NCBI RefSeq assembly: GCF_964213995.1
Contig: NC_135808.1
Location: forward strand, 50,406,001 to 50,470,000
Reading direction: 5' to 3'
Origin: Mustelus asterias
Taxonomy: Eukaryota
DNA length: 64,000 nt
Below the pieces are notes generated by a model. That model was given only the letters and a program-made list of their open reading frames with translations. It was not told where the DNA came from and did not search any database. This document shows positions 1 through 64,000 of this stretch, one piece after another (positions within the stretch are counted from its first letter, which is position 1; every line of letters starts with the position of its first letter). The position numbers and the translations under genes were made by a program.

Positions 1-523
1 TCTATTCTTCCTGCCAAAGTGGACACCTTCACATTTACCCAGGATATACTCCAGATGTTTCGCCATTCACTTCCCCTGTCCCTATCCCTTTGCAGACTCT
101 CTACCGCTTCTTGATAACTTACTTTCCCACCTATCTTAGTGTCATTGGGACATCAGCTCCATTCACTCCCTTCATCCAAGTCATTGATACGGATTGTGAA
201 TAGTTGTGGTCCCAGCACTGATTGTTCCAGAACTCCACTAATTACAGCTTCCCAACCCCAAAACAATCATTTATCCTCTCTCTCTGGTTGGTTAGCTAAC
301 CAATCCTCTATCAATGCTAATATGTTACCCACACACCATCGTCTTACCCACACACCATCGTATCTTGTGTTGTAACATTTGATGTGGCAATTTATCAAAT
401 ACCTTTTCGAATTCCCTGTACATCACAGCTACAAGTTCCCTTTTATCCATTTTGTGACCTCCGCAAAGGTGGGCAATGACATGTTTACAACAGAAAGAAA
501 CTGCTCCACATCGACCATGATGT

Positions 524-845
524 CCCACTGGAGCCTCCAATAGGGAGCAGTAAACATGGGCCTCCTTCCCACTGGAGCCTCCAATAGGGACCAGTAAACA
601 TGGCCTCCTTCCCACTGGAGCCTCCAATAGGGACCAGTAAACATGGCCTCCTTCCCACTGGAGCCTCTAATAGGGACCAGTAAACATGGGCCTCCTTCCC
701 ACTCGAGCCTCCAATAGGGACCAGTAAACATGGGCCTCCTTCCCACTGGAGCCTCTAATAGGGACCAGTAAACATGGCCTCCTTCCCACTGGAGCCTCCA
801 ATAGGGACCAGTAAACATGGGCCTCCTTCCCACTGGAGCCTCCAG
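524..845. repeat. 43-44 bp minisatellite, about 7 copies
   Basis: Unit CCCACTGGAGCCTCCAATAGGGACCAGTAAACATG(G)GCCTCCTT starts at 524, 568, 611, 654, 698, 742, 785, 829. Confidence 0.95.
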
Positions 846-1089
846 TAGCTGAGCTTCAAACTCCACATCTTCTCCATCATGTAGGCCTCTTATTTCCATC
901 TCTACAACATTGTCTGTCTCTACACTACATCAGTCCCTTAAGTACAGAAACCCTTATCCCTGCATGTCCCGCCTACTAACTCCATTATTCCGATATCCTC
1001 ACCCAGCTCCCCACATCCATAAACCCCAACTTGTCCCAAATGCAGTGGATCCGGATCCTGTCTCATACCAAGTGTCGTTCCAACGCCAC

Positions 1090-1262
1090 CCCTGATCTCA
1101 GTGACCTATCACCCCTGACCTCAGTGATCTATCACCCCTGACCTCAGTGATCTATCGCCCCTGACCTCAGTGATCTATCGCCCCTGACCTCAGTGATCTA
1201 TCGCCCCTGACTTCATTTACCTGTTACCGCTGGCCTCACTGATCTGTTACCCCTGACCTCAC
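1090..1262. repeat. 23 bp minisatellite, about 7 copies
   Basis: CCCTGACCTCAGTGATCTATCGC repeated at a 23-bp period. Confidence 0.9.
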
Positions 1263-1739
1263 TGCCCTCCAATTCCCTCCATGACCTCACTCCTCCCTAC
1301 CCTGCGTTCCTGCTCCAGACTCACATTTCTCCCTCACCTTCCATCTGCTGACTCTGCTCCCCGACCCATCACTGCTTCCTTCATCCCACCATTGACAGCA
1401 GAGCCTTCAGACGCCCAGGCCCTGCTCTCTGACCTCCCACCCCTAATCCCTCCCCCTCTCCTTGTCTCTCTCCCCATCAAACTCCATTCTTTCACCTAAG
1501 CCTTCGATCTCTCTTCCTAAACTACCCCCAGCCCCTCCCCCATTCCTCTTATGCTGCTCTGTGAAACATAACGGGCTATGTTGTACACTAAGGTGCTATA
1601 TAAATTCAGGTTCTGTGTGGATTTTGGTTGGGGACAGAATTAGACACAGTGGTGAAGGCTCTTGCAGTCAAATATCCTGCTGACAGGATCCAGATTTTAA
1701 CAGATCGAATGGGACATTGTATAAAGTAGGAATTATTAA

Positions 1740-4560
1740 AAATGTATTCATTGACGGGGTGTGGGTGTCACTGGTTATACCAGCATTTATTCCCATCCCT
1801 AATTGTCCTTGAGAAGGTGGTGATGAGCTGCCTTCTTGAGCTGCTGCAGTCCATGAGGTGTACATACACCCACAGTGCTGTTAGGGAGCGTTTTCAGGAT
1901 TCTGACCCAGCGACAGTGCATGAATGGAGATGTATTTCCACGTCAGAATGGCGTGTGGCTTGGAGGGGAATCTCCTGGTGGTGTTGATCCCAGGGATCTG
2001 CTACATTTGTCTTTCCAGATGATAGTGGTCATGGTATTCGAAGGTGCTGCCTCAGGAACCTTGGTGAGTTCATGCAGGGCATCTTATAGATGGTACGCAC
2101 TGCTGCTGCTGTCCGACAGTGGTGGAGGGATTTAATGTTTGTGAATGGGTGCCAATCAACTGGGGCTGCTTTGTCCTGGATGATGTTGAGCTTCTTGAGT
2201 GTTGCTGGAGCTCTACTCATCCAGACAAGTGGAGAGTATTCCATCACACTCCGGACTTGTGCCTTGTAGATGGTGGACAGGCTTTGGAGAGTCAGGATGT
2301 GAGTTACTCACCGCAGGATTCCTATCCACTGACCTGCTCTTGTAGCCACAGTATTTATAGGCTGGTCCAGTTGAGTTTCTGGTCAATCATATCCAACAGG
2401 ATTTTACAGTGGGGGATTCAGCAATGGTAATGACATTGAATGTCAAGGGGAGATGTTAAAATTCTCTCTTGTTGGAGATGGTGATTCCGTGGCACTTGTG
2501 TGGCACGAATGTTCCTGCTTCAATATCTGAGGAGTTGTGAATGGTGCTGAGCATTGTGCAATCGTCAGTGAACATCCCCACTTCTGAAGGTTATTAATGA
2601 AGCAGCTGAAGATGGTTGTGTCTCAGACACTACCCTGAGGAACTCCTGCAGTGATGTCCCAAGGCAATCTCAGATTGCAATCCGCTAACCACAACCATCT
2701 TCTCATCATATTGGGTGGCACGGTGACACACTCGTTAACACTACTGCCTCACAGCGCCAAGGACCCGGGTTTAATTCCTGGCACGGGACACTGTCTGTGT
2801 GGAGTTTGCATGCTCTCCCCGTGTCTGCTTGCGTTTCCTCCGGGTGTTCCGGTTTCCTCCCACAGTCCAAAAGACCTGCTGGTTAAATGCATTGGTCATG
2901 CTAAGTTCTCCCTCAGTGTCCCCGAACAGGCGTCGGAGTGCGGTGACTAAGGGATTTTGCTGGTAACTTCATTGCAGTGTTAATGTAAGCCTACTTGTGA
3001 CACTAATACTGACACTTAAACTTAAAAGTCCAATAACCACAACCATCTTCCTTTGTGCTGGGTGTGACTCCAGCCAGTGGAGAGTTTCCCCCTGATTTCC
3101 ATTGGTTCCAGTTTTGCGAGGGCTCCTAGATGCCACACTCGGTCAAATGCTGCCTTGATGTCAAGGGCAGTCACTCTCACCTCACCTCTGGGGTTCAGCT
3201 CTTTTGTCCATGTTTGAACCAAGGCTGTAATGAGGTCAGGAGCTGAGTGACCCTGGCGGAACCCTAACTGAGTGTCACTGAGCAGGTTGTTGCTAGTAAG
3301 TGCCGCTTGATAGAACTGTCAACAATTTAAATCACTTCACTGATGATTCAGAGTAGATTGATGGGGTGGTAAGTGGCCAGAATAGAATTATCCTGTTTTT
3401 TGGTATACAGGACATGTCTGGGCAATTTTCCACATTGCCGGGTAGATGCCAGTGTTGTAGCTGTACTGGAACAGCTTGGCTAAGGGCACGACAAGTTCTG
3501 GAGCGCAAGTTTTCAGGACTATTGCTGGATTATTGTCAGGAGACAGAGTCATTGCTGTATCCAGTTGTAAATGTATCAGCCTTTTCTTTTCACTGATGTG
3601 CTGGGCTCCTCCATCATTGAGGATGGGGATATTTGTGGAGCCTCCTCCTCCAGGGGGTTGTTTAATTGTCCACCACCATTCACGGCTGAATGTGGCAGGA
3701 CTGCAGAGCTTTGATCTGATCCATTGGTTGTGGGATGGTTTAGCTCTGTCTATCACTTGCTGCTTCTGCTGTTTGACACACAGTCCTGTGTTGAAGCTTC
3801 ACCAGGTTAACACCTCATTTTTCAGTATGTCTGCTGTTGCTCCTGCCATGTCCTCCTGCGCTCTTCATTGAACCATAGTTGATCCCCTGGCTGGGTGGTA
3901 ATGGTAGAGTGGGGGATATGCCGGGCCATGAGGTTACAGATTGTGGTTGAGTACAATTCTGCTGCTGCTGATGGCCCACAGTGCCTCATGGATGCCCAGT
4001 TTTGAGTTGCTAGATCTGTTTGAAATCGATCCCATTTAGCATGGTGGCAGTGCCACACAACACGATGGAGGGTACCCTCAATGTGAAGATGGGATTTTAT
4101 CTCCACAAGGACTGTGCGGTGGTCACTCCTACCGATACTGTCATGGACAGATGCATCTGCGGCAGGCAGGTTGGTGAGGATGAGGTCGAGTATGTTTCTC
4201 CCTCTTGTTGGTTCCCTCCCCACCTGCCGCAGTCCCAGTCTAGCAGCTATGTCCTTTAGGACCCGGCCAGCTCGGTGTGTGGTGGTGCTACCGAGTAACT
4301 CTTGGTGATGGACATTGAAGTCCCCACCCAGAGTACATTCTGTGTCCTTGCCACCCTCAGTGCTTCCTCCAAGTGCTGTTCAACATGGAGGAGAACTGAT
4401 TCATCAGCTGAGGGTGGACAGGATGTGGTAACCAGAGGAGGTTTCCTTGTCCGTGTTTGACATGTTACTGAGAGACTACATGGAGTCTGGAATGTTGTTG
4501 AGGATTCCCAGGATAACTCCCTCCTGACTGTATCCCACTGTGCCTTCTGTGCTGGGAGAT
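1740..4560 (-). mobile_element. Degenerate non-LTR retrotransposon (CR1/L2-group LINE, endonuclease plus RT), interrupted by a SINE
   Basis: Frameshifted fragments EPTRGRNILDLILTN...SDHRTV (APE endonuclease C-terminus), REWWWTIKQ and ALDIKAAFDRVWH (RT). Confidence 0.85.
2714..3025 (+). mobile_element. tRNA-derived SINE (V-SINE/HE1-like)
   Basis: GGGTGGCACGGTG...CACTACTGCCTCACAGCGCCAAGGACCCGGGTT head and central GTTTCCTCCGGGTGTTCCGGTTTCCTCCCACAGTCCAAA domain. Absent from the paralogous arm near 26020. Confidence 0.85.
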
Positions 4561-7548
4561 TAGAGGTAGTGGACACGGTTCACCATTTTCTCCCGTCTCA
4601 GTAACAAACATCCAGCTGCTCTGAGCTCCTTCTTTCACTTCCTCTGTTGGTTACGTTTCAATCTTCCGATCTGACAGTCTTTGCAGTTATTTTTGACACT
4701 GGGGATTTGTGCTGTGGTCTGAATCTCTAACAATAACTGTCCAATCAGTGAAAAGAACAGCAGCTCAGAGCAGTCAGGACTGAGGAGCCAGGCTCACTGG
4801 GAAACACATTGGGAAGATCAAAGCCATTGGTCTTCAGCTCCCGATACAAACTCCATCCCTCCCCCTGAGCACTGTCTGCTGCTCAACCAGACTCTCTACA
4901 ACATTGGCCTCATCTTTGACCCCGATCTGACCCTCCAAATCCTCCACATCACAAAGATTACACTGCTCTCTCTTTCTTCGGTTGAAAGTGGATGTTTTCA
5001 CATTCTCCACATTGAACTCCATCTGCCATTGTCTTCAGACCCCATCACAAACTCTGTTCCCTCAACACTGATTCCATCCCTTCCCCATTGGAGTGTCTGA
5101 CACTGAACCACACACTCCACAGCCATGGTGTCCTATTTGACCCTGAGATGAGTTTCCCACCACATCATCCACTCCATCACTAAGACCACCTAGTTCCACC
5201 TCAGTAACATCTCCCGAGTCCCCCCTGCCTCACATCATCTGCTGCTGAAAATCTCATCCGTGTCTTTGTTATCTCTGAACATTACTATTCCAATGCTGTC
5301 CTGGCCGACCTCACACCCACCACCCTCCGTTATCATCAGCTCACCCAGAACTCTGCTGCCCGGATCTGAACTCACACCAAATCCCGTTCACCCGTCACCC
5401 CCTGTGTTCACTGACCTACACTGACCCCCGGTCCAGCCATGCCCCGATTTTAACATAAACATCCTGCCTCTCAAATCTCTCCCTATCCTGCACCCTCCCT
5501 ATCTCTGTAACCTCCTCTAAGCTGCCTAACTTAGTGTGCTCAGTAATCTTGGATATGTGTCTCTCTATTGCTTCATCCAAGTCATTGTCAAATATAGTGA
5601 AAAGCTGAGGCTTCAGCACAGATCCCTGGGGACATCACTATTCACAGCTTGCTGATTGGAATACACACACATTATCCCTACTCTCTGTCTCCTACCTCCA
5701 AATCAATTCCTTATCTATGGCAAAAGCTTTCCTCAAATTCCATACGCTTCCATTTTTATTCACAGCCTCTCATGTGGCACCTGCCCGAATGTCTTCTGGA
5801 AATGCATAGAAATAACATCCAGAGACATTCCTTTATGAGCACATTAGTGGCTCATTCACAAATGTAAGCGGCTGAGTTGAACATAAATGACTCTTTTGAA
5901 ATCCGTGTTGACTCTCTCTGATCCGTTCATGTTTCTCACTCGTCCTGCCTCTAAAAAAACATTCCAGTCACTTTCCCACAATACACATTAAACTGAGCTG
6001 TTAGTTGTGAATGACTCTAATAAAACAGCTAGTACAGACATGAAGAGTTGAATGGCCTCCTCCTGTGTTATAGACCTACTGAGTCCTTGACTGAAACATC
6101 TGGATTGGAACAGGAGGTGGGCTGGAGGTTAAACAATGAGTTGAAGGTAGACGGAGTGTTATTAGTGGGTCATGTCCAATGTACATTGTGTCCATCACTC
6201 TCTCCAAAAGATGGGGGCAAATTTCCCAGAAAATAATGTGCCATCGGGGCGGAAAAATGGGAGATTTTCCTGCCGTTTTCTGGGTGTATTTAGTTGAATT
6301 TCCAGCACTCGGTGTTTCACAAAATCCGTCAGGGATTTACACCAGTGGACGGGGTTAATCCCACCCGTGAGGACTGGATCAGCAGCCCCGCATCCCTGCC
6401 TCGCGATGGTTTCCCCAACCTAATTCCCCACTCCCCTGATCACAGCCCCCAACCCCCCCACCCCCACCTCCCCTTCCCCAATAGACTGGCCTCCTGATGG
6501 CTTCCCCAACCCCCACCCACCCCTCCAATTGCCGGCCCCGACACCCCCACTCCCTGATCACCAGCCTCCCAATGGCTTCCTCAACTGGAAGGTTCCTGCT
6601 GAACTCAGCAACAATTCTGGTCCCCCCCTCCCCACACCAGCTTCTAAACAAACATCAGCGATGGAATTGGGGAGAAGCGCAGAAAGAAACTTTAGTAAAA
6701 GTCAAGCCAGCTTTACAATCATCGTCATTGCTCGTGCACTTTGACCCGAGCAAACCATTCGGAATCACTTGTGACGCCTCGCCATACTTTGCAGGGGGAT
6801 GGGACACACTGTAGATGTACAGTTTGGAGTGAGATTCAGTCAGATATAGAAGGAAAACTCGGTCAGTCCAGCAGGCAGAGAAGACTTGGGCATGATAAGG
6901 CACATGGGAAGATTGGAAGGCTAAACTGCATCTATTTTAATACAAGGAGCCTGTCTGGTCAGGCAGATGAACTTAGAGAGTTGGTCAGCACGTGGAAATA
7001 TGAGATTGTTGCAATCACTGAGACATGGTTGAAAGAAAAGCAGGACTGGCAACTCAACACTCCAGGGTATAGAAGTTTCAGGTGTGATGGGGGTCGGGGG
7101 GGAGTGGGGTATGTAAGAGAGGAGGGGACATTGTTTTATTGATTAAAGAGACCAAGCCTGCAGTAATGAGGGAGGAGATATTGGAACACTCTTCAAATGA
7201 GGCCATATGGGTGGAGCTGAGAAATATAAAGGGCGATCATTGTGCTGGGATTACACTACAGGCCTCCCAACACTCAGAGGGAGATGGAGGAGCAGATATG
7301 TAGGCAAATCACAGAGAGAGGTGTGAGAGGAATAGGTCTGCAGTAGTCGGGGATTTCAACCTCACCAATATTAATGGAATCACCTCAGTGTGAAAGGATT
7401 AGACAGGGTGGAGTTTTTGAAGTGATTCCAGAGCTTTTTATGTCAGTAGATCGATAATCCAACTTGGGATGGCCCGTGCTCGACCTAATCCTCGAGAATG
7501 AAGCTGGGTAAGTTGTTGAAGTATCAGTGTGTGAGCATTTTGGGGATA

Positions 7549-8308
7549 AGAACAAAGAACAAAGAACAATACAGCACAGGAACAGGCCCTTCGGCCCTCC
7601 AAGCCCGCGCCGCTCCCCGGTCCAGGATTGAATCCTGAATCCAGGATCCCCGCCCAATTTTCCAGCCTATCTACATCCTAATATCCTATCCACCGAGCTG
7701 TCCCTCACAGCTACGATGCTTTGTTCATCACAACCTATTAACTCTCCCCCACCCCCCCATTCCAGACCATGTGATCTCCAGGGAGAGGCGAAAACCCAGA
7801 GTGAAAACCCCAGGGCCAATATGGGGAAAAAAAAATCTGGGAAATTCCTCTCGACCCCCTGAGGCGATCGAAACGAGTCCAGGAGATCACACTGGCCCTG
7901 ATCAGAAAATGCTTCCCAACCCTATTCATTTCCACTTCTGCTTTACGAACACCATCTGAATTCCCTGCCCCCGAGACAGGTTCCCAACTATCCGCAGTCT
8001 CGCTCTGTACTGGCACCAGCAAGATGATCATAGAATGAAGCCTTGAAACGAGAAACAAAGAACAATTAGCCCGCGCCGCTCCCTGGTCCAAACTAGACCA
8101 CTCTTTTGTATTCCTCCATTCCCACTCCGTTCATATAGCTGTCTAGATAAGTCTTAAACGTTCCCAGTGTGTCCGCCTCCACCACCTTGCCCGACAACAC
8201 ATTCCAGGCCCCCACGACCCTCTGTGTAAAATATGTCCTTCTGATATCTGTGTTAAACCTCCCCCCCTTCACCTTGAACCTATGACCCCTCGTGAACGTC
8301 ACCACCGA
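7549..8308 (-). mobile_element. CR1 3' end with (TTCTTTG)n tail and an extra ~440 bp segment in the 3' UTR
   Basis: TRGHRFKV...FTQRVVGAWN...KTYLD C-terminus. Tail reads AAGAACAAAGAACAAAGAAC on + at 7548-7568. Confidence 0.85.
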
Positions 8309-8494
8309 TGGGGAAGGTGGACAGAGCAATGAAACGTGGAATTTAATCCTGATAAGTGTGAGGGGAGATTTAATAAAGGTTGGATATACAAAATGAATGG
8401 TAGGTCCCGAGGGAGAATTGAAGAACAAAGGGACTTTGGTGTACAAGTCCATGAATCCCTGAGGGATAGTGCGATGAAGAAGGCAATTGGAATA

Positions 8495-9293
8495 CTTAGA
8501 GTTCAATCCTGATAAATGCGAAGTGATGCATTTTGGTAGAACTAATGTAGGGAGGAGCTATACGATAAATGGCAGAACCATAAAGGGCGTAGATGCGCAG
8601 AGGGACCTGGGTGTGCAAGTCCACAGATCCTTGAAGGTGACGTCACAGGTGGAGAAGGTGGTGAAGAAGGCATATGGCATGCTTGCCTTTATAGGACGGG
8701 GCATAGAGTATAAAAGTTGGGGTCTGATGTTGCAGATGTATAGAACGTTGGTTCGGCCGCATTTGGAATACTGCGTCCAGTTCTGTTCGCCACACTACCA
8801 GAAGGATGTGGAGGCTTTGGAGAGAGTACAGAGGAGGTTTACCAGGATGTTGCCTGGTATGGAGGGGCTTAGTTATGAGGAGAGATTGGGTAAACTGGGG
8901 TTGTTCTCCCTGGAAAGACGGAGGATGAGGGGAGACTTAATAGAGGTGTATAAAATTATGAAAGGCATAGATAGGGTGAACGGTGAGAAGCTTTTCCCCA
9001 GGTCGGTGGTGACGTTCACAAGGGGTCATAGGTTCAAGGTGAAGGGGGGGAGGTTTAACACAGATATCAGAAGGACATATTTTACACAGAGGGTGGTGGG
9101 GGCCTGGAATGCGCTGCCAGGCAAGGCGGTGGAGGCGGACACACTGGGAACGTTTAAGACTTATCTAGACAGCCACATGAACGGAGTGGGAATGGAGGGA
9201 TACAAAAGAATGGTCTAGTTTGGACCAGGGAGCGGCACGGGCTTGGAGGGCCGAAGGGCCTGTTCCTGTGCTGTATTGTTCTTTGTTCTTTGT
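8495..9293 (+). mobile_element. 5'-truncated CR1 LINE (RT C-terminal region and 3' tail)
   Basis: EFNPDKCEVMHFG...LVRPHLEYCVQF...LERRRMRGDLIEVYK, followed by a TTCTTTG tail. Confidence 0.92.
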
Positions 9294-10398
9294 TGTTTGT
9301 ATTAGCCGGGGTTCGAATATGGGAGCAGGTAAATGGGATTAGTATAGATTGGTTTGGATGGCCAGCATAGACATGGTGGGCCGAAGGACCTGTTTCTGTG
9401 CTGTGTGACTGTATGACGCTATATGGAGTTGGAGCAGTTCTATCCCATAGACTGGCAGATGGGACGGAGAGGCTAAATTCATTTGCTTTGAGGACTTTGT
9501 CAGACGTTGAGAAAATGTACTCACAAATCGATAAAGAAAGCCGAGCAGTTATCTACACAGTGAGGAATTTCACCAATACGTCTATGGGCGGCATTTCACC
9601 ATCGTGTCAGAGCGTAAGCCATTGTTGGGGCTTTTCCGGGAGGATAAGCCAGTGCCACCTATTGCCTCTGCCAGGGGGCAGAGATGGGCATTGCTGCTGG
9701 CACTAAACATCTAAACCTTCCAGCTTAGGCCAGGAACACAGCTCTCAAATGCAGATGCATTGAGCCGCCTGCCGCTACCCCAGACCATACCGTCACCGCC
9801 TGTTCCACAGGAGATAGTATTGGCTCTGCATTATTTGGTCACCCTGCCTGTCTCAGCAGCCCACACTCAGACGTGGACAGATAGGGAGCCGGTGTTAGCA
9901 AAGGGCAAGAAAATGGTACTGACCGGGTGGCACTTGGACAAGGCAGAGCAAATGAAGCTGTATTTACATTGCAGGGACCAGATACCCTGCGAAGATGGGG
10001 TGCTATTGTCGGGGGGTCTGTGTCAGCGTACCACCCCTTGTGCAATGGCCACTGCTCCAAGAGTTACATGATACCCAAACTGGCCAGAGCAGAATGAAAG
10101 TGTTGGCCAGAAGTTATGTCTGGTGGCCTGGCATTGACAGAGACATTGAACAAACGGTTGGGCAGTGTGAGAGTTGTCTGACTCAGCAAGCGTTACCTCC
10201 ACCAGCGAACATGCTCCCTTGGGATGTCCGGCCCGTCTGTGGAAAAGGTTTCATGTAGATTTGGCTGGACATTTTTGGGGGCAGATGTTCCTGATGTCAG
10301 TCGATGCCCATTCCAAGTGGCTGGACGATCAGCTCATGAGACCCATCACAGTCTCCATTTACCATCGATAAACTGAGGCAGATCTTTGTGATCCATGG

Positions 10399-11350
10399 TG
10401 AAGATGGGAATGGGTTCATGAACTTTGTAACACTTAAGCATTGAGACCCGAACTCTGTAATACTTAGAGATTTGTGAGACTCACTGTGGAGCTCATTGTT
10501 TTTGTGTCTGTAGAACTTGTTTTCGTCACCCAGATAAGGGAAGCAGCTGCTGTGTACAAGTTCATGATTTTTCCCAGCTAATTGTATGTCAGGAATGTGG
10601 CTAACCCAGCTGGTATAAGCTAAGCTAGACTCCATTTTATGTTCAGTTATATTATGTATCTTTGTTTTACACGGTGGAGCTGACATGTATGCCTTCTGTG
10701 ATCGTATAATCATAGATTCATATATATTCATTATATACTATTCATCCTCACCGATATAAAGTGTTATATAGGCCCCTGTACATCAGTTAACTTGTTTGTG
10801 CAAACTTATAATCTAAACAACCCACAGGAGTCAAAGAACAAAGAACAAAGAACAGTACAGCACAGGAAACAGGCCCTTCGGCCCTCCAAGCCTGTGCCGC
10901 TCCTTGGTCCAACTAGACCAATCGTTTGTATCCCTCCATTCCCAGGCTGCTCATGTGACTATCCAGGTAAGTCTTCAACGATGTCAGCGTGCCTGCCTCC
11001 ACCACCCTACTTGGCAGCGCATTCCAGGCCCCCACCACCCTCTGTGTAAAAATAACTGTGTAATATAACTGAACATAAAATGTCCACATAGAGATGACAA
11101 AACAGACAGCCTTGAGATGGCCATGATTACGCGGACTATGTGAAGGATGGAATCGCTGAGGCAGCAATAATCATGGGAAGATGCGGACGTGACCAGGGAC
11201 GAAAATATATGTATAAATATTTGATCTTAACTCATATTCGGTGTGAAGTCTGGAGACCGCGTTAGGGATCGGACTTCTCCCACAATTGTGAAAATAAACC
11301 ACTATACTTTGACTCACGACTAGTCTCAAAGGTATTATTTACCTCCAACA
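10399..11350 (+). mobile_element. Solo LTR related to the ERV at 46947, with a CR1 3' fragment (about 10834-11052, - strand) inside
   Basis: TG...CA termini, 4-bp TSD ATGG (10395-10398 / 11351-11354), and AATAAA near the 3' end. Both ends resemble 46947-47622. Removing it restores the Gypsy integrase motif IHG-LPE. Confidence 0.85.
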
Positions 11351-13252
11351 ATGGTCTTCCTGAAGCGTTGCTATCAGACAGCGGAGCAGCATTCACGCTG
11401 ATGAATTTCAGACTTTGGTCAAGTTTAATGACATTTGTCCTGTCAGGTCAGCCCCCGACCATCCTGCCTCGAATGGGTTGGCGGAGCGAGCCATGCTGAC
11501 GTTCACCGCTTCATGTGAAGCAGGTTCAAATGGCCGTTCCATTGTGATTGGGCAGTTATTTGCTGTCATACAACACTACACCTCACGCCATCACTGGGGT
11601 CATGCCGAGGTCACACCTGCAGAGTTGTTAATGGGTCGGTGCCTGTGTACCTGTTTAGATTTAGTGTCTCCAAATTTGTCGGGGGGTGGGGGTGGAGGCT
11701 CGGCAAGCCTCTCAGAAAGAATATTGTGACTCTCAGAAAGGGGACGGATTGTTTAATGATGGCGACCTTGTGTTGAGAGGGAATTTGGGTGGCGGACCCA
11801 CCTGGGTACCAGGGAGAGTTGTGGAGAAGACAGGACCAGTCTCATATTTGGGGGAGACACCGGGCCGAAGAGTTAAGGAGCATGTTGGCTACCTACGCAA
11901 GAGTTTAGAGCCAGTTCCAGGAGCTGAGCAAGTGGGCCCTGTATCCAGTTTGTGTGTAGCAGCCTCTGAACAAGACAGCTCCATGTCCATGGTGAGGCCA
12001 AGGCAGCCTCTGGCTTGGGTGGGTGAGTCAGAGGAAGGGGCCGTCCAGGGCCTAGCTCCAGAGGTGGTTAGCACATCCACCCCATCAGTGGATCCCGTGT
12101 CGATGGCTGCTGAAGAGCCCCTGACAGAGTTGCAGCGTTCCGCAAGGTTCTGGAAATCTCTGGACCAGCTGACATTATGAACTGTCTTTCCCTGGTGTCC
12201 CTTCTGTAATATTGTTGTTTCTCTGCCTATGTGTTAACTGTTTTACTTGGTGTTTTATCATAGGGAGTCCAAGATGTTACTGGGGAAGGAGTGTGTGAGC
12301 CTGGCCCCTTTAAGGGGCAATCCTTCACGGGCCACATGACCAGGCTGGAGCCAATGGAGTGTGAGGATGTGATATTGGGCCAATCGGGAGTGAGGGTGAT
12401 CATTCCTGGGGCTGGAGGCTTCAGTTGGAGTCAGGATGTTGTTGGGAGTAGACCTGTATCGTTGTGCTGTTAAACCCTTCATTGTAAATAGTTCTCATCA
12501 ATAAAGCCTTTAGTTAGTTATTTCCAAATCGAGTCTCCTCCAGTTATTACAATGAGCATCTGCACCACTTTGGATCACAACAGCTCTCTGATAACAGCAA
12601 ATACACAGACTAACTATTAAACTGTAACAGTTTCACCAGCTGCTGTCACCCTCCCTACTTCCCTCCATTTATTCTGCATTCTCACCATCTCCCCTCGATT
12701 TCTCACTGAATCCTCCGGTTTCCTAGTCTTTCCTGTGGCCAGGTTCACCTGCCCCCTTCCCCTTGGGATTGTTCGATTGCTTTGTTCCATCAACTTTCTG
12801 GTTGTGGTCAGGGTTCTCTCCACCGCTCCCCGAGACATTCGGTCTGGGGCAGCGTCGATGTTTAACATCCTGTCCCACCTTGGACTGAATACATAACCAG
12901 TGAGGGTCCGACCCACACGATGAGAGTTTGTCACCGTAAAGGAGTCAGGGATCTGTAGCAGAAAGTGTGATTAATGTCAGTCTCTAATCCTGCGGATAGG
13001 AATCTCATCCTGTCCATGGAAGCCTTTCACTGAAAGGTTAAATCTCTGTTAACTGATCCTGTACTGACTAAACTGTCAATTCTCTGTCACTGCTAATTTG
13101 TGTTGGATTGTTTTTAATTTTTCAATCAATTGTATTTTGTCATTTCTGTTGCTGTGGCGATAGCCTCTTGGTCAGGTTGTTGTTGTAAATGAGAATTGGT
13201 TCTCAACTGACTCACCTGGTTAAATAAAGATTCAGTAAAATAAATGTCTGAG

Positions 13253-13456
13253 ATAAAAGCAAAATACTGCGTCTGCTGAAATCTGAAACAAATCCCGGAC
13301 GTTCCGGTTCCCGCTGAACCATTACCTTATCCCTCACTCTGGCATCTCCTGGGTAGTCACTCCCCCTCAAGACTCTAGACTTGAAACGTTGGCTCTACAC
13401 TCTCTCCACAGATGCTGTCAGACCTGCTGAGATTTTCCAGCATTTTCTGTGTTTGT
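13253..13456. mobile_element. Probable Penelope-like terminal fragments
   Basis: GAAACGTTGGCTCT..CTCTCCACAGATGCTGTCAGACCTGCTGAGATTTTCCAGCATTTTCTG and AAAAGCAAAATACTGCG resemble, from recall, shark Penelope terminal repeats. Confidence 0.5.
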
Positions 13457-13473
13457 GTGTGAACTTAATGACT

Positions 13474-13800
13474 CGGGAGACACAATGGCTCAGGGGTTAG
13501 CACTGCTGCCTCACAGCGCCAGGGACCTGGGTTCAATTCCGGCCTGGTGTGACTGTGTGGAGTTTGCACATTCTCCCGGTGTCTGTGTGGGTTTCCTCCG
13601 GGTGCTCCAGTTTCCTCCAACACTCCAAAGGTTAGATTGATTGGCCAAGCTAAATTGACCATGAGTGTCCCAAGATGTGTCGGTTAGAGGGATTAGCAGG
13701 GTGAATAAATGGGGTTGCGGGGATAGGGGCTGGAGAGGATTGTTGTCGGTGCAGATTAGCTGGGTCGATTGGCCTCCTTCTGCACTGTCGGGGTTCTATG
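13474..13800 (+). mobile_element. HE1-like tRNA-derived SINE with CR1-type 3' tail
   Basis: GGTTAGCACTGCTGCCTCACAGCGCCAGGGACCTGGGTTCAATTCC (pol III box B-like), ending GGCCTCCTTCTGCACTGT..GGTTCTATG. Confidence 0.88.
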
Positions 13801-15537
13801 AGGTAGAAAGCAATCCCCTGTGAGAATGCAGCAGTGTGTAGGGGAGGTTTGGACTGTCTTGAAAGTCTTCAAGAAGTTTCTATCCCTCTGCCCCTGATAT
13901 GTTCCGTCATTATCTTCCTGTGATAAACTGATCAGAAATGTGATTGTGTTTCTCCCAGCTCCTGTCACGGGCTGTGTAACTACTAATTCCTGTCAGTTTT
14001 CCTGTACATTGATAATATGGAATTTCTCCACAGTCTGATGTGTGTGTGGAGGCACCGTACTAAATCTTATATCTTCAATATCTGTCCTAACATTATCTAT
14101 CAATTCCTGAGACAACATGTCCCATCCCCTCCCTTCAGACTGTGAGTCAGTCATATTAATGAGTTGGAAGCCCTCTGGTCTACTGTCCCCCTGAAGTTGT
14201 ATGTCTGTCATTGGATTCACTTCCTGCTCTGTCACTCACACTCCTCCTGACTCTTTTCTTACCCAGGGGGCACAAGTTTGGTCACTTTTCTGTAGCCCCA
14301 TCAGCCAATAAGGTCAGAACGAGGCTGGTCAAATTGTCGCTCACCTCCAGGCTCCCGATTGGAACATCCTGGTACTTGCCATCATTGGAGGGTAAATCCC
14401 GGGCATTCCGGTGCCCCCTTAACCATGACCTTATCCCTCACTCTGGCATGTCCTGGGGGAGTCGCTCCCCCTCATTTCATTCTGCTCCTCCTGCTGCTGT
14501 GTGAGCTCAGACCTCAATTCCTGAAGCTGTCTACACAACTCTACAATGTAGCTTCTTCTCCTCTCTTTCAATGGCCCAGTATCTTCACTTCCAGTGAGGC
14601 TCCCAGCTCTGCCTGTCATCATGGTGTTAATCCTGTGTTCCTACTTTGTGTAGCTGATTAATACACTCACTAATACACCCACCCACCCTTTGTCCAGCTC
14701 TCCCTTTACCTGAACCCAACTTGTGGTCAGTTGTTGGGAAAAATTATTTTTCCAGACCCTTCAATTGTCTCAAACACAGATTCCTTCTCATTTCTTGTTT
14801 TTTATTCCTTCTGGCCACGATTCTCCTCAAGTCAGTTTCTCTATTGCCTCGATCGTTTAAAAAACTGTTTTCTTACTCTTTAGGCCATATTAACCATTTC
14901 ATGTCAAAGGCGGTGTGGGGGGTGGGGAGGTCTCTCACTCTGGATCTTTGCTTATCTCCCCCTGTCTGGTTCCAATGTCACAGCTGATGGCCAGATTATT
15001 AAATTCAGGTCTCTTCAGTAGTTTGTATGTTGTGTCCTTTTTCCCGCACTCCATCTCTGACCCTGAATCATTTGCTCAGAACCTTTCACACAGACAATAG
15101 TTCGCAACTTATCTGGTTCAGTTTGTCTGGAGGGACTTTCCAGTCCAATAAAGTGCTTTCATGTAAGGAGCGGTGAGAGTTCCTTTCAGAGTCTCACTGA
15201 GGTTCAGAACCGGACTCTGGACGGAACAGGAATGAGCGACTGGGACAAGTTTTGTGTTAAAACAACCATTTTATTGAATAATGATAAAAAGAATATATAA
15301 GAAAGATAATGTGTATGGAAAGGAAGAAAGATAACTTTATTGAAAGGAGAAAGCACTCTGTATATATCTGAAGAATAGAAGACAGTCGGATGTTTGTTTA
15401 AACACAAACGATAGCCCCAATTTGCGCTGTTCCATGACAGCTCCCCAGAATTGGTACACGTTCCCCTCCCCTGGGTACACACATGCCCAAGTTGCTGAGT
15501 AACCTCAATGGGTGAACACTACAGTCAGTCACTTAAG

Positions 15538-15850
15538 GGGCGATACGGTGGCACAGTGATTAGCACTGATGCCTCACAGGGCCAGGGAACCGGGTTCGAT
15601 TCTCATCTTGGGTCACAGTCTGTGCAGAGTCTGCATGTTCTCCCCGTGTCTGTGTGGGTTTCCTCCGGGTGCTCCGGTTTCCTCCCACTGTCTGCAAGAT
15701 GTGCTGGTTAGGAGTTTTGGCCATGCCAAATTCTCCCTCAGTGTACCCGAACAGGCGTCAGAGTGTGGCGACGAGGTGATTTTCACAGTAACTTCATTGC
15801 AGCGTTAATGTAAGACTAATTGTTGCATTAAGAAATAAAATTTTGTTTAA
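15538..15850 (+). mobile_element. tRNA-derived SINE
   Basis: Same head, central domain and 3' part as the SINE at 2714-3025. Confidence 0.85.
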
Positions 15851-16213
15851 ACATTTCTGTTTCTAACCCTTCCTCCTGTTGTCCCTGGGTGACTATTCCA
15901 CCTTGGCTGCAGCACTCAGTCTCTGAAACAATGTCTCTTTAACCTGGATTTCTGGCTCCATTCCAGTCTTGTGAAGACTGTGACACTGTCTGTCCCAAAA
16001 CAAATCTCAGTTCTTCCCACAGGGACCTCAATGTGAAGCAGACTTTGTAATATTCAGCTTGTTGACGGAGCTCTTGATGATGTCTTCACATCTGTCATCA
16101 ATCAGCTGTTATGTCCATCAATTAAACGTCATCTTCTGATGCTTCAGGTGAGCACTCCAGATAAGATTCCTCAGCGACTTGGTCTGTAGACCAAGGCTCA
16201 CAGAATGTGGTAG

Positions 16214-16413
16214 GCACGGTAAGTAGTCTCACAACACCAGGTTAAAGTCCAACAGGTTTATTTGATAGCACGAGCTTTCGGAGCGCCGCTCTTTCATCAG
16301 GTGATGAAGGAGCAGCGCTCCGAAAGCTCGTGCTACCAAATAAACCTGGTGGGATTTAACCTGGTGTTGTGAGACGACTTACTGTGCCTACCCCAGTCCA
16401 ACACCGGCAACAC
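16214..16413. mobile_element. Palindromic Penelope-type insertion (inverted terminal-repeat pair)
   Basis: 16209-16392 is a near-perfect palindrome. The insert is flanked by a 15-bp direct repeat CACAGAATGYGGTAG (16199-16213 / 16414-16428). Confidence 0.8.
16269..16303 (-). ncRNA. Minimal hammerhead ribozyme-like motif
   Basis: Minus strand reads CAC-CTGATGA-AAGAGCGGCGCTCC-GAAA-GCTC-GTG: both conserved core boxes, stem II GAGC/GCTC, stem I CAC/GTG and almost no stem III. Confidence 0.6.
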
Positions 16414-16784
16414 CACAGAATGCGGTAGAACAGTACCTGTAATAAACAAGAAACAACTTATTTTAATATTCTAGCTTGAGAAAGTGGAGAAACAAAAGAT
16501 TGAGTCTGAACAACAGCTGTGTGGCCAGTCCAGAGAGAAAACACGATCTGGAAAAACAGCTCACCCCTGATTCTTCTTCTGAATGAATCAGAGCACAATC
16601 ACAGCTGGGTTAAGATCAGTGTGGATCAGGTGAGAAAATACAAAATGAGTTCAAATATTAAAAATCAGAGCAGGGCAGAAATAAAATGTAAAATACAAAA
16701 TTATAAAAGTTAGTGGCAGCAGCAGGCCTCAGGCCTACACTCAGAATATTTTAAAAATAGAAATCAGGCCGATTTGACTTTTTT

Positions 16785-17752
16785 TCATTCATTCATGGGA
16801 CATGGCATTGCTGGCTGGCCAGCAGTTATTGCCCATCCCTACTTGCCCTTGAGAAGGTGGTGCTGAGCTGCCTTCTTGAATCACTGCAGCCCACGGGCTG
16901 TGGGTTGACCCACAATGCCACTAGGGAGGGAATTCCAGGATTTGAACCCAGCAACTGTGAAGGAACGGCGATATATTTCCAAGTCAGGAAAGTGAGTGGC
17001 TTGGAGATGAACTTGCAGGTAGTGGTATTCCCATGTATCTGCTGCCCTTGTCCTTCTAGATGGAAGTGGTCGCGGGTTTGGAAGGTGCTGTCTAAGGATT
17101 TTTGGTGAATTGCTGCAGTGCATCTTGTAGATAGTACACACTGCTGCGACTGAGCGTCGGTGCTGAAGGGATTGAATGTTTGTAGATGTGGTGCCAATCA
17201 AGTGGGCTGCTTTGTCCGGGATTGTCAAGCTTTTTGATTGTTGTTGGAGCTGCACCCATCCAGGCAAGTGGGGAGTATTCCATCACACTCCTGACTTGTA
17301 GATGGTGAATAGGCTTTGGGGAGTCAGGAGATGAGTTACTCACCGCAGTATTCCTTGCCTCTGACCTGCTCTTGTAGCCACTGTGTTTATGTGGTGAGTT
17401 CAATTGAGTTTCTGGTCAATGGTGACCCCAAGGATGTTGACAGTGGGGGATTCAGTGATGGTAACACCATTGAATGTCAAAGGGCATTAGAGTGTCTCTT
17501 ATTGGTGATGGTCATTGCCTGGCATTTGTGTAGCGTGAATGTTACTTGCCACTTGTCAGCCCAAGCCTGGATATTGTCCAGGTCTTACTGCATTTGAACA
17601 TGGACTGCTTCAGTATCTGAGGAGTCATGAATGGTGCTGAACATTGTGCAGTCATCAGCAAACATCCCCACTTCTGACCTTATGATGGAGGGAAGTTCAT
17701 TGATGAAGGAGCTGAAGATTGTTGGGCCGAGGACACGACTCTGAGGAAGTCC
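16785..17752 (-). mobile_element. LINE 3' portion, same family as 1740-4560
   Basis: VLGPTIFSSFINELPSII..VGMFADDCT, QVRSVMEYSPLAW, SLQHRRSVAAVCTIYKMH. Confidence 0.85.
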
Positions 17753-18979
17753 AGACATTAACATGTTTTGTGTCTTTATCATCTTCCCCTCTGTTAAGAA
17801 TTGGGGAAAATGAAAATAAACAAATGACATTGGGATAAAACAGGGAGATGTCTGAAGAGATGTGAATTGGCATCTCAGTGAGAAAAGCAAGTGTTTACTG
17901 AGGTAACTGAGGAAAGCAATGGGGTTTAGAAAAGATAACTTCAAAGTGGAGGGATAAGGAAATCGACACGTAAATGCCCAAAGCCGATTCCACAGGGTGG
18001 GTAACATCAAAGGGAAAGAATGATATATCCATAGCACAGTGACTGGGGGAAAGGGGAGACAGACACAGACACAGCTAACATCAGCACACACTCAGCTGCA
18101 GAAACAGTCTCCTGAAAATAAGCAGCAGGTTTCACCTTCACTGAAACTGAAGACAGTTTTCCCGAACGCTGACACATAACCCGTGTGTGGTAATTATTCA
18201 CTGGATTTAGCTCACAGAGTTACATAATATTGGATGTTGTTTTGGAACAAAGGGACATCTCAGTGTTCAGGAAACGTAGGTGATTGAGAACAAAGGGGTA
18301 GCTTCATGTAATAGTGTGTGTGTCTAGCCCTCAGTGCAGTTAAATATATTGTCGTGTATTCTCGAGCTTGTGTGTTTTTTTTCTTTTACCTGGATGAATA
18401 TTCTGTATTAATTGTTCACACAAAGACTGGACTATTTCTCCCTGGTTCACACACTTTTCCTCACAGGATACCAGAGTGAAAATCGACACCACTAAGAACC
18501 AATGTTCCATGTTCCCATTCTGAGCTTTGAGATCCTCTCACATTTAACATCAGCGCGGTTCTTAACACCTCAAACAACATTCTCTTCTCTGGAAACTAAC
18601 TCTGGAGATTGTTGCTGGTGATTTTTACATTTTAAAATGATTCCAGATCCGAATAGTTTTGTTGTTGAGCTGCCTGCTTTAACTCTGATACAAGTTACAT
18701 TTCTGACAAACTTCAAGCTTTCGGGTTTATATTTTGGGAAGAGACAAACACATTTTAAACTCTTCCTTCAGCACAGAAGCTTTCAGCATTTGGATTTGTG
18801 TCAATTGTTGTCAAACCTTTTAAAATAAACATTTCCTGTTGAGAACTTGATCAGGACCCAAAGCTCAAATCTTTAAACTTTGTAAGAATTATAATTTCCA
18901 CTTTCAAAACTGAAACTCCCTTTTCCTGATGTGTGTGGCTTTGTATCCAGATTGAAAATCCCACATGTTTATCAACACA

Positions 18980-19320
18980 TGTTGGTGGTGTTGTGGATAG
19001 TTTGGAGGGATGTCAGAAGCTGCAGCGTGACATAGATAGGATGCAAGACTGGGCGGAGAAGTGGCAGATGGACTTCAACCCGGATAAATGTGTAGTGGTC
19101 CATTTTGGCAGGTCAAATGGGATGAAGGAGTATAATATCAAGGGTAAGACTCTTAGCAGTGTAGAGGATCAGAAGGACCTTGGGGTCCGGGTCCATAGGA
19201 CTCTTAAATCGGCCTCGCAGGTAGAGGAGGTGGTTAAGAAGGCATATGGTGTGCTGACCTTCATCAATCGAGGGACTGAGTTTAGGAGTCCGGGGATAAT
19301 GATGCAGCTATATAAGACCC
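18980..19320 (+). mobile_element. CR1 RT fragment
   Basis: VGGVVDSLEGCQKLQRDIDRMQDWAEKWQMDFNPDKC. Confidence 0.88.
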
Positions 19321-19914
19321 TTGATCAGTGAGTCCATATCAGATCCCCTGTCCCCAAGCAAAAGATACCATTGGCCCTGAAGGGGTTAAATCATTTTCTT
19401 TCAACATAAAGTAAAGGTTCTAAACCAATGTGCAAACTCCACACAGACAGTGACCCAAACCGGGAATCAAACCCAGGTCCCACGGTGCCACCTGGTTCTA
19501 AACCATGACCATGCTGTGGGAATAAAAATCTTCAGATCAATTCTCAGAGTCTTAACGTTGCTGGCAATCTTGTTCCATTTGTGGTTCTCTGGAAATAAAG
19601 ACACAAGGTCCATTCTGCTCAGGGGAATGGATTCAGCAATCTGAAAGTTCAAGCTGTTGTTGCAAAGAGTTCACTCTGTGTTCGTCTGCAAGAGGTTGCT
19701 GCAAAGCTGCTTCATTTTCAACACAGGGAAAAGCTGGTGTATCTTTAGAGAACAATCAAACTCTGCTTTCTGGACAGAAATCTCAACTCAAACCTTTTCA
19801 CTTCAAACTTTGCTTTGTGTCATTATATTGTCCTTGAATCCAACTCATTATCCACATTGTGAAGCTTCAAATTGCTGAAACTTCACACACAAATGAGAAA
19901 TTAGGGAAGGAAAC

Positions 19915-22900
19915 ACATGGTCTCCACCTGGACCGAGCTGGGTTCAGTGTTCTGGCGAAGAGAGTAAATGGGGTGGTCAATAGGACTTTAAACTAGAGAT
20001 TGGGGGGGAAGGGAAAGTCAGGGAACCAAGAGGTGAAGGAATCAGTGGGAAGCGTAGCTGCTTAGGATTACAAAAAATCACGAAAAGACAGCGCTCAGGA
20101 GAGGTTACGATAGTCCCCATCTCACAAAATATGACACAGTGTCTGGAAAGGCTCAGTAAACCAAGGTCCACCACACTACGAAAACAAAAAGGGACGGTCA
20201 ATAGGGAATTAAAGGTGCTATATTTAAATGCCCGCAGTGTCCGGAACAAGGTAGATGAGCTTGTGGCCCAGATTGTGACTGGCAGGTATGATGTGGTAGG
20301 CATCACAGAGACGTGGTTGCAGGGGGTTCAGGACTGGCAGTTAAACATCCAGGGATTCACAACCTATCGAAAAGACAGAGAGGTGGGTAGAGGGGGCGGG
20401 GTTGCCTTGTTAATTAGAAATGAAATTAAATCAATAGCACTAAACGACATAGGGTCAGACGATGTGGAGTCTGTGTGGGTAGAGTTGAGGAACCACAAAG
20501 GCAAAAAAACCATAATGGGAGTTATGTACAGGCCTCCTGACAGTGGTCAGGACCAGGGGCACAAAATGCACCACGAAATAGAAAGGGCATGTCAGAAAGG
20601 CAAGGTCACAGTGATCATGGGGGATTTCAATATGCAGGTGGACTGGGTAAATAATGTTGCCAGTGGACCCAAAGAAAGGGAATTCATTGAATGTTTACAG
20701 GATGGCTTTTTGGAACAGCTTGTGATGGAGCCCACGAGGGAACAGGCTATTCTGGACTTAGTGTTATGTCATGAGCCAGACGTGATAAAAGATCTTAAAG
20801 TAAGGGAACACTTAGGAAGCAGTGATCATAATATGGTAGAATTCAGTCTGCAATTTGAAAGAAGGAAGGCAGAATCAGATGTGAAGGTTCTACAGTTAAA
20901 TAAAGGTAATTACAGGCGCATGAGGGAGGAACTGACAAAAATCGACTGGAAGCAGAGCCTAGTGGGAAAGACAGTAGAACAGCAATGGCAGGAGTTTCTG
21001 GGAGTAATTGAGGACACAGTGCAGAGGTTCATCCCAAACAAAAGAAAGGTTATCAGAGGGGGGATTAGGCAGCCATGGCTGACAAAGGAAGTCAGGGAAT
21101 GCATCAAGGCAAAAGAGAGAGCCTATAATGTGGCAAAGAGTAGTGGGAAGTCAGAAGATTGGGAAGGCTATAAAAACAAACAGAGGATAACAAAGAGAGA
21201 AATAAGGAAGGAGAGGATCAAATATGAAGGTAGGCTAGCCAGTAACATTAGGAATGATAGTAAAAGTTTCTTTAAATACATTAAAAACAAACGGGAGGCA
21301 AAAGTAGACATTGGGCCGCTCCAAAATGACGCTGGTAATCTCGTGATGGGAGACAAGGAAATAGCTGAGGAACTTAATAAGTACTTTGCGTCAGTCTTCA
21401 CAGTAGAAGACATGAGTAATATCCCAACAATTCAGGAAAGTCAGGGGGCAGAGTTGAATATGGTTGCCATCACAAAGGAGAAAGTGCTAGAGAAACTAAA
21501 AGGTCTGAAAATTGATAAATCTCCGGGCCCAGATGGGCTACATCCTAGAGTTCTAAAGGAGATAGCTGAAGAAATAGTGGAGGCGTTAGTTATGATCTTT
21601 CAAAAGTCACTGGAGTCAGGGAAAGTCCCAGAGGATTGGAAAATCGCTGTTGTAACCCCACTGTTCAAGAAGGGAACAAGAAAAAAGATGGAAAATTATA
21701 GGCCAATTAGCCTAACTTCAGTTGTTGGCAAAATTCTAGAATCCATCGTTAAGGATGAGATTTCTAAATTCTTGGAAGTGCAGGGTCGGATTAGGACAAG
21801 TCAGCATGGATTTAGTAAGGGGAGGTCGTGCCTGACAAACCTGTTAGAGTTCTTTGAAGAGATAACAAATAGGTTAGACCAAGGAGAGCCAATGGATGTT
21901 ATCTATCTTGACTTCCAAAAGGCCTTTGACAAGGTGCCTCACGGGAGACTGCTGAGTAAAATAAGGGCCCATGGTATTCGAGGCAAGGTACTAACATGGA
22001 TTGATGATTGGCTGTCAGACAGAAGGCAGAGAGTTGGGATAAAAGGTTCTTTCTCAGAATGGCAACCGGTGACAAGTGGTGTCCCGCAGGGTTCAGTGTT
22101 GGGGCCACAGCTGTTCTCTTTATATATTAACGATCTAGATGACGGGACTGGGGGCATTCTGGCCAAGTTTGCCGATGATACAAAGATAGGTGGAGGGGCA
22201 GGTAGTATTGAGGAGGTGGGGAGGCTGCAGAAAGATTTAGACAGTTTAGGAGAGTGGTCCAAGAAGTGGCTGATGAAATTCAACGTGGGCAAGTGCGAGG
22301 TCGTGCACTTTGGAAAAAAGAATAGAGGCATGGACTATTTTCTAAAGGGTGACAAAATTCATAATGCTAAAGTGCAAAGGGACTTGGGAGTCCTAGTCCA
22401 GGATTCTCTAAAGGTAAACTTGCAGGTTGAGTCCGTAATTAAGAAAGCAAATGTAATGTTGTCATTTATCTCAAGAGGCTTGGAATACAAAAGCAGGGAT
22501 GTACTTCTGAGGCTTTATAAAGCACTGGTTAGGCCCCATTTGGAGTACTGTGAGCAATTTTGGGCCCCACACCTCAGGAAGGACATACTGGCACTGGAGC
22601 GGGTCCAGCGGAGATTCGCACGGATGATCCCAGGAATGGTAGGCCTGACATACGATGAACGTCTGAGGATCGTGGGATTATATTCATTGGAGTTTAGGAG
22701 GTTGAGGGGAGATCTGATAGAAACTTACAAGATAATGAACGGCTTAGATAGGATGGACGTAGGGAAGTTGTTTCCATTAGCAGGGGAGACTAGGACGCGG
22801 GGGCACAGCCTTAGAATAAAAGGGAGTCACTTTAGAACAGAGATGAGGAGAAATTTCTTCAGCCAGAGAGTGGTAGGTCTGTGGAATTCATTGCCACAGA

Positions 22901-23097
22901 GGGCTGTGGAGGCCGAGACGTTGAGCGTCTTCAAGACAGAAATTGATAAATTCTTGATTTCTCGAGGAATTAAGGGCTATGGGGAGAGAGCGGGTAAATG
23001 GAGTTGAAATCAACCATGATTGAATGGTGGAGTGGACTCGATGGGCCGAATGGCCTTACTTCCGCTCCTATGTCTTATGGTCTTATGGTCTTATGGA
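19915..23097 (+). mobile_element. Young CR1 LINE, 5'-truncated within ORF1, with intact ORF2 and (TCTTATGG)n tail
   Basis: ORF1 C-terminus HGLHLDRAGFSVLAKRVNGVVNRTLN*, uninterrupted ORF2, and tail TCTTATGGTCTTATGGTCTTATGG. Confidence 0.93.
20131..23007 (+). CDS. CR1 LINE ORF2 (APE endonuclease plus reverse transcriptase), 958 aa
   Basis: YLNARS, GITETW, MGDFN, SDH endonuclease motifs; YRPISLTS, LDFQKAFD, GVPQGSVLGP, KFADD RT motifs. No stops or frameshifts. Confidence 0.95.
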   Translation: MTQCLERLSKPRSTTLRKQKGTVNRELKVLYLNARSVRNKVDELVAQIVTGRYDVVGITETWLQGVQDWQLNIQGFTTYRKDREVGRGGGVALLIRNEIKSIALNDIGSDDVESVWVELRNHKGKKTIMGVMYRPPDSGQDQGHKMHHEIERACQKGKVTVIMGDFNMQVDWVNNVASGPKEREFIECLQDGFLEQLVMEPTREQAILDLVLCHEPDVIKDLKVREHLGSSDHNMVEFSLQFERRKAESDVKVLQLNKGNYRRMREELTKIDWKQSLVGKTVEQQWQEFLGVIEDTVQRFIPNKRKVIRGGIRQPWLTKEVRECIKAKERAYNVAKSSGKSEDWEGYKNKQRITKREIRKERIKYEGRLASNIRNDSKSFFKYIKNKREAKVDIGPLQNDAGNLVMGDKEIAEELNKYFASVFTVEDMSNIPTIQESQGAELNMVAITKEKVLEKLKGLKIDKSPGPDGLHPRVLKEIAEEIVEALVMIFQKSLESGKVPEDWKIAVVTPLFKKGTRKKMENYRPISLTSVVGKILESIVKDEISKFLEVQGRIRTSQHGFSKGRSCLTNLLEFFEEITNRLDQGEPMDVIYLDFQKAFDKVPHGRLLSKIRAHGIRGKVLTWIDDWLSDRRQRVGIKGSFSEWQPVTSGVPQGSVLGPQLFSLYINDLDDGTGGILAKFADDTKIGGGAGSIEEVGRLQKDLDSLGEWSKKWLMKFNVGKCEVVHFGKKNRGMDYFLKGDKIHNAKVQRDLGVLVQDSLKVNLQVESVIKKANVMLSFISRGLEYKSRDVLLRLYKALVRPHLEYCEQFWAPHLRKDILALERVQRRFARMIPGMVGLTYDERLRIVGLYSLEFRRLRGDLIETYKIMNGLDRMDVGKLFPLAGETRTRGHSLRIKGSHFRTEMRRNFFSQRVVGLWNSLPQRAVEAETLSVFKTEIDKFLISRGIKGYGERAGKWS

Positions 23098-23545
23098 AAG
23101 CTCACACACACAAATTCTTCATTGTACACAAACACACACAAATAGAAAGATATGTATATTTCCATTCTGATAACAATTATATGAACAACATTAAACTTTC
23201 AGACTCAAAACAAAGCTACAAGTAGTAGTGGAGGGGGTGGGAGGAATCTTGGAGACTTCCACCGACAGGAACAATCTAAACAGCCGAAGCTCCCATTTCC
23301 TCAGTCCCTGCCTGTCACTGCTCAAGAACGCCCCGAGGGGAACCCTCTCGGTCTGTCACTCACTTGCCCTCTCTCATGCTCTCGCTCCCTCTCTCTCTCT
23401 CTCTGTGTCTCTCACGATCTCTCTCTCTCTCTCCTGGATGAAAGCTTTAGCGATTTGCAGCAAATGAATTCATTTTCACCTTTTTAATTGTTTGAAACAA
23501 TTCAGTGAGTGACATTTTGAGTCCCCAATCTAAATTTTTCCCTCT

Positions 23546-23722
23546 CACTCACTACACTTGACACCAGGAAACGGTTAATACCATTTTACTGCACTATGTC
23601 TCTCACTACACCTGTCACTAGGAAACGGTCAATACTGTTTTACTGCACCGTGTCTCTCACTACACCTGTCACTAGGAAACGGTCAATACTGTTTTACTGC
23701 ACTATGTCTCTCACTACACCTG
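23546..23722. repeat. 54 bp tandem repeat, about 3.3 copies
   Basis: GGAAACGG recurs at 23567, 23621, 23675. Confidence 0.9.
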
Positions 23723-24106
23723 AAGTGGGGTGAATGAAATGATTTTACTGAGATTGAAGTTAAAACATTCATTATTAGCTGGAGAATGGACAAATGTAGA
23801 GATGAAGGCATGATGGTAAATTGAGCCAATGTTATTGGAATGAACAAGGTCACTGAATCTTCAAATCCCAGCCCAGCCCTTCAGGGGTGAGATCAGGAAA
23901 CACTTCGTCACTTGGAGACTGGTGGAAATCTGGAACTTTCTCCCTGAAAAAAAGCTGTTGAGGCTGCGGGGGAGCCAATTGAAAATGTTCAAACTGAGCT
24001 TCCTCCATCTGTCTCTACTATCCCCAAGTCTTTGCCTCTTCGCTCCCTGTTTGTGAAAACTCTCCTGTGTAGTCAGCTCATTCCGATTCCCGGGGGACGA
24101 GGCTGG

Positions 24107-27100
24107 TCTTTGTGATGTGGAGGATTTGGGGGAGGTCAGATCGGGGTCAAAGATGAGGCCAATGTTGTAGAGAGTCTGGTTGAGCAGCAGACAGTGCTCA
24201 GGGGGAGGGATGGAGTTTGTATCGGGAGCTGAAGACCAATGGCTTTGAACTTCCCAATGTGTTTCCCAGTGAGCCTGGCTCCTCAGTCCTGACTGCTCTG
24301 AGCTGCTGTTCTTTTCACTGATTGGACAGTTATTGTTAGAGATTCAGACCACAGCACAAATCCCCAGTGTCAAAAATAACTGCAAAGACTGTCAGATCGG
24401 AAGATTGAAACGTAACCAACAGAGGAAGTGAAAGAAGGAGCTCAGAGCAGCTGGATGTTTGTTACTGAGACGGGAGAAAATGGTGAACCGTGTCCACTAC
24501 CTCCAATCTCCCAGCACAGAAGGCACAGTGGGATACAGTCAGGAGGGAGTTATCCTGGGAATCCTCAACAACAATTCCAGACTCCATGTAGTCTCTCAGT
24601 ACATGTCAAACATGGACAAGGAAACTAAATAGCGTAACCCCCTCAGCTGATGAATCAGTTCTCCTCCATGTTGAAAAGCACTTGGAGGAAGCACTGAGGG
24701 TGGCAAGGACACAGAGTGTACTCTGGGTGGGGACTTCAATGTCCATCACCAAGAGTTACTCGGTAGCACCACCACACACCGAGCTGGCCGGGTCCTAAAG
24801 GACATAGCTGCTAGACTGGGACTGCGGCAGGTGGGGAGGGAACCAACAAGAGGGAGAAACATACTCGACCTCATCCTCACCAACCTGCCTGCCGCAGATG
24901 CATCTGTCCATGACAGTATCGGTAGCAGTGACCACCGCACAGTCCTTGTGGAGATAAAATCCCATCTTCACATTGAGGGTACCCTCCATCGTGTTGTGTG
25001 GCACTGCCACCGTGCTAAATGGGATCGATTTCAAACAGATCTAGCAACTCAAAACTGGCATCCATGAGGCACTGTGGGCCATCAGCAGCAGCAGAATTGT
25101 ACTCAACCACAATCTGTAACCTCATGGCCCGGCATATCCCCCACTCTACCATTACCACCCAGCCTGGGGATCAACCCTGGTTCAATGAAGAGTGCAGGAG
25201 GGCCTGACAGGAGCAACAGCAGATGTACTGAAAAATGAGGTGTTAACCTGGTGAAGCTACAACACAGGACTGTGTGCCAAACAGCAGAAGCAGCAAGTGA
25301 TAGACAGAGCTAAACCATCCCACAAACAATGGATCAGATCTAAGCTCTGCAGTCCTGCCACATCCAGCCGTGAATGGTGGTGGACAATTAAACAACTCAC
25401 TGGAGGAGGAGGCTCCACAAATATCCCCATCCTTAATGATGGCGGAACCCAGCACATTAGTGGAAAAAATAAGGCTGATACTGCAAAGACTCTGGGTCCC
25501 GATAATAATCCAGCAACAGGCCTGAAGACTTGTGCTCCAGAACTTCCCTTGCTCCCAGCCAAGCTGTTCCAGTACAGCTACAACACTGGCATCTATCCGG
25601 AAATGTGGAAAATTGTACAGGTATGTCGTGTATACCAAAAAACAGGACAAATCTATTCTGGCCAATTCCCGCCCCATCAGTCTACTCTGCATCATCAGCA
25701 AAGAGATTGATAGAACTGTCGATGACACATTCTAACAGCTGTAATCAGCAATAACCTGCTCACTGACACTCAGTCTGGGTTCCACCAGGGTCACTCAGCT
25801 CCTGACCTCATTACAGCCTTGGTTCAAACATGGACAAAAGAGCTGAACCCCAGAGGTGAGGTGAGAGTGACTGCCCTTGACATCAAGGCAGCATTTGACC
25901 GAGTGTGGCATCAAGGAGCCCTCGCAAAACTGGAGTCAATGGGAATCAGGGGGAAACTCTCCACTGGTTGGAGTCACACCCAGCACAATGGTAGATGGTT
26001 GTGGTTCTAGGATTTCAATCTGAGATTGCCCCAGGACATCACTGCAGGAGTTCCTCAGGGTAGTGTCCTCAGCCCAACCATCTTCAGCTGCTTCATCAAT
26101 GACCTTCCCTCCATCATAAGGTCAGAAATGGGGATGTTCGCTGATGACTGCACAATGTTCAGCACCATTCACAACTCCTCAGATCCTGAAGCAGTCTATG
26201 TCCAAATGCAGCAAGATCTGGACAATATCCAGGCTTGGGGTGACAAGTGGAAAGTAACAATCACACCTCGCAAGTGCCAGGCAAGGACCATCTCCAACAA
26301 GAGAGAATTTTAACATCTCCCCTTGACATTAACTGTCATTACCATCGCTGAATTCCCCCACTATTAACATCCTGGTTGTTATGATTGACCAAAAACTGAA
26401 CAGGAAAAGCCATATAAATACTGTGGTTACAAGAGCAGGTGAGTAGTTAAGAATACTGTGGAGAGTAACTCACCTCATGGCTCCCCAAAGCCTGCCCACC
26501 ATCTACAGAGCACAAGTCAGGAGTGTGATGGAATACTCTCGACTTCCCAGGATGAGTGCAGCTCCAACAACACTCAAGAAGCTCAACATCATTCAGGACA
26601 AAGCAGCCTCGCTTGATTGATTCCCCTTCCACTAACATTCAATTCCTTCACCACTGTCGAACAGTGGCAGCCGTGTGTACCATCTACAAGATGCCCTGCA
26701 TGAACTCACCAAGGTTCCTGAGGCAGCACCTTCCAAACCCACAACCACTACTAACTGGAAAGATGCAGATCACTGGGAACACAACCACCCGGAGATTCCC
26801 CTCCAAGTCCCTCACCATCCTGACTTGGAAATATAGTGCCATTCCTTCACTGTCGCTGGGTCAAAATCCTGGAACTGCCTCCCTAACAGCACTGTGGTTG
26901 TGCCTACACCTCATGGACTGCAGCGGTTCAAGAAGGCAGCTCACCACCATCTCCTCAGGGCAATTAAGGATGGGCAATAAATGCTGGTGTAGCCAGTGAC
27001 ACCAACTTCCCGTGAATGAATAAATTATTAAAAAGTTCTACAATGTCTCATTCTGTGTGTTGAACTCTGGAACCTGTCGGCAGGATATTTGACTGCAGGA

Positions 27101-28891
27101 GCCTTCACCAGTGTCCAATTCTCACCCCAACCGAAATCCACACAGAACCTGAATTTATATAGCACCTTCGTGTACAACACAGCCCAAGATGTGTCACAGA
27201 GCGGCAGTAAGGAACGGGGGTGGGAGAGGGTGGGGGTGGAGGAACGTGAAGAGGAGAGATTGAAGACTTGGGTGAAAGGATGGAGCTTGATGGGGAGAGA
27301 GGCTTGGAGAGGGGGAGGGATTAGGGGTGGGAGGTCAGAGTGCAGGGCCTGGATGTCTGAAGGCTCTGCAGTCAATGGTGGGATGAAGGAAGCAGCGATG
27401 GGCAGGAGAGCAGAGTCAGAAGATGGAAGGTGAGGGAGGGAATGTGAGTCTGCAGAGGTAGGGAGGAGTGAGGCCATGGAGGGAATTGGAGGGCAGTGAG
27501 GTCAGGGGTAACAGGAGAGATTAAGTTAGTTAGGATTATATTCACTGAAGTTTGAGGATAAAGGGTAAACCTTTTAGAACTGAGGTGAGGAGAAATTTCT
27601 TCACCCAGAGGGTGGAGAATGTGTGGAATGCACTTTGACAGAATGGGGTTGAGGCCAAAACTTTGTCTGATTTCAAGAAGAAATTAGATATAGCTCTTGG
27701 GGCTAAAGGGATCAAGGGATATGAGAGGAAGGGGCCGGATCAGGATATTAAATTCGATGATCAGTCATGATCAAAATGAATGGTGGAGAAGGCTTGAAGG
27801 GCCGAATGGCCTACTCTTGCTTCAAGATTCTATATTCCTATGTCACTGAGGTCAAGGGTAACATGTCAGTGAGGTCAGGGGTGATGGGTCAGTGAGGTCA
27901 GAGGTAGTGTTGGAACGACACTTGGTGTGAGACAGGATCCAGACTCACTGCGTTTGGGACAAGTTCGGGTTTATGGAGTGTAGATGAAGGGAGCCGGGAG
28001 AGGATATCGGAATAATAGAGTTAGGAGGAGTGAGAAGCAGGGATAAGAGTCTCTGCGCTCATGGGGCTGATGTAGTGTAGAGACGGACAATGTTGTAGAG
28101 ATGGAAATAAGAGGCCTACGTGATGGATAGGATGTGGAGTTTGAAGCTCAGCTACTGGAAGCTACAGTGGGAAGGAGGCCCATGTCTACTGGTCCCTATT
28201 GGAGGCTCCAGTGGGGAGGAAGCCCATGTTTACTGGTCCCTATTGGAGGCTCCAGTGGGAAGGAGGCCCATGTTTACTGGTCCCTATTGGAGGGTCCAGT
28301 GGGACATGGACACCATGGTGGATGTGGAGCAGTTTCTTTATGTTATAAATGTGTGATTGTTCACTTTTGAGGAAGTCACAAAGTGGGTGAAGGGAACTTG
28401 TAGATGTGATATATAGGGAATTCCAAAAGGTATTTGATAAATTGCCACATCAAATCTTGCTACACAAGATACGAGCTGATGGTGTGTGGGTAACATATTA
28501 GCATTAAAAGAGGATTGGTTAGCGAACAGAGACCAGAGAGAGGGGTAAATGATTGTTTTGGGGTTGGGAAGTTGTAATTAGTGGAATTCTGGAACAATCA
28601 GTGCTGGGACCACAACTATTCACAATCCATATCAATGACTTGGATGAAGGGAGTGAATGGAGCTGATGTCCCAATGACAGCAGCATGGTCAGTGCAGGCT
28701 TAGAGGGTCGAAGGGCCTGTTCCTGTGCTGTAATTTTCTTTGTTTTTTGACACTAAGATAGTTGGGGAAAGTAAGTTATCAAGAGGAGATAGAGAGTCTG
28801 CAAACAGATGGAAACAAGGGAAGTGAGTGGCTAAACATTTGGAATATAACTGGGTAAATGTGAATGTGTCCACTTTGGCAGGAAGAATAGA
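24107..28891 (+). repeat. Inverted segmental duplicate (arm B) upstream of the V gene; contains the LINE relic (about 24500-27020) and a ~3-copy version of the 44-bp VNTR (about 28150-28305)
   Basis: Reverse complement of 1-4957. Shared ORF translations appear on opposite strands, e.g. 4114..4308 (+) equals 24746..24940 (-). Confidence 0.93.
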
Positions 28892-29608
28892 ACAGCAGTA
28901 AACTATTGAAATGGAGAGAGATTGCACAACTCGGTGCTACAGAGGGATCTGGCTGTCCTGGGACATGAATCACAACAAGTTAGTCTGCAGCTACAGCAAG
29001 TGATTAGGAAGACAAATGGAATATTGGTGTTTATTACAAGGAGAATGGAATATAAAAATAGGGAAGTTTTACTGCAGCTGTACAGTGTCTCGGTGAGACC
29101 ACATCTGGAATACTGTACATTTTGGTCTCCTTATTTGAAAAAGGATATAATTGTGTTAGAAGCAGTTCAGAGAAGATTCACTCGACACATTCCAGGGGTG
29201 AGGGGTTATCTTATGAAGAAAAGTTGGACAGGTTGGGCCTGAACCCATTGGAGTTTAGAAGAATGAGAGGTGATCTTATTGAAACATATCAGATTGTGAG
29301 GGGACTGACAGAGTGGATACCAGGAGGGTGGTGCCTCTTCTGGGGCAGAGTGAGATGAGTGGACAGACGGATAGAAGTGCTGGAGAGAAAGTGATGGAGA
29401 AGGAGAGCTGAATTGAGGAAGGGAGAGGGAGAGAATGACAAGAGAGAAAGAATGAGTGAAGGAGAGGGCAAAGAAGGAGAATAAGACAGGAACAACAAGA
29501 GAGAGAGACCGAGAGAGGGGGATCAGAGAGAGGGGGAACAGAGAAGGGGGAATAGAGAGAGCGGGAGCAGAGACTGAGGGACAGAGACTGAGGGAGGGAG
29601 AGAGAAGA

Positions 29609-29705
29609 AGAGGAAGTGAAAGGTGCTGACGTGGTTTCTCTGGGTCAGACCATTTACAGACTGAGGAACAGGCAGTGAGACTCTGACAGGCTGCAGCTTT
29701 ATAAA
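29609..29705 (+). promoter_or_regulatory. Putative V kappa promoter: ETS-IRF composite element, CRE/UPRE-like site, degenerate octamer, TATA box
   Basis: GGAAGTGAAA 29612-29621, TGACGTGG 29627-29634, ATTTACAG 29652-29659 and TTTATAAA 29698-29705. The TATA box is about 60 bp upstream of the ATG. Confidence 0.7.
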
Positions 29706-29765
29706 GCAGAGCCCAGTGAAGGGAGAGTTTATCAGTAACCAGGCACAGGGACACGACCACACACC

Positions 29766-29814
29766 ATGATTTCAGCCATCCAGCTGCTCTGGCCTCTGGC
29801 ATTCTGCATCGCAG
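29766..29814 (+). CDS. IGKV: Ig kappa-type light chain leader exon (MISAIQLLWPLAFCIA-G)
   Basis: CACCATG Kozak context, hydrophobic signal peptide, and a phase-1 GT donor at 29815 that splices in frame to 30001. Confidence 0.92.
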
Positions 29815-30000
29815 GTACAAATCTCTCTCCTTCCACCTTGAATATTTTCCTGCTCTCCATTTCAATCCAATTCTCCTGACTTGTGATTGAAGGGAAAATG
29901 CTGAAAGGAGAGGAACAGTCAGTGTCTCCAACAATATGTCATTGTACAGCGTCTTTCTGTGACAGTTCTTACTTCACTCTGTTTCTCTATTACCCCTCAG

Positions 30001-30298
30001 GTATCAGTGGAGACATCATCATGACCCAGTCTCCCCCGGTGCTGTCAGTGAGCCTGGGCCAGACCGCCACCATCACCTGCACGGCCAGTCAATCTGTTAG
30101 CAGTTACGTGAGTTGGTATCAACAGCGAGAAGGACAGAAACCGGCTCTGCTGATCTATGATGCATCAAGTCGATTCACAGGAATATCCGACCGATTCACC
30201 GGCAGTGGATCTGGGACACAATACACCCTGACAATCAGCAATGTACAGAATGAGGATGTCGCTGATTATTACTGTCAGTACGGTTACAGCTCCTCCTA
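30001..30298 (+). CDS. IGKV: Ig kappa-type V segment (germline, unrearranged, open)
   Basis: Pyrimidine tract and AG at 29999-30000. [27 protein letters not shown]...WYQQ...LLIY...GSGSGT..DVADYYC, closely resembling the nurse shark NS4 kappa type. Confidence 0.97.
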
Positions 30299-30326
30299 CA
30301 CAGTGATACAGAGCCTTACAAAAACC
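30299..30326 (+). other. V recombination signal sequence, 12-bp spacer
   Basis: CACAGTG-ATACAGAGCCTT-ACAAAAACC. Heptamer and nonamer are perfect consensus; V-12/J-23 is the kappa configuration. Confidence 0.97.
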
Positions 30327-30329
30327 CCA

Positions 30330-31548
30330 ACACACACAGCACCACCTCCTGTACTGACACATCCCACAGTTTTATATAATATATAATAATGGACACACAG
30401 TCCCACCTCCTGGACTGACACATCCCACAGTTTTATATAATATATAATAATGGACACACAGTCCCACCTCCTGTACTGACACATCCCACAGTGTTATATA
30501 ATATATAATAATGGACACACAGTCCCACCTCCTGTACTGACACATCCCACAGTTTAATATAATATATAATAATGGACACACAGTCCCACCTCCTGTACTG
30601 ACACATCCCACAGTTTTATATAATATATAATAATGGACACACAGTCCCACCTCCTGTACTGACACATCCCACAGTGTTATATAATATATAATAATGGACA
30701 CACAGTCCCACCTCCTGTACTGACACATCCCACAGTTTTATATAATATATAATAATGAACACACAGTCCCACCTCCTGTACTGACACATCCCACAGTTTT
30801 ATATAATATATAATAATGGACACACAGTCCCACCTCCTGTACTGACACATCCCACAGTTTCATATAATATATAATAATGGACACACAGTCCCACCTCCTG
30901 TACTGACACATCCCACAGTTTCATATAATATATAATAATGGACACACAGTCCCACCTCCTGTACTGACACATCCCACAGTGTTATATAATATATAATAAT
31001 GGACACACAGTCCCACCTCCTGTACTGACACATCCCACAGTTTCATATAATATATAATAATGGACACACAGCACCACCTCCTGTACTGACACATCCCACA
31101 GTTTTATATAATATATAATAATGAACACACAGTCCCACCTCCTGTACTGACACATCCCACAGTTTTATATAATATATAATAATGGACACACAGTCCCACC
31201 TCCTGTACTGACACATCCCACAGTTTTATATAATATATAATAATGGACACACAGTCCCACCTCCTGTACTGACACATCCCACAGTTTTATATAATATATA
31301 ATAATGGACACACAGCACCACCTCCTGTACTGACACATCCCACAGTTTTATATAATATATAATAATGGACACACAGTCCCACCTCCTGTACTGACACATC
31401 CCACAGTTTTATATAATATATAATAATGGACACACAGTCCCACCTCCTGTACTGACACATCCCACAGTTTTATATAATATATAATAATGGACACACAGTC
31501 CCACCTCCTGTACTGACACATCCCACAGTTTTATATAATATATAATAA
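30330..31548 (+). repeat. 61 bp minisatellite, about 20 copies, in the V-J interval
   Basis: Unit GGACACACAGTCCCACCTCCTGTACTGACACATCCCACAGTTTTATATAATATATAATAAT (starts 30391, 30452, ...), highly homogeneous. Confidence 0.97.
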
Positions 31549-31725
31549 AGACAAGAAAGGAAACTGGACAAATTATTTGCACTGTCCACTACACACTCCA
31601 GTCCCTGTGGTGTCCACCGCTCGCTGAAGGCCTCGAGTTTCCCGCTTACTCTCCATGTCCACATATGAAGAGCAGCTGAAAGATTCATCATCTCAAATTA
31701 GAATTCTCAACTCTCCCGACAAAAC

Positions 31726-31995
31726 NNNNNNNNNNNNNNNNNNNNNNNNNNNNNNNNNNNNNNNNNNNNNNNNNNNNNNNNNNNNNNNNNNNNNNNNNNN
31801 NNNNNNNNNNNNNNNNNNNNNNNNNNNNNNNNNNNNNNNNNNNNNNNNNNNNNNNNNNNNNNNNNNNNNNNNNNNNNNNNNNNNNNNNNNNNNNNNNNNN
31901 NNNNNNNNNNNNNNNNNNNNNNNNNNNNNNNNNNNNNNNNNNNNNNNNNNNNNNNNNNNNNNNNNNNNNNNNNNNNNNNNNNNNNNNNNNNNNNN
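31726..31995. other. Assembly gap (270 N)
   Basis: Run of N between the V-side repeat and the J segment. Confidence 1.
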
Positions 31996-32013
31996 AGTGA
32001 GGCAGAGAGCAGA

Positions 32014-32052
32014 GGTTTTTGTACAGCTCCTGCACTGGAAGCTGTCAGTGTG
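32014..32052 (-). other. J recombination signal sequence, 23-bp spacer
   Basis: GGTTTTTGT (32014-32022), 23 bp, CAGTGTG (32046-32052). The heptamer reads CACACTG, one mismatch, with the essential CAC intact. Confidence 0.95.
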
Positions 32053-32087
32053 CCTTACGTTCGGTAAAGGAACCAAACTCAGACTGA
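32053..32087 (+). CDS. IGKJ: Ig kappa-type J segment (LTFGKGTKLRL)
   Basis: FGxG motif and a phase-1 GTAAGT donor at 32088 that splices in frame to the C exon. Confidence 0.95.
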
Positions 32088-32914
32088 GTAAGTAAAGCCC
32101 AATCCTCCGTTATTAACCCTTTCAATGCTGAAACTTTCTCAAACACAAATGCTGAATAGTTGAAGGTGTTGGTGAGGAAGCTGCAGTCAATGAAATGGTT
32201 GATTGAAGAACATTGTGTGGAACAGGGAGCCCAGCTGTATTTCTTTCCTTCCATTCCCCCCTTTAAGCAGCAAGATATAAGTAAGCAGCTTTTACCCACC
32301 GTGTGGAGGAGATCTGGACGTTTGCAGACTGTGCTCACATTCCTGCAGCATGGAGTGAAATCACTCTCTAGGCTCCTGTCAGTCTCAGTGTGACACACAC
32401 AGGCAGAGTTTGATGTGAAGTCGGACTCCCTGTCACACTCTCTGATATAACTGATCACAGCACCAGCACAGTGAGACACCGAGGTGCCACCTCCCCCAGC
32501 TTTCACTCTGCTCTCTCCACTCCCTGCTTATCTCTTGCTAAAGTTCTGATGACAAACAGCTACAGCAGGGCCCACAATCCAGTGGCTTCAGTGTTCCAGG
32601 CTTTTGGAGAGACTCTCAGTTACTTTCTCTCTGGGACGATTTCAGTCCGATATTTATCCCGGATCCAACATCACTGAAAATGCTGATTGTTCTCATTGCT
32701 GTGAGTGGGATCTTGCTGTGTACATGTTGTGACCAGTCCTCAGACAAGGTCCCTCGTTTGTTAACTTCCTGAACTCGATCCCAATTTTGTTTTGCTCCTG
32801 GGTGAGGAGTAATCAGCTGGAATCCCGCACTCGATTGGTCTCAACAGGGTTCATTTAAAATGGATCCCTTCACCCGTGGAAACCTTACACAGTCCACATA
32901 GTCCTTTATTAGCC

Positions 32915-33135
32915 TTTGAATCTCTACAGTGCAGAAGGAGGCTATTCAGTCCATCGAATCTGTACCAACTCTCTGAAAGAGCTTCTTACCCAGGCTCCCC
33001 ACCCTATCCCTGTAACCCTGCGCATTTACCATTGCTAATCCACCTAAAGGACACACTAGGGGTAATTTAGCATGGCCAATCCATCTGACCTGCAGATCTT
33101 TGGACTGTGGGAGGAAACTGGACCATCCGGAGGAA
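32915..33135 (-). mobile_element. HE1-like SINE 3' half in the J-C intron
   Basis: Reverse complement of TTTCCTCCCACAGTCCAAAGATCTGCAGG...ATTGGCCATGCTAAATT. Confidence 0.8.
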
Positions 33136-34699
33136 TGTCTCAACTCACATTCTGTCACACCCGCACCAGTACACAGAGCTCAGGTGTGCAGTTGGATTTT
33201 TAACCCATTTCCCTGTTGTTTCCTGAAAGGTAACAAACAAACATGTCTTTCACCCCAGAGTCAGTTTACTTTGAACTCAGACCATTTCCACATTCTGAGG
33301 TATAACTCAACAGCAGGTGGGTTTTGAATGTCTGCTGAGATGTGACAATCAGTCTCCATTGTTTCCGTAACAAAAGGAGATTAAAGTTTAGTCTGAGACA
33401 TTTTTTCTATCTCCATTTCTATTTCCTGTTTGATGAAATCCCTGACATCTTTCAGGTGTGACATTCCATCTTCTCTCAGGACAATCAGTCAAATATAACC
33501 CACATCGGAATTTTCCAGAAGCTGGTCACTTTACATTCTCGGCCATCTTGGCTCAGTCATCGTCTCATAGAAATTTACTGCACAGAAAGAGGCCCTTCAG
33601 CCCATCCTGTCTCTGCCGGCCATTAAGCACCCAACTATTCTAATCCCATTTTCCAGCACTTGGTTCATAGCCTTGTATGGTTTGGAATTTCAAATGCTCA
33701 TCTAAATACTTCTTAAATGTTGTGAGGGTTCCTGTATCTACCATTGTTTCAGGCAGTGAGTTCCAGATTCCCAACAGCCTCTGAGTGAAAAAGTTTTTCC
33801 TCCAATCCCTCAAAATCTTCTGCCTCTGAGATTAAATCTATGCTCCCTGGTTTTTGAATCTGCTGCTAAAAGGGGAAAAGTTTCTTCGTATCTGCTCTAT
33901 GTCTTCATAATTCTGACCTGCTGCGGTTATACAGGTCCTTGGTGAGGCCGCACTGGGAATATTGTGCGCAGTTTTGGTCTCCCTATCTCAGGAAGGATAT
34001 ATTTGCTCCAGAGGGAGTGCAGAGAAGGTATCCCAGACTGATTCCTGTTATAATGGGACTGATGTATGAGGAGACATTGAGTTGGTTAAGACTTGTATTC
34101 ACTGGAGTTCAGAGGCAACTCATGGAGACCTAACAGGTGAGGGGGATTAGTGAGGTAAATACATGGGGTTATGGGGTAAGAGTTGATGCAGACTCGATGG
34201 GCCGAATGGCCTCCGCCTGCACTTCAGGGATTCTATTGTCCATGTCTGTGCCGGCCACCAAGCACCTATCTATTCCAATCCCATTTTCCAGCACTTGGTC
34301 CGTTGCCTTGTTTGCTTTGGAATTTCAAGCGCTTATCTAAATGTTTCTTAAATGTTGTGAGTGCTCCCACCTCCACCACCCTTTCAGGCAGTGAGTTCCA
34401 GATTCCCAGCACCCTCTGGGTGAAAAGATTTCCCTCAAGTCCCTCAAAATCTGCTGCCTCTGTGATTAAGGGGAAAAGTTTCCTCATATCTACCCTATCT
34501 CTGTCCCTCGTAATTCTGTCTTTCTGCAGTTATACAGGGCCTTGGTGAGGCCACACTGGGAATAATGTGTACAGTTTTACTCTCCTTATCTGAGGAAGGA
34601 CGTTTTTGCGACAGAGGGAGTGCAGCAAAGGTTTACTGGAATGATTTCTGCGATAGTGGGATTGATGTAGGAGGAGAGATTGTGTTGGTTAAGATTATA

Positions 34700-35012
34700 T
34701 TTTTTTAAAGTTTATTTATGAGTCACAAATAGGCTTACATTTACACTGCAATGAAGTCACTGTGAAAATCCCCATGTGGGCACATTCCGGTGCCTGTTCG
34801 GGGATACTGAGGGAGTATTTAGCGTGGCCAATTCACCTAACCTGCACACCTTTTGGACTGTGAGAGGAATCTGGAGCACCTGGAGGAAACCCACACAGAC
34901 ATGGAGAGAATGTGCAAACTCCATTCAGACAGTGACCCAAGCTGGCAATTGAACCTGGGTCCCTGGCACTGTGAGGCAGCAGTGCTAACCACTGTGCCAC
35001 CGTGCTGCCCCC
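34700..35012 (-). mobile_element. tRNA-derived SINE
   Basis: CCTGGGTCCCTGGCACTGTGAGGCAGCAGTGCTAACCACTGTGCCACCGTGCTGCCC on +. Confidence 0.88.
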
Positions 35013-35040
35013 ACTGCAGTTCAGAAGAATGAGGGGGGAT

Positions 35041-36133
35041 CAACAAAGAACAAAGAACAGTACAGCACAGGAAACAGGCCCTTCGGCCCTCCAAGCCTGT
35101 GCCGCTCCTTGGTCCAACTCGACCAATCGTTTGTATCCCTCCATTCCCAGGCTGCTCATGTGACTATCCAGGTAAGTCTTAAACGATGTCAGCGTGCCTG
35201 CCTCCACCACCCTACTTGGCAGCGCATTCCAGCCCCCACCACCCTCTGTGTAAAAAACCTCCCTCTGATGTCTGAGTTATACTTCGCCCCTCTCAGCCTG
35301 AGCCCGTGACCCCTCGTGATCGTCACCTCCGACCTGGGAAAAAGCTTCCCACTGTTCACCCTATCTATACCCTTCATAATCTTGTACACCTCTATTAGAT
35401 CTCCCCTCATTCTCCGTCTTTCCAAGGAGAACAACCCCAGTCTACCCAATCTCTCCTCATAGCTAAGACCCTCCATACCAGGCAACATCCTGGTAAACCT
35501 TCTCTGCACTCTCTCTAACGCCTCCACATCCTTCTGGTAGTGCGGCGACCAGAACTGGACGCAGTACTCCAAATGTGGCCTAACCAGCGTTCTATACAGC
35601 TGCATCATCGGACTCCAGCTTTTATACTCTATACCCCGTCCTATAAAGGCAAGCATACCATATGCCTTCTTCACCACCTTCTCCACCTGTGTTGCCACCT
35701 TCAAGGATTTGTGGACTTGCACACCTAGGTCCCTCTGTGTTTCTATACTCCTGATGACTCTGCCATTTATTGTATAACTCCTCCCTACATTATTTCTTCC
35801 AAAATGCATCACTTCGCATTTATCCGGATTAAACTCCATCTGCCACCTCTCCGCCCAATTTTCCAGCCTATTTATATCCTGCTGTATTGCCCGACAATGC
35901 TCTTCGCTATCTGCAATTCCAGCCATCTTCGTGTCATCCGCAAACTTGCTGATTACACCAGTTACACCTTCTTCCAAATCATTTATATATATCAGAAATA
36001 GCAGAGGTCCCAGTACAGAGCCCTGCGGAACACCACTGGTCACAGACCTCCAGCCGGGAAAAGACCCTTCGACCACTACCCTCTGTCTCCTATGGCTAAG
36101 CCAGTTCTCCACCCATCTAGCCACTTCTCCTTG
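35041..36133 (-). mobile_element. 5'-truncated CR1 LINE (RT and tail) in the J-C intron
   Basis: GVPQGSVLGP..YINDL..KFADDTK in ORF 35189-36178, with a (TTCTTTG)n tail at 35041. Confidence 0.92.
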
Positions 36134-36267
36134 AGACGTGTATTGTCTCCAGACAGGACAGCGAGTGAGATTTTGCACATCCAGGCAGGTTGTGGGGGTT
36201 ACAGATAGTGTGACATGAACCCAAGTTCCCGGTTGAGGCCGTCCCCATGCGTGCGGAACCTAGCTAT

Positions 36268-36590
36268 CATTTTGGCAAATCCCAGTTTCGTGAAATTGGC
36301 CTTTTCCCAATTTAAAATGTTTACTCTCAATCGCTCTTTCCCCTTTTCCATAACAACTCTAAATCTAACTGTATTATGATCACTATTACCCAAATGCTCT
36401 CCCACTGATACACCTTCCACAAGCCGAGATTCATTCTATAAAACTGCCCAAAACTGCCCCTTCTCTTGTTGGGATTGTTCCGTGCTGGTTAAAAAAATTC
36501 CCCCGGAATGGATTTGCAGAATTGTGTAACGTTGAAACATTGACACTGATTTGATCCCAGTCAATATTCGGGAAGTTGAAAGCCTGAAAT
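36268..36590 (-). mobile_element. Old CR1 endonuclease relic adjoining the C exon acceptor (shared with the second cluster)
   Basis: FNFPNIDW and VSVGEHLGNSDHN motifs. The same relic starts at about 63035 on +. Confidence 0.8.
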
Positions 36591-36624
36591 GGCAGTGATT
36601 AAAATTCCTTCTCTTCTCTTTCAG

Positions 36625-36953
36625 CCCGTGAGAATTCACAACCCACGCTGACCCTGCTGCCCCCCTCCCCGGAGGAGGTCAAGACCAAGGGCACTGCCAC
36701 CCTGGTGTGCCTTGCCGATCACTTCTATCCCGACCAGGTGGAGGTGAAATGGAAGAAGGATGGTGCAGCCATTTCCAACGGGGTTCAGACCAGCAACTAC
36801 CTGCGAGCTTCAGACAACACCTACAGCGTCAGCAGCCTGCTGACCCTCTCTGGCTCCGACTGGGAGTCCAACGCCCGCTTCTCCTGTGCCCTCACCCACG
36901 TGAGCCTCTCCTCTCCCCTCAGCAAGAGCGTCAGGAGATCAGAATGTGCCTAG
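36625..36953 (+). CDS. IGKC: Ig kappa-type constant exon (copy 1)
   Basis: TTCTCTTTCAG acceptor. RENSQPTLTLLPPSPEEVKTKGTATLVCLADHFYP..W..TYSVSSLLTL..FSCALTH..SECA*: C1-set Ig domain with a penultimate interchain Cys. Confidence 0.97.
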
Positions 36954-37227
36954 AGTGTTAGAGACAGTCCACAGAGGAGACACAACATGGAATAGAACAG
37001 GGGTGAGCTGGGAGGGCAAAGGTCATTGTCAGCACTGAGTTACAACTCTCTTCCTTCTCGGGACTGAGTCTGAGACACTTCTGAGGGTCAGAGGTTAAAG
37101 CACGTTATTGGGATAGTGTAGAGGGAGCTTTACTCTATATCTAACCCCGTGCTGTTCCTGTCCTGACAGTGTCGACTCGTGATAACAAGTATAACCTCTG
37201 GAAGATGCTGAAGAGTGTCAGCTGTAC

Positions 37228-37458
37228 AATAAAAATGTGACCCTGTGAAGTGTCTGCTTCAGTAAACCAGACCTCCTTCCTGCTCACCCTGCAGTTACAA
37301 TTGAAGCTTTAGTCACTGTTTAAAGGGACAGGATTCTCATGTTATTGAGAAAATCTCCACAAGTGTTTTAATAAACCTCCATTCTCCCTGTGAATTTCTC
37401 CAGCTTCCTCTGGCTGGGCTGTTTTTTCTGTCAATGTCAATGTGTAAAAGGTAATAAA
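37228..37458 (+). terminator. Candidate polyadenylation signals of the kappa transcript
   Basis: AATAAA at about 37228, 37370 and 37453. The last is followed by a GT-rich tract, and the latter two are retained in the inverted copy. Confidence 0.6.
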
Positions 37459-38939
37459 CATTAAGAATATTCAGTTTCTGTCTGGTGAGTGCTTTGGAAA
37501 TGTCCCACCTCCCCATCAGCTGATTGGCTGCATTTCACCAAATGATTGTCCGGATTGGCTGCTTGGCCTGTCAATCAAAGACACATCTGCAGAAGATTGG
37601 ATTCAAAGCCAATGATCATTCATTTGAAAATGATCAGTTTGATCTGGAATCTCTTGAGTGACAAGATTGAAAACAGAGAAGAAACTGAAAGTTGCTGGGA
37701 TTAAACCATCACAATCACAATTCTCCACCCCATATTCACCACCTGCCTCTTGACCTTAACCATCTCACGTGGTCTCACTGCTCCCATAGTTTCAATCAGA
37801 GATAAGACCATCTCTGATTACTTCCTTGTATCACTCCCCAGCCACATCCCCCTTCCACACCCCCAACCCTACCCCCTTCTGTATCCATCCCTGCAAAAAC
37901 CTATTCCCCAATTCACTTACAACGCACTTTCCAAATTCCAACTATCTTAAATTTCATTTTACCAGAAGCCAGTTGATTCTCAGACTAGCTGAGCAGAGAG
38001 ACAACCCCTTTGTTTCTCCACACCCAACTCTTCCAGCTGTGTCCATTGATCATTGAGCCAATGATCATCACTTGTCTTTATCAATCTAATTGGATGAACA
38101 ATATAAATATCAAAGGTTGCAATTGCTAGCGCATTGACAAGGGCTGAGTTGGTGAAAATGCCAGTTTGGAAACAGGGAGGGATGGGAGCACAGTAAGAAT
38201 GTTACAGGACTGTTAATCCTGAGGGTTTTTCTGGGAGGTATGGGTTCAAATCCCATTATGGCACTGGGAGGAATTTGAATTCTTTCCATTTCAGGATACT
38301 GGTGTTCGACAAGGCAATATGCTGTGGTCCTCAAACTGTTGAGCCCGCTTTCTTTAAAGAGAACACATTTAAATGAACCAAAACCATCATAAATCCTGCA
38401 TTGACACAAAGCAAAACATGTCTTTTTCCTTTATAACATCCCAACATAATTTGTAATTTCTAGGAACAGACATGTTTATCTGTAAAGCAGTTTGATAATT
38501 AGTGACTTGTGTTAAGTCTTTGTATCTTTGAGATCTCCCTTCTCTTGAACATTGTGTTTCTGTGAACGAAATCTATTCTTGGCCTTTTTCAGCTGCATTA
38601 TCTTGGAGAGGACATTATCCCACAGAGATCACTGAGTGCTTTTCACAACTCTTTTACTCTTCTTGGATTCTCAAACTAAAGTGTAACATTTCGTATTCTT
38701 TCCCACCAAGAATCTGATGAACCCTGCGCTGCTCAAAAACCGACCCAGAAGATTGGCATATGAAGCATCACTAAATCTTACATAGAAACATGGAAACTAG
38801 GAGGAGGAGGGGGCCATTCGGCCCTTCGAGCCTGCTCCACCATTCATTATGATCATGGCTGATCATCCAACTCAACAGCCTTCCCCTGTGTATCCTTTGA
38901 TTCCCCCTCCAACTCAAATGCTTTATCTAACTGAACCAG

Positions 38940-39925
38940 GAACAATACAGCACAGGAACAGGCCCTTCAGCCCACCAAGCCTGCGCCGATCACATTGTCC
39001 TATCTAGACCAAGCCCCTATATCCCTCTATACCCCACCTGTTCATGTTTCTATCTAGGAAAGTATTAAATATCGCTAACGTAACTGCCTTAACCATCTCA
39101 CTTGGCAGTGCATTCCAGGCCACCACCACCCTCTGTGTAAAAATACTTCCCCTGCACATCTCTACTGAACCTTTCCCCCCTGACCCTGAACTTGTGCCCC
39201 TTGTAATTGTCATTTCTACCCAGGGAAAAAGCTTCCAACTCTTCACCTTATCTATGCCCCTCATTATTGTATAAACTTCTATCAGGTCCCCCTCAACCTC
39301 CATCTTTCCTGGGAGAACAGTCCCAGTTTATTCAATCTCTCCTCAAAGCTAATGCCCTCCATACCAGGCAACATACTGGTAAACCTTGTCTGTCCTCCCT
39401 CGAAAGCCACCATGAACTTCCAGTAGTGTGGCAACCAGAATTGAACAGAGTATTCCCAATGTGACCTAACCAACATTTTCTATAACTGGAACATAATTTG
39501 CCAACTTTTATCCTCGATGCCCCAGCCGATGAAGGCAAGCACGTCATATGCTTTCTTCATCAGATTTCCACCTGTGCTGCCACTTTTAAGGATCTGTGGA
39601 CCTGTACTCCCAGATCTCTCTGTGTGTCTCTGCTCCTGATGGTTCTGCCATTTATTTTATAGCTCCCACCTGAATTGCATCTACCAAAATGCATCATCTT
39701 GCATTGGGCTGGATTAAATTCTACCTGTCAATTCTCCACCCAATTTTCCAGCCTATCTGTATCCTGCTGTTTTCTCTGACAATCTTCATCACTATCCGCA
39801 ACTCCAGCAATCTTAATATCATCAGCAAACTTGTTAATCAGACCAACTATATTTTCTTCCAAGTCACTTGTATATATTACAAACAATAGAAGTCCCAGCA
39901 CTAATCCCTGTTCAAGACCACTAGT
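38940..39925 (-). mobile_element. Decayed CR1 3' region
   Basis: KFADDIK, LVRSHWEYSVQFW, FTQRVVVAWNALP fragments. Confidence 0.85.
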
Positions 39926-40109
39926 TACAGACTGCTTCTTGAAAGCATGCAACGTTTTGGCCTCAACTGCTTTCTGTGGTAGCAAATTCCACAGGCTGAC
40001 CACGCTCTGGGTGAAGAAATTTCTCCTCATCTCTGTCCTAAACGCTCCATCCTTAATCCACAGACTATAAGCCCTGGTTCTAGACACCATCGGGTATATC
40101 CTTCCTGCA

Positions 40110-42420
40110 TCTTACCAATCTCATATCATCTGGTTCACCCAGGGCTGGGAACTTGAGTGTGCATTTCTCCAAGTTTAGTTCCTTCAATGTTTTGTTTGCT
40201 CTCAGAGCTTCCCCTCTCTCCTGCCATGCTTCATCATGTACTCTGCTCCAACACCTCACAACTGGCATCAGGTCTGGTCTGAGTACACAACCAGGTCAAC
40301 TGTCCAATCAAACTTCTCCAAGGATCCGTTTCTTCCTTGGACACTGGATCCTCTTTTTGTGAGGATCTGACCCGATTTATTGGATGGGATTATCATTTCC
40401 CAAATGATTGTCGGTTCAATGTCACACCTGACTTCTTTTGCTTCATGTTTTAACCGATGTGTTTAAAATCTCCTGAAGCCTGGCTTCCAACCTGGAATTC
40501 CTTCTTGATTTCATTGATTATCCATTGATCAAATTCAACAAAACCTCCCCACAGAAAATCACCCACATTGATGATAAAGATTCCTGCTGCTCTCTCCTTG
40601 TGACACCAATAGAACATCGCAGAGTCTGCTTTCATCTGGAAACAACCCATTTTCAACAGGGTCGACCTCAGAGAGAAATACCAAGAACAAAGAAATTACA
40701 TCACAGGAACAGGCCCTTCAACCCTCCAAGCCCGCACCGACCATGCTGCCCGACTTAACTAAAACCCCTCCCCTTCCGGGGACCATATCCCTCTATTCCC
40801 ATCCTATTCATGTACTTGTCAAGACGCCCCTTAAAAGTCACTACCATATCCGCTTCCACTCCCTCCCCCGGCAACGGGTTCCAGGCACCCACCACTCACT
40901 GTGTAAAAAATCTGCTTCGTACATCTCCTTTAAACCTTGCCCCTCGCACTTTAAACCTGAGTATTTTACTCTTTTATCCTGGGAAAAACCTTCTGAATAT
41001 CAACTCTGTCCATGCCTCTCATAATCTTGTAGACTTCTATCAGGTCTCCCCTCAACCTCCGTCGCTCCATGAGAGCAAACCAAGTTTCTCCAACCTCTCC
41101 TCATAGCTAATGCCCTCCATACCAGGCAACATCCTGGTAAATCTTTTCTGTATCCTCTCCAAAGCCTCCACATCCTTCTGGTGGTGTGGCAACCAGAATT
41201 AAACATGAAATTCCAAGTGCGACCTCACTAAGGTTCTATAAAGCTGCAACATGACTTGCCAATTTTTAAACTCAATACCCCGGCCGATGAAGGCAAGCAT
41301 GCCGTATGCCTTCTTGATTACCTTCTCCACCTGCATTGCCACTTTCAGTGACCTGTGTACCTGTACACCCAGATCCCTTTGCCTATCAATACTCTTAAGG
41401 GTTCTGCCATTTACTGTATATTTCCTATCTGTATTAGACCTTCCAAAATGCATTACCTCACATTTGTCCGGATTAAACTCCAACTGCCATCTCATATTCA
41501 TAATGCGGACGACACAAAGGTTGGTGGATTTGTGGATAGTTCATAATCCCCTATTCATAATACATCATTCAATCCATAAACACCTGTTTAATTTCACAAT
41601 TTTCTTTCTCGTTAACAGGCTTCTTTAGATGCTTCAAAATATTTCCCTTTGAAATTTCTCACCCCACAAAAATGCTGCATTTAAATCTTAGAATCCCTAC
41701 AGTGCAGAAAGAGGCCATTCAGCCCATTGAGTCTGCACTGACTCTCCGAAAGAGCATCTTATCCAGGCCCACCCCTCTAACCCTATCCCCATAACCCCAT
41801 ACATTTACGATGGCTAATCGACCAAACCTGCACATCTTTGGACACCAAGGGCAATTTAGCATGACCAATCCACCAAACCTGCATATTTTCGGACTGTGGG
41901 AGGAAACCAGAGCATCCGGGGGAAATCCACGCAGACATAGGAAGAACGTGCAAACTTCGCACAGAGGGTGCCCCAAGACCGGAATGGAACCCAGGTCCCT
42001 GGCGCTGTGAGGCACCAGTGCAAACCAATGTGCCACAGTCCCATCTCAATCTGCACTTCCAGGAGTATGTCACTAAAGTGGCGAAAAATATCTTCAAGCT
42101 TACTTTCCCGACAGTTGGGGATTCCACCCTGAGAATTTGATCCACAAGTCTCTCCTCAAATTCCCGAGTTCCCAGTCTAGCTTTAGCCTTTCAAGTGTTG
42201 TTAGGGAGAGATGTTTCTGTACATATCCACTGTGAGTCAAGTCTGACTGTCTCCTATCTGATATTTTAGTGGAAACTTCAAATTCTCTCCAACTCCTTTT
42301 GTTTTGCTTCCTTTATCAACTTATCTTTCAATTGATTAGCAACTATTAAAACCTTTCTATACGGAAGGCTTCTGCTTCTGGTGACATTCGAACTTAATCC
42401 ACAGTTCCTTTTCTTATCAT
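40110..42420 (-). mobile_element. Ty1/Copia RT relic interrupted by a CR1 (about 40680-41490) and a SINE (about 41685-42037)
   Basis: EAKQKELE, KAKARL, ESPTVGKVSLKIFF, DSAMFYW..GIFIINVGDFLWGG..EIKKEFQVG..FKHIG and TQTRPD appear in Copia RT order. Confidence 0.7.
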
Positions 42421-42789
42421 GCTCTGACCTCCACTCTTCCCCTCTCTCTATCTGGCACATATAGGCAATTCTGTGGATGCGAAAGAGACTCCAGGATGGT
42501 ATGTTGCCTCCCTGGTGCCAGGGTCCAGGATATCTTTGAACGGGCAGGGAGAATTCTGAAGGAGGAGGCTGAACAACCAGAGGTCGTGGTACATATTGTA
42601 ACTGACGACATAGGTAGTGACATAGTCACTATGACTATGGGTCAAATCATCTTTCCCACATGTGATCAGATTCCTGATTCCAAGTTCATGATCTTTTCCT
42701 GGGATCACGACCTCTTTCTGTTTCAGAACTTACAGTGAGCTTCCTGGCTTTTCCCATCCTGACCTTATTTCCCAATCCACTGCCCGGAT

Positions 42790-43205
42790 TTAGAACAAAG
42801 AACAAAAGAAAATTACAGCACAGGAACAGACTCTTCGGCCCTCCAAGCCTGCACCAACCATGCTGCCGTCTGAACTAAAACCCCCTCCCCTTCTTGGGAC
42901 CATATCCCTCTATTCCCATTCTATTCATGTATTTGTCAAGACCCTTAAAAGTCACTATCGTATCTGCTTCCACTCCATCCCCCAGTAGCGAGTTCCAGGC
43001 ACCCACCACCCTCTGTTTAAAAAAGTTGCCTCGAACATCTCCTTTAAACCTTGCCCCTTGCACCTTAAACCTATGCCCCCTAGTAATTGACACTTCCACC
43101 TTGGGAAAAAGCTTCTGACTAATCATTCTGCCCATGCCCCTCATAATCTTGTAGACTTCTATCAGGTCGCCCTCAACCTCTGTCGTTCCAATGAGAACAA
43201 ACCAC
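42790..43205 (-). mobile_element. CR1 3' fragment
   Basis: TRGHRFKV..FFKQRVVGAWN, with tail at about 42792. Confidence 0.85.
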
Positions 43206-43549
43206 GGTCCTCCAATCCAAGCTCGAAGTTCATCTGCCTTACCCGTTACACATCTCGCATTGAAACAAATGCTCTTCAGTTCACCAGACCCTCTTTGATC
43301 AGCAACCCCACCCTGCCCCCTCTTTCACTGAGTCTTACTGGCCCGACTCTCTCATTCCCCTTCGGTCAATTCACCTTTGCTTCAGTACCCCCTCCCCCCG
43401 CCCACCCCCCCTCCCGCGTGGCACTCGCAAACCTACTGGCCAGAATATTTGCACCCCTCCAGTTTAAACGCAACCCGTCCCACCTGTCCTGGAAGAGATC
43501 CCAATGGTCCAGATATCTGAAACTCTCCCTCCTGCATCAGCTGTTCAGC

Positions 43550-45278
43550 TGCGTGGAGCCTGAAGAGATAGGAGAGGCGCTAAATGAATATTTTTCATCA
43601 GTATTCACGCAGGAAAAAGACAATGTTGTCGAGGAGAATACTGAGATACAGGCTGTTGGACGAGACGGGATTGAGGTTAATAAGGAGGGGGTGTTAGCAA
43701 TTCTGGAAAGTGTGAAAATAGATGAGTCCCCTGCGCCAGATGGGATTTATCCCAGGATTCTCTGGGAGACTAGGGAAGAGATTGCAGAGCCTTTGGCTTT
43801 GATCTTTATGTCGTCATTGTCTACAGGAATAGTGCCAGAAGACTGGAGGATAGCAAATGTTGTCCCCTTGTTCAAGAAGGGGAGTAGAGACAATCCTGGT
43901 AATTATAGATCAGTGAGCCTTACTTCTGTTGTGGGCAAAGTTTTGGAAAGGATTATAAGAGATAGGATTTATAATCATCTAGAAAGGAACAATTTGATTA
44001 GGGATAGTCAGCACGGTTTTGTGAAGGGTAGGTCGTGCCTCACAAACCTTATTGAGTTCTTTGAGAAGGTGACCAAAGAGGTGGATGAGGGCAAAGCAGT
44101 TGATGTGGTGTATATGGATTTCAGTAAAGCATTTGATAAGGTTCCCCACGGTAAGCTATTGCAGAAAATACGGAGGCATGGGATTGAGGGTGATTTAGCG
44201 GTTTGGATCAGGAATTGGCGAGCTGTAAGAAGACAGAGGGTGGTGGTTGATGGAAAATGTTCATCCTGGAGTTCAGTTACTAGTGGTGTACCGCAAGGAT
44301 CTGTTTTGGGGCCACTGCTGTTTGTCATTTTTATAAATGACCTGGATGAGGGCGTAGAAGGATGGGTTAGTAAATTTGTGGACGACACTAAAGTTGGTGG
44401 AGTTGTGGACAGTGCGGAAGGTTGTTGCAGGTTACAGAGGGACATCGATAAGCTGCAGTGCTGGGCTGAGAGGTGGCAAATAGAGTTCAATGCAGAAAAG
44501 TGTGAGGTGATTCACTTTGAAAGGAGTAACAGGGTTACAGAGTACTGGGCTAATGGTAAGATACTTGGTAGTGTGGATGAACAGAGAGATCTGGGTGTCC
44601 ATGTGCATAGATCCCTGAAAGTTGGCACCCAGGTTGATAGGGTTGTTAAGAAGGCGTACGGAGTGTTAGCTTTTATTGGTAGAGGGATTGAGTTTCAGAG
44701 CCAGGAGGTCATGTTGCAGCTGTACAAAACTCTGGTGCGGCCGCACTTGGTGTATTGCGTACAGTTCTGGTCACCGCATTATAGGAAGGATGTGGAAGCA
44801 TTGGAAAGGGTGCAGAGGAGATTTACGAGGATGTTGCCTGGTATGGTGGGAAGGTCTTATGAGGAAAGGCTGAGGGACTTGAGGTTGTTCTCGTTAGAGA
44901 GAAGAAGGTTAAGAGTTGACTTAATAGAGGCATACAAGATGATCAGAGGATTAGATAGGGTGGATGGTGAGAGCCTTTTTCCCCGGATGGTGATGGCTAG
45001 CATGAGGGGACATAGCTTTAAATTGAGGGGTGATAGATACAGGACAGATGTCAGAGGTAGATTCTTTACTCAGAGAGTAGTAAGGGCATGGAATGCCCTG
45101 CCTGCAGCAGTAGTGGACTTGCCAACATTAAGGGCATTTAAATGGTCATTGGATAAACATATGGATGATATTGGAATAGTGTAGGTCAGATGGGCTTTAG
45201 ATTGGTTTCATTGGTCGGCGCAACATCGAGGGCCGAAGGGCCTGTACTGCGCTGTAATGTTCTATGTTCTATGTTCTA
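43550..45278 (+). mobile_element. 5'-truncated CR1 LINE with an open RT region
   Basis: ORF 43295-45184 is RT-like from EEIGEALNEYFSSVF onward (FINDL..KFVDDTK), followed by a (TGTTCTA)n tail. Confidence 0.92.
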
Positions 45279-45279
45279 C

Positions 45280-46010
45280 GTGTTGAGCTGTACTATCTTC
45301 CTATTTCTAGCTTCACTGGCACATGGCACAGGGAGTGATCCTGAGATTACAACCCTCGGGACCCTGCTTTTTAACTTTCTACCTAACTCCCTAAACTGCT
45401 GCTGCAGGACCTCGTCACTCTTCCTGCCGCTGTCGTTAGTACCAATACGTACCACAACCTCTGGTTGTTCAGCCCCTCCCTTCAGAATGCTCTCTCCCGT
45501 TCAAAGATATCCTGACCCTGGCACCAGGGAGGCAACATACCATCCTGGAGTCTCTTTTACGTCCACAGAATTGCCTATCCGTACCCCTAACTATAGCGTC
45601 CCCGATAACTATTGCTCTCGTGTTCTTTGTCCCTCCCTGCTCAGCAACAGAGCCAGCCATGGTGCCACTGCTCTGGCTGCTGCTGCTGTTATCCCCGATA
45701 GGCCATCCCCCCAACAATATCCAAAATGGCAGACTTGTTAGAGAGGGGATCGACCACAGGGAATTCCTGCACTGAATGCCTGCCCCTTCTAGCGGTCACC
45801 CATCTATCTGCCTGCACCTTGTGTGTCACCACATCATTAAAACTCCTGCCTCTGATGCTTTCCGCCATCTTCATGCTCCTAAGTGCATCCAACTGCTGCT
45901 CCAACCTATCCATGTGGTCTGTGAGGAGCTGCAATTGGGTGCACTTCCAGCAGATGTAGTCTTCCGAGACGCTGGAAGCCTCACGGATCTCCCACATCTC
46001 CCAAGTGCCA
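45280..46010 (-). mobile_element. CR1 ORF1 relic (zinc finger/coiled coil and SGNH esterase-like domain)
   Basis: YICWKCTQLQLL..LEQQLDALR and AIVIGDAIVRG..VCCLPGARV. Confidence 0.8.
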
Positions 46011-46946
46011 GCATTTGACCGACATTTCTATCACCAATTAAATTATTGAAGAAAATTTATTAAACTCTGACCTTCACTTCTCACATGAGGTTGGTCTTCA
46101 TATCACTTCCTTTGCCAGGATACTCTCTGGATTTCTCCCTGCAGAATAACAGTTACGAAGCAAGAAGAAAGAAAACAAAACAAAAAGGGAAAACAGCATC
46201 TCCTCCCACTCTGCACTGAATTACCGCACTGTTCCAAATGGCCAAGTTTCAATCCCACTCTGGCTGCCTCAGTCACGCTGTCTCCCATTTCAAGTGCGCA
46301 AAGCTCTGATTTCCGGACCTTCCCTTTTTAATTCATTTTTACAGGATGTGGGGATCGCTGGCTTGGCCAACATTTATTACCCATCCCTATTTGCCCGTGA
46401 GCTGCCTTCTTGAACCGCTGCAGTCCATGAGGTGTAGGTACATCCACAGAGCTGTTAGGGAGGGAGTTTGAGGATTGTGACCCAGTGACAGTGAAGAAAG
46501 GGCGATATATTTCCAAGTCAGGATGGTGAATGAGTTGGTGGGGAATCTCCAGGTGATGGTGTCCCAGGTGTCTGCTGCCCTTGTCCTTCTAGGTGGTAGT
46601 GCTTGTGTGTTTGGAAGGTGCTGTCGAAGGAGACTTGGTGAGTTCCTGCAGTGTATCTTGTAGATGGTACACACGGCTGTCACTGTTCATTGGTGGTGGA
46701 GGGTTTGTGGAAGGGGTAACAATCAAGCAGGCTGCTTTGTCCTGATGGTGCCTAGTTTCTTGAATGTTGTTGGAGCTGCATTCATCGAGACAAGTGGAGA
46801 GTTTCCTTCACACTTGTGTCTTGTAGATGGTGGACAGGCCTTGGGGGTCAGGAGGTGAGCGTCTCACTGCAGGATTCCTAGTCTCTGACCTGTTCTTGTA
46901 GCCACAGTTTTTCTATGGCTCACCCAGTTCAGTATCTGGTCAATGA

Positions 46947-47622
46947 TGAAGTCGGGAATGGGTTAATGAACTTCAATACTCGAAGTGTCACAGTGACCTC
47001 TGTGATATTTAGAGCTTGTGTGAGAAATACTGTGGAACTCATGTTTACGTTAGGGTTTTCATGCTCATGTTTCCAGAACAGATAAGAGCACAGCTGTTGT
47101 ATGTATTTCTGTTCAAGAATGTGGCTAATCCGCCATTTTGTATTCTTTAATTATGTATTGCTGTGTAACAATGGACGCCTATATCTCTGCCTTTTGTGAC
47201 GTATTATGATACCTTCATATATATTCATCATAACCTGTACCGATATACATTATACAAGTACCTACGAACGTATATGAATTGTTGTATGCCAATTAACTTG
47301 TTTGTGCGAAGACTGTAACTTTGTACGTTAGTAAGATACCCCACCTGTGCTCACAGAGAACAACAACACTCACGGCCTTGGGATAACCGTGAAGAAAACA
47401 CCAAGGCAGCAAGGTTCACACAGGAAGATGTGCAACCGCCTGGGAACCTGTGAGCCTGGGAAACTGCGGACGTGCAAGGTCGGGTATAAATGTATGTGTT
47501 TAGCCTGTATTTGCTGAGACATCTGAGGCCATGTTAGGCATCGGACGGTCTCCCACAATTGTGCAAATAAACCAAAGTATTTTGACCTACGAATAGACTC
47601 AGAGGTATCTTTACCTGCGACG
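46947..47622 (+). mobile_element. ERV 5' LTR
   Basis: Starts TGAAGTCGGGAATGGGTT like the solo LTR at 10399. TATAAA at about 47485, AATAAA at about 47566, immediately followed by a PBS. Confidence 0.85.
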
Positions 47623-47624
47623 AA

Positions 47625-47642
47625 TGGTGCCGAAACCCGGGA
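47625..47642 (+). promoter_or_regulatory. Retroviral primer-binding site complementary to tRNA-Phe
   Basis: TGGTGCCGAAACCCGGGA matches the 3' 18 nt of vertebrate tRNA-Phe. Confidence 0.9.
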
Positions 47643-48129
47643 TTGTTTACGGGACCAGTCGAATGGCCACGAATGGGAGACCGGAATAGTTACTGAACTT
47701 GATGAAGTGGGTCAAAATACATTGGGTGACCATCTGTGATGAGAGAGTGTCTGAACTGATGAAAGACGTCTGAACTGAGCACATACGGACAAGGAGGCAA
47801 TTGGCTCTGACACCCTGCCGTAAACTGACTGTTAAGAGGAGGAATCTCCCACGCTGATGTTCGGATTTGAAATGGGTGTCAGGGTTGCCTGAGGTGTGAT
47901 GTTCAGACGTGAGTGATGAGTGATAGATAGAGACTATCTGAGTGGTCCCGGAGTGGAAGGAAAAGCCTTCATGTGAAAGCCAGCTGAATAAAAATATTGT
48001 GTAAGTGGTGGTATGGAGGGATCTGATCACCCCTGACAGGTATCACCGAACTCAGATAAGAGAAACCTGGGAGGGAGAGAGCGAGAAAGGAGATTAGAAG
48101 ACTCCAAGGTGGTGAGTATGACCTTATCA

Positions 48130-49126
48130 ATGATATGGCGGGACAAGGACAGTGGGGCCCGGGGTCCCTGATACCTGAATATATAATTAAGAAGGACAAA
48201 CTCATTAAACAGATGATAAAAGGGGGATGGGATTTAGACCACCCGCTAGACCAATAATGAAAGTGGTTGGAAAAAGAAAAGAAAGACAGAACAAAGAAAA
48301 TTGGGGTTCTCTAAGTTCACCAATTGGCTGGATTAATTGGACAGGTCGCAGTCTCGAGTAAGAAATGGGCTGACGACAAAGCAAAAATTAAAATGTTGGA
48401 AACACGCAATAGCAAATGAGAGAAGCGGAACCAACTTTTAGAGGACCCTGTCGGGGGATTCTTGCCTCCCTATGGGCCGGCCGTACAACCCACGGCACCA
48501 GTGGGAGACCCTGATGAGGAAGAGGTCCATGATCTCGCTCCCATAACTCGGACCGGGACGTTACAGCATCCCACTGCCCGATATAAAACCTTTACCCCAG
48601 GTGAATGATGACAGATTTTGGCACCCCTGGGAAGGCTCCAGCCAAGGATTAAACAACAAAGGGGTGAAGGAGCCTCTGAATTTGGAGAGCGACTCTTTAG
48701 AGTATACCAAGAACGTTCGGGAATACCCGAACAGATAGAGCCTTTTTACAAGCATTTAAAGATGGGCTATTGCCAGCTCACCAGAAAATCCTTAAAATGG
48801 GAGTTCTCAATACCCAGGCTTATGATGAATTAGTAGAATGGGCATCTGGAATTAGAGATGGACCAGATGAGAAACCATACCCACGAATAAAACAGGAAAC
48901 AGTTAGTGCAAACAGTGGGGGGGCTAAACCCAAGGGTGCGTGCTATAATTGTGGGAAACCGGGTCACTTTGCCAGAGGCTGTAGAGCTCCAAAGGGGGGC
49001 GGTAGAAAAGCCCCAACCTGCCTGTTTTGTAATAAGGTTGGCCACACTGAGGCCACCTGTTGGAGCAAGCACGGCAGACCGAGTCAACTGCTTCGCCCTC
49101 CCCTCATTGACGAGGGAGGGAATTGA
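48130..49126 (+). pseudogene. gag: ERV gag (disrupted) with two CCHC zinc knuckles
   Basis: CYNCGKPGHFARGC and CLFCNKVGHTEATC, a PPY-type motif upstream, and several stops and frameshifts. Confidence 0.8.
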
Positions 49127-52100
49127 CGGGAGGCAGCCCCCACAAGCCTGGGCACAAAAGAGGGTAGAATCTACGTGTCTGCACTAGTAGGGGGAAGGCA
49201 ATGTGAAATGCTGGTGAACACAGGAGCCTCCATATCTATCACTGATCTACCCTTGCCCACCACCAATAAAATGATCTATATAAGGGGTGTTAACGGACAG
49301 AAGACCCCTGCCTACTTAAGTGAAACCACCCTAGTAGAAATTAATAACCTGTATATACCTATGCGATTTTACGTATGTAGAAATAATGAAGGAACTATTA
49401 TGGGAAATGACCTAATGAAGGAATACAAAGTCTGAATAGATTGTGGGAAAGGTGAATTGATTTGGCCCCGCCCCGATGGGAGAAAAGACAGGGTAGGAAC
49501 ATATGTAAACCATTTAGGGACCATCCATGCAGCATCTGCAACGGGATGCGACTGGCATTTAGACGGTTCTGGATTTGGCGCCATCTGCGCCTCCGTCCCC
49601 GGTGTGTGGGCGGAAACGAAACTGGATACTGGATTCGTCAAAATTGACCCTATAATAGTGGTAGGGCCAGAACATAAACCACATCGGCAAAACCCGATTA
49701 AGCCCAAAGCCAAAAAGGCAGTGGAGGAAATTGCGACGGGATTGGTAAAGAGAGGGATCCTACGGGAAACCAGTCGTACCAGCAACTCCCCCACCTGGCC
49801 CGGTGTCTAAACCGGACGGGAGCTATAGATTAACCATTGATTATACAGCTTTAAATAAAGTGACCCCCAAGCTACACCCCATCGTGGCCTCGCCCCTCCA
49901 CCATTTTAAACGGGTTGTCACCATCCCATGGAATCTTCACGGGATTGGATATCGCCAACGGTTTGTCGTCCATTCCCCTGGACCCTAATTCGCAAGATAA
50001 ATTTGCATTTACCGTGGGCGATAAGCAGTGCACATGGACTAGGCTCCCGCAAGGCTTCCATAACAGCCCGGCTATATTTCACCGGGTAATGAGTAAGATA
50101 TTAGAACAGGTGGAAGTCCCAAAAGGGAGCACAATTCTGCAGTATGTAGATGATATCTTAATAGCCTCCGAAACTAGAGCAGAACATCAGACGGTGCTAT
50201 ACTCAGTCTTGAAACACTTAGAAGAACAGGGACTAAAGGCGAGCCCCAGGAAAGCCCAAATAGGGAAAGAGCGGGTGTTATATTTGGGACACCTGATATC
50301 CCAGGGGACCAAAGAAATGCCATTGGACAGGAAAACGGCCATTCAGCAAATGCCAAGACCAGTAACCGTCCGAGGGGTCAGGAAGGTTTTGGGACTGTTT
50401 AACTACAGTTGCAACTTTATACTGGAATTTGCCAGGCGAGCCGAACCAATACAAAGGCTAGTAAAAGGGGGGAAACCCGCTCTTGAGGTTATAGAGTGGG
50501 GATCAGAACAGGAAGATGCATCTCGTAAACTAAAAGCAGAACTAATGACAGCTCCGGGACTTGGACTGCCCAACGCTAATAAAGATTTTCACATCTATTG
50601 TAATAATGAGGGGGGTTTTATTCGGCAGTAGTTACACAGGTCCATGGGGACAAGCAGCGGCCAGTGGGTTATTATTCCACAGCGGAGGGCCCCGCAGTAG
50701 CCGGGTTACCCAGATGTATAGCCGCACTGGATTGAGCGGCATGGGCAGTAAGGGTCAGTGAGCCCATCATAATGACGGGGAATATTGTTTTGCACACCAA
50801 ACATACCTTAGTGGAAATGCTGAACACAGGAAAATTGCGGTCTGTCTCAAATGTGAGAAGGGTAAAGTGGGAGGCAGTGCTTCTCCCACCCACTAAGTCC
50901 ATCACCATTGTACGAGACATGGGAACGAACCCCGCAGAAGGAATGTTAGGTGAAGGGGACCCACACAACTGTGGGGACGTAGATGAGGAGGTAGACGAAG
51001 GTAGAATAAAAGATGTGTCCCTGGAGGCACCAGATATGGTCCTATTTGTGGATGGATCACGGAAATATGTAGATGGGTCACCACGAACAGGATGGGCGGC
51101 AGTGAATGCGGATTTACAAATTGTTCAAGCAGGAAGAATAGAGGGAGGCATGTCAGCACAAGTAGCGGAACTGGTAGCCTTGACTCAGGCTTTTACAGAG
51201 GCTGCGGGGAAAAGGGTCAACATTCACACCGATAGTAGATATGCGTTTGGAGTTATACATGACTATATGACAGTTTGGGGGAGAAGGGGATTTATCACAA
51301 TGGGAGGCACTCCAATTAAACATGGCCAGATAATAACAACCTTATTGGGAGCCAGCGAGCTCCCATCGGAAGCCGCAGTATTGAAGGTAAAAGCACACCA
51401 CAAGGAACCAGATAAGCAAAGTCCTGAGTGGTATATGTTTAAGGGAAACCAGGCAGCCGACAGAGCGGCACGAGCTGCCTTGGAAACAGGGGAAGTGCAG
51501 GCCTTGCCAGCTGCCTCGAGTAAAATCGAAACCCCGATAGACATCTCACAGCTCCATGCTGATACCCCTGAAGAAGAACGTCTGAGGGGGAAAACTCAAA
51601 AGGAGCTACACCTGATGGAGGGGGGTGGATGGAGATTAAATGATAAAGTCCGAGCCCCAGAATGTATCCAGCATACTCTGATGCGGTTACATCATGGGCT
51701 GTCGCATGTGGGGAGGGATGCCACGGTGACCAGTGTGGGGAAGGAATGGTGGTGGAAAGGAATGGGAGGGGACATTGCCCGATATTGTCACCGGTGCATA
51801 ACCTGTGCACAGTATAACCCTGGAAGACCCGTAAAAATCAAGATGGGGCACCAGCCTCGCCCTCAGGGTCCCTGGGAACACCTGCAAGTTGACTTTACAG
51901 GACCTCTCCCGCAGTCACACGGGAGAACCTGCTGCTTGGTAATTATTGACCAATTCACCAGATGGGTAGAAGCATTCCCGACGAAAAATTGTACTGCCAC
52001 TACAGTGGCCAGAATACTAGCTGAGGAAGTTATCCCAAGATGGGGGGTGCCTTTGCAAATAGACTCCGTTCAAGGCACGCACTTTACGGGGAAGGTTGTA

Positions 52101-52718
52101 AAAACCACATGTCAACTGATGGGGATAAGACAGATATTTCACATACCCTACCACCCTCAAAGCTCGGGGATGGTGGAACGTATGAATAGGACACTTACGA
52201 TCTCCTAGGCAAAGGCCATGCAGGAATCAGGAAAGAGATGGACAGAAGTATTACCCGCCATATTAATGGAACTCAGAGCCACCACAAATCGGACCACTGG
52301 GCTGACACCATATGAGCTAATGCCCGGAAGGGCTATGCAACTGCCCGAGTCCATCATTACCGGAGGGACAGATGGAGGCCCATTACGGGACAAGATTAGG
52401 CGATATGTATTAGAATTAAGCTCCCAATTAAAAGATATGCGGAAAAAAGTACGGGACAAACAAATAGCGGTCGATGAGAACAATGAACTAGAACAGACTC
52501 CGGAGATACCCCCGGCAGGCAGCAAGGTTACGGTAAAAACCTTACCCGAAAAACCTGGATTCGCCCCCGAAGGGAAAAGCCCCTATGAGTTTATCATTCG
52601 TGGAGACACCTGTGCCTGTATAGATATGCAAGGCAGAGGTGTCTGGAAACACTGGGCCCAGTTGAAAGAATACACTGGCACCAATCGGAAAACATGTAAT
52701 GGACAACAAAACAGTTAA
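49127..52718 (+). pseudogene. pol: ERV pro-pol (protease, RT, RNase H, integrase), disrupted
   Basis: LVNTGA (DTG to NTG); KPDGSYRLTIDY, RLPQGFHNSP, QYVDD; FVDGS, AQVAELVAL, HTDSRY; HHCC, QVDFTG, YHPQSSGMVERMN. Confidence 0.93.
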
Positions 52719-53944
52719 GAGGGGAGTAAAGGGTTAAACACCAGCCGGCTGAGAGTTTCTCTCTCTCTTGACAAGGGAAAGAGACAGAGAGAGAGAGGGG
52801 TGAAAGTGTGCGATCGAGAGCCACATGTGGTGGAAGAGGGTATCGTAGATCAATGTTTAATAAACTATTCTCCCCAGTTGAAATTTTACAGTCGTGCATT
52901 ACATTACAGCTGAAGAGTTGTAAGGAGAGCTAACCATTTAAGAGAAATAATTAATTATGCGCTCATCTTGAGCTTAAACCGGAGAGTCTGTGAGAAAGTG
53001 TAAACGTCTTAATAAGTAGAGATATTTAAAAAGTGACAAAAATAAATGGATTTTTTGGATCAGGCTTTTGTTACAAAATGTACTCTTGATAGAATTGACA
53101 ATGAAAAGATAAATGGAAAGAATTATTCCTGCGTATTTGAAGTGATGATTAATCACTTGTTTATGTTCAGCTGAGGGAACTTACCCCTCCGGCTCTCTGC
53201 TGAAACGAGCAGAGAACTAATCCATCCTTTCCGCCACAGGAAATTCATGTTATAAGACTTGCAGTAATCTTAAGATATAGAGTCAAAACTTAAGAGAGAA
53301 GGGAGTTACAGAAGGTAGAATGGGAGTGTGTGTGTGTAATGCTGGGAATCATTATACGGCCATAATGCATTCTAATTAAAATGTGTTACACGGATCAACC
53401 ATGAAACTGTATTAAATGCCAGACAGGCTAAAAGGGAGTGCCCGCCTATAATACCAAATTGGCAAATCCATATAATTGAGATAAGAAAATGCTGGGAAAG
53501 TGTTTGTTACAAACTGTTCGAAATTAAAGTGATGAGATTTCTTCAATTTACTTCTGTTTTGAGTTGAATTACAGTTTGGAAAACAGCAGAATAAAAGTGA
53601 CTGTTAATCAACATTCAGTTTTCTTCAATGTTTTATTTTCATCCCAGTTTAAGATGTTAAGTCTGAATAAATGTTGGAAGCTTCCATGTGTATCTGTGTG
53701 TTTAACAACGTGATTGCGTGAATGTTTTGTTGGTGTTCGCTTGAATGTTTTAATGTTGAGAAAGGAGTTAAACCTTGGAAGGACCATGTGCTCTTTCCTT
53801 GTCTTGAAGTTGAAATTATAAGAGTGTAGTTGAGAAGTTAAAAGAAAGGTAACTTTGTGAAAACAAAGAAAAGCAGGAACAAAAGAATAAGATGAATATA
53901 CTGTCTCTGAGTCAGTTTAAAGTGTATCAAATCAGTGAAATGAA

Positions 53945-55460
53945 TTCCTGACACAATATGTGGATAGGCCGACAAGAGGTGAGGCCACATTGGATTTGGT
54001 ACTGGGAAATGAACCAGGCCAAGTGTTAGATTTGGTTGTGGGAGAGCACTTTGGAGATAGTGACCAACAATTCGGTGTCTTTTGTTATTGCAATGGAGAG
54101 GGATAGGGCCATATGGCAGGGCAAGGTTTACAATTGGGGGAGAGGTAATTATGATGCGATTAGGCAAGAATTAGGGGGCATAAGATGGGAACAGAAACTG
54201 TCAGGGAAAGGCACTAATGAAAAGTGGAACTTTTTGAAGGAACAAATACTGGGTGTCCTTGATAGGTATGTCCCTGTCAGGCAGGGAGGAAATGGCCGAG
54301 TGATGTCATATACATGGATTTTAGTAAGGCGTTTGATAAGGTCCCCCATGGTCGGCTTATGATGAAAGTAAGGAGGTGTGGGATAGAGGGAAAGTTGGCC
54401 GATTGGATAGGTAACTGGCTATCTGATCGAAGACAGAGGGTGGTGGTGGATGGAAAATTTTCGGACTGGAGGCAGGTTGCTAGCGGAGTGCCGAAGGGAT
54501 CAGTGCTTGGCCCTCTGCTCTTTGCGATTTTTATTAATGACTTAGAGGAGGGGGCTGAAGGGTGGATCAGTAAATTTGCTGATGACACCAAGATTGGTGG
54601 AGTAGTGGATGAGGTGGAGGGCTGTTGTAGGCTGCAAAGAGACGTAGATAGGATGCAAAGCTGGGCTGAAAAATGGCAAATGGAGTTTAACCCTGATAAA
54701 TGTGAGGTGATTCATTTTTCTAGGACTAATTTAAATGTGGATTACAGGGTCAAAGGTAGGGTTCTGAAGAATGTGGAGGAACAGAGAGATCTTGGGGTCC
54801 ATATCCACAGATCTCTAAAGGTTGCCACTCAAGTGGATAGAGCTGTGAAGAAGGCCTATAGTGTGTTAGCTTTTATTAACAGGGGGTTGGAGTTTAAGAG
54901 CCGTGGGGTTATGCTGCAACTGTACAGGACCTTGGTGAGACCACATTTGGAATATTGTGTGCAGTTCTGGTCACCTCACTATAAGAAGGATGTGGAGACA
55001 CTGGAAAGAGTGCAAAGGAGATTTACCAGGATGCTGCCTGGTTTGGAGGGTAGGTCTTATGAGGAAAGGTTGAGGGAGCTCGGGCTGTTCTCTCTGGAGC
55101 GGAGGAGGCTGAGCGGAGACTTAATAGAGGTTTGTAAAATGATGAAGGGGATAGATAGAGTGAACGTTCAAAGACTATTTCCTCGGGTGGATGGAGCTAT
55201 TACAAGGGGGCATAACTATAGGGTTCATGGTGGGAGATATAGGAAGGATATCAGAGGTAGGTTCTTTACGCAGAGAGTGGTTGGGGTGTGGAATGGACTG
55301 CCTGCAGTGACAGTGGAGTCAGACACTTTAGGAACATTTAAGCGGTTATTGGATAGGCACATGGAGCACACCAGGATGATGGGGAGTGGGATAGCTTGAT
55401 CTTGGTTTCAGATAAAGCTCGGCACAACATTGTGGGCCAAAGGGCCTGTTCTGTGCTGTA
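53945..55460 (+). mobile_element. CR1 LINE fragment with an internal deletion near 54300, inserted in the ERV interior
   Basis: Endonuclease C-terminal region is joined directly to YMDFSKAFDKV. Open RT 54314-55399, then a TGTTCTA tail. Confidence 0.9.
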
Positions 55461-56469
55461 CTGTTCTATGTTCTATGTTTAATCGTAGTTCTGATTACCC
55501 CAAGTTACAGCAGGAGATTAACCTCAGTTGTTAATACAAATAAAGATGTTGTCCTTGAGTATTTTTGAACACCATGAATTGTTGGAACTTGTGTTACCAG
55601 TTAGTTATTTTTAAATGACATGATTAATAATATGAAATTTGTGATGTTCCGATAACATGCAACAAATTACATAATTTAAACCATCTCACATTGATGATAA
55701 TTCTGTAAAATTATATACTGCCGTTGGAATTGCGTGTGCCATCTATTGTTCAAGGTTTTCCAGATGTAAAAACACTGCAAAGCTTAAAACCTAGCCAGCT
55801 TGGAATCAAACCAAAACATTTCTAATCAAGTAACAATTGTTATTGTTATATGTATTGTGCTTGTTATTGTTCTAAAATGCAGGGATTCTGATCTGGAGCA
55901 GTTCAAAAATAAAAACGACTTAAATTAAGAGGGTTTGGATATACCCAAGAGAATCAAATCCTGGAGAGCCTTAACCAATTTTATATGTTGATATATATTG
56001 TGTATTGATACAACATAATTCTGTGGAAGAAAAGGCTATTTATTCCAAACATTTAACCATTCTTTGCCATAATTTGTAATAATTTGCACAATTAACATTA
56101 ACATGAGAGGAAGTGAAACCGGATTACAAGGGAAAGAGAGAGAGAGAGAGAAAGAGTTGGTGACTGGCCTTACAACCAGACTCAAAAATCTTGCAGCATT
56201 CGACTGGACACAACAGATAGCTCATTCGGTTATCTGTGTTTTTAAAGAGCTGTGTCTGGCTCAGTGACCACGGAACACTGTTGTTTACCTCATGAGACAA
56301 TCTGTCTATAGAGGGATCATTTCTGCTCAAACAAATGATCATATTAGATATAATGTAAGATACATCATACAAAGATCGGAGCTGTATAGTATATGATTTT
56401 AAGTACACTAAGCTCTCTATGCAAGGGGGGTATGTAGTTAAATGTATAATGCACTGGCTTTTGTGGCCA

Positions 56470-57340
56470 AAGGTATTGCCCACCATACTAATGAGATTAA
56501 GGGTTGCCACAAACCAAACAACCGGATTAACCCCTTATGAGCTAATGACAGGACAGGCGATGCAATTACTAGAAAGCACCATAACAGGTGGGACTGATGT
56601 AGGTCCACTAAAAGATAAAATCAGGAGATATGTTTTGGAACTAAGCACCCAACTAAAAGGGATGCGTAAATTGGTAAAAGACAATTAGGAGATAAGAGAC
56701 ACAGAGAGAGAGCTTGAAATGCTCCCTGACATCCCAACAGCGGGACGTCCGAGTGAAAACAGTACCTGACAAATCAGGGTTTGTACTAAAATGGGATGGG
56801 CCGTATGAAGTTATAATTAGTGAAGATACCTGTGCCTGCATAGACATAAGGGGGAAAGGTCATTAAACTCAGTTGAAAGAATATGCTGAAACTAATTGGG
56901 AAATTATGTGATATCCTCCCATTGCAGGAATGTACAGACAATAACCAACCTCCAAGCAAGCTGAACTGGTGCGCGGTGTTTCGCGCGGGCGGTAGCCTTT
57001 GGACCGTTGTATAACGGTCGCGCGGGTTATTAGTAAGTGATAAGATGTTTTTCATGTTACTTCTCACGACCCTGGCCCTGTTAGCTATAGTGGGAAAGTA
57101 TAGATGGAATTATGAGAATTTGGGGATGGGACACAGTGAACATCTCTGTGACGATGACTCTGTCTATTGTATGAACACCTTTGTGTATATGTCTTATCTC
57201 TATGCATCACAATCGAATTTGAGCAAGTGCTGGGTCTGTTCACACATTCCCACGCACGGAGGAAAGGGAGGAATTCCTTTATTCCCTATCCCTTTATCAG
57301 CTCCAGATACACAATATCGGGACCTCTCAGGCCAGTTCTG
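56470..57340 (+). pseudogene. env: Second ERV integrase C-terminus followed by an env N-terminal fragment
   Basis: VLPTILMRLR..TTGLTPYELMTG..GPLKDKIRRYVLELSTQLK and KWDGPYEV, then a hydrophobic signal segment and SNLSKCWVCSHIP (gamma-type SU CWxC motif). Confidence 0.75.
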
Positions 57341-58077
57341 ACGTTATCAGTAAAAACAGAACTGTTATACATTTTCTTAATCTGATTCTCCGCCTTACAT
57401 TAGTTTAAAATTAATTTCATTTAATGTCCATATGTTAACATAAATTATTGCCAAATGCCTCAGCTAACCACTTAGTACTTTCCAGCATGATGGTTTCTCA
57501 TTCGTCCATTACAACCGGACATTACTCACTTGTTGGCTAAAGCTATTTCCCTGTTGCCTGGATGCGGTAGATGCTACCGTAAGGGTCAAAGTGGAGGTTC
57601 CTACCAGCTCACTGCCAAGCTGAATAGACATGTGTTGCTGCATCCAGGGTCATGTCTATTCTATGTCTGGGCTGTGAATTGATTTAAACATTATGTTGCA
57701 CAATGTGTTCCCTCATCGGGATCTCCCAGATATGAGTTTGCAAACTAATGGGTTCCCAGGCCTTTGGCTCGAAACATTTTACCTTTCCCACCATACCTTT
57801 CAGTACCTTGCATTGGCCAAAGTGTACAATCACAGTAAAATACTTGAAATACATTTAGAATATCAACTTCTATGTCTTAAAATCATAGTTGTTTTAATTC
57901 TCTTACTGCGCTCACATGTGGGTAAGTTATCATTTAACTCCTTACTGTTCGCTCTGCCAGTGCTTGTACTCTCTAAAAATGAAGTGAAATGTAAAATAAT
58001 CCCTTTCATCTCCCCATGGGGCTTGGTCTCAGATTGTTCTTGTGAAGCACGTGAATACAAGTTGTATTATATTGGCA

Positions 58078-58715
58078 GTTGTGTGTGTGGTGTGTGTGTG
58101 ATGCCTCCCATGTTTGATGAGCTGGGAATTGTGTGTGTGTGTGTGTGTTTTCGTGTGTGTGTGTTTTCGTGTGTGTGTGTTTTCGTGTGTGTGTGTTTTC
58201 GTGTGTGTGTGTGTTTTCGTGTGTGTGTTTTCGTGTGTGTGTGTGTTTTCGTGTGTGTGTGTGTTTTCGTGTGTGTGTGTGCGTCTGGGTGTGTGTGTGT
58301 TTTCGTGTGTCTGGGTGTGTGTGTGTGTGTTTTCGTGTGTGTGTGTGTGTTTTCGTGTGTGTGTGTGTTTTCGTGTGTGTGTGTTTTCGTGTGTGTGTGT
58401 GTGTGTTTTTGTGTGTGTGTGTGTTTTCGTGTGTGTGTGTGTTTTCGTGCGTGTGTGTGTGTGTGCGTCTGGGTGTGTGTGTGTTTTCGTGTGTCTGGGT
58501 GTGTGTGTGTGTTTTCGTGTGTGTGTGTGTTTTGTGTGTGTGTGTACGTCTGTGGGTGTGTGTGTGCGTGTGTGTTTTCGTGTGTGTGTGTGTTCGTATG
58601 TGAGTGTGTGTGTGATGCCACTGTTGTTGATGAGCTGGGAGTTGTGTGTGTTTGTGATGCCTCCTACGATCGATGAGCTAGGAATTGTGTGTGTGTGTGA
58701 TGCCTCCTGTGATTG
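58078..58715. repeat. Compound (GT)n / GTTTTC microsatellite within a degenerate minisatellite
   Basis: Long GTGT tracts punctuated by TTTTC, flanked by repeated GTGATGCC...GATGAGCTGGGAATTGTGTG units. Confidence 0.95.
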
Positions 58716-59267
58716 ATGAGGCAAATGCTTTAGGGGGTAAGGGGGGGTAAGATGGCACGGGGGTGGGTGAGGGTTCGGATGCATTGTGGCTTTGGGTGAG
58801 TTTGAGATTGGGGGATATTGTGAAGGGCAGGTCAGGTCACGGGGTGGTTGGTGTTTTGGTGCTGCCAATCGGTCAGGTGGGTATTCAGGAAGGTGAGGGG
58901 ATCAGACAGGGGACATGTTTCAGTTTTACACTGACCACGGTGTTGGAACTGCTCTGAATCGTTCTAACTTTTCCTGGGTAACTATTCTGGGCAGTAAGTC
59001 AGAAACATCTGAATTCTCCAGATTTCAGTCCGAGATTCAGAGAGTTCCAGACTCAGGGGAATTCCCCATATAGATCCGGGATACGACCATCCGGAGATTG
59101 GAAGTTCTGGGTCAGGAGCTCAGACCAACCAAAGATGAGATAAAGAGGTGGACAATGAGAGTTTGAAAGGATCAAAGTGAGTTGGAGAGGTGGAGGGGGT
59201 TATGGAGGGAATTCCAGAGCTTGGAACCCAGGCAGCTGAAGGCTTGGCCACCAATGGTGGAGACATT

Positions 59268-60572
59268 GGGCCTGATTTTACCATTTTCATTCCAAGTGCT
59301 GAATCTGGGCGCAATTCAGATCCGACTGAGAAATCTGCTTTCAGGCGCCCCCCATACACACCCAGCTTGATTAAAAAAACCGCGGGTCCCATTCGCGGTG
59401 TGTGCGGGGCTTAGCGCGCCCGAAACGATCGGAGCTCTGAACTGCGCATGCGCAGTTGGAAACAAATGTGAAAAAGTGTGCCCAAGTCAGATCGCTCCCG
59501 GACCGCAGAAAGCGGAGAAAGTGGCTCGGGAGCGAAAAGCGGGAGCGTTGGCCCCCACAGACATCACTGTCCCCCTTATCAACCCCCCCCCGCTACCCAG
59601 ACCGATCGTGACTCCTGCCCCCTTCCCCCCCCCCCACCGATCACCCGCAGAGTGGCAGCAGACTCCCCTGCCCCCCTCCCCCACCAGAGATCCATCTGCG
59701 CCCCCCCCTGACCAGTGCCCCCCCCTGACCAGTGAGCGATCGGGCCTCCCCCCCCCCCTCTTCACCAGAGACACATCTTACCCGCCTCCCTCCTCCCCCC
59801 CCATCTCAGCGAATGATCGGGCCTCACTCCCCCCACCCAGAGGAACATCTGACCCGCCTCCTCCTCCCTCCCCACCAGACAATGATCAGCCCTCCCCGCC
59901 CTCCCCACCACCAGACAACGATCGGGCCTCCCTCCACCCCCTCCCCATCTCCCCACCAGAGATACATCTGACCCGCCTCCTCCTCCTTCCACCCCCCCTC
60001 CCCCCCGCCAAACCAGACAACGATCGGGCCTCCCTCCCCCCCACCCCGCCCCCCACTCCCCACCAGAGATACATCTGACCCATGTCCTCCTCCTGCGCCC
60101 CCTCCCCACCCCCCACCCCCAACCAGACAACGATCTGGCCTCACTCCCCTCCCCCCACCCCCCCAACCAGAGAATGTTCTGACCTGCCTTCCTCCTCCCC
60201 CCCACCACCGATCTGAGTCAGGGAGCCGCTGGAAGCTCTGAACTCGCTCTTCAGCAGCTGGAGCGCCCGATTCAGACTTTTATTCAGCATGTCCGTTTCG
60301 GCGCGATTCCGGGTCGGCGAACGTGGCGGTAAAGGGGGAAATGCTGATAAAGGTGGGCGGGCAGTTCATTAATTCAATTAAAATACATGCAAATACATTT
60401 AAATCACCGTTGCGCTCATTTTGGGTGCGAAGCGGATTGCCACCATTCCCGGGTTTCGGTAAAGTAGCCATCTGCGCGGGCGCGGGCGTGGATCGCGTTA
60501 ATGGCCTCACACCCGACTTTACCACGTTTTCCCACCCAAAAACGGGCGCGACGCATTGGTAAAATAGGGCCC
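59268..60572. mobile_element. Non-autonomous DNA transposon, probably PIF/Harbinger
   Basis: 16-bp TIRs GGGCCTGATTTTACCA / TGGTAAAATAGGGCCC, 3-bp TSD ATT on both sides, CpG-rich subterminal regions, C-rich internal repeats and no transposase. Confidence 0.8.
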
Positions 60573-61556
60573 ATTATGATCAGGAATGTACGAGAGGCCA
60601 GGATTAGAGGAACACAGATATCTCGAAGGGTTGTGGGGCTGGAGGAGATTCCAGAGAGAGGGAGGGAGTGAGGACATGGAGGGATTTGAAAACAAGGATG
60701 AGAAGTTTAAAATCAAGACATTGCTTGATCAGGAGTCAGTGTAGGCCAGTGAGCACAGGGGGTGATAGGGGAACGGGACTTGGTGTGAGTTCAGACTGGG
60801 ACAGCAGAGTTTGGGATGAGCTGATGTGTGCGGAGGGTGGAATGTGGGAGAACGGCAAGGAGTGTATTGGGATAGTCACGTCTAGAGGAACAAAGGCTTT
60901 TTCAGCAGCAGATGGACCGAGAACAGCAGGTCGCTCTCATGGACAAGATGAGCTCAGAGAAGCCATGAGGGGGGATTGGAGAGAAACTAGAGAAAGATGT
61001 GAGTTCAGGGCTCGGGCGGGGGAGGTAGAATTAGAGGATGTTTGTCCAGATGGTGAGAGGAAGGAAGGGACGTGGCAGAGGCAGCTGATTGGATTGTCTC
61101 AATCTTAGTCACAAAGACCTCGGTGAGATCCTCACACTTGTTGCTGGAGGTGAGGGGGGAGGGGACAGGGGAGAGGGGTTTAAGAAGTTGGTCTGCAGTT
61201 GGGTAAAGAAGGCGGAGCTTATCTTCTCATTCCAGGATGATCCTGGAATAGTCAGCAGTTTTAGCAGATGAGAGTAGGAGCCGGAAGTGTTTGAAGTGCT
61301 CCAGCCAGATCAGCCAGTGGATGGATGAACCAGTTGTCCACCAGATCCTTTCAAGTCTGTGTCCCTGGGATGAAGTGAGTGGAGATGAGGCCGGAGCAGG
61401 GGGAACGGCCGGGGGGAGAGGGAATCATGGTTTTATTGGGGATTAGGATATCAAAGGTGGGGGTGAGGGGGAGCCAATCAGTCGCTGCAGAAATGTTGTG
61501 GTGATCGGAGGGCCAGAGACTCGATAGTTGGGATTTGGAAAGTGCGGTTGTAATTG

Positions 61557-63353
61557 AATGGACACAGCTGGAAGAGTTGGGTGAGGAGAAACAAAGGGGT
61601 TGCCTCCCCACAGAGCTGGTCTGAGAATCAACTGGCTTCTGGTAAAATGAAATTGAAGATAGATGGGAATTGGAAAGTGCGGTTGTAAGTGGATTGGGGA
61701 ATAGGTTTTTGCAGGGATGGATACAGAAGGGGGTAGGGTTGGGGGTGTGGAAGGAGGATGTGGCTGGGGAGTGATACAAGGAAGTGATCAGAGATGGTCT
61801 TATCTCTGATTGAAACTCTGGGAGCAGTGAGACCACGTGAGATGGTTAAGGTCAAGGGGGAGGTGGTGAATATGGGGTGGAGAATTGTGATTGTGATGGT
61901 TTAATCCCAGCAACTTTCAGTTTCTTTTCTGTTTTCAATCTTGTCACTCAAGAGATTCCAGATCAAACTGATAATTTTCAAATGAATGATCATTGGCTTT
62001 GAATCCAATCTTCTGCAGATGTGTCATTGATTGACAGACCAAGCAGCCAATCAGGACAATCACTTGGTGAAATGCAGCCAATCAGCTGATGGGGAGGTGG
62101 GACGTTTCCAAAGCACTCACCAGACAGAAACGGAATATTCTTAATGTTTATTACCTTTTACACATTGACATTGACAGAAAAAACAGCCCAGCCAGAGGAA
62201 GCTGGAGAAATTCACAGGGAGAATGGAGGTTTATTAAAACACTTGTGGAGATTTTCTCAATAACATGAGAATCCTGTCCCTTTAAACAGTGACTAAAGCT
62301 TCAATTGTAACTGCAGGGTGAGCAGGAAGGAGGTCTGGTTTACTGAAGCAGACACTTCACAGGGTCACATTATTATTGTACAGCTGACACTCTTCAGCAT
62401 CTTCCAGAGGTTGTACTTGTTATCACGAGTCTGCACTGTCCCCATCAAACTCTCCCAGGACAGTAACACCACAGGGTTAAATACAAAGTAAAGCTCCCTC
62501 TACACTATACCAATAACGTGCTTTAACCCCTGACCCTCAGAAGTGTCTCAGACCCAGTCCCGAGGAGGAAGAGAGTTGTAATTCAATGCTGATAATGACC
62601 TTTGCCCTCCCAGCTCACCCCTGTTCTATTCCAAGTTGTGCCTCCTCTGTGGACTGTCTCTAACACTCTAGGCACATTCTGATCTACTGACGCTCTTGCT
62701 GAGGGGCGAGGAGAGGCTGACGTGGGTGAGGGCACAGGAGAAGCGGGCGTTGGACTCCCAGTCGGAGCCAGAGAGGGTCAGCAGGCTGCTGACGCTGTAG
62801 GTGTTGTCTGAAGCTCGCAGGTAGTTGCTGGTCTGAACCCCGTTGGAAATGGCTGCACCATCCTTCTTCCACTTCACCTCCACCTCATCGGGATAGAAGT
62901 GATTGGCAAGGCACACCAGGGTGGCAGTGCCCTTGTTCTTGACCTCCTCCGGGGAGGGGGGCAGCAGGGTCAGCGTGGGTTGTGAATTCTCACGGGCTGA
63001 AAGAGAAGAGAAGGAATTTTAATCACTGCCATTTTCAGGCTTTCAACTTCCCGAATATTGACTGGGATCAAATCAGTGTCAATGTTTCGATGTTGCAGAA
63101 TTCTGAAAATCCATTCCGGGGGAAATTTTTTAACCAGCACGGAACAATCCCAACAAGCGAAGGGGCAGTTTTGGGCAGTTTTATAGAATGAATCTCGGCA
63201 TGTGGAAGGTGTATCAGTGGGAGAGCATTTGGGTAATAGTGATCATAATACAGTTAGATTTAGAGTAGTTACGGAAAAGGGGAAAGATCGATCAAGAGTA
63301 AACGTTTTAAATTGGGAAAAGGCCAATTTCACGAAACTGGGATTTGCCAAAAT
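61557..63353 (-). repeat. Inverted duplicate of 36268-38047 (C exon, 3' UTR and flanks)
   Basis: Collinear reverse-complement match from CATTTTGGCAAATCCCAG to CCAGCTGTGTCCATT. Confidence 0.95.
62668..62996 (-). CDS. IGKC: Ig kappa-type constant exon (copy 2, convergent cluster)
   Basis: Intact acceptor, same 329-bp length as copy 1, and four amino-acid differences (T>N, D>N, Q>E, R>S). Confidence 0.97.
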
Positions 63354-63900
63354 GGAGAGGAAATAGCGACTTGAAGGTAAATCAGTGTCAGAGCAGTGGG
63401 AGGATATTCGAGCTGGAGATGGAGTTCAGAACAAATATGTTCACACAAAGCAATAGCGTGGGACATTGCAAGGAGGATAACTAAGGAATGAATAGGGCAG
63501 GTCAGAGAGCAACAAGGTAACTTGTGTGTGGAGGGAGAAGACACGGTGATGGTTCTTCATGAATAATTTACATCAGATATCACAAATGAGAGGGATAAAG
63601 CTAACATTGTAGTTCAGGAGGAGAGGGATTGTGAAATAATCAATGGGATAATGATAGTGTGGGAGGAGATATTAATGTGCTTATCATCTTTGAAAGTGGA
63701 AAAATTCCCAGGCCCGGGTGAAATGTATCCCAGGATGCGAAGGGAAGCACGGGAAGAAAAAGCAGAGACTCTGACCATTATTTTCCAATCCTCTCTGGCT
63801 ACAGGTGTGGTGTGGGAGGACTGGAGGACGGATAATGCTGTTTAAAATTACAGGCTGATGGGATTCAAGGGAAAGTGGCACGTTCGATTTCAAATTAGTT
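63035..63900 (+). mobile_element. Old CR1 relic in the presumed J-C intron of the second cluster
   Basis: FNFPNIDW...KFPGPGEMYPRM..EDWR. Confidence 0.8.
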
Positions 63901-64000
63901 CAGTGTCTGGGGGTAAAGGTTTGATTTGAAGCTGGTTAAATCATTTTGCATATATAAAGAAAGTTACAACAAATTCAGCACTGAAATGGTTAATAATGAG

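What the first reader, a model, noticed from the sequence alone, without database searches (positions are those of the whole stretch)
1..4957. Mirror copy of the V-upstream region predicts a hidden divergent kappa cluster just left of the window
Seen: 1-4957 is the reverse complement of 24107-28891, and the match is still running at position 1. In arm B the leader ATG lies 875 bp past that point. Inference: a minus-strand leader/V begins roughly 0.9 kb before the window start, making a head-to-head pair with promoters about 30 kb apart.
Basis: partly seen in the sequence, partly recalled or inferred. Interest (0 to 1): 0.7.

Follow-up and report, generated by a model that had tools for sequence, protein, structure and literature searches.

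The report
Back-to-back shark antibody gene copies
The start of this shark DNA is a flipped, aged copy of the stretch that leads up to an antibody light-chain gene, so another such gene probably sits just outside the window facing the other way; this is an ordinary gene family, though the copies are packed closely and in alternating directions.

Summary
Window 1-4957 is a colinear inverted paralog of 24107-28891: 91.5% over 4255 columns, gapped, and 41/42 identical at the window edge. The leader ATG lies 875 bp further, at 29766. The locus is an ordinary shark Ig kappa (NS4/type III) cluster: L-V-12RSS / 23RSS-J-C. The arms are mostly LINE/SINE debris and position 1 lies inside a CR1-like fragment. 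Reciprocal private insertions still show a segmental duplication. In same-organism contigs the arm-A letters are the majority type (19 of 21 listed letters). An A-like contig runs 130 bp past the edge-equivalent point, and the flank is multicopy, at 0.38-0.92 of leader/V depth. No contig bridges flank to V and no genome is held, so the hidden V is inferred (about 0.75), not shown. The window also holds a second intact kappa C on the minus strand (62996-62668), which the finding does not mention. Clusters thus likely alternate direction every ~30 kb. Verdict: probably right, a new member of a known family, modest interest; it makes inversional inter-cluster V-J joining in sharks testable.

The parts
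1..4957 (-). Arm A: inverted paralog of the kappa cluster's 5' flank, open at the window's left edge; a composite of LINE/SINE fragments, two minisatellites and ~360 bp not repeated elsewhere in the window
1..456 (-). CR1-type LINE RT fragment in arm A that contains the window edge
   Evidence: tblastn with the window's own LINE ORF
523..848 (.). 44-bp minisatellite, 7.5 copies in A against 3.5 copies in B (28152-28304)
2685..3032 (.). 348-bp SINE-like insertion private to arm A, flanked by a ~17-bp direct repeat; arm B has the empty site
   Evidence: related copies at 15545-15831, 34722-35005, 41840-42053
3890..4957 (-). Inner tract of arm A, 99.1% identical to B 24107-25165 (candidate gene-conversion tract or assembly collapse); start approximate
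4958..24106 (.). 19-kb spacer without V, J or C remnants; includes a long LINE ORF (19984-23007)
24107..28891 (+). Arm B: 5' flank of the + strand kappa cluster, the part matched by arm A
27515..27840 (+). LINE 3'-end insertion private to arm B
28680..28752 (+). 73-bp insertion private to arm B with a TGACA duplication; arm A has the empty site, and a joint in run X3 (depth 38) skips it with arm A's letters
28892..29765 (+). Part of the flank whose mirror would lie left of the window: LINE continuation to ~29310, GA-rich tract, TGACGT at 29627, octamer-like ATTTACAG at 29652, TATAAA at 29700 (promoter role inferred)
29766..29814 (+). Leader exon, followed by a 186-bp GT-AG intron (29815-30000)
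30001..30298 (+). Kappa V exon, open frame
   Evidence: V-set E 1.4e-17; 85-89% identity to the top 8 shark kappa-like hits
30299..30326 (+). Perfect 12-spacer RSS
30332..31548 (.). 61-bp x 20 tandem array in the V-J interval
31726..31995 (.). 270-N scaffold gap between V and J
32014..32052 (-). 23-spacer RSS of J (one heptamer mismatch)
32053..32087 (+). J segment (FGKGTKLRL), phase-1 donor at 32088
36625..36953 (+). C1, kappa constant exon, intact
62668..62996 (-). C2, second kappa constant exon, intact and facing C1 tail to tail; 8 of 329 nt and 4 aa differ; inside a 95% inverted repeat 36268-38047 / 63354-61557
63974..63996 (-). 21/23 match to the intron just behind J (32110-32132); predicts the J of the C2 cluster about 20-55 bp beyond the right edge
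   Evidence: 0 of 200 and 0 of 2000 shuffles reach it; E 0.001

Best explanation
This is part of an array of shark Ig kappa (NS4/type III) V-J-C miniclusters that spread by segmental duplication of the whole cassette plus at least 5.8 kb of retroelement-rich 5' flank, some copies landing inverted. Shown: a complete + strand cluster; a second intact C on the minus strand 26 kb downstream; an inverted paralog of the 5' flank that runs off the left edge, whose two arms gained separate insertions after the split. Inferred: arm A continues into a minus-strand leader and V roughly 0.9-1.4 kb left of the window, giving the order minus cluster, plus cluster, minus cluster at about 30-kb spacing. Also inferred: the 99% inner 1-kb tract, and the near-identity close to the V, come from gene conversion between copies. 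By established shark biology each cluster joins its own V to its own J by RAG deletion.
For: Colinear 5-kb match across several unrelated repeat pieces, two minisatellites and a stretch not repeated elsewhere in the window. Reciprocal private insertions, two with duplicated target sites. Edge identity is 41/42, whereas generic LINE contigs laid nearby differ at 29-59 letters in ~190-340. Reads of organism A: 19 of the 21 listed letter differences in 28160-28817 equal arm A's letter. A joint in X3 (depth 38) skips B's 73-bp insert with exactly arm A's letters. X4 record 26 carries A-like letters and runs to 29021, 130 bp past the edge equivalent. X3 record 18 (28850-29072, 2 differences) has depth 46 against 49.8 for the leader contig. 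At the marker sites compared, flank depth stays below leader/V depth (0.38-0.92), as expected if each flank belongs to a V. An opposite-facing kappa C is directly present. Arm A and V lie in one gap-free contig, and so do C1 and C2.
Against: The upstream sequence was not seen (no genome held). No listed contig spans flank to leader; table 8 shows 32 of more than 120,000 pieces. Only 0.22-0.30 of leader/V depth lies on B's GA-rich linker, so most copies differ there or are not linked. At 28572 the flank/V ratio is only 0.38 in X3 and 0.47 in X4. The tool warns that contig depth is not copy number. The A-like contigs are sisters, not arm A itself: record 26 has 11 differences over 28765-29021, while A has 15 in 28765-28891 alone. 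The four runs come from one study and at most three samples. Homology around C1/C2 breaks within 0.36-1.1 kb of the exon, so such arms can end abruptly at insertions.
Confidence: 0.75

Rival explanations
1. Orphan flank: arm A is a real duplicate of the 5' flank, but the V was never copied, or was later deleted or cut off by an insertion just left of the window.
For: Position 1 lies inside a LINE fragment. Linker depth is low (0.22-0.30 of V). The C1/C2 homology ends abruptly at insertions.
Against: A-type is the majority flank in reads (83-100% at 28572), and flank depth does not exceed V depth at the marker sites. Contigs close to B's sequence appear from 28850 toward the leader.
Confidence: 0.15
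2. Assembly artefact: the assembler switched between paralogs inside the 99%-identical 1-kb tract, so the outer 4 kb of arm A belongs to a cluster elsewhere, or the inverted join is false.
For: The scaffold has an N gap. The 99.1% tract runs right up to the junction. The family is multicopy, about 10-18 times the single-contig depth. The best runs hold only 0.64 of the sampled words of 1-6000.
Against: Both arms have their own unique junction to the spacer. An 11% outer divergence with reciprocal insertions is not a read-duplication or allele pattern. A second, independent inverted pair (C1/C2) occurs in the other contig.
Confidence: 0.07
3. Independent transposon insertions: the match is only similarity between copies of the same repeat families, with no bearing on Ig genes.
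For: Large parts of the arm encode LINE fragments; tens of thousands of contigs lie on the LINE parts.
Against: The same order and junctions of several different elements, two minisatellites and a 356-bp stretch at 99.4% not found elsewhere in the window. Only 26% of arm A is matched anywhere else in the window.
Confidence: 0.03

Closest known systems
Nurse shark Ig kappa (NS4) / horn shark type III light-chain miniclusters (PMC2193156 passages; PMC2435157 passages)
   Same: One V, one J, one C; split V-J with RSS; leader intron of 186 bp, exactly as reported for NS4; C domain 84-86% identical to the nurse shark entry P0012 and to horn shark kappa P0017; multicopy.
   Different: The V-J interval is 1754 bp (1.2-kb array plus a gap) against about 500 bp. 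Read depth suggests roughly 10-18 near-identical V copies here against 50-70 NS4 genes. The passages read give no spacing or orientation for neighbouring kappa clusters.
Elasmobranch IgH miniclusters in mixed orientation (PMC12227049 table S1, part 1 of 2; PMC2435157)
   Same: Neighbouring clusters face both ways: great white IgM rows are 5 minus and 4 plus of 9, including minus-then-plus pairs; stingray IgNAR rows are 5 plus then 7 minus.
   Different: Those clusters lie over 100 kb apart (about 170 kb for the minus/plus IgM pairs; 120 kb in nurse shark), against 26-31 kb here. The table concerns heavy chains; the kappa hits I saw in it were TCR/NAR V rows.
Zebrafish IgL clusters with inversional inter-cluster V-J joining (PMC3014032 passages)
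   Same: Closely linked V-J-C clusters with segments in opposite polarity; the V-J distances here (about 33-34 kb) are shorter than the 81-kb event reported.
   Different: In zebrafish V is often inverted relative to its own J-C and such rearrangements were cloned. Here each cluster is internally co-oriented and no rearrangement was tested.
Inverted duplications in other Ig loci: human IGK (10.1101/2023.10.23.563321, search listing only) and avian IGH (10.64898/2026.09.05.749481, abstract and outline)
   Same: Inverted segmental copies in an Ig locus; gene conversion is part of the avian model.
   Different: Those are translocon loci of many V genes or pseudogene donors, not whole V-J-C cassettes.

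Membership tests
Shark Ig kappa (NS4/type III) minicluster, + strand cluster | V and C domains group with elasmobranch kappa, not with other light-chain isotypes | tested here: met
   C 79-91% identical to shark kappa-like entries of near-full coverage against 48-50% to two Heterodontus lambda-like entries; V 85-89% (top 8) against 35-42%. The V tree sets those two apart at 100/100; long-branch warnings apply.
Shark Ig kappa (NS4/type III) minicluster, + strand cluster | Single V, single J, single C in one orientation | tested here: met
   One V, one J with an RSS and one + strand C. V and J are joined across a 270-N gap, so their linkage rests on scaffolding.
Shark Ig kappa (NS4/type III) minicluster, + strand cluster | 12-spacer RSS on V and 23-spacer RSS on J (kappa-type order; recalled) | tested here: met
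   30299 (12 spacer, 0 mismatches) and 32052 minus (23 spacer, 1 mismatch); the only two hits of the scan.
Shark Ig kappa (NS4/type III) minicluster, + strand cluster | Split leader with a 186-bp intron | tested here: met
   29815-30000, GT-AG; 186 bp in PMC2193156.
Shark Ig kappa (NS4/type III) minicluster, + strand cluster | Octamer upstream of the leader | tested here: inconclusive
   No exact ATTTGCAT near the leader; ATTTACAG (2 mismatches) at 29652, upstream of the PstI site at 29691. The octamer consensus is recalled.
Shark Ig kappa (NS4/type III) minicluster, + strand cluster | Rearranged and expressed in B cells | not testable with these tools
   No RNA holder on record was listed; only contigs were available.
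Kappa cluster predicted left of the window | Minus-strand leader, V and 12-RSS within a few kb of base 1 | tested here: inconclusive
   No genome held; A-like contigs extend 130 bp past the edge equivalent, but none listed bridges to the leader.
Kappa cluster predicted left of the window | Own J and C | not testable with these tools
   Outside the window.
Segmental duplication (against independent TE copies) | Colinear shared junctions plus post-duplication private insertions | tested here: met
Teleost-type inversional inter-cluster IgL rearrangement | 12- and 23-RSS of different clusters in inversional geometry at short range | tested here: inconclusive
   The geometry follows if the predicted left V and right J exist (about 33-34 kb each); only C2 and a 23-bp post-J match are seen.
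Teleost-type inversional inter-cluster IgL rearrangement | cDNAs or B-cell DNA joining the V of one cluster to the J-C of another | not testable with these tools
   No repertoire reads were available.

The most novel reading that the evidence does not exclude
In this shark the kappa clusters form a compact alternating array (head to head, then tail to tail, about 30 kb apart). That puts each V's 12-RSS about 33-34 kb from a neighbour's 23-RSS in inversional geometry. RAG could then swap V segments between clusters without loss: after the left V joins the middle J by inversion, the middle V faces the left J and can still join it by deletion. This would give sharks a teleost-like combinatorial or editing route that the reviews read say they lack, while the inverted arms homogenise one another by gene conversion.
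Probability: 0.12. Interest if true: 0.62.

Novelty: new member of a known kind. Interest (0 to 1): 0.3.

Why it matters
The genes are ordinary shark kappa light chains. The arrangement matters a little more. Published reasoning for why sharks rearrange only within a cluster leans on large distances and uniform polarity (PMC3014032 and PMC5192425 passages), and a 2025 paper says the genomic distribution of the miniclusters is not well known (PMC12227049). Here two kappa C exons face each other 26 kb apart in one contig, and a third cluster probably sits head to head 30 kb upstream. C1 and C2 differ at 8 nt, so long-read repertoire data could test directly whether V-J joining crosses cluster borders when neither distance nor polarity forbids it. 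I found no description of kappa cluster spacing or orientation in sharks in seven literature searches. The library lacks most subscription journals, where the main shark IgL work is published (recalled), so this is not evidence of absence.

Tried and rejected
Fetching the upstream DNA: no genome is held for this window. Earlier scan notes: nothing by place or by words. Sequencing runs: all 21 listed are Logan contigs, and no RNA holder is on record; this says nothing about expression. Reads were laid on 28100-30330 at 80% likeness; no listed piece spans the stretch, and 29073-29334 has no near-identical long piece among the 32 shown, which proves nothing either way. V, C, J or promoter remnants in the spacers: none beyond chance (tblastn E 1.7 or worse). 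Further inverted homology inside the 19-kb spacer: only two short repeat hits. A first global alignment of the right edge to the post-J intron failed; a local alignment found the 23-bp match. My first motif scan missed both C exons; they were found through the inverted repeat. Rejected: an exact mirror or read-duplication (11% outer divergence); allelic haplotigs (divergence and insertions too large); independent TE matches (shared junctions). Structure prediction and prokaryote or viral collections were not used, as irrelevant here. Only part 1 of 2 of table S1 of PMC12227049 was read, and the supplements of the bioRxiv preprint were not seen.

Full report
OBSERVATION. A self-BLAST of the window gives a colinear chain of minus-strand hits between 1-4957 and 28891-24107. 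A global alignment gives 4335 aligned columns at 91.3%, with 622 A-only and 450 B-only bases. Leaving out the poorly alignable 27516-27840 gives 362 mismatches in 4255 columns. The match reaches base 1, with one mismatch in the last 42 columns. The leader ATG is at 29766, 875 bp past 28891. At the inner end homology stops at 4957/24107, each arm with its own junction; the two halves of the 19-kb spacer share only two short repeat hits. The coordinates are right, but this is a diverged, gapped paralog and not a mirror copy.

WHAT THE WINDOW IS. On the + strand lie a leader exon (29766-29814), a 186-bp intron, a V exon (30001-30298) and a perfect 12-RSS. Then come a 61-bp x 20 array, a 270-N gap, a 23-RSS, J (32053-32087) and C1 (36625-36953). 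Pfam gives V-set and C1-set. Of 35 homologs found among 302 candidates, the best are shark 'kappa light chain-like' proteins at up to 91% identity, against 48-50% for two lambda-like entries. The nurse shark NS4 leader intron is also 186 bp (PMC2193156, passages). This is a standard elasmobranch kappa minicluster. The finding does not mention a second, intact kappa C on the minus strand at 62996-62668. It differs from C1 at 8 of 329 nt and 4 aa, and lies inside a 95% inverted repeat, 36268-38047 / 63354-61557. The last bases of the window match the intron behind J (21/23; 0 of 200 and 0 of 2000 shuffles), which places that cluster's J just outside the right edge. Tail-to-tail kappa C exons 26 kb apart are therefore shown, in one gap-free contig.

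WHAT ARM A IS. It is mostly retroelement debris: CR1-type RT fragments at 1-456 (arm B 28394-29307), a second LINE family in the middle, and a SINE. Position 1 is inside a LINE piece, so 'still running at the edge' is weaker than it looks. The arms nevertheless share the order and junctions of several elements, a 44-bp and a 23-bp minisatellite, and 356 bp at 99.4% found nowhere else in the window. Only 26% of arm A is matched elsewhere in the window. Each arm has private insertions. A has a 348-bp SINE-like piece with a ~17-bp target duplication. B has a 73-bp piece with a TGACA duplication and a ~325-bp LINE end. This is the signature of a segmental duplication followed by separate histories. 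Identity is uneven: 9/1048 mismatches inward of B 25165 against 353/3207 outward (LLR 74.7; maximum 6.0 in 200 permutations). Gene conversion between copies is the likeliest cause (inference); local assembly collapse is the rival.

IS THERE A V TO THE LEFT? No genome is held. All 21 runs listed are Logan contigs. I laid 4 of them (organism A, one study, at most three samples) on 28100-30330 at 80% likeness.

For: of the 21 letter differences listed in 28160-28817 (the table shows 40 rows in all and hides 349), 19 equal arm A's letter. At 28572 the A letter carries 83-100% of depth, so A is the common flank type and B the odd one. A joint in X3 (depth 38) skips B's 73-bp insert with exactly A's letters. 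X4 record 26 starts with 41 unlaid letters, consistent with that skip (inference), carries A-like letters and runs to 29021, 130 bp past the point equal to base 1. X3 record 18 covers 28850-29072 with 2 differences at depth 46, against 49.8 for the leader contig. Generic LINE contigs there differ at 29-59 letters and have depth near 4. Leader/V contigs stand at 10-18 times the depth of those LINE contigs, and the flank at 0.38-0.92 of leader/V depth at the marker sites. That fits a cassette of flank plus V copied ten or more times.

Against: no listed piece bridges flank and leader (32 of over 120,000 pieces are shown). B's GA-rich linker (29375-29449) holds only 0.22-0.30 of the leader/V depth. 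The A-like contigs are sisters, not arm A itself (11 differences against A's 15 or more). The tool warns that contig depth is not copy number. I put the hidden minus-strand V at about 0.75, an orphan flank at 0.15, mis-assembly at 0.07 and TE coincidence at 0.03. If present, its ATG would be near 875 bp and its RSS near 1.4 kb left of base 1, give or take linker indels. It could be split, germline-joined or a pseudogene; about 10% of nurse shark NS4 genes are joined.

HOW IT WORKS. Shown: a duplicated 5' flank in inverted orientation, a complete cluster, and an inverted second C. Inferred: whole-cassette duplications, some inverted, built an array ordered minus, plus, minus at about 30-kb spacing, with patchy homogenisation. 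By established knowledge each cluster rearranges its own V to its own J by deletion (PMC5192425 and PMC4279169, passages). The layout would also place the left V and the middle J, and the middle V and the right J, about 33-34 kb apart in inversional geometry. Whether RAG uses this is untested.

COMPARISON WITH THE KNOWN. The gene type is known (NS4/type III kappa; about 60-70 loci in nurse shark, PMC2435157 passages). Opposite-facing Ig clusters are already visible for shark heavy chains in table S1 of PMC12227049 (part 1 of 2 read): great white IgM rows are 5 minus and 4 plus, with minus/plus pairs about 170 kb apart. Nurse shark IgM loci are at least 120 kb apart. Inversional inter-cluster joining is shown in zebrafish over 81 kb, and the same paper argues that sharks lack it because of distance and uniform polarity (PMC3014032, passages). 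Inverted duplications occur in human IGK (search listing only) and avian IGH (abstract and outline). Seven searches showed no paper on shark kappa cluster spacing or orientation. The library lacks most subscription journals, and unseen supplements may hold such data.

VERDICT. The inference is probably right and not proven. The result is another member of a known multigene family, in a compact alternating layout that makes one old question testable. Interest 0.3.

Noticed in passing
window 62668-62996 (minus) and 63974-63996: A second intact kappa C faces C1 tail to tail, 26 kb away; a 23-bp match to the post-J intron predicts its J just beyond base 64000 and a J-C intron of about 1.0 kb against 4.5 kb in the + strand cluster.
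   Followed up: yes
window 30332-31548: A 61-bp x 20 array (97% matches) starts 5 bp behind the V's RSS nonamer and stretches the V-J interval to 1754 bp, against about 500 bp in nurse shark NS4. The unit holds CACAGT heptamer-like words, but the RSS scan found no RSS in it. It ends 177 bp before the scaffold gap.
   Followed up: partly
window ~3890-4957 / 24107-25165: A 1-kb tract at 99.1% identity inside arms that are otherwise 89% identical, running right up to the homology boundary; it includes 356 bp not repeated elsewhere in the window that could be a regulatory element.
   Followed up: partly
window 16203-16398: A 196-bp self-inverted stretch (88.8%) in the spacer, a long hairpin; it is not at the centre of symmetry of the two arms (about 14530).
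   Followed up: no
window 19984-23007 (+): A 1007-aa open LINE ORF with endonuclease and reverse-transcriptase domains, apparently young, sits in the head-to-head spacer.
   Followed up: partly
window ~48700-52720 (+): An LTR/retrovirus-like element in several separate frames (zinc-knuckle-like and RT-like pieces seen by eye; RNase H and integrase by Pfam) lies in the tail-to-tail spacer; described only.
   Followed up: no
window 10837-11052 and 35042-35256: Two LINE 3'-end copies at 98.6% identity, one in the spacer and one in the J-C intron, suggesting recent insertion activity of that family.
   Followed up: no
window 29659 and 29938: In all four runs laid, the main promoter/leader contig reads another letter than the window at these two places, so the window's cluster differs slightly from the family majority even in its conserved core.
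   Followed up: no

Follow-up and report, generated by a model that had tools for sequence, protein, structure and literature searches.

Kappa light-chain miniloci that lie in alternating orientation raise the question of whether V and J segments are joined across cluster borders by inversion. The first-pass annotation of the window analysed here (64,000 nucleotides of Mustelus asterias DNA, positions 50,406,001-50,470,000 of contig NC_135808.1; G000:C8 coordinates follow whole-contig numbering) had proposed such joining between neighbours, as a source of combinatorial diversity or editing. We asked what the array around the window says about this proposal.

The kappa array and its alternating polarity

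The proposal started from a complete plus-strand L-V-J-C cluster, a convergent intact C exon 25.7 kb downstream and evidence of a divergent cluster upstream. All three were located, as clusters c8, c9 and c7, respectively:

29766..29814, + strand: leader exon of c8, with TATAAA at 29700-29705
30001..30298, + strand: Vκ exon of c8, V-set, open frame
30299..30326, + strand: V8 RSS with 12-spacer, perfect
30332..31548, no strand: 61-bp minisatellite, 20 copies, a sequence repeat in the V-J interval of c8
32014..32052, - strand: J8 RSS with 23-spacer, heptamer with 1 mismatch, nonamer perfect
32053..32087, + strand: Jκ segment of c8, same sequence as all 21 J in the locus
36625..36953, + strand: Cκ exon of c8
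62668..62996, - strand: Cκ exon of the convergent cluster c9, intact
G000:C8:50475949-988: J of c9, 6.0 kb past the window end
G000:C8:50477071-369: V of c9, 7.4 kb past the window end
140..4957, - strand: flank lying upstream of c7, the divergent cluster; interrupted, inverted copy of window positions 24107-28679 (83-93% identical)
G000:C8:50403374-703, - strand: V of c7, 2.3 kb ahead of the window start

The second C exon is thus accompanied by a J and a V of its own, and the residues N/N/E/S versus T/D/Q/R do tell the C exons of c8 and c9 apart, as had been suggested; the two exons differ by 8 nt. The arms around the two C exons (36268-38047 vs. 63354-61557) are 95.3% identical. Copy number and variant units of the minisatellite are usable markers for distinguishing clusters.

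The window sits within a 0.92-Mb shark Igκ array (C8:50.17-51.09 Mb) of 22 C, 21 J and 18 V. Eighteen of the 22 clusters are complete, each carrying a single V, a single J and a single C in one polarity and with a 12-spacer RSS at V and a 23-spacer RSS at J; one cluster consists of C only and three (c4, c10 and c12) lack V, each of these keeping L, RSS23-J and an intact C. RAG was considered as the cause of V loss in these three and rejected, the break spanning leader intron to minisatellite, away from any heptamer. RSS are retained at 21/21 J and 18/18 V, all near-perfect, and no joined VJ was found among these segments. The J segments are identical in 21/21 cases, and 8 of the 108 C residues are variable. 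Some clusters carry identical copies of V (V1 and V9) or of C (C4 and C10; C11, C13 and C18).

All 30 of the closest C homologues listed are shark or sawshark proteins (79-91% identical), most of them named Ig kappa light chain; none of the 30 is an expressed sequence from this genome (best 91%). The V exon shares 79% identity with a light chain from nurse shark, the next light-chain family in the genome is at most 48% identical to this Igκ, and a structure database search returned generic Ig matches only. On sequence grounds, the array is shark Igκ, with C and V nearest to elasmobranch kappa (NS4/type III). It resembles the nurse and horn shark miniloci of this type in having one L-V, one J and one C in one polarity with RSS of 12 at V and 23 at J, but differs from them in its strict alternation from a 75-kb inverted pair, the lack of germline-joined VJ, the three V-less clusters and the single signal joint described below. 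The V-J interval, about 0.5 kb in nurse shark (PMC2193156), is here stretched by the minisatellite to 0.6-4.0 kb.

Along C8:50.17-51.09 Mb the cluster strands read -+-+-+-+-+-+-+-+++-+-+. Neighbours are 26-32 kb apart and opposed in 19 of 21 pairs (shuffle p = 0.0002, with switches that are not mutually independent); strict alternation fails at c16-c18. The pattern amounts to eight copies of a single ~75-kb unit made up of two clusters in inverted orientation: C-C spacing is 74.1-76.8 kb for minus clusters and 68.4-79.3 kb for plus clusters (7 intervals each), blocks at offsets near 75, 150, 225 and 300 kb are 99.5-99.8% identical, and 50.153-50.724 Mb is collinear with one 77-kb reference unit. 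It should be noted that some of these blocks could be two haplotypes set in tandem, which would lower the true copy number. Misassembly of the inversions, named in advance as a possible refutation, is unlikely; the array is free of assembly gaps, which makes eight repeated orientation misjoins improbable. The likely source of the alternation is tandem duplication of one inverted (back-to-back) cluster pair; as one unit repeated eight times, the pattern provides no independent evidence of design. More generally, the way clusters are oriented in an array can follow from whichever unit was amplified. A RAG origin was also considered for a 138-kb inversion (50.730-50.868 Mb) and rejected, since its ends fall not at RSS but within shared homology, upstream of L16 and close to C18. 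A search with a CTCF-like consensus gave 21 one-mismatch matches, 0 perfect ones and no pattern common to all units.

The signal joint in c7

The V-J interval of c7 contains, 3.2 kb upstream of the window start, two further RSS fused to one another:

G000:C8:50401313-50403938, - strand: c7 from L to J, in the order L-V-RSS12-interval a-RSS23/RSS12-interval b-RSS23-J
G000:C8:50393670-997, - strand: C exon of c7
G000:C8:50402750-50402816 (L027:2750-2816), 67 bp: signal joint RSS23/RSS12, direct sequence, junction at 50402777/50402778

The fusion of the 23- and 12-spacer RSS is exact and head to head, heptamer to heptamer with 0 bases between. Its spacers are the same as those of the V and J RSS of the locus, and each half runs on into its normal interval (628 bp for interval a, 1425 bp for interval b). 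The pattern has a single match in 3.68 Gb, in strict and in looser form, with 0 matches for reversed controls. Judged by its sequence, with exact fusion and both halves traceable, the element is a RAG signal joint. The joint rests on one assembly. Among 23 sequencing runs listed for the joint region, the best contained 7 of 15 sampled words; no RNA run was among them, which carries no weight as to expression. In 4 of these runs, which may come from other species or individuals, no read spans either the joint or a control V-deletion junction with 3 assembly copies, so that the blank says nothing about the joint.

The two sides of the joint differ in ancestry. Interval a of c7 equals that of c11 in length, microsatellite and minisatellite code, including one unit limited to these two clusters, and an 846-bp exact run between them starts at the junction. 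On the V side, c7 differs from c11 by 1 mismatch in 3000 bp, vs. 79 in 2999 bp on the J side; the comparison pair c11 and c13 shows 10 and 7 mismatches, respectively. As a control, 210 cluster pairs were compared. Eight of them differed at no more than 6 positions over 1140 bp on the leader side; within the first kb beyond J, the 6 of these without c7 had 0-4 mismatches, whereas the 2 with c7 had 14 and 15 (all-pair median 20). The J side of c7 occurs once in the assembly, its nearest copy being 8 mismatches per kb away. With no near-identical copy of the J side to serve as donor, deletion in cis, joining in trans and exchange between two diverged alleles all fit.

Homology-based exchange also yields chimeric clusters in this array (the c8/c14 intron, c16); for this reason mosaicism by itself is not unique to c7, only its coincidence with the joint.

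The spacers c6-c7 and c7-c8 align to other repeat units in the same direction. Inversion between neighbours was accordingly rejected as the source of the joint, because the repeat unit is collinear with the DNA on either side and there is no reciprocal coding joint or joined VJ. The earlier idea of inter-cluster joining therefore survives in part: RAG appears to have linked a pair of different V-J units on at least one occasion, but not by neighbour inversion.

Origin of the joint

We favour, with a probability of about 0.6, an ordinary shark Igκ minilocus array whose alternation likely stems from tandem copying of the ~75-kb inverted pair, and in which the c7 joint is likely the trace of a single RAG join, made in the germline, between two distinct V-J units of the same orientation. 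RAG would have paired a 23-RSS, from the J side of a c11-like unit, with a 12-RSS from the V side of a second unit that shares its polarity. In cis, with J upstream and V downstream, the signal joint would stay on the chromosome while a circle of at least one 75-kb unit carried the coding joint away; had two chromatids or homologues been joined in trans, the coding joint would have gone to the other product. That RAG acts in the germline at shark kappa is established in the case of coding joints (PMC2193156), and among the 6 distinct V genes located in C13 stretches of this genome, 5 already carry a fused J. If germline, the joint is a RAG product that became fixed in the genomic DNA of a shark Ig cluster, as are the NS4 genes joined in the germline (Lee et al. 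2000, PMC2193156) and the hybrid joint that PMC2193153 describes from the horn shark germline. Those joints lie inside a single cluster and are of the coding or hybrid type, whereas that of c7 is a signal joint with sides drawn from two units; PMC2193156 has 0 occurrences of the phrase "signal joint".

Lewis & Wu 2000 (PMC2193153, Fig. 2B ii) postulated that D segments arose from intercluster signal joints between V and J, in the layout V-12, 23/12, 23-J, giving shark evidence for events i and iii only. The layout of c7 is the same, with RSS on both sides that are 12/23-compatible with V and J. It differs from a D segment in this scheme in lacking a junctional insertion; with 0 coding bases between the RSS, the putative D would be of zero length, and the chimeric cluster would permit one-step or two-step joining. 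A bolder reading, which we advance tentatively and consider rather less probable, is that the joint is heritable and represents the missing intermediate in this model; c7 would then be a light-chain gene with a zero-length proto-D that B cells could join in two steps, RAG would cross cluster borders in this tightly packed array, and the V-less L-J-C units would be available as acceptors.

Alternatively, the joint could be genuine yet of somatic origin, the assembler having threaded its path through the repeat array along a molecule from a B cell in which clusters or alleles had been joined. Near-identical repeats favour odd assembly paths, and the joint sequence is single-copy. We consider it unlikely: a rare event of a minority cell type would have to win the consensus, and the within-cluster coding joint, the commoner somatic product, was assembled at 0/21 J. 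A read from an excised circle would show the J side twice, and it is seen once. A plain misjoin, for its part, should not be able to yield an exact heptamer-to-heptamer fusion. Even a somatic joint would still represent RAG joining across V-J units, in lymphocytes.

Joining between clusters

Could alternation nevertheless be a design maintained for joining between neighbours by inversion in B cells? The geometry is as had been supposed: V and J of neighbours are opposed and 12/23-compatible, so that their joins would be inversional, over 28-46 kb from c1 to c16. Every RSS is near-perfect, and c4, c10 and c12, with L, RSS23-J and intact C, could serve as acceptors. In zebrafish, inversional inter-cluster IgL rearrangement occurs, with joins shown in cDNA (Zimmerman et al. 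2008, PMC3014032), and there too V-J-C clusters are closely linked with some V opposed to some J. Zebrafish V are, however, often inverted relative to their own J, while here every V points the same way as its own J and whole clusters alternate, as known from genomic sequence. Nor does c7 hold a signal and a coding joint bounding an inverted segment, as in the zebrafish type, its flanks being collinear and a coding joint absent.

Neither of the proposed benefits found support. With all 21 J identical and C differing by few residues, inter-cluster joining would add almost no diversity. As to editing, the geometry of inversion should leave an already joined VJ-C intact, so that it would not be edited out; a deletional leapfrog could remove it. 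The amplified unit already accounts for the alternation, which fails at c16-c18, and the sole footprint of inter-cluster joining is not inversional. Moreover, the C13 light-chain family shows both orientations among germline-joined genes that are unable to rearrange, and rearrangement of nurse shark IgH stayed inside the minilocus in 97 cases, barring one possible exception (PMC2435157). Maintenance for neighbour joining is accordingly very doubtful. B cells probably still join V to J mostly inside the cluster, because the own J is far closer (0.6-4.0 kb, vs. 28-72 kb to the nearest foreign J).

Least probable of all is that a V-J circle excised from one cluster was re-inserted into another, whether through homologous recombination or through RAG acting at an RSS: this would give the same four-RSS layout in a repeat-rich V-J interval with no need for a reciprocal coding joint, but the V and J sides would then share one host cluster, whereas their ancestries differ, interval a is wholly c11-type while interval b differs from its first repeat unit on, the V7-RSS and RSS-J7 borders are untrimmed, as in unrearranged clusters, and a further exchange, independent of the first, would have had to occur at the same place.

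With halves derived from two V-J units, a signal joint provides direct evidence, at the sequence level, that the border between such units can be crossed by RAG. The c7 joint fits the one germline event in the Lewis & Wu scheme that was left without shark evidence, the proposed origin of D segments, and the three V-less clusters provide a natural test of somatic joining between clusters.

The Igκ array around the window

The first-pass annotation placed in the window a complete plus-strand L-V-J-C cluster (here c8) and, downstream, an intact opposed C exon, which belongs to the convergent cluster c9. Both are present, and the 61-bp minisatellite that separates V from J in c8 follows the V recombination signal (RSS) in every cluster of the array, in ~4 to ~60 copies.

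Features of c8 and the second C exon
window 29766-29814, +: leader exon of c8
window 30001-30298, +: V exon of c8, with a perfect 12-spacer RSS attached
window 30332-31548: 61-bp minisatellite, directly 3' of the V RSS
window 32053-32087, +: J of c8, preceded by a 23-spacer RSS
window 36625-36953, +: C exon of c8
window 62668-62996, -: second intact C exon

The 30 longer homologues of the C exon are all shark or sawshark proteins (79-91% identity), mostly named kappa light chain. A broken retrovirus-like element lies between the two C exons (window 48701-52205), with zinc knuckle, aspartyl protease, reverse transcriptase, RNase H and integrase each in a separate frame. An unbroken LINE-type frame of 1007 codons, with endonuclease and reverse transcriptase domains, occupies window 19984-23007.

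Searching the genome with C, V and J queries and scanning 1.06 Mb of surrounding sequence yielded 22 C, 21 J, 21 leaders and 18 V. All of them lie at 50.17-51.09 Mb on G000:C8, the sequence that carries the window (50406001-50470000), and they are numbered here by cluster, c1 to c22; there are no assembly gaps inside the array. Frames are open in 18/18 V and 22/22 C, a perfect 12-RSS is found on 18/18 V and a 23-RSS on 21/21 J, and none of the 18 V and 21 J is germline-joined. Because the minisatellite varies in copy number, V lies 0.6-4.0 kb from its own J, compared to 28-72 kb from the nearest foreign J; this variable distance might tune cluster usage.

Incomplete units, and repeats in or beside the array
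G000:C8:50282193-50290402: c4, V and its RSS gone; promoter, leader, RSS23-J and intact C kept
G000:C8:50507870-50516079: c10, as c4
G000:C8:50582600-50591057: c12, as c4
G000:C8:50977573-50977900: c20, an intact C exon on its own, without matches to L, V or J; convergent C21 12 kb away
G000:C8:50124331-50134974: 30-bp satellite, 10.6 kb
G000:C8:50877467-50890562: 4.4-kb unit, ~3 near-identical tandem copies
G000:C8:51042108-51071539: 29-kb satellite, period near 54 bp

The V of c4, c10 and c12 was lost in a deletion spanning the leader intron into the minisatellite. Leader and C phases are compatible, and a leader-C transcript from these clusters would be in frame.

Origin of the alternation

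Strand switches in 19 of 21 neighbour pairs (shuffle p = 0.0002, a value that counts dependent copies as independent). On the same strand, C exons of c1-c16 are spaced 74.1-76.8 kb (minus) or 68.4-79.3 kb (plus) apart, and long blocks at offsets near 75, 150, 225 and 300 kb are 99.5-99.8% identical. A single 77-kb unit, containing one minus and one plus cluster, is collinear with 50.153-50.724 Mb, and the cluster flanks are of two types, each tied to one orientation. These observations point to a single inverted duplication followed by tandem amplification. The alternation breaks at c16-c18, at a 138-kb inversion (G000:C8:50730066-50868548) within which the partner clusters are missing, leaving three consecutive plus clusters. 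RSSs were rejected as its breakpoints, since its ends sit in shared cluster homology. Clusters c8 and c14 share a J-C intron of the opposite-strand type: the first 3 kb after J8 (window 31996-35039) are 98.2% identical to the opposite-strand c11, with the outer flanks of c8 being of plus type. Homology-based germline exchange between opposed clusters therefore occurs.

A second light-chain-like family (G000:C13:60.06-61.42 Mb) served as a control. Its 28 C matches form two blocks, with spacings mostly of 9-35 kb; orientation switches 10 times in 27, and ten matches in succession share one strand. Ten sampled stretches contained six distinct V, five of which, with both strands represented, are already fused to J; the sixth is not joined and has a 12-spacer RSS nearby. 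Mixed orientation thus arises among genes unable to rearrange. Five more C matches, all plus and 18-29 kb apart, lie at G000:C26:15.09-15.19 Mb; the two that were sampled carry an unjoined V with a 12-spacer RSS, plus another 12-spacer RSS-like site ~440 bp upstream on the opposite strand.

A signal joint within c7

The V and J searches each gave one extra partial match, and the two abut at 50402777, within the V-J interval of the minus cluster c7, 3.2 kb upstream of the window. A J-type RSS (nonamer-23-heptamer) is fused exactly to a V-type RSS (heptamer-12-nonamer) with 0 bases lost or added, giving the order L-V-RSS12-interval a-RSS23/RSS12-interval b-RSS23-J-C, where the slash marks the joint. 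It is the sole match in the 3.68-Gb assembly with strict and looser patterns alike; reversed-pattern controls gave 0 matches. Since no misjoin can fuse two heptamers exactly, a real molecule must have carried the joint.

Sequence comparison traces the V and J sides of the joint to distinct units. The 628-bp interval a matches c11 in length, minisatellite code and microsatellite, and has one minisatellite repeat variant exclusive to c7 and c11; the 1425-bp interval b departs from its first minisatellite unit onward. The V side of the junction matches c11 exactly over 846 bp; J7 agrees with c11 and c13 for 65 bp before diverging, and their private variants are missing from it. Over 3 kb, the V side shows 1 difference between c7 and c11 and the J side 79; the corresponding figures for c11 and c13 are 10 and 7. 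Near-identity on the leader side is seen in 8/210 cluster pairs, and differences per kb after J number 0-4 in the six pairs without c7 vs. 14 and 15 in the two with it (all-pair median 20). Against a two-unit origin, however, the C region of c7 is again closest to c11/c13 (6-10 differences per kb), and further chimeric clusters exist (c3, c8/c14 and c16).

Had neighbours been joined by inversion, the spacer would be flipped, with a VJ coding joint at its far end. This source was rejected: the spacers on both sides of c7 are oriented as in other units, both sides of the joint have the minus-cluster flank type, and no coding joint was found in the C8 array. We propose instead a single 12/23 event between two same-polarity units. 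For a cis event, J would lie upstream of V, so that the signal joint would stay and the coding joint be lost on a circle; in trans, the event would lie between chromatids or homologues and might have paired two diverged alleles.

The assembly might have captured a B-cell molecule, making the joint somatic. No sequencing run found by the search contained even half of the query words, and in four of the runs the joint was unbridged, as was a 3-copy control junction. Somatic capture is unlikely given that within-cluster coding joints are absent from the assembled array; in our judgement this absence, the known germline RAG activity at shark κ and the joined genes in the same genome make a germline origin probable. 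Re-insertion of an excised V-J circle into another cluster is very improbable, as both sides would then come from one host, and those of c7 differ in ancestry. Globally, we give a probability of about 0.6 to the reading in which an inverted pair was amplified and a single signal joint formed between clusters, likely in the germline and not by inversion.

Consequences of inter-cluster joining

The array map bears out the earlier proposal that neighbour V-J joins are inversional by geometry; joins to the next-but-one cluster are deletional (~68-77 kb in c1-c15). The functions proposed for such joins, combinatorial diversity and editing, fared less well. Since J is identical in 21/21 copies and C varies at 8/108 residues (mean difference 4.4 nt between copies), an inter-cluster join would yield almost the same protein as a local one. 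A joined cluster has no RSS, and inversion around it leaves it intact; from the map, its removal would require a deletional leapfrog. An inversional diversity or editing system is thus unsupported, and improbable, on what was testable.

Shark Ig joining is described as within clusters in PMC3014032, PMC5192425, PMC8355894 and PMC12227049, the last adding that the way clusters are distributed in genomes is poorly known. PMC2435157 gives IgH rearrangement within the minilocus in 97 cases with one possible exception, and PMC2193156 gives germline coding joints at NS4; PMC13433984 contributed no specific point. D segments have been postulated to stem from recombination between clusters in which signal joints formed and gained junctional insertions (PMC2193153), the shark evidence there concerning the other two events only. 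The c7 layout is the one postulated, but with an insert of zero length. In the literature searched, with subscription papers mostly outside it, neither an alternating array of shark κ clusters nor a germline signal joint between clusters is described, and the novelty of both is provisional. It is the signal joint, not the alternation, that gives the locus its significance, and the V-less c4, c10 and c12 offer natural acceptors with which inter-cluster joining could be tested.

What the first reader, a model, noticed from the sequence alone, without database searches (positions are those of the whole stretch)
30327..31548. Heptamer-rich 61-bp array starting directly after the V nonamer
Seen: about 20 homogeneous units begin within ~4 bp of the 12-RSS nonamer. 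Most units have two CACAGT motifs, with exactly 23 bp between the two 7-mers. Three units carry a perfect CACAGTG (30487, 30670, 30975). 23 bp after the second heptamer lies ACACAGTCC (6/9 to ACAAAAACC but lacking the A-tract). Inference: roughly 40 cryptic RSS-like sites, all in V-RSS orientation, that could act as RAG decoys or a loading platform, or simply lengthen the V-J distance. The array is excised on V-J joining, so any effect is on rearrangement only.
Basis: partly seen in the sequence, partly recalled or inferred. Interest (0 to 1): 0.72.

Follow-up and report, generated by a model that had tools for sequence, protein, structure and literature searches.

The report
Minisatellite inside shark antibody kappa genes
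An old 61-base piece of the spacer between the V and J segments of shark kappa antibody genes has been copied about twenty times in a row; its likeness to gene-cutting signals is weak and of the wrong type, so it is most likely a passenger repeat rather than a control element.

Summary
The array is real: 20 x 61 bp, 97% alike, 30332-31548, five bases after the perfect 12-RSS of an intact shark Ig kappa (NS4/type III) V gene. Read-through gene models from six shark species carry at least its start after the RSS; one catshark model reads one unit and then the same downstream sequence. In one public run (X5) the repeat is entered only from V-kappa and left only to that downstream sequence, at about 6-10 units per cluster, so it is a kappa-cluster minisatellite, not a dispersed satellite. 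As decoys the sites are poor: none of 40 passes as a 12-type RSS (the type J needs); 17 pass a crude filter only as 23-type, at near-chance odds (0.15); no tested 12/23-position nonamer is among 1000 top-ranked functional nonamers; the motifs are lost in several homologues. Best reading: near-neutral expansion spread among clusters (0.7). Not found in five literature searches. A tuning role (accessibility or V-inactivating decoy) is not excluded.

The parts
29766..29814 (+). Leader exon of the kappa V gene; 186-bp intron follows
   Evidence: the same intron length is given for nurse shark NS4 (PMC2193156)
30001..30298 (+). V-kappa exon, open frame, both cysteines and the tryptophan present
   Evidence: Pfam V-set E 1.4e-17; 89% identical to catshark model P0020
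30299..30326 (+). Consensus 12-RSS of V (13/13 on the filter)
30332..31548 (+). Minisatellite, 20 x 61 bp, 9 unit variants; per unit two CACAG motifs, a central CTGTACTG motif and a 21-bp A/T-only tract with TATA-like words
31549..31725 (+). Unique spacer DNA after the array; the same sequence follows the unit in run X5 (30 of 30 loose letters) and in gene models P0020 and P0013
31726..31995 (.). Assembly gap, 270 N
32014..32052 (-). 23-RSS of J: consensus nonamer, heptamer with one mismatch
32053..32087 (+). J-kappa segment (LTFGKGTKLRL), splice donor follows
36625..36953 (+). C-kappa exon, open to its stop
   Evidence: 84-91% identical to shark kappa chains among the top hits

Best explanation
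A locus-specific minisatellite (variable tandem repeat) in the V-J spacer of shark Ig kappa clusters. An old single-copy 61-bp segment just behind the V 12-RSS was duplicated in tandem, probably by slippage or unequal exchange at short ACA-rich borders (inferred), then expanded. It was spread or homogenised among the many kappa clusters by cluster duplication and conversion (inferred). RAG still pairs the perfect V 12-RSS with the J 23-RSS and deletes the array. The CACAG words pre-date the array: the first is the end of a CA run, and the 6/9 'nonamer' is the next unit's first motif. They give at most very low off-target cutting. Shown: anatomy, homology of the unit to single-copy spacer, looped tandem state tied to V-kappa in public runs, weak RSS scores. 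Inferred: mechanism of expansion and near-neutrality.
For: (1) 9 of 28 parsed shark kappa gene models (31 returned) read through the RSS into the unit, p<=0.003 each, from six named species. (2) P0020 reads RSS, one unit, then the post-array sequence (34/53 residues), with a frame change that fits a 2-base loss at the second motif. (3) Nurse shark NS4 spacers are 502-524 bp (PMC2193156); the window's 1754 minus 19 units is 595 including 270 N. (4) Run X5: 4 contigs laid, all 4 shown: V entry depth 19.4, unit 149.4, junction loop 125, exit 15.2; in 144, out 140, so about 6-10 units per cluster and no other entry or exit. X1: junction 4040 against V 229-291 (about 14-18x). (5) 0 of 40 sites pass as 12-type; passing as 23-type has conditional chance 0.15. 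(6) With a perfect nonamer, 36 of 40 heptamer+2 words recombine 16- to 212-fold below the real V RSS word and one more about 30- to 60-fold below (PMC9723617 supplement). (7) The four main 12/23-position nonamers are absent from the 1000 top-ranked nonamers of PMC12711392 Table S2. (8) Peptide-inferred loss of motif 1 in 3 of 9 and of motif 2 in 2 of the 4 models that clearly reach it.
Against: Two CACAGT per unit is rare by chance. 17 of 40 sites pass the crude 'CAC + 9 of 13' filter as 23-type, against 0.30 per kb outside the array, and only length 61 of 21 tested unit lengths gives such a site. Three sites have a near-optimal heptamer word (1.4-fold below the real one). The real J heptamer word scores as low (0.069%) as the commonest array word (0.073%), so a weak heptamer does not exclude use. 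PMC12711392 reports that A/T-rich, nucleosome-repelling nonamers drive cryptic sites, and one array 9-mer is in its top 1000, though at an 11 spacer from a poor CAC. The array is shared by clusters and, by contig depth, by two or three organisms; persistence could mean selection. Contig depth is not a true copy number, and gene-model peptides may hide introns.
Confidence: 0.7

Rival explanations
1. Accessibility amplifier: the repeated A/T tract (TATA-like words facing J, nucleosome-repelling) or the conserved central motif opens chromatin or drives germline transcription beside the V RSS, so unit number tunes how often a cluster rearranges.
For: 36 TATAWAW words (consensus recalled) on the + strand in 1.2 kb against 0.4 per kb elsewhere; a 21-bp A/T-only run per unit. 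PMC12711392 links nucleosome repulsion to RSS use. The central motif looks better kept than the heptamer-like words in peptides and recurs at the same distance from the nonamer in a fish light-chain V locus, L001 (7/8, p about 0.017, post hoc).
Against: TATA-like words are more numerous on the - strand (49), as expected of any A/T tract. Single-unit and about 500-bp spacers exist in catshark and nurse shark, whose NS4 loci supply about 90% of light-chain cDNA (PMC2435157). No expression data were laid.
Confidence: 0.13
2. Decoy 23-type RSSs: motif 2 plus the next unit's first motif pairs with the cluster's own V 12-RSS. Same orientation gives inversion or hybrid joints that spoil the V, lowering success per cluster and so helping exclusion among dozens of kappa clusters.
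For: 17 of 40 sites pass the crude filter of PMC11153149 as 23-type, 3 with a perfect heptamer. The site exists only in the tandem state and only at period 61 among 21 lengths. Precedent: mouse gamma-satellite cryptic 23-RSSs recombine (PMC2193808).
Against: The pseudo-nonamer lacks the purine-A/T-purine core at positions 4-6 and is not in the top 1000. Conditional chance is 0.15. It cannot pair with J under the 12/23 rule. The minus-strand sites have 0/9 nonamers at 23.
Confidence: 0.07
3. Pure spacer: only length matters. Moving J from about 0.5 to 1-2 kb away changes synapsis or germline joining.
For: The spacer is about three times the nurse shark length; shark segments normally lie about 400-500 bp apart.
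Against: Both distances are far above the minimum for RAG synapsis (own knowledge, not tested here); no usage data.
Confidence: 0.05
4. Assembly artefact or an inserted genome-wide satellite.
For: A 270-N gap lies 177 bp downstream; 113 of 1278 150-mers in the region are not unique. No whole genome was available to search.
Against: Tandem-junction contigs at high depth in X1 and X5, balanced entry and exit in X5; no copy elsewhere in 64 kb (best score 35, null 28-40); unit homologous to single-copy spacer in other sharks.
Confidence: 0.05

Closest known systems
Nurse shark NS4 / horn shark type III (kappa) V-J-C miniloci (PMC2193156; PMC2435157)
   Same: Cluster layout, 186-bp leader intron, 12-RSS on V facing 23-RSS on J, C exon 86% identical to nurse shark P0011 and horn shark kappa P0017.
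   Different: Published spacer is 502-524 bp with no repeat mentioned (0 hits for 'repeat' or 'repetitive' in the main text); here it carries a 1.2-kb array.
Cryptic RSSs in mouse gamma-satellite (PMC2193808)
   Same: A tandem repeat whose unit holds heptamer-like CAC sites scored as 23-type; some recombine at low level.
   Different: Gamma-satellite is an abundant 234-bp satellite away from receptor loci with RIC scores near threshold; this is a 61-bp locus-bound minisatellite with no RIC score or assay.
Convergent cryptic CAC sites used during RAG scanning (PMC11153149)
   Same: All 40 motifs are convergent with the J RSS; very low-level joins to sites as simple as CAC are known.
   Different: Those are by-products at very low level; the paper finds strong kappa RSSs dominate. 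No amplified array is described in the passages seen.
Ordinary minisatellites (VNTRs) with interspersed unit variants (own knowledge)
   Same: Head-to-tail 61-bp units, 97% alike, variants interspersed along the array, apparently different mean lengths between runs.
   Different: Sits against an RSS and is shared by a multigene family of clusters.

Membership tests
Shark Ig kappa (NS4/type III) cluster | V with 12-RSS, J with 23-RSS, one C exon | tested here: met
Shark Ig kappa (NS4/type III) cluster | C and V closest to shark kappa chains | tested here: met
   C 72-91% identical over 31 hits, all sharks, most named kappa-like; V 62-89%
Minisatellite (VNTR) | Head-to-tail units of 10-100 bp, high identity | tested here: met
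Minisatellite (VNTR) | Copy number varies between alleles, loci or species | tested here: inconclusive
   1 unit in P0020 (peptide-inferred), about 6-10 in X5, about 14-18 in X1, 20 here; contig depth is rough and alleles were not seen
Genome-wide satellite | Copies at many unrelated loci | tested here: not met
   one entry and one exit in X5; none elsewhere in the window; no whole genome held, so low-copy dispersed arrays are not excluded
Functional 12-RSS (partner for J) | CAC heptamer plus nonamer at 12 bp | tested here: not met
   nonamers 2/9 and 3-4/9; 0 of 40 pass the 9-of-13 filter
Cryptic 23-RSS | At most 4 mismatches over heptamer tail and nonamer (PMC11153149 filter) | tested here: met
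   17 of 40 sites
Cryptic 23-RSS | Functional nonamer core, purine-A/T-purine at 4-6, or top-1000 rank (PMC12711392) | tested here: not met
Cryptic 23-RSS | RIC score above threshold | not testable with these tools
   no RIC model was available
Cryptic 23-RSS | RAG cleavage or junctions at the heptamer | not testable with these tools
   no joints in the 451 bases laid, but these were contigs, which drop rare variants, and the one raw-read run gave 0 reads

The most novel reading that the evidence does not exclude
In one shark lineage a spacer segment beside the kappa V RSS has been amplified family-wide into a length-variable array that tunes how often each cluster rearranges, either by opening chromatin (A/T tracts, central motif) or by offering 23-type decoys that spoil the V. 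Unit number would then be a heritable dial for cluster choice and light-chain exclusion among dozens of miniloci.
Probability: 0.15. Interest if true: 0.75.

Novelty: new variant of a known kind. Interest (0 to 1): 0.3.

Why it matters
How a shark B cell picks one of about 60-70 kappa miniloci (PMC2435157) is an open question. A length-variable array at the V RSS gives a natural allelic series to test whether spacer length, A/T content or cryptic sites affect cluster use. Even if neutral, it marks individual clusters, records conversion among them, and helps explain why these loci break in assemblies. If neutral it is a modest descriptive addition.

Tried and rejected
Whole-genome search: no genome held. 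Unit copies elsewhere in the window: none above null. Origin from the V RSS: no support (p 0.58). Origin from the J 23-RSS: 14 of 23 spacer bases match in register with the heptamer (binomial 5e-4, post hoc; local test p 0.017 uncorrected, 1 of 8 comparisons), but the nonamer side is 0/9; kept as a lead only. Structured DNA or RNA: z -0.54; no Rfam match in 29500-33000. Metagenome scan for the unit core: 0 hits; for the V RSS: 1 hit, L001, a fish-like light-chain V without the unit. Protein search for read-through models: none at 69-223 aa, 2 of 3 candidates at longer lengths, both already in hand. Raw-read run X21: 0 reads laid, no test. X8: junction bins 6300-6800 against V about 230, but neighbouring bins are low and only 82% of the run was read, so only suggestive. 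Earlier findings of this scan: none. PDB search only showed an Ig light-chain V. Recalled, not tested genome-wide: sharks carry abundant dispersed CA-rich minisatellite families.

Full report
Observation. There are 40 CACAG sites, two per unit, all on the + strand; 17 of 20 units have two CACAGT, and CACAGTG occurs at 30487, 30670 and 30975. The 6/9 nonamer-like word 23 bp after motif 2 is present in 17 of 20 units but is the next unit's motif 1. Two CACAGT in a 61-mer is rare: 1 of 2043 background tiles, 8 of 20000 shuffles. Nine unit variants are interspersed; the longest exact repeat is 181 bp. A 270-N gap (31726-31995) separates the array from J.

Context. The locus is a shark Ig kappa V-J-C cluster: leader 29766-29814, 186-bp intron, open V exon, consensus 12-RSS, J 23-RSS, J, and C at 36625-36953. 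The C exon found 31 proteins, all from sharks, 72-91% identical, most named kappa-like. Nurse shark NS4 genes have a 186-bp leader intron and a 502-524-bp V-J spacer (PMC2193156, passages). Here the spacer is 1754 bp; without 19 extra units it is 595, of which 270 are N.

Origin of the unit. Some database gene models read through the RSS. Of 31 proteins, 28 could be parsed; 9 match the RSS plus the start or more of unit 1 (p<=0.003 each against shuffles), from Heterodontus francisci, Cetorhinus maximus, Scyliorhinus torazame, Chiloscyllium punctatum, Hemiscyllium ocellatum and Stegostoma tigrinum, four orders by my own knowledge. P0020 reads RSS, one unit and then the post-array sequence (34 of 53 residues), changing frame as a 2-base loss at motif 2 would require. 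From the peptides I infer that motif 1 is lost in 3 of 9 models (P0008, P0023, P0027) and motif 2 in 2 of the 4 that clearly reach it (P0018, P0020). These are inferences from translations; hidden introns cannot be ruled out. So the unit is old single-copy spacer and the tandem state is derived.

Distribution. 20 of 23 listed runs, from 12 studies, hold part of 29700-31720. I laid 4 of the 23 on 29990-30440. In X5 4 contigs were laid and all 4 shown: V plus RSS (depth 19.4), unit (149.4), unit-unit junction (125) and an exit (15.2) whose 30 loose letters equal the window's post-array sequence. Inflow 144 and outflow 140 balance, giving about 6-10 units per cluster, with no other entry or exit. 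In X1 (31 laid, 8 shown) a junction contig has depth 4040 against 229-291 for V. X8 (41 laid, 8 shown) has junction bins of 6300-6800 but low neighbours, so it is only suggestive. X21 gave 0 reads. X1 may be the window's own species. Contig depth is a rough measure and low-copy dispersed arrays would be missed. No copy lies elsewhere in the window. The repeat is thus a family-wide kappa minisatellite, not a one-off or a dispersed satellite, as far as one clean run shows.

Are the sites RSSs? J has a 23-RSS, so a decoy for J must be 12-type. At 12 bp the nonamers match 2/9 (motif 1) and 3-4/9 (motif 2). With the crude filter of PMC11153149 (passages; CAC plus 9 of 13), 0 of 40 pass as 12-type and 17 of 40 as 23-type; 19 sites pass outside the array, 0.30 per kb, two of them the real RSSs. 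Holding both motifs fixed and shuffling the rest, 15% of 20000 units give such a site; against this, only length 61 of 21 lengths tried does. In SARP-seq data with a consensus nonamer (PMC9723617, abstract, one section, supplement rows) the real V word scores 1.14%; the array words score 0.83 (3 sites), 0.073 (13), 0.039 (1), 0.020 (3), 0.016 (17) and 0.005 (3). Summed with a perfect nonamer, 39 of the 40 sites would be 3.3 times the real RSS; scaled by that paper's two cryptic nonamers, 0.94 or 0.04 times, and the array's 12-position nonamers match the consensus worse than either. The real J heptamer word scores only 0.069%, so the nonamer is what discriminates. Of 11 array 9-mers looked up in the top-1000 table of PMC12711392 (abstract, two of three parts of Results, supplement search), one is present, at an 11 spacer from a poor CAC; the four main 12/23-position nonamers are absent. 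That paper also reports that A/T-rich nonamers favour cryptic cutting, so weak activity at motif 2 is possible. All these data are from mammalian RAG.

Mechanism. Most likely (0.7): tandem duplication of the spacer segment, expansion by slippage or unequal exchange, spread among clusters by duplication and conversion (all inferred), and deletion of the array at V-J joining with at most trace off-target cuts. Rivals: accessibility amplifier (0.13; 36 TATA-like words on +, 49 on -, 21-bp A/T run per unit; central motif at the same distance from the nonamer in fish locus L001, p about 0.017 post hoc); 23-type decoys pairing with the cluster's own V (0.07); length effect alone (0.05); artefact or satellite (0.05).

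Comparison and novelty. Closest known: NS4/type III kappa clusters; cryptic RSSs in mouse gamma-satellite, two of three of which recombined in plasmids (PMC2193808, passages and section 19); convergent CAC sites in RAG scanning. NS4 numbers about 60-70 loci and gives about 90% of light-chain cDNA (PMC2435157, passages). Five searches (listings only, open-licence library) showed no description of this array; subscription papers were not searchable, and supplements of the nurse shark papers were not looked at. Earlier scan findings: none.

Verdict. Real, locus-specific, apparently undescribed, but best read as a minisatellite expansion of old spacer DNA; the decoy reading is weak. New variant of a known kind; interest 0.3.

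Noticed in passing
window 61557-63354 (-), C exon frame 62668-63018: A second C-kappa exon in inverted orientation, 95% identical over 1.8 kb to 36268-38047; its V and J would lie beyond the window end.
   Followed up: partly
window 32046-32052: The J heptamer has one non-consensus base; read-through peptides of other sharks (L/ISV or LSL before W) suggest it is common to shark kappa J, and it scores low in SARP-seq.
   Followed up: partly
window 32023-32045 against the array unit: The J 23-spacer matches the unit's inter-motif 23-mer at 14 of 23 bases in register; nonamer side 0/9. The J spacer also has 7/8 inverted ends (seen in the sequence).
   Followed up: partly
L001 1-130 (-): A fish-like light-chain V from a metagenome contig has a near-identical 12-RSS and a 7/8 match to the unit's central motif at the same distance from the nonamer.
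   Followed up: partly
window 29652-29659: No consensus octamer near the V promoter; only a 6/8 word was found upstream of the TATA-like box. Could bear on expression of this cluster.
   Followed up: no
window 48701-52208 and 57015-57341: LTR retroelement or endogenous retrovirus-like pieces in separate frames: zinc knuckle, reverse transcriptase, RNase H, integrase; a downstream frame with a CWVC word and no Pfam match may be env-like (recalled motif).
   Followed up: partly
window 1-4957 and 24107-28891: Large inverted duplication, 83-93% identical in pieces, including a 44-bp tandem repeat with different copy numbers (7.5 and 3.5).
   Followed up: no
window 43091-45184, 35189-36259, 54266-55399: LINE-type reverse transcriptase frames; the longest is 697 residues, one lies in the J-C intron.
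   Followed up: partly
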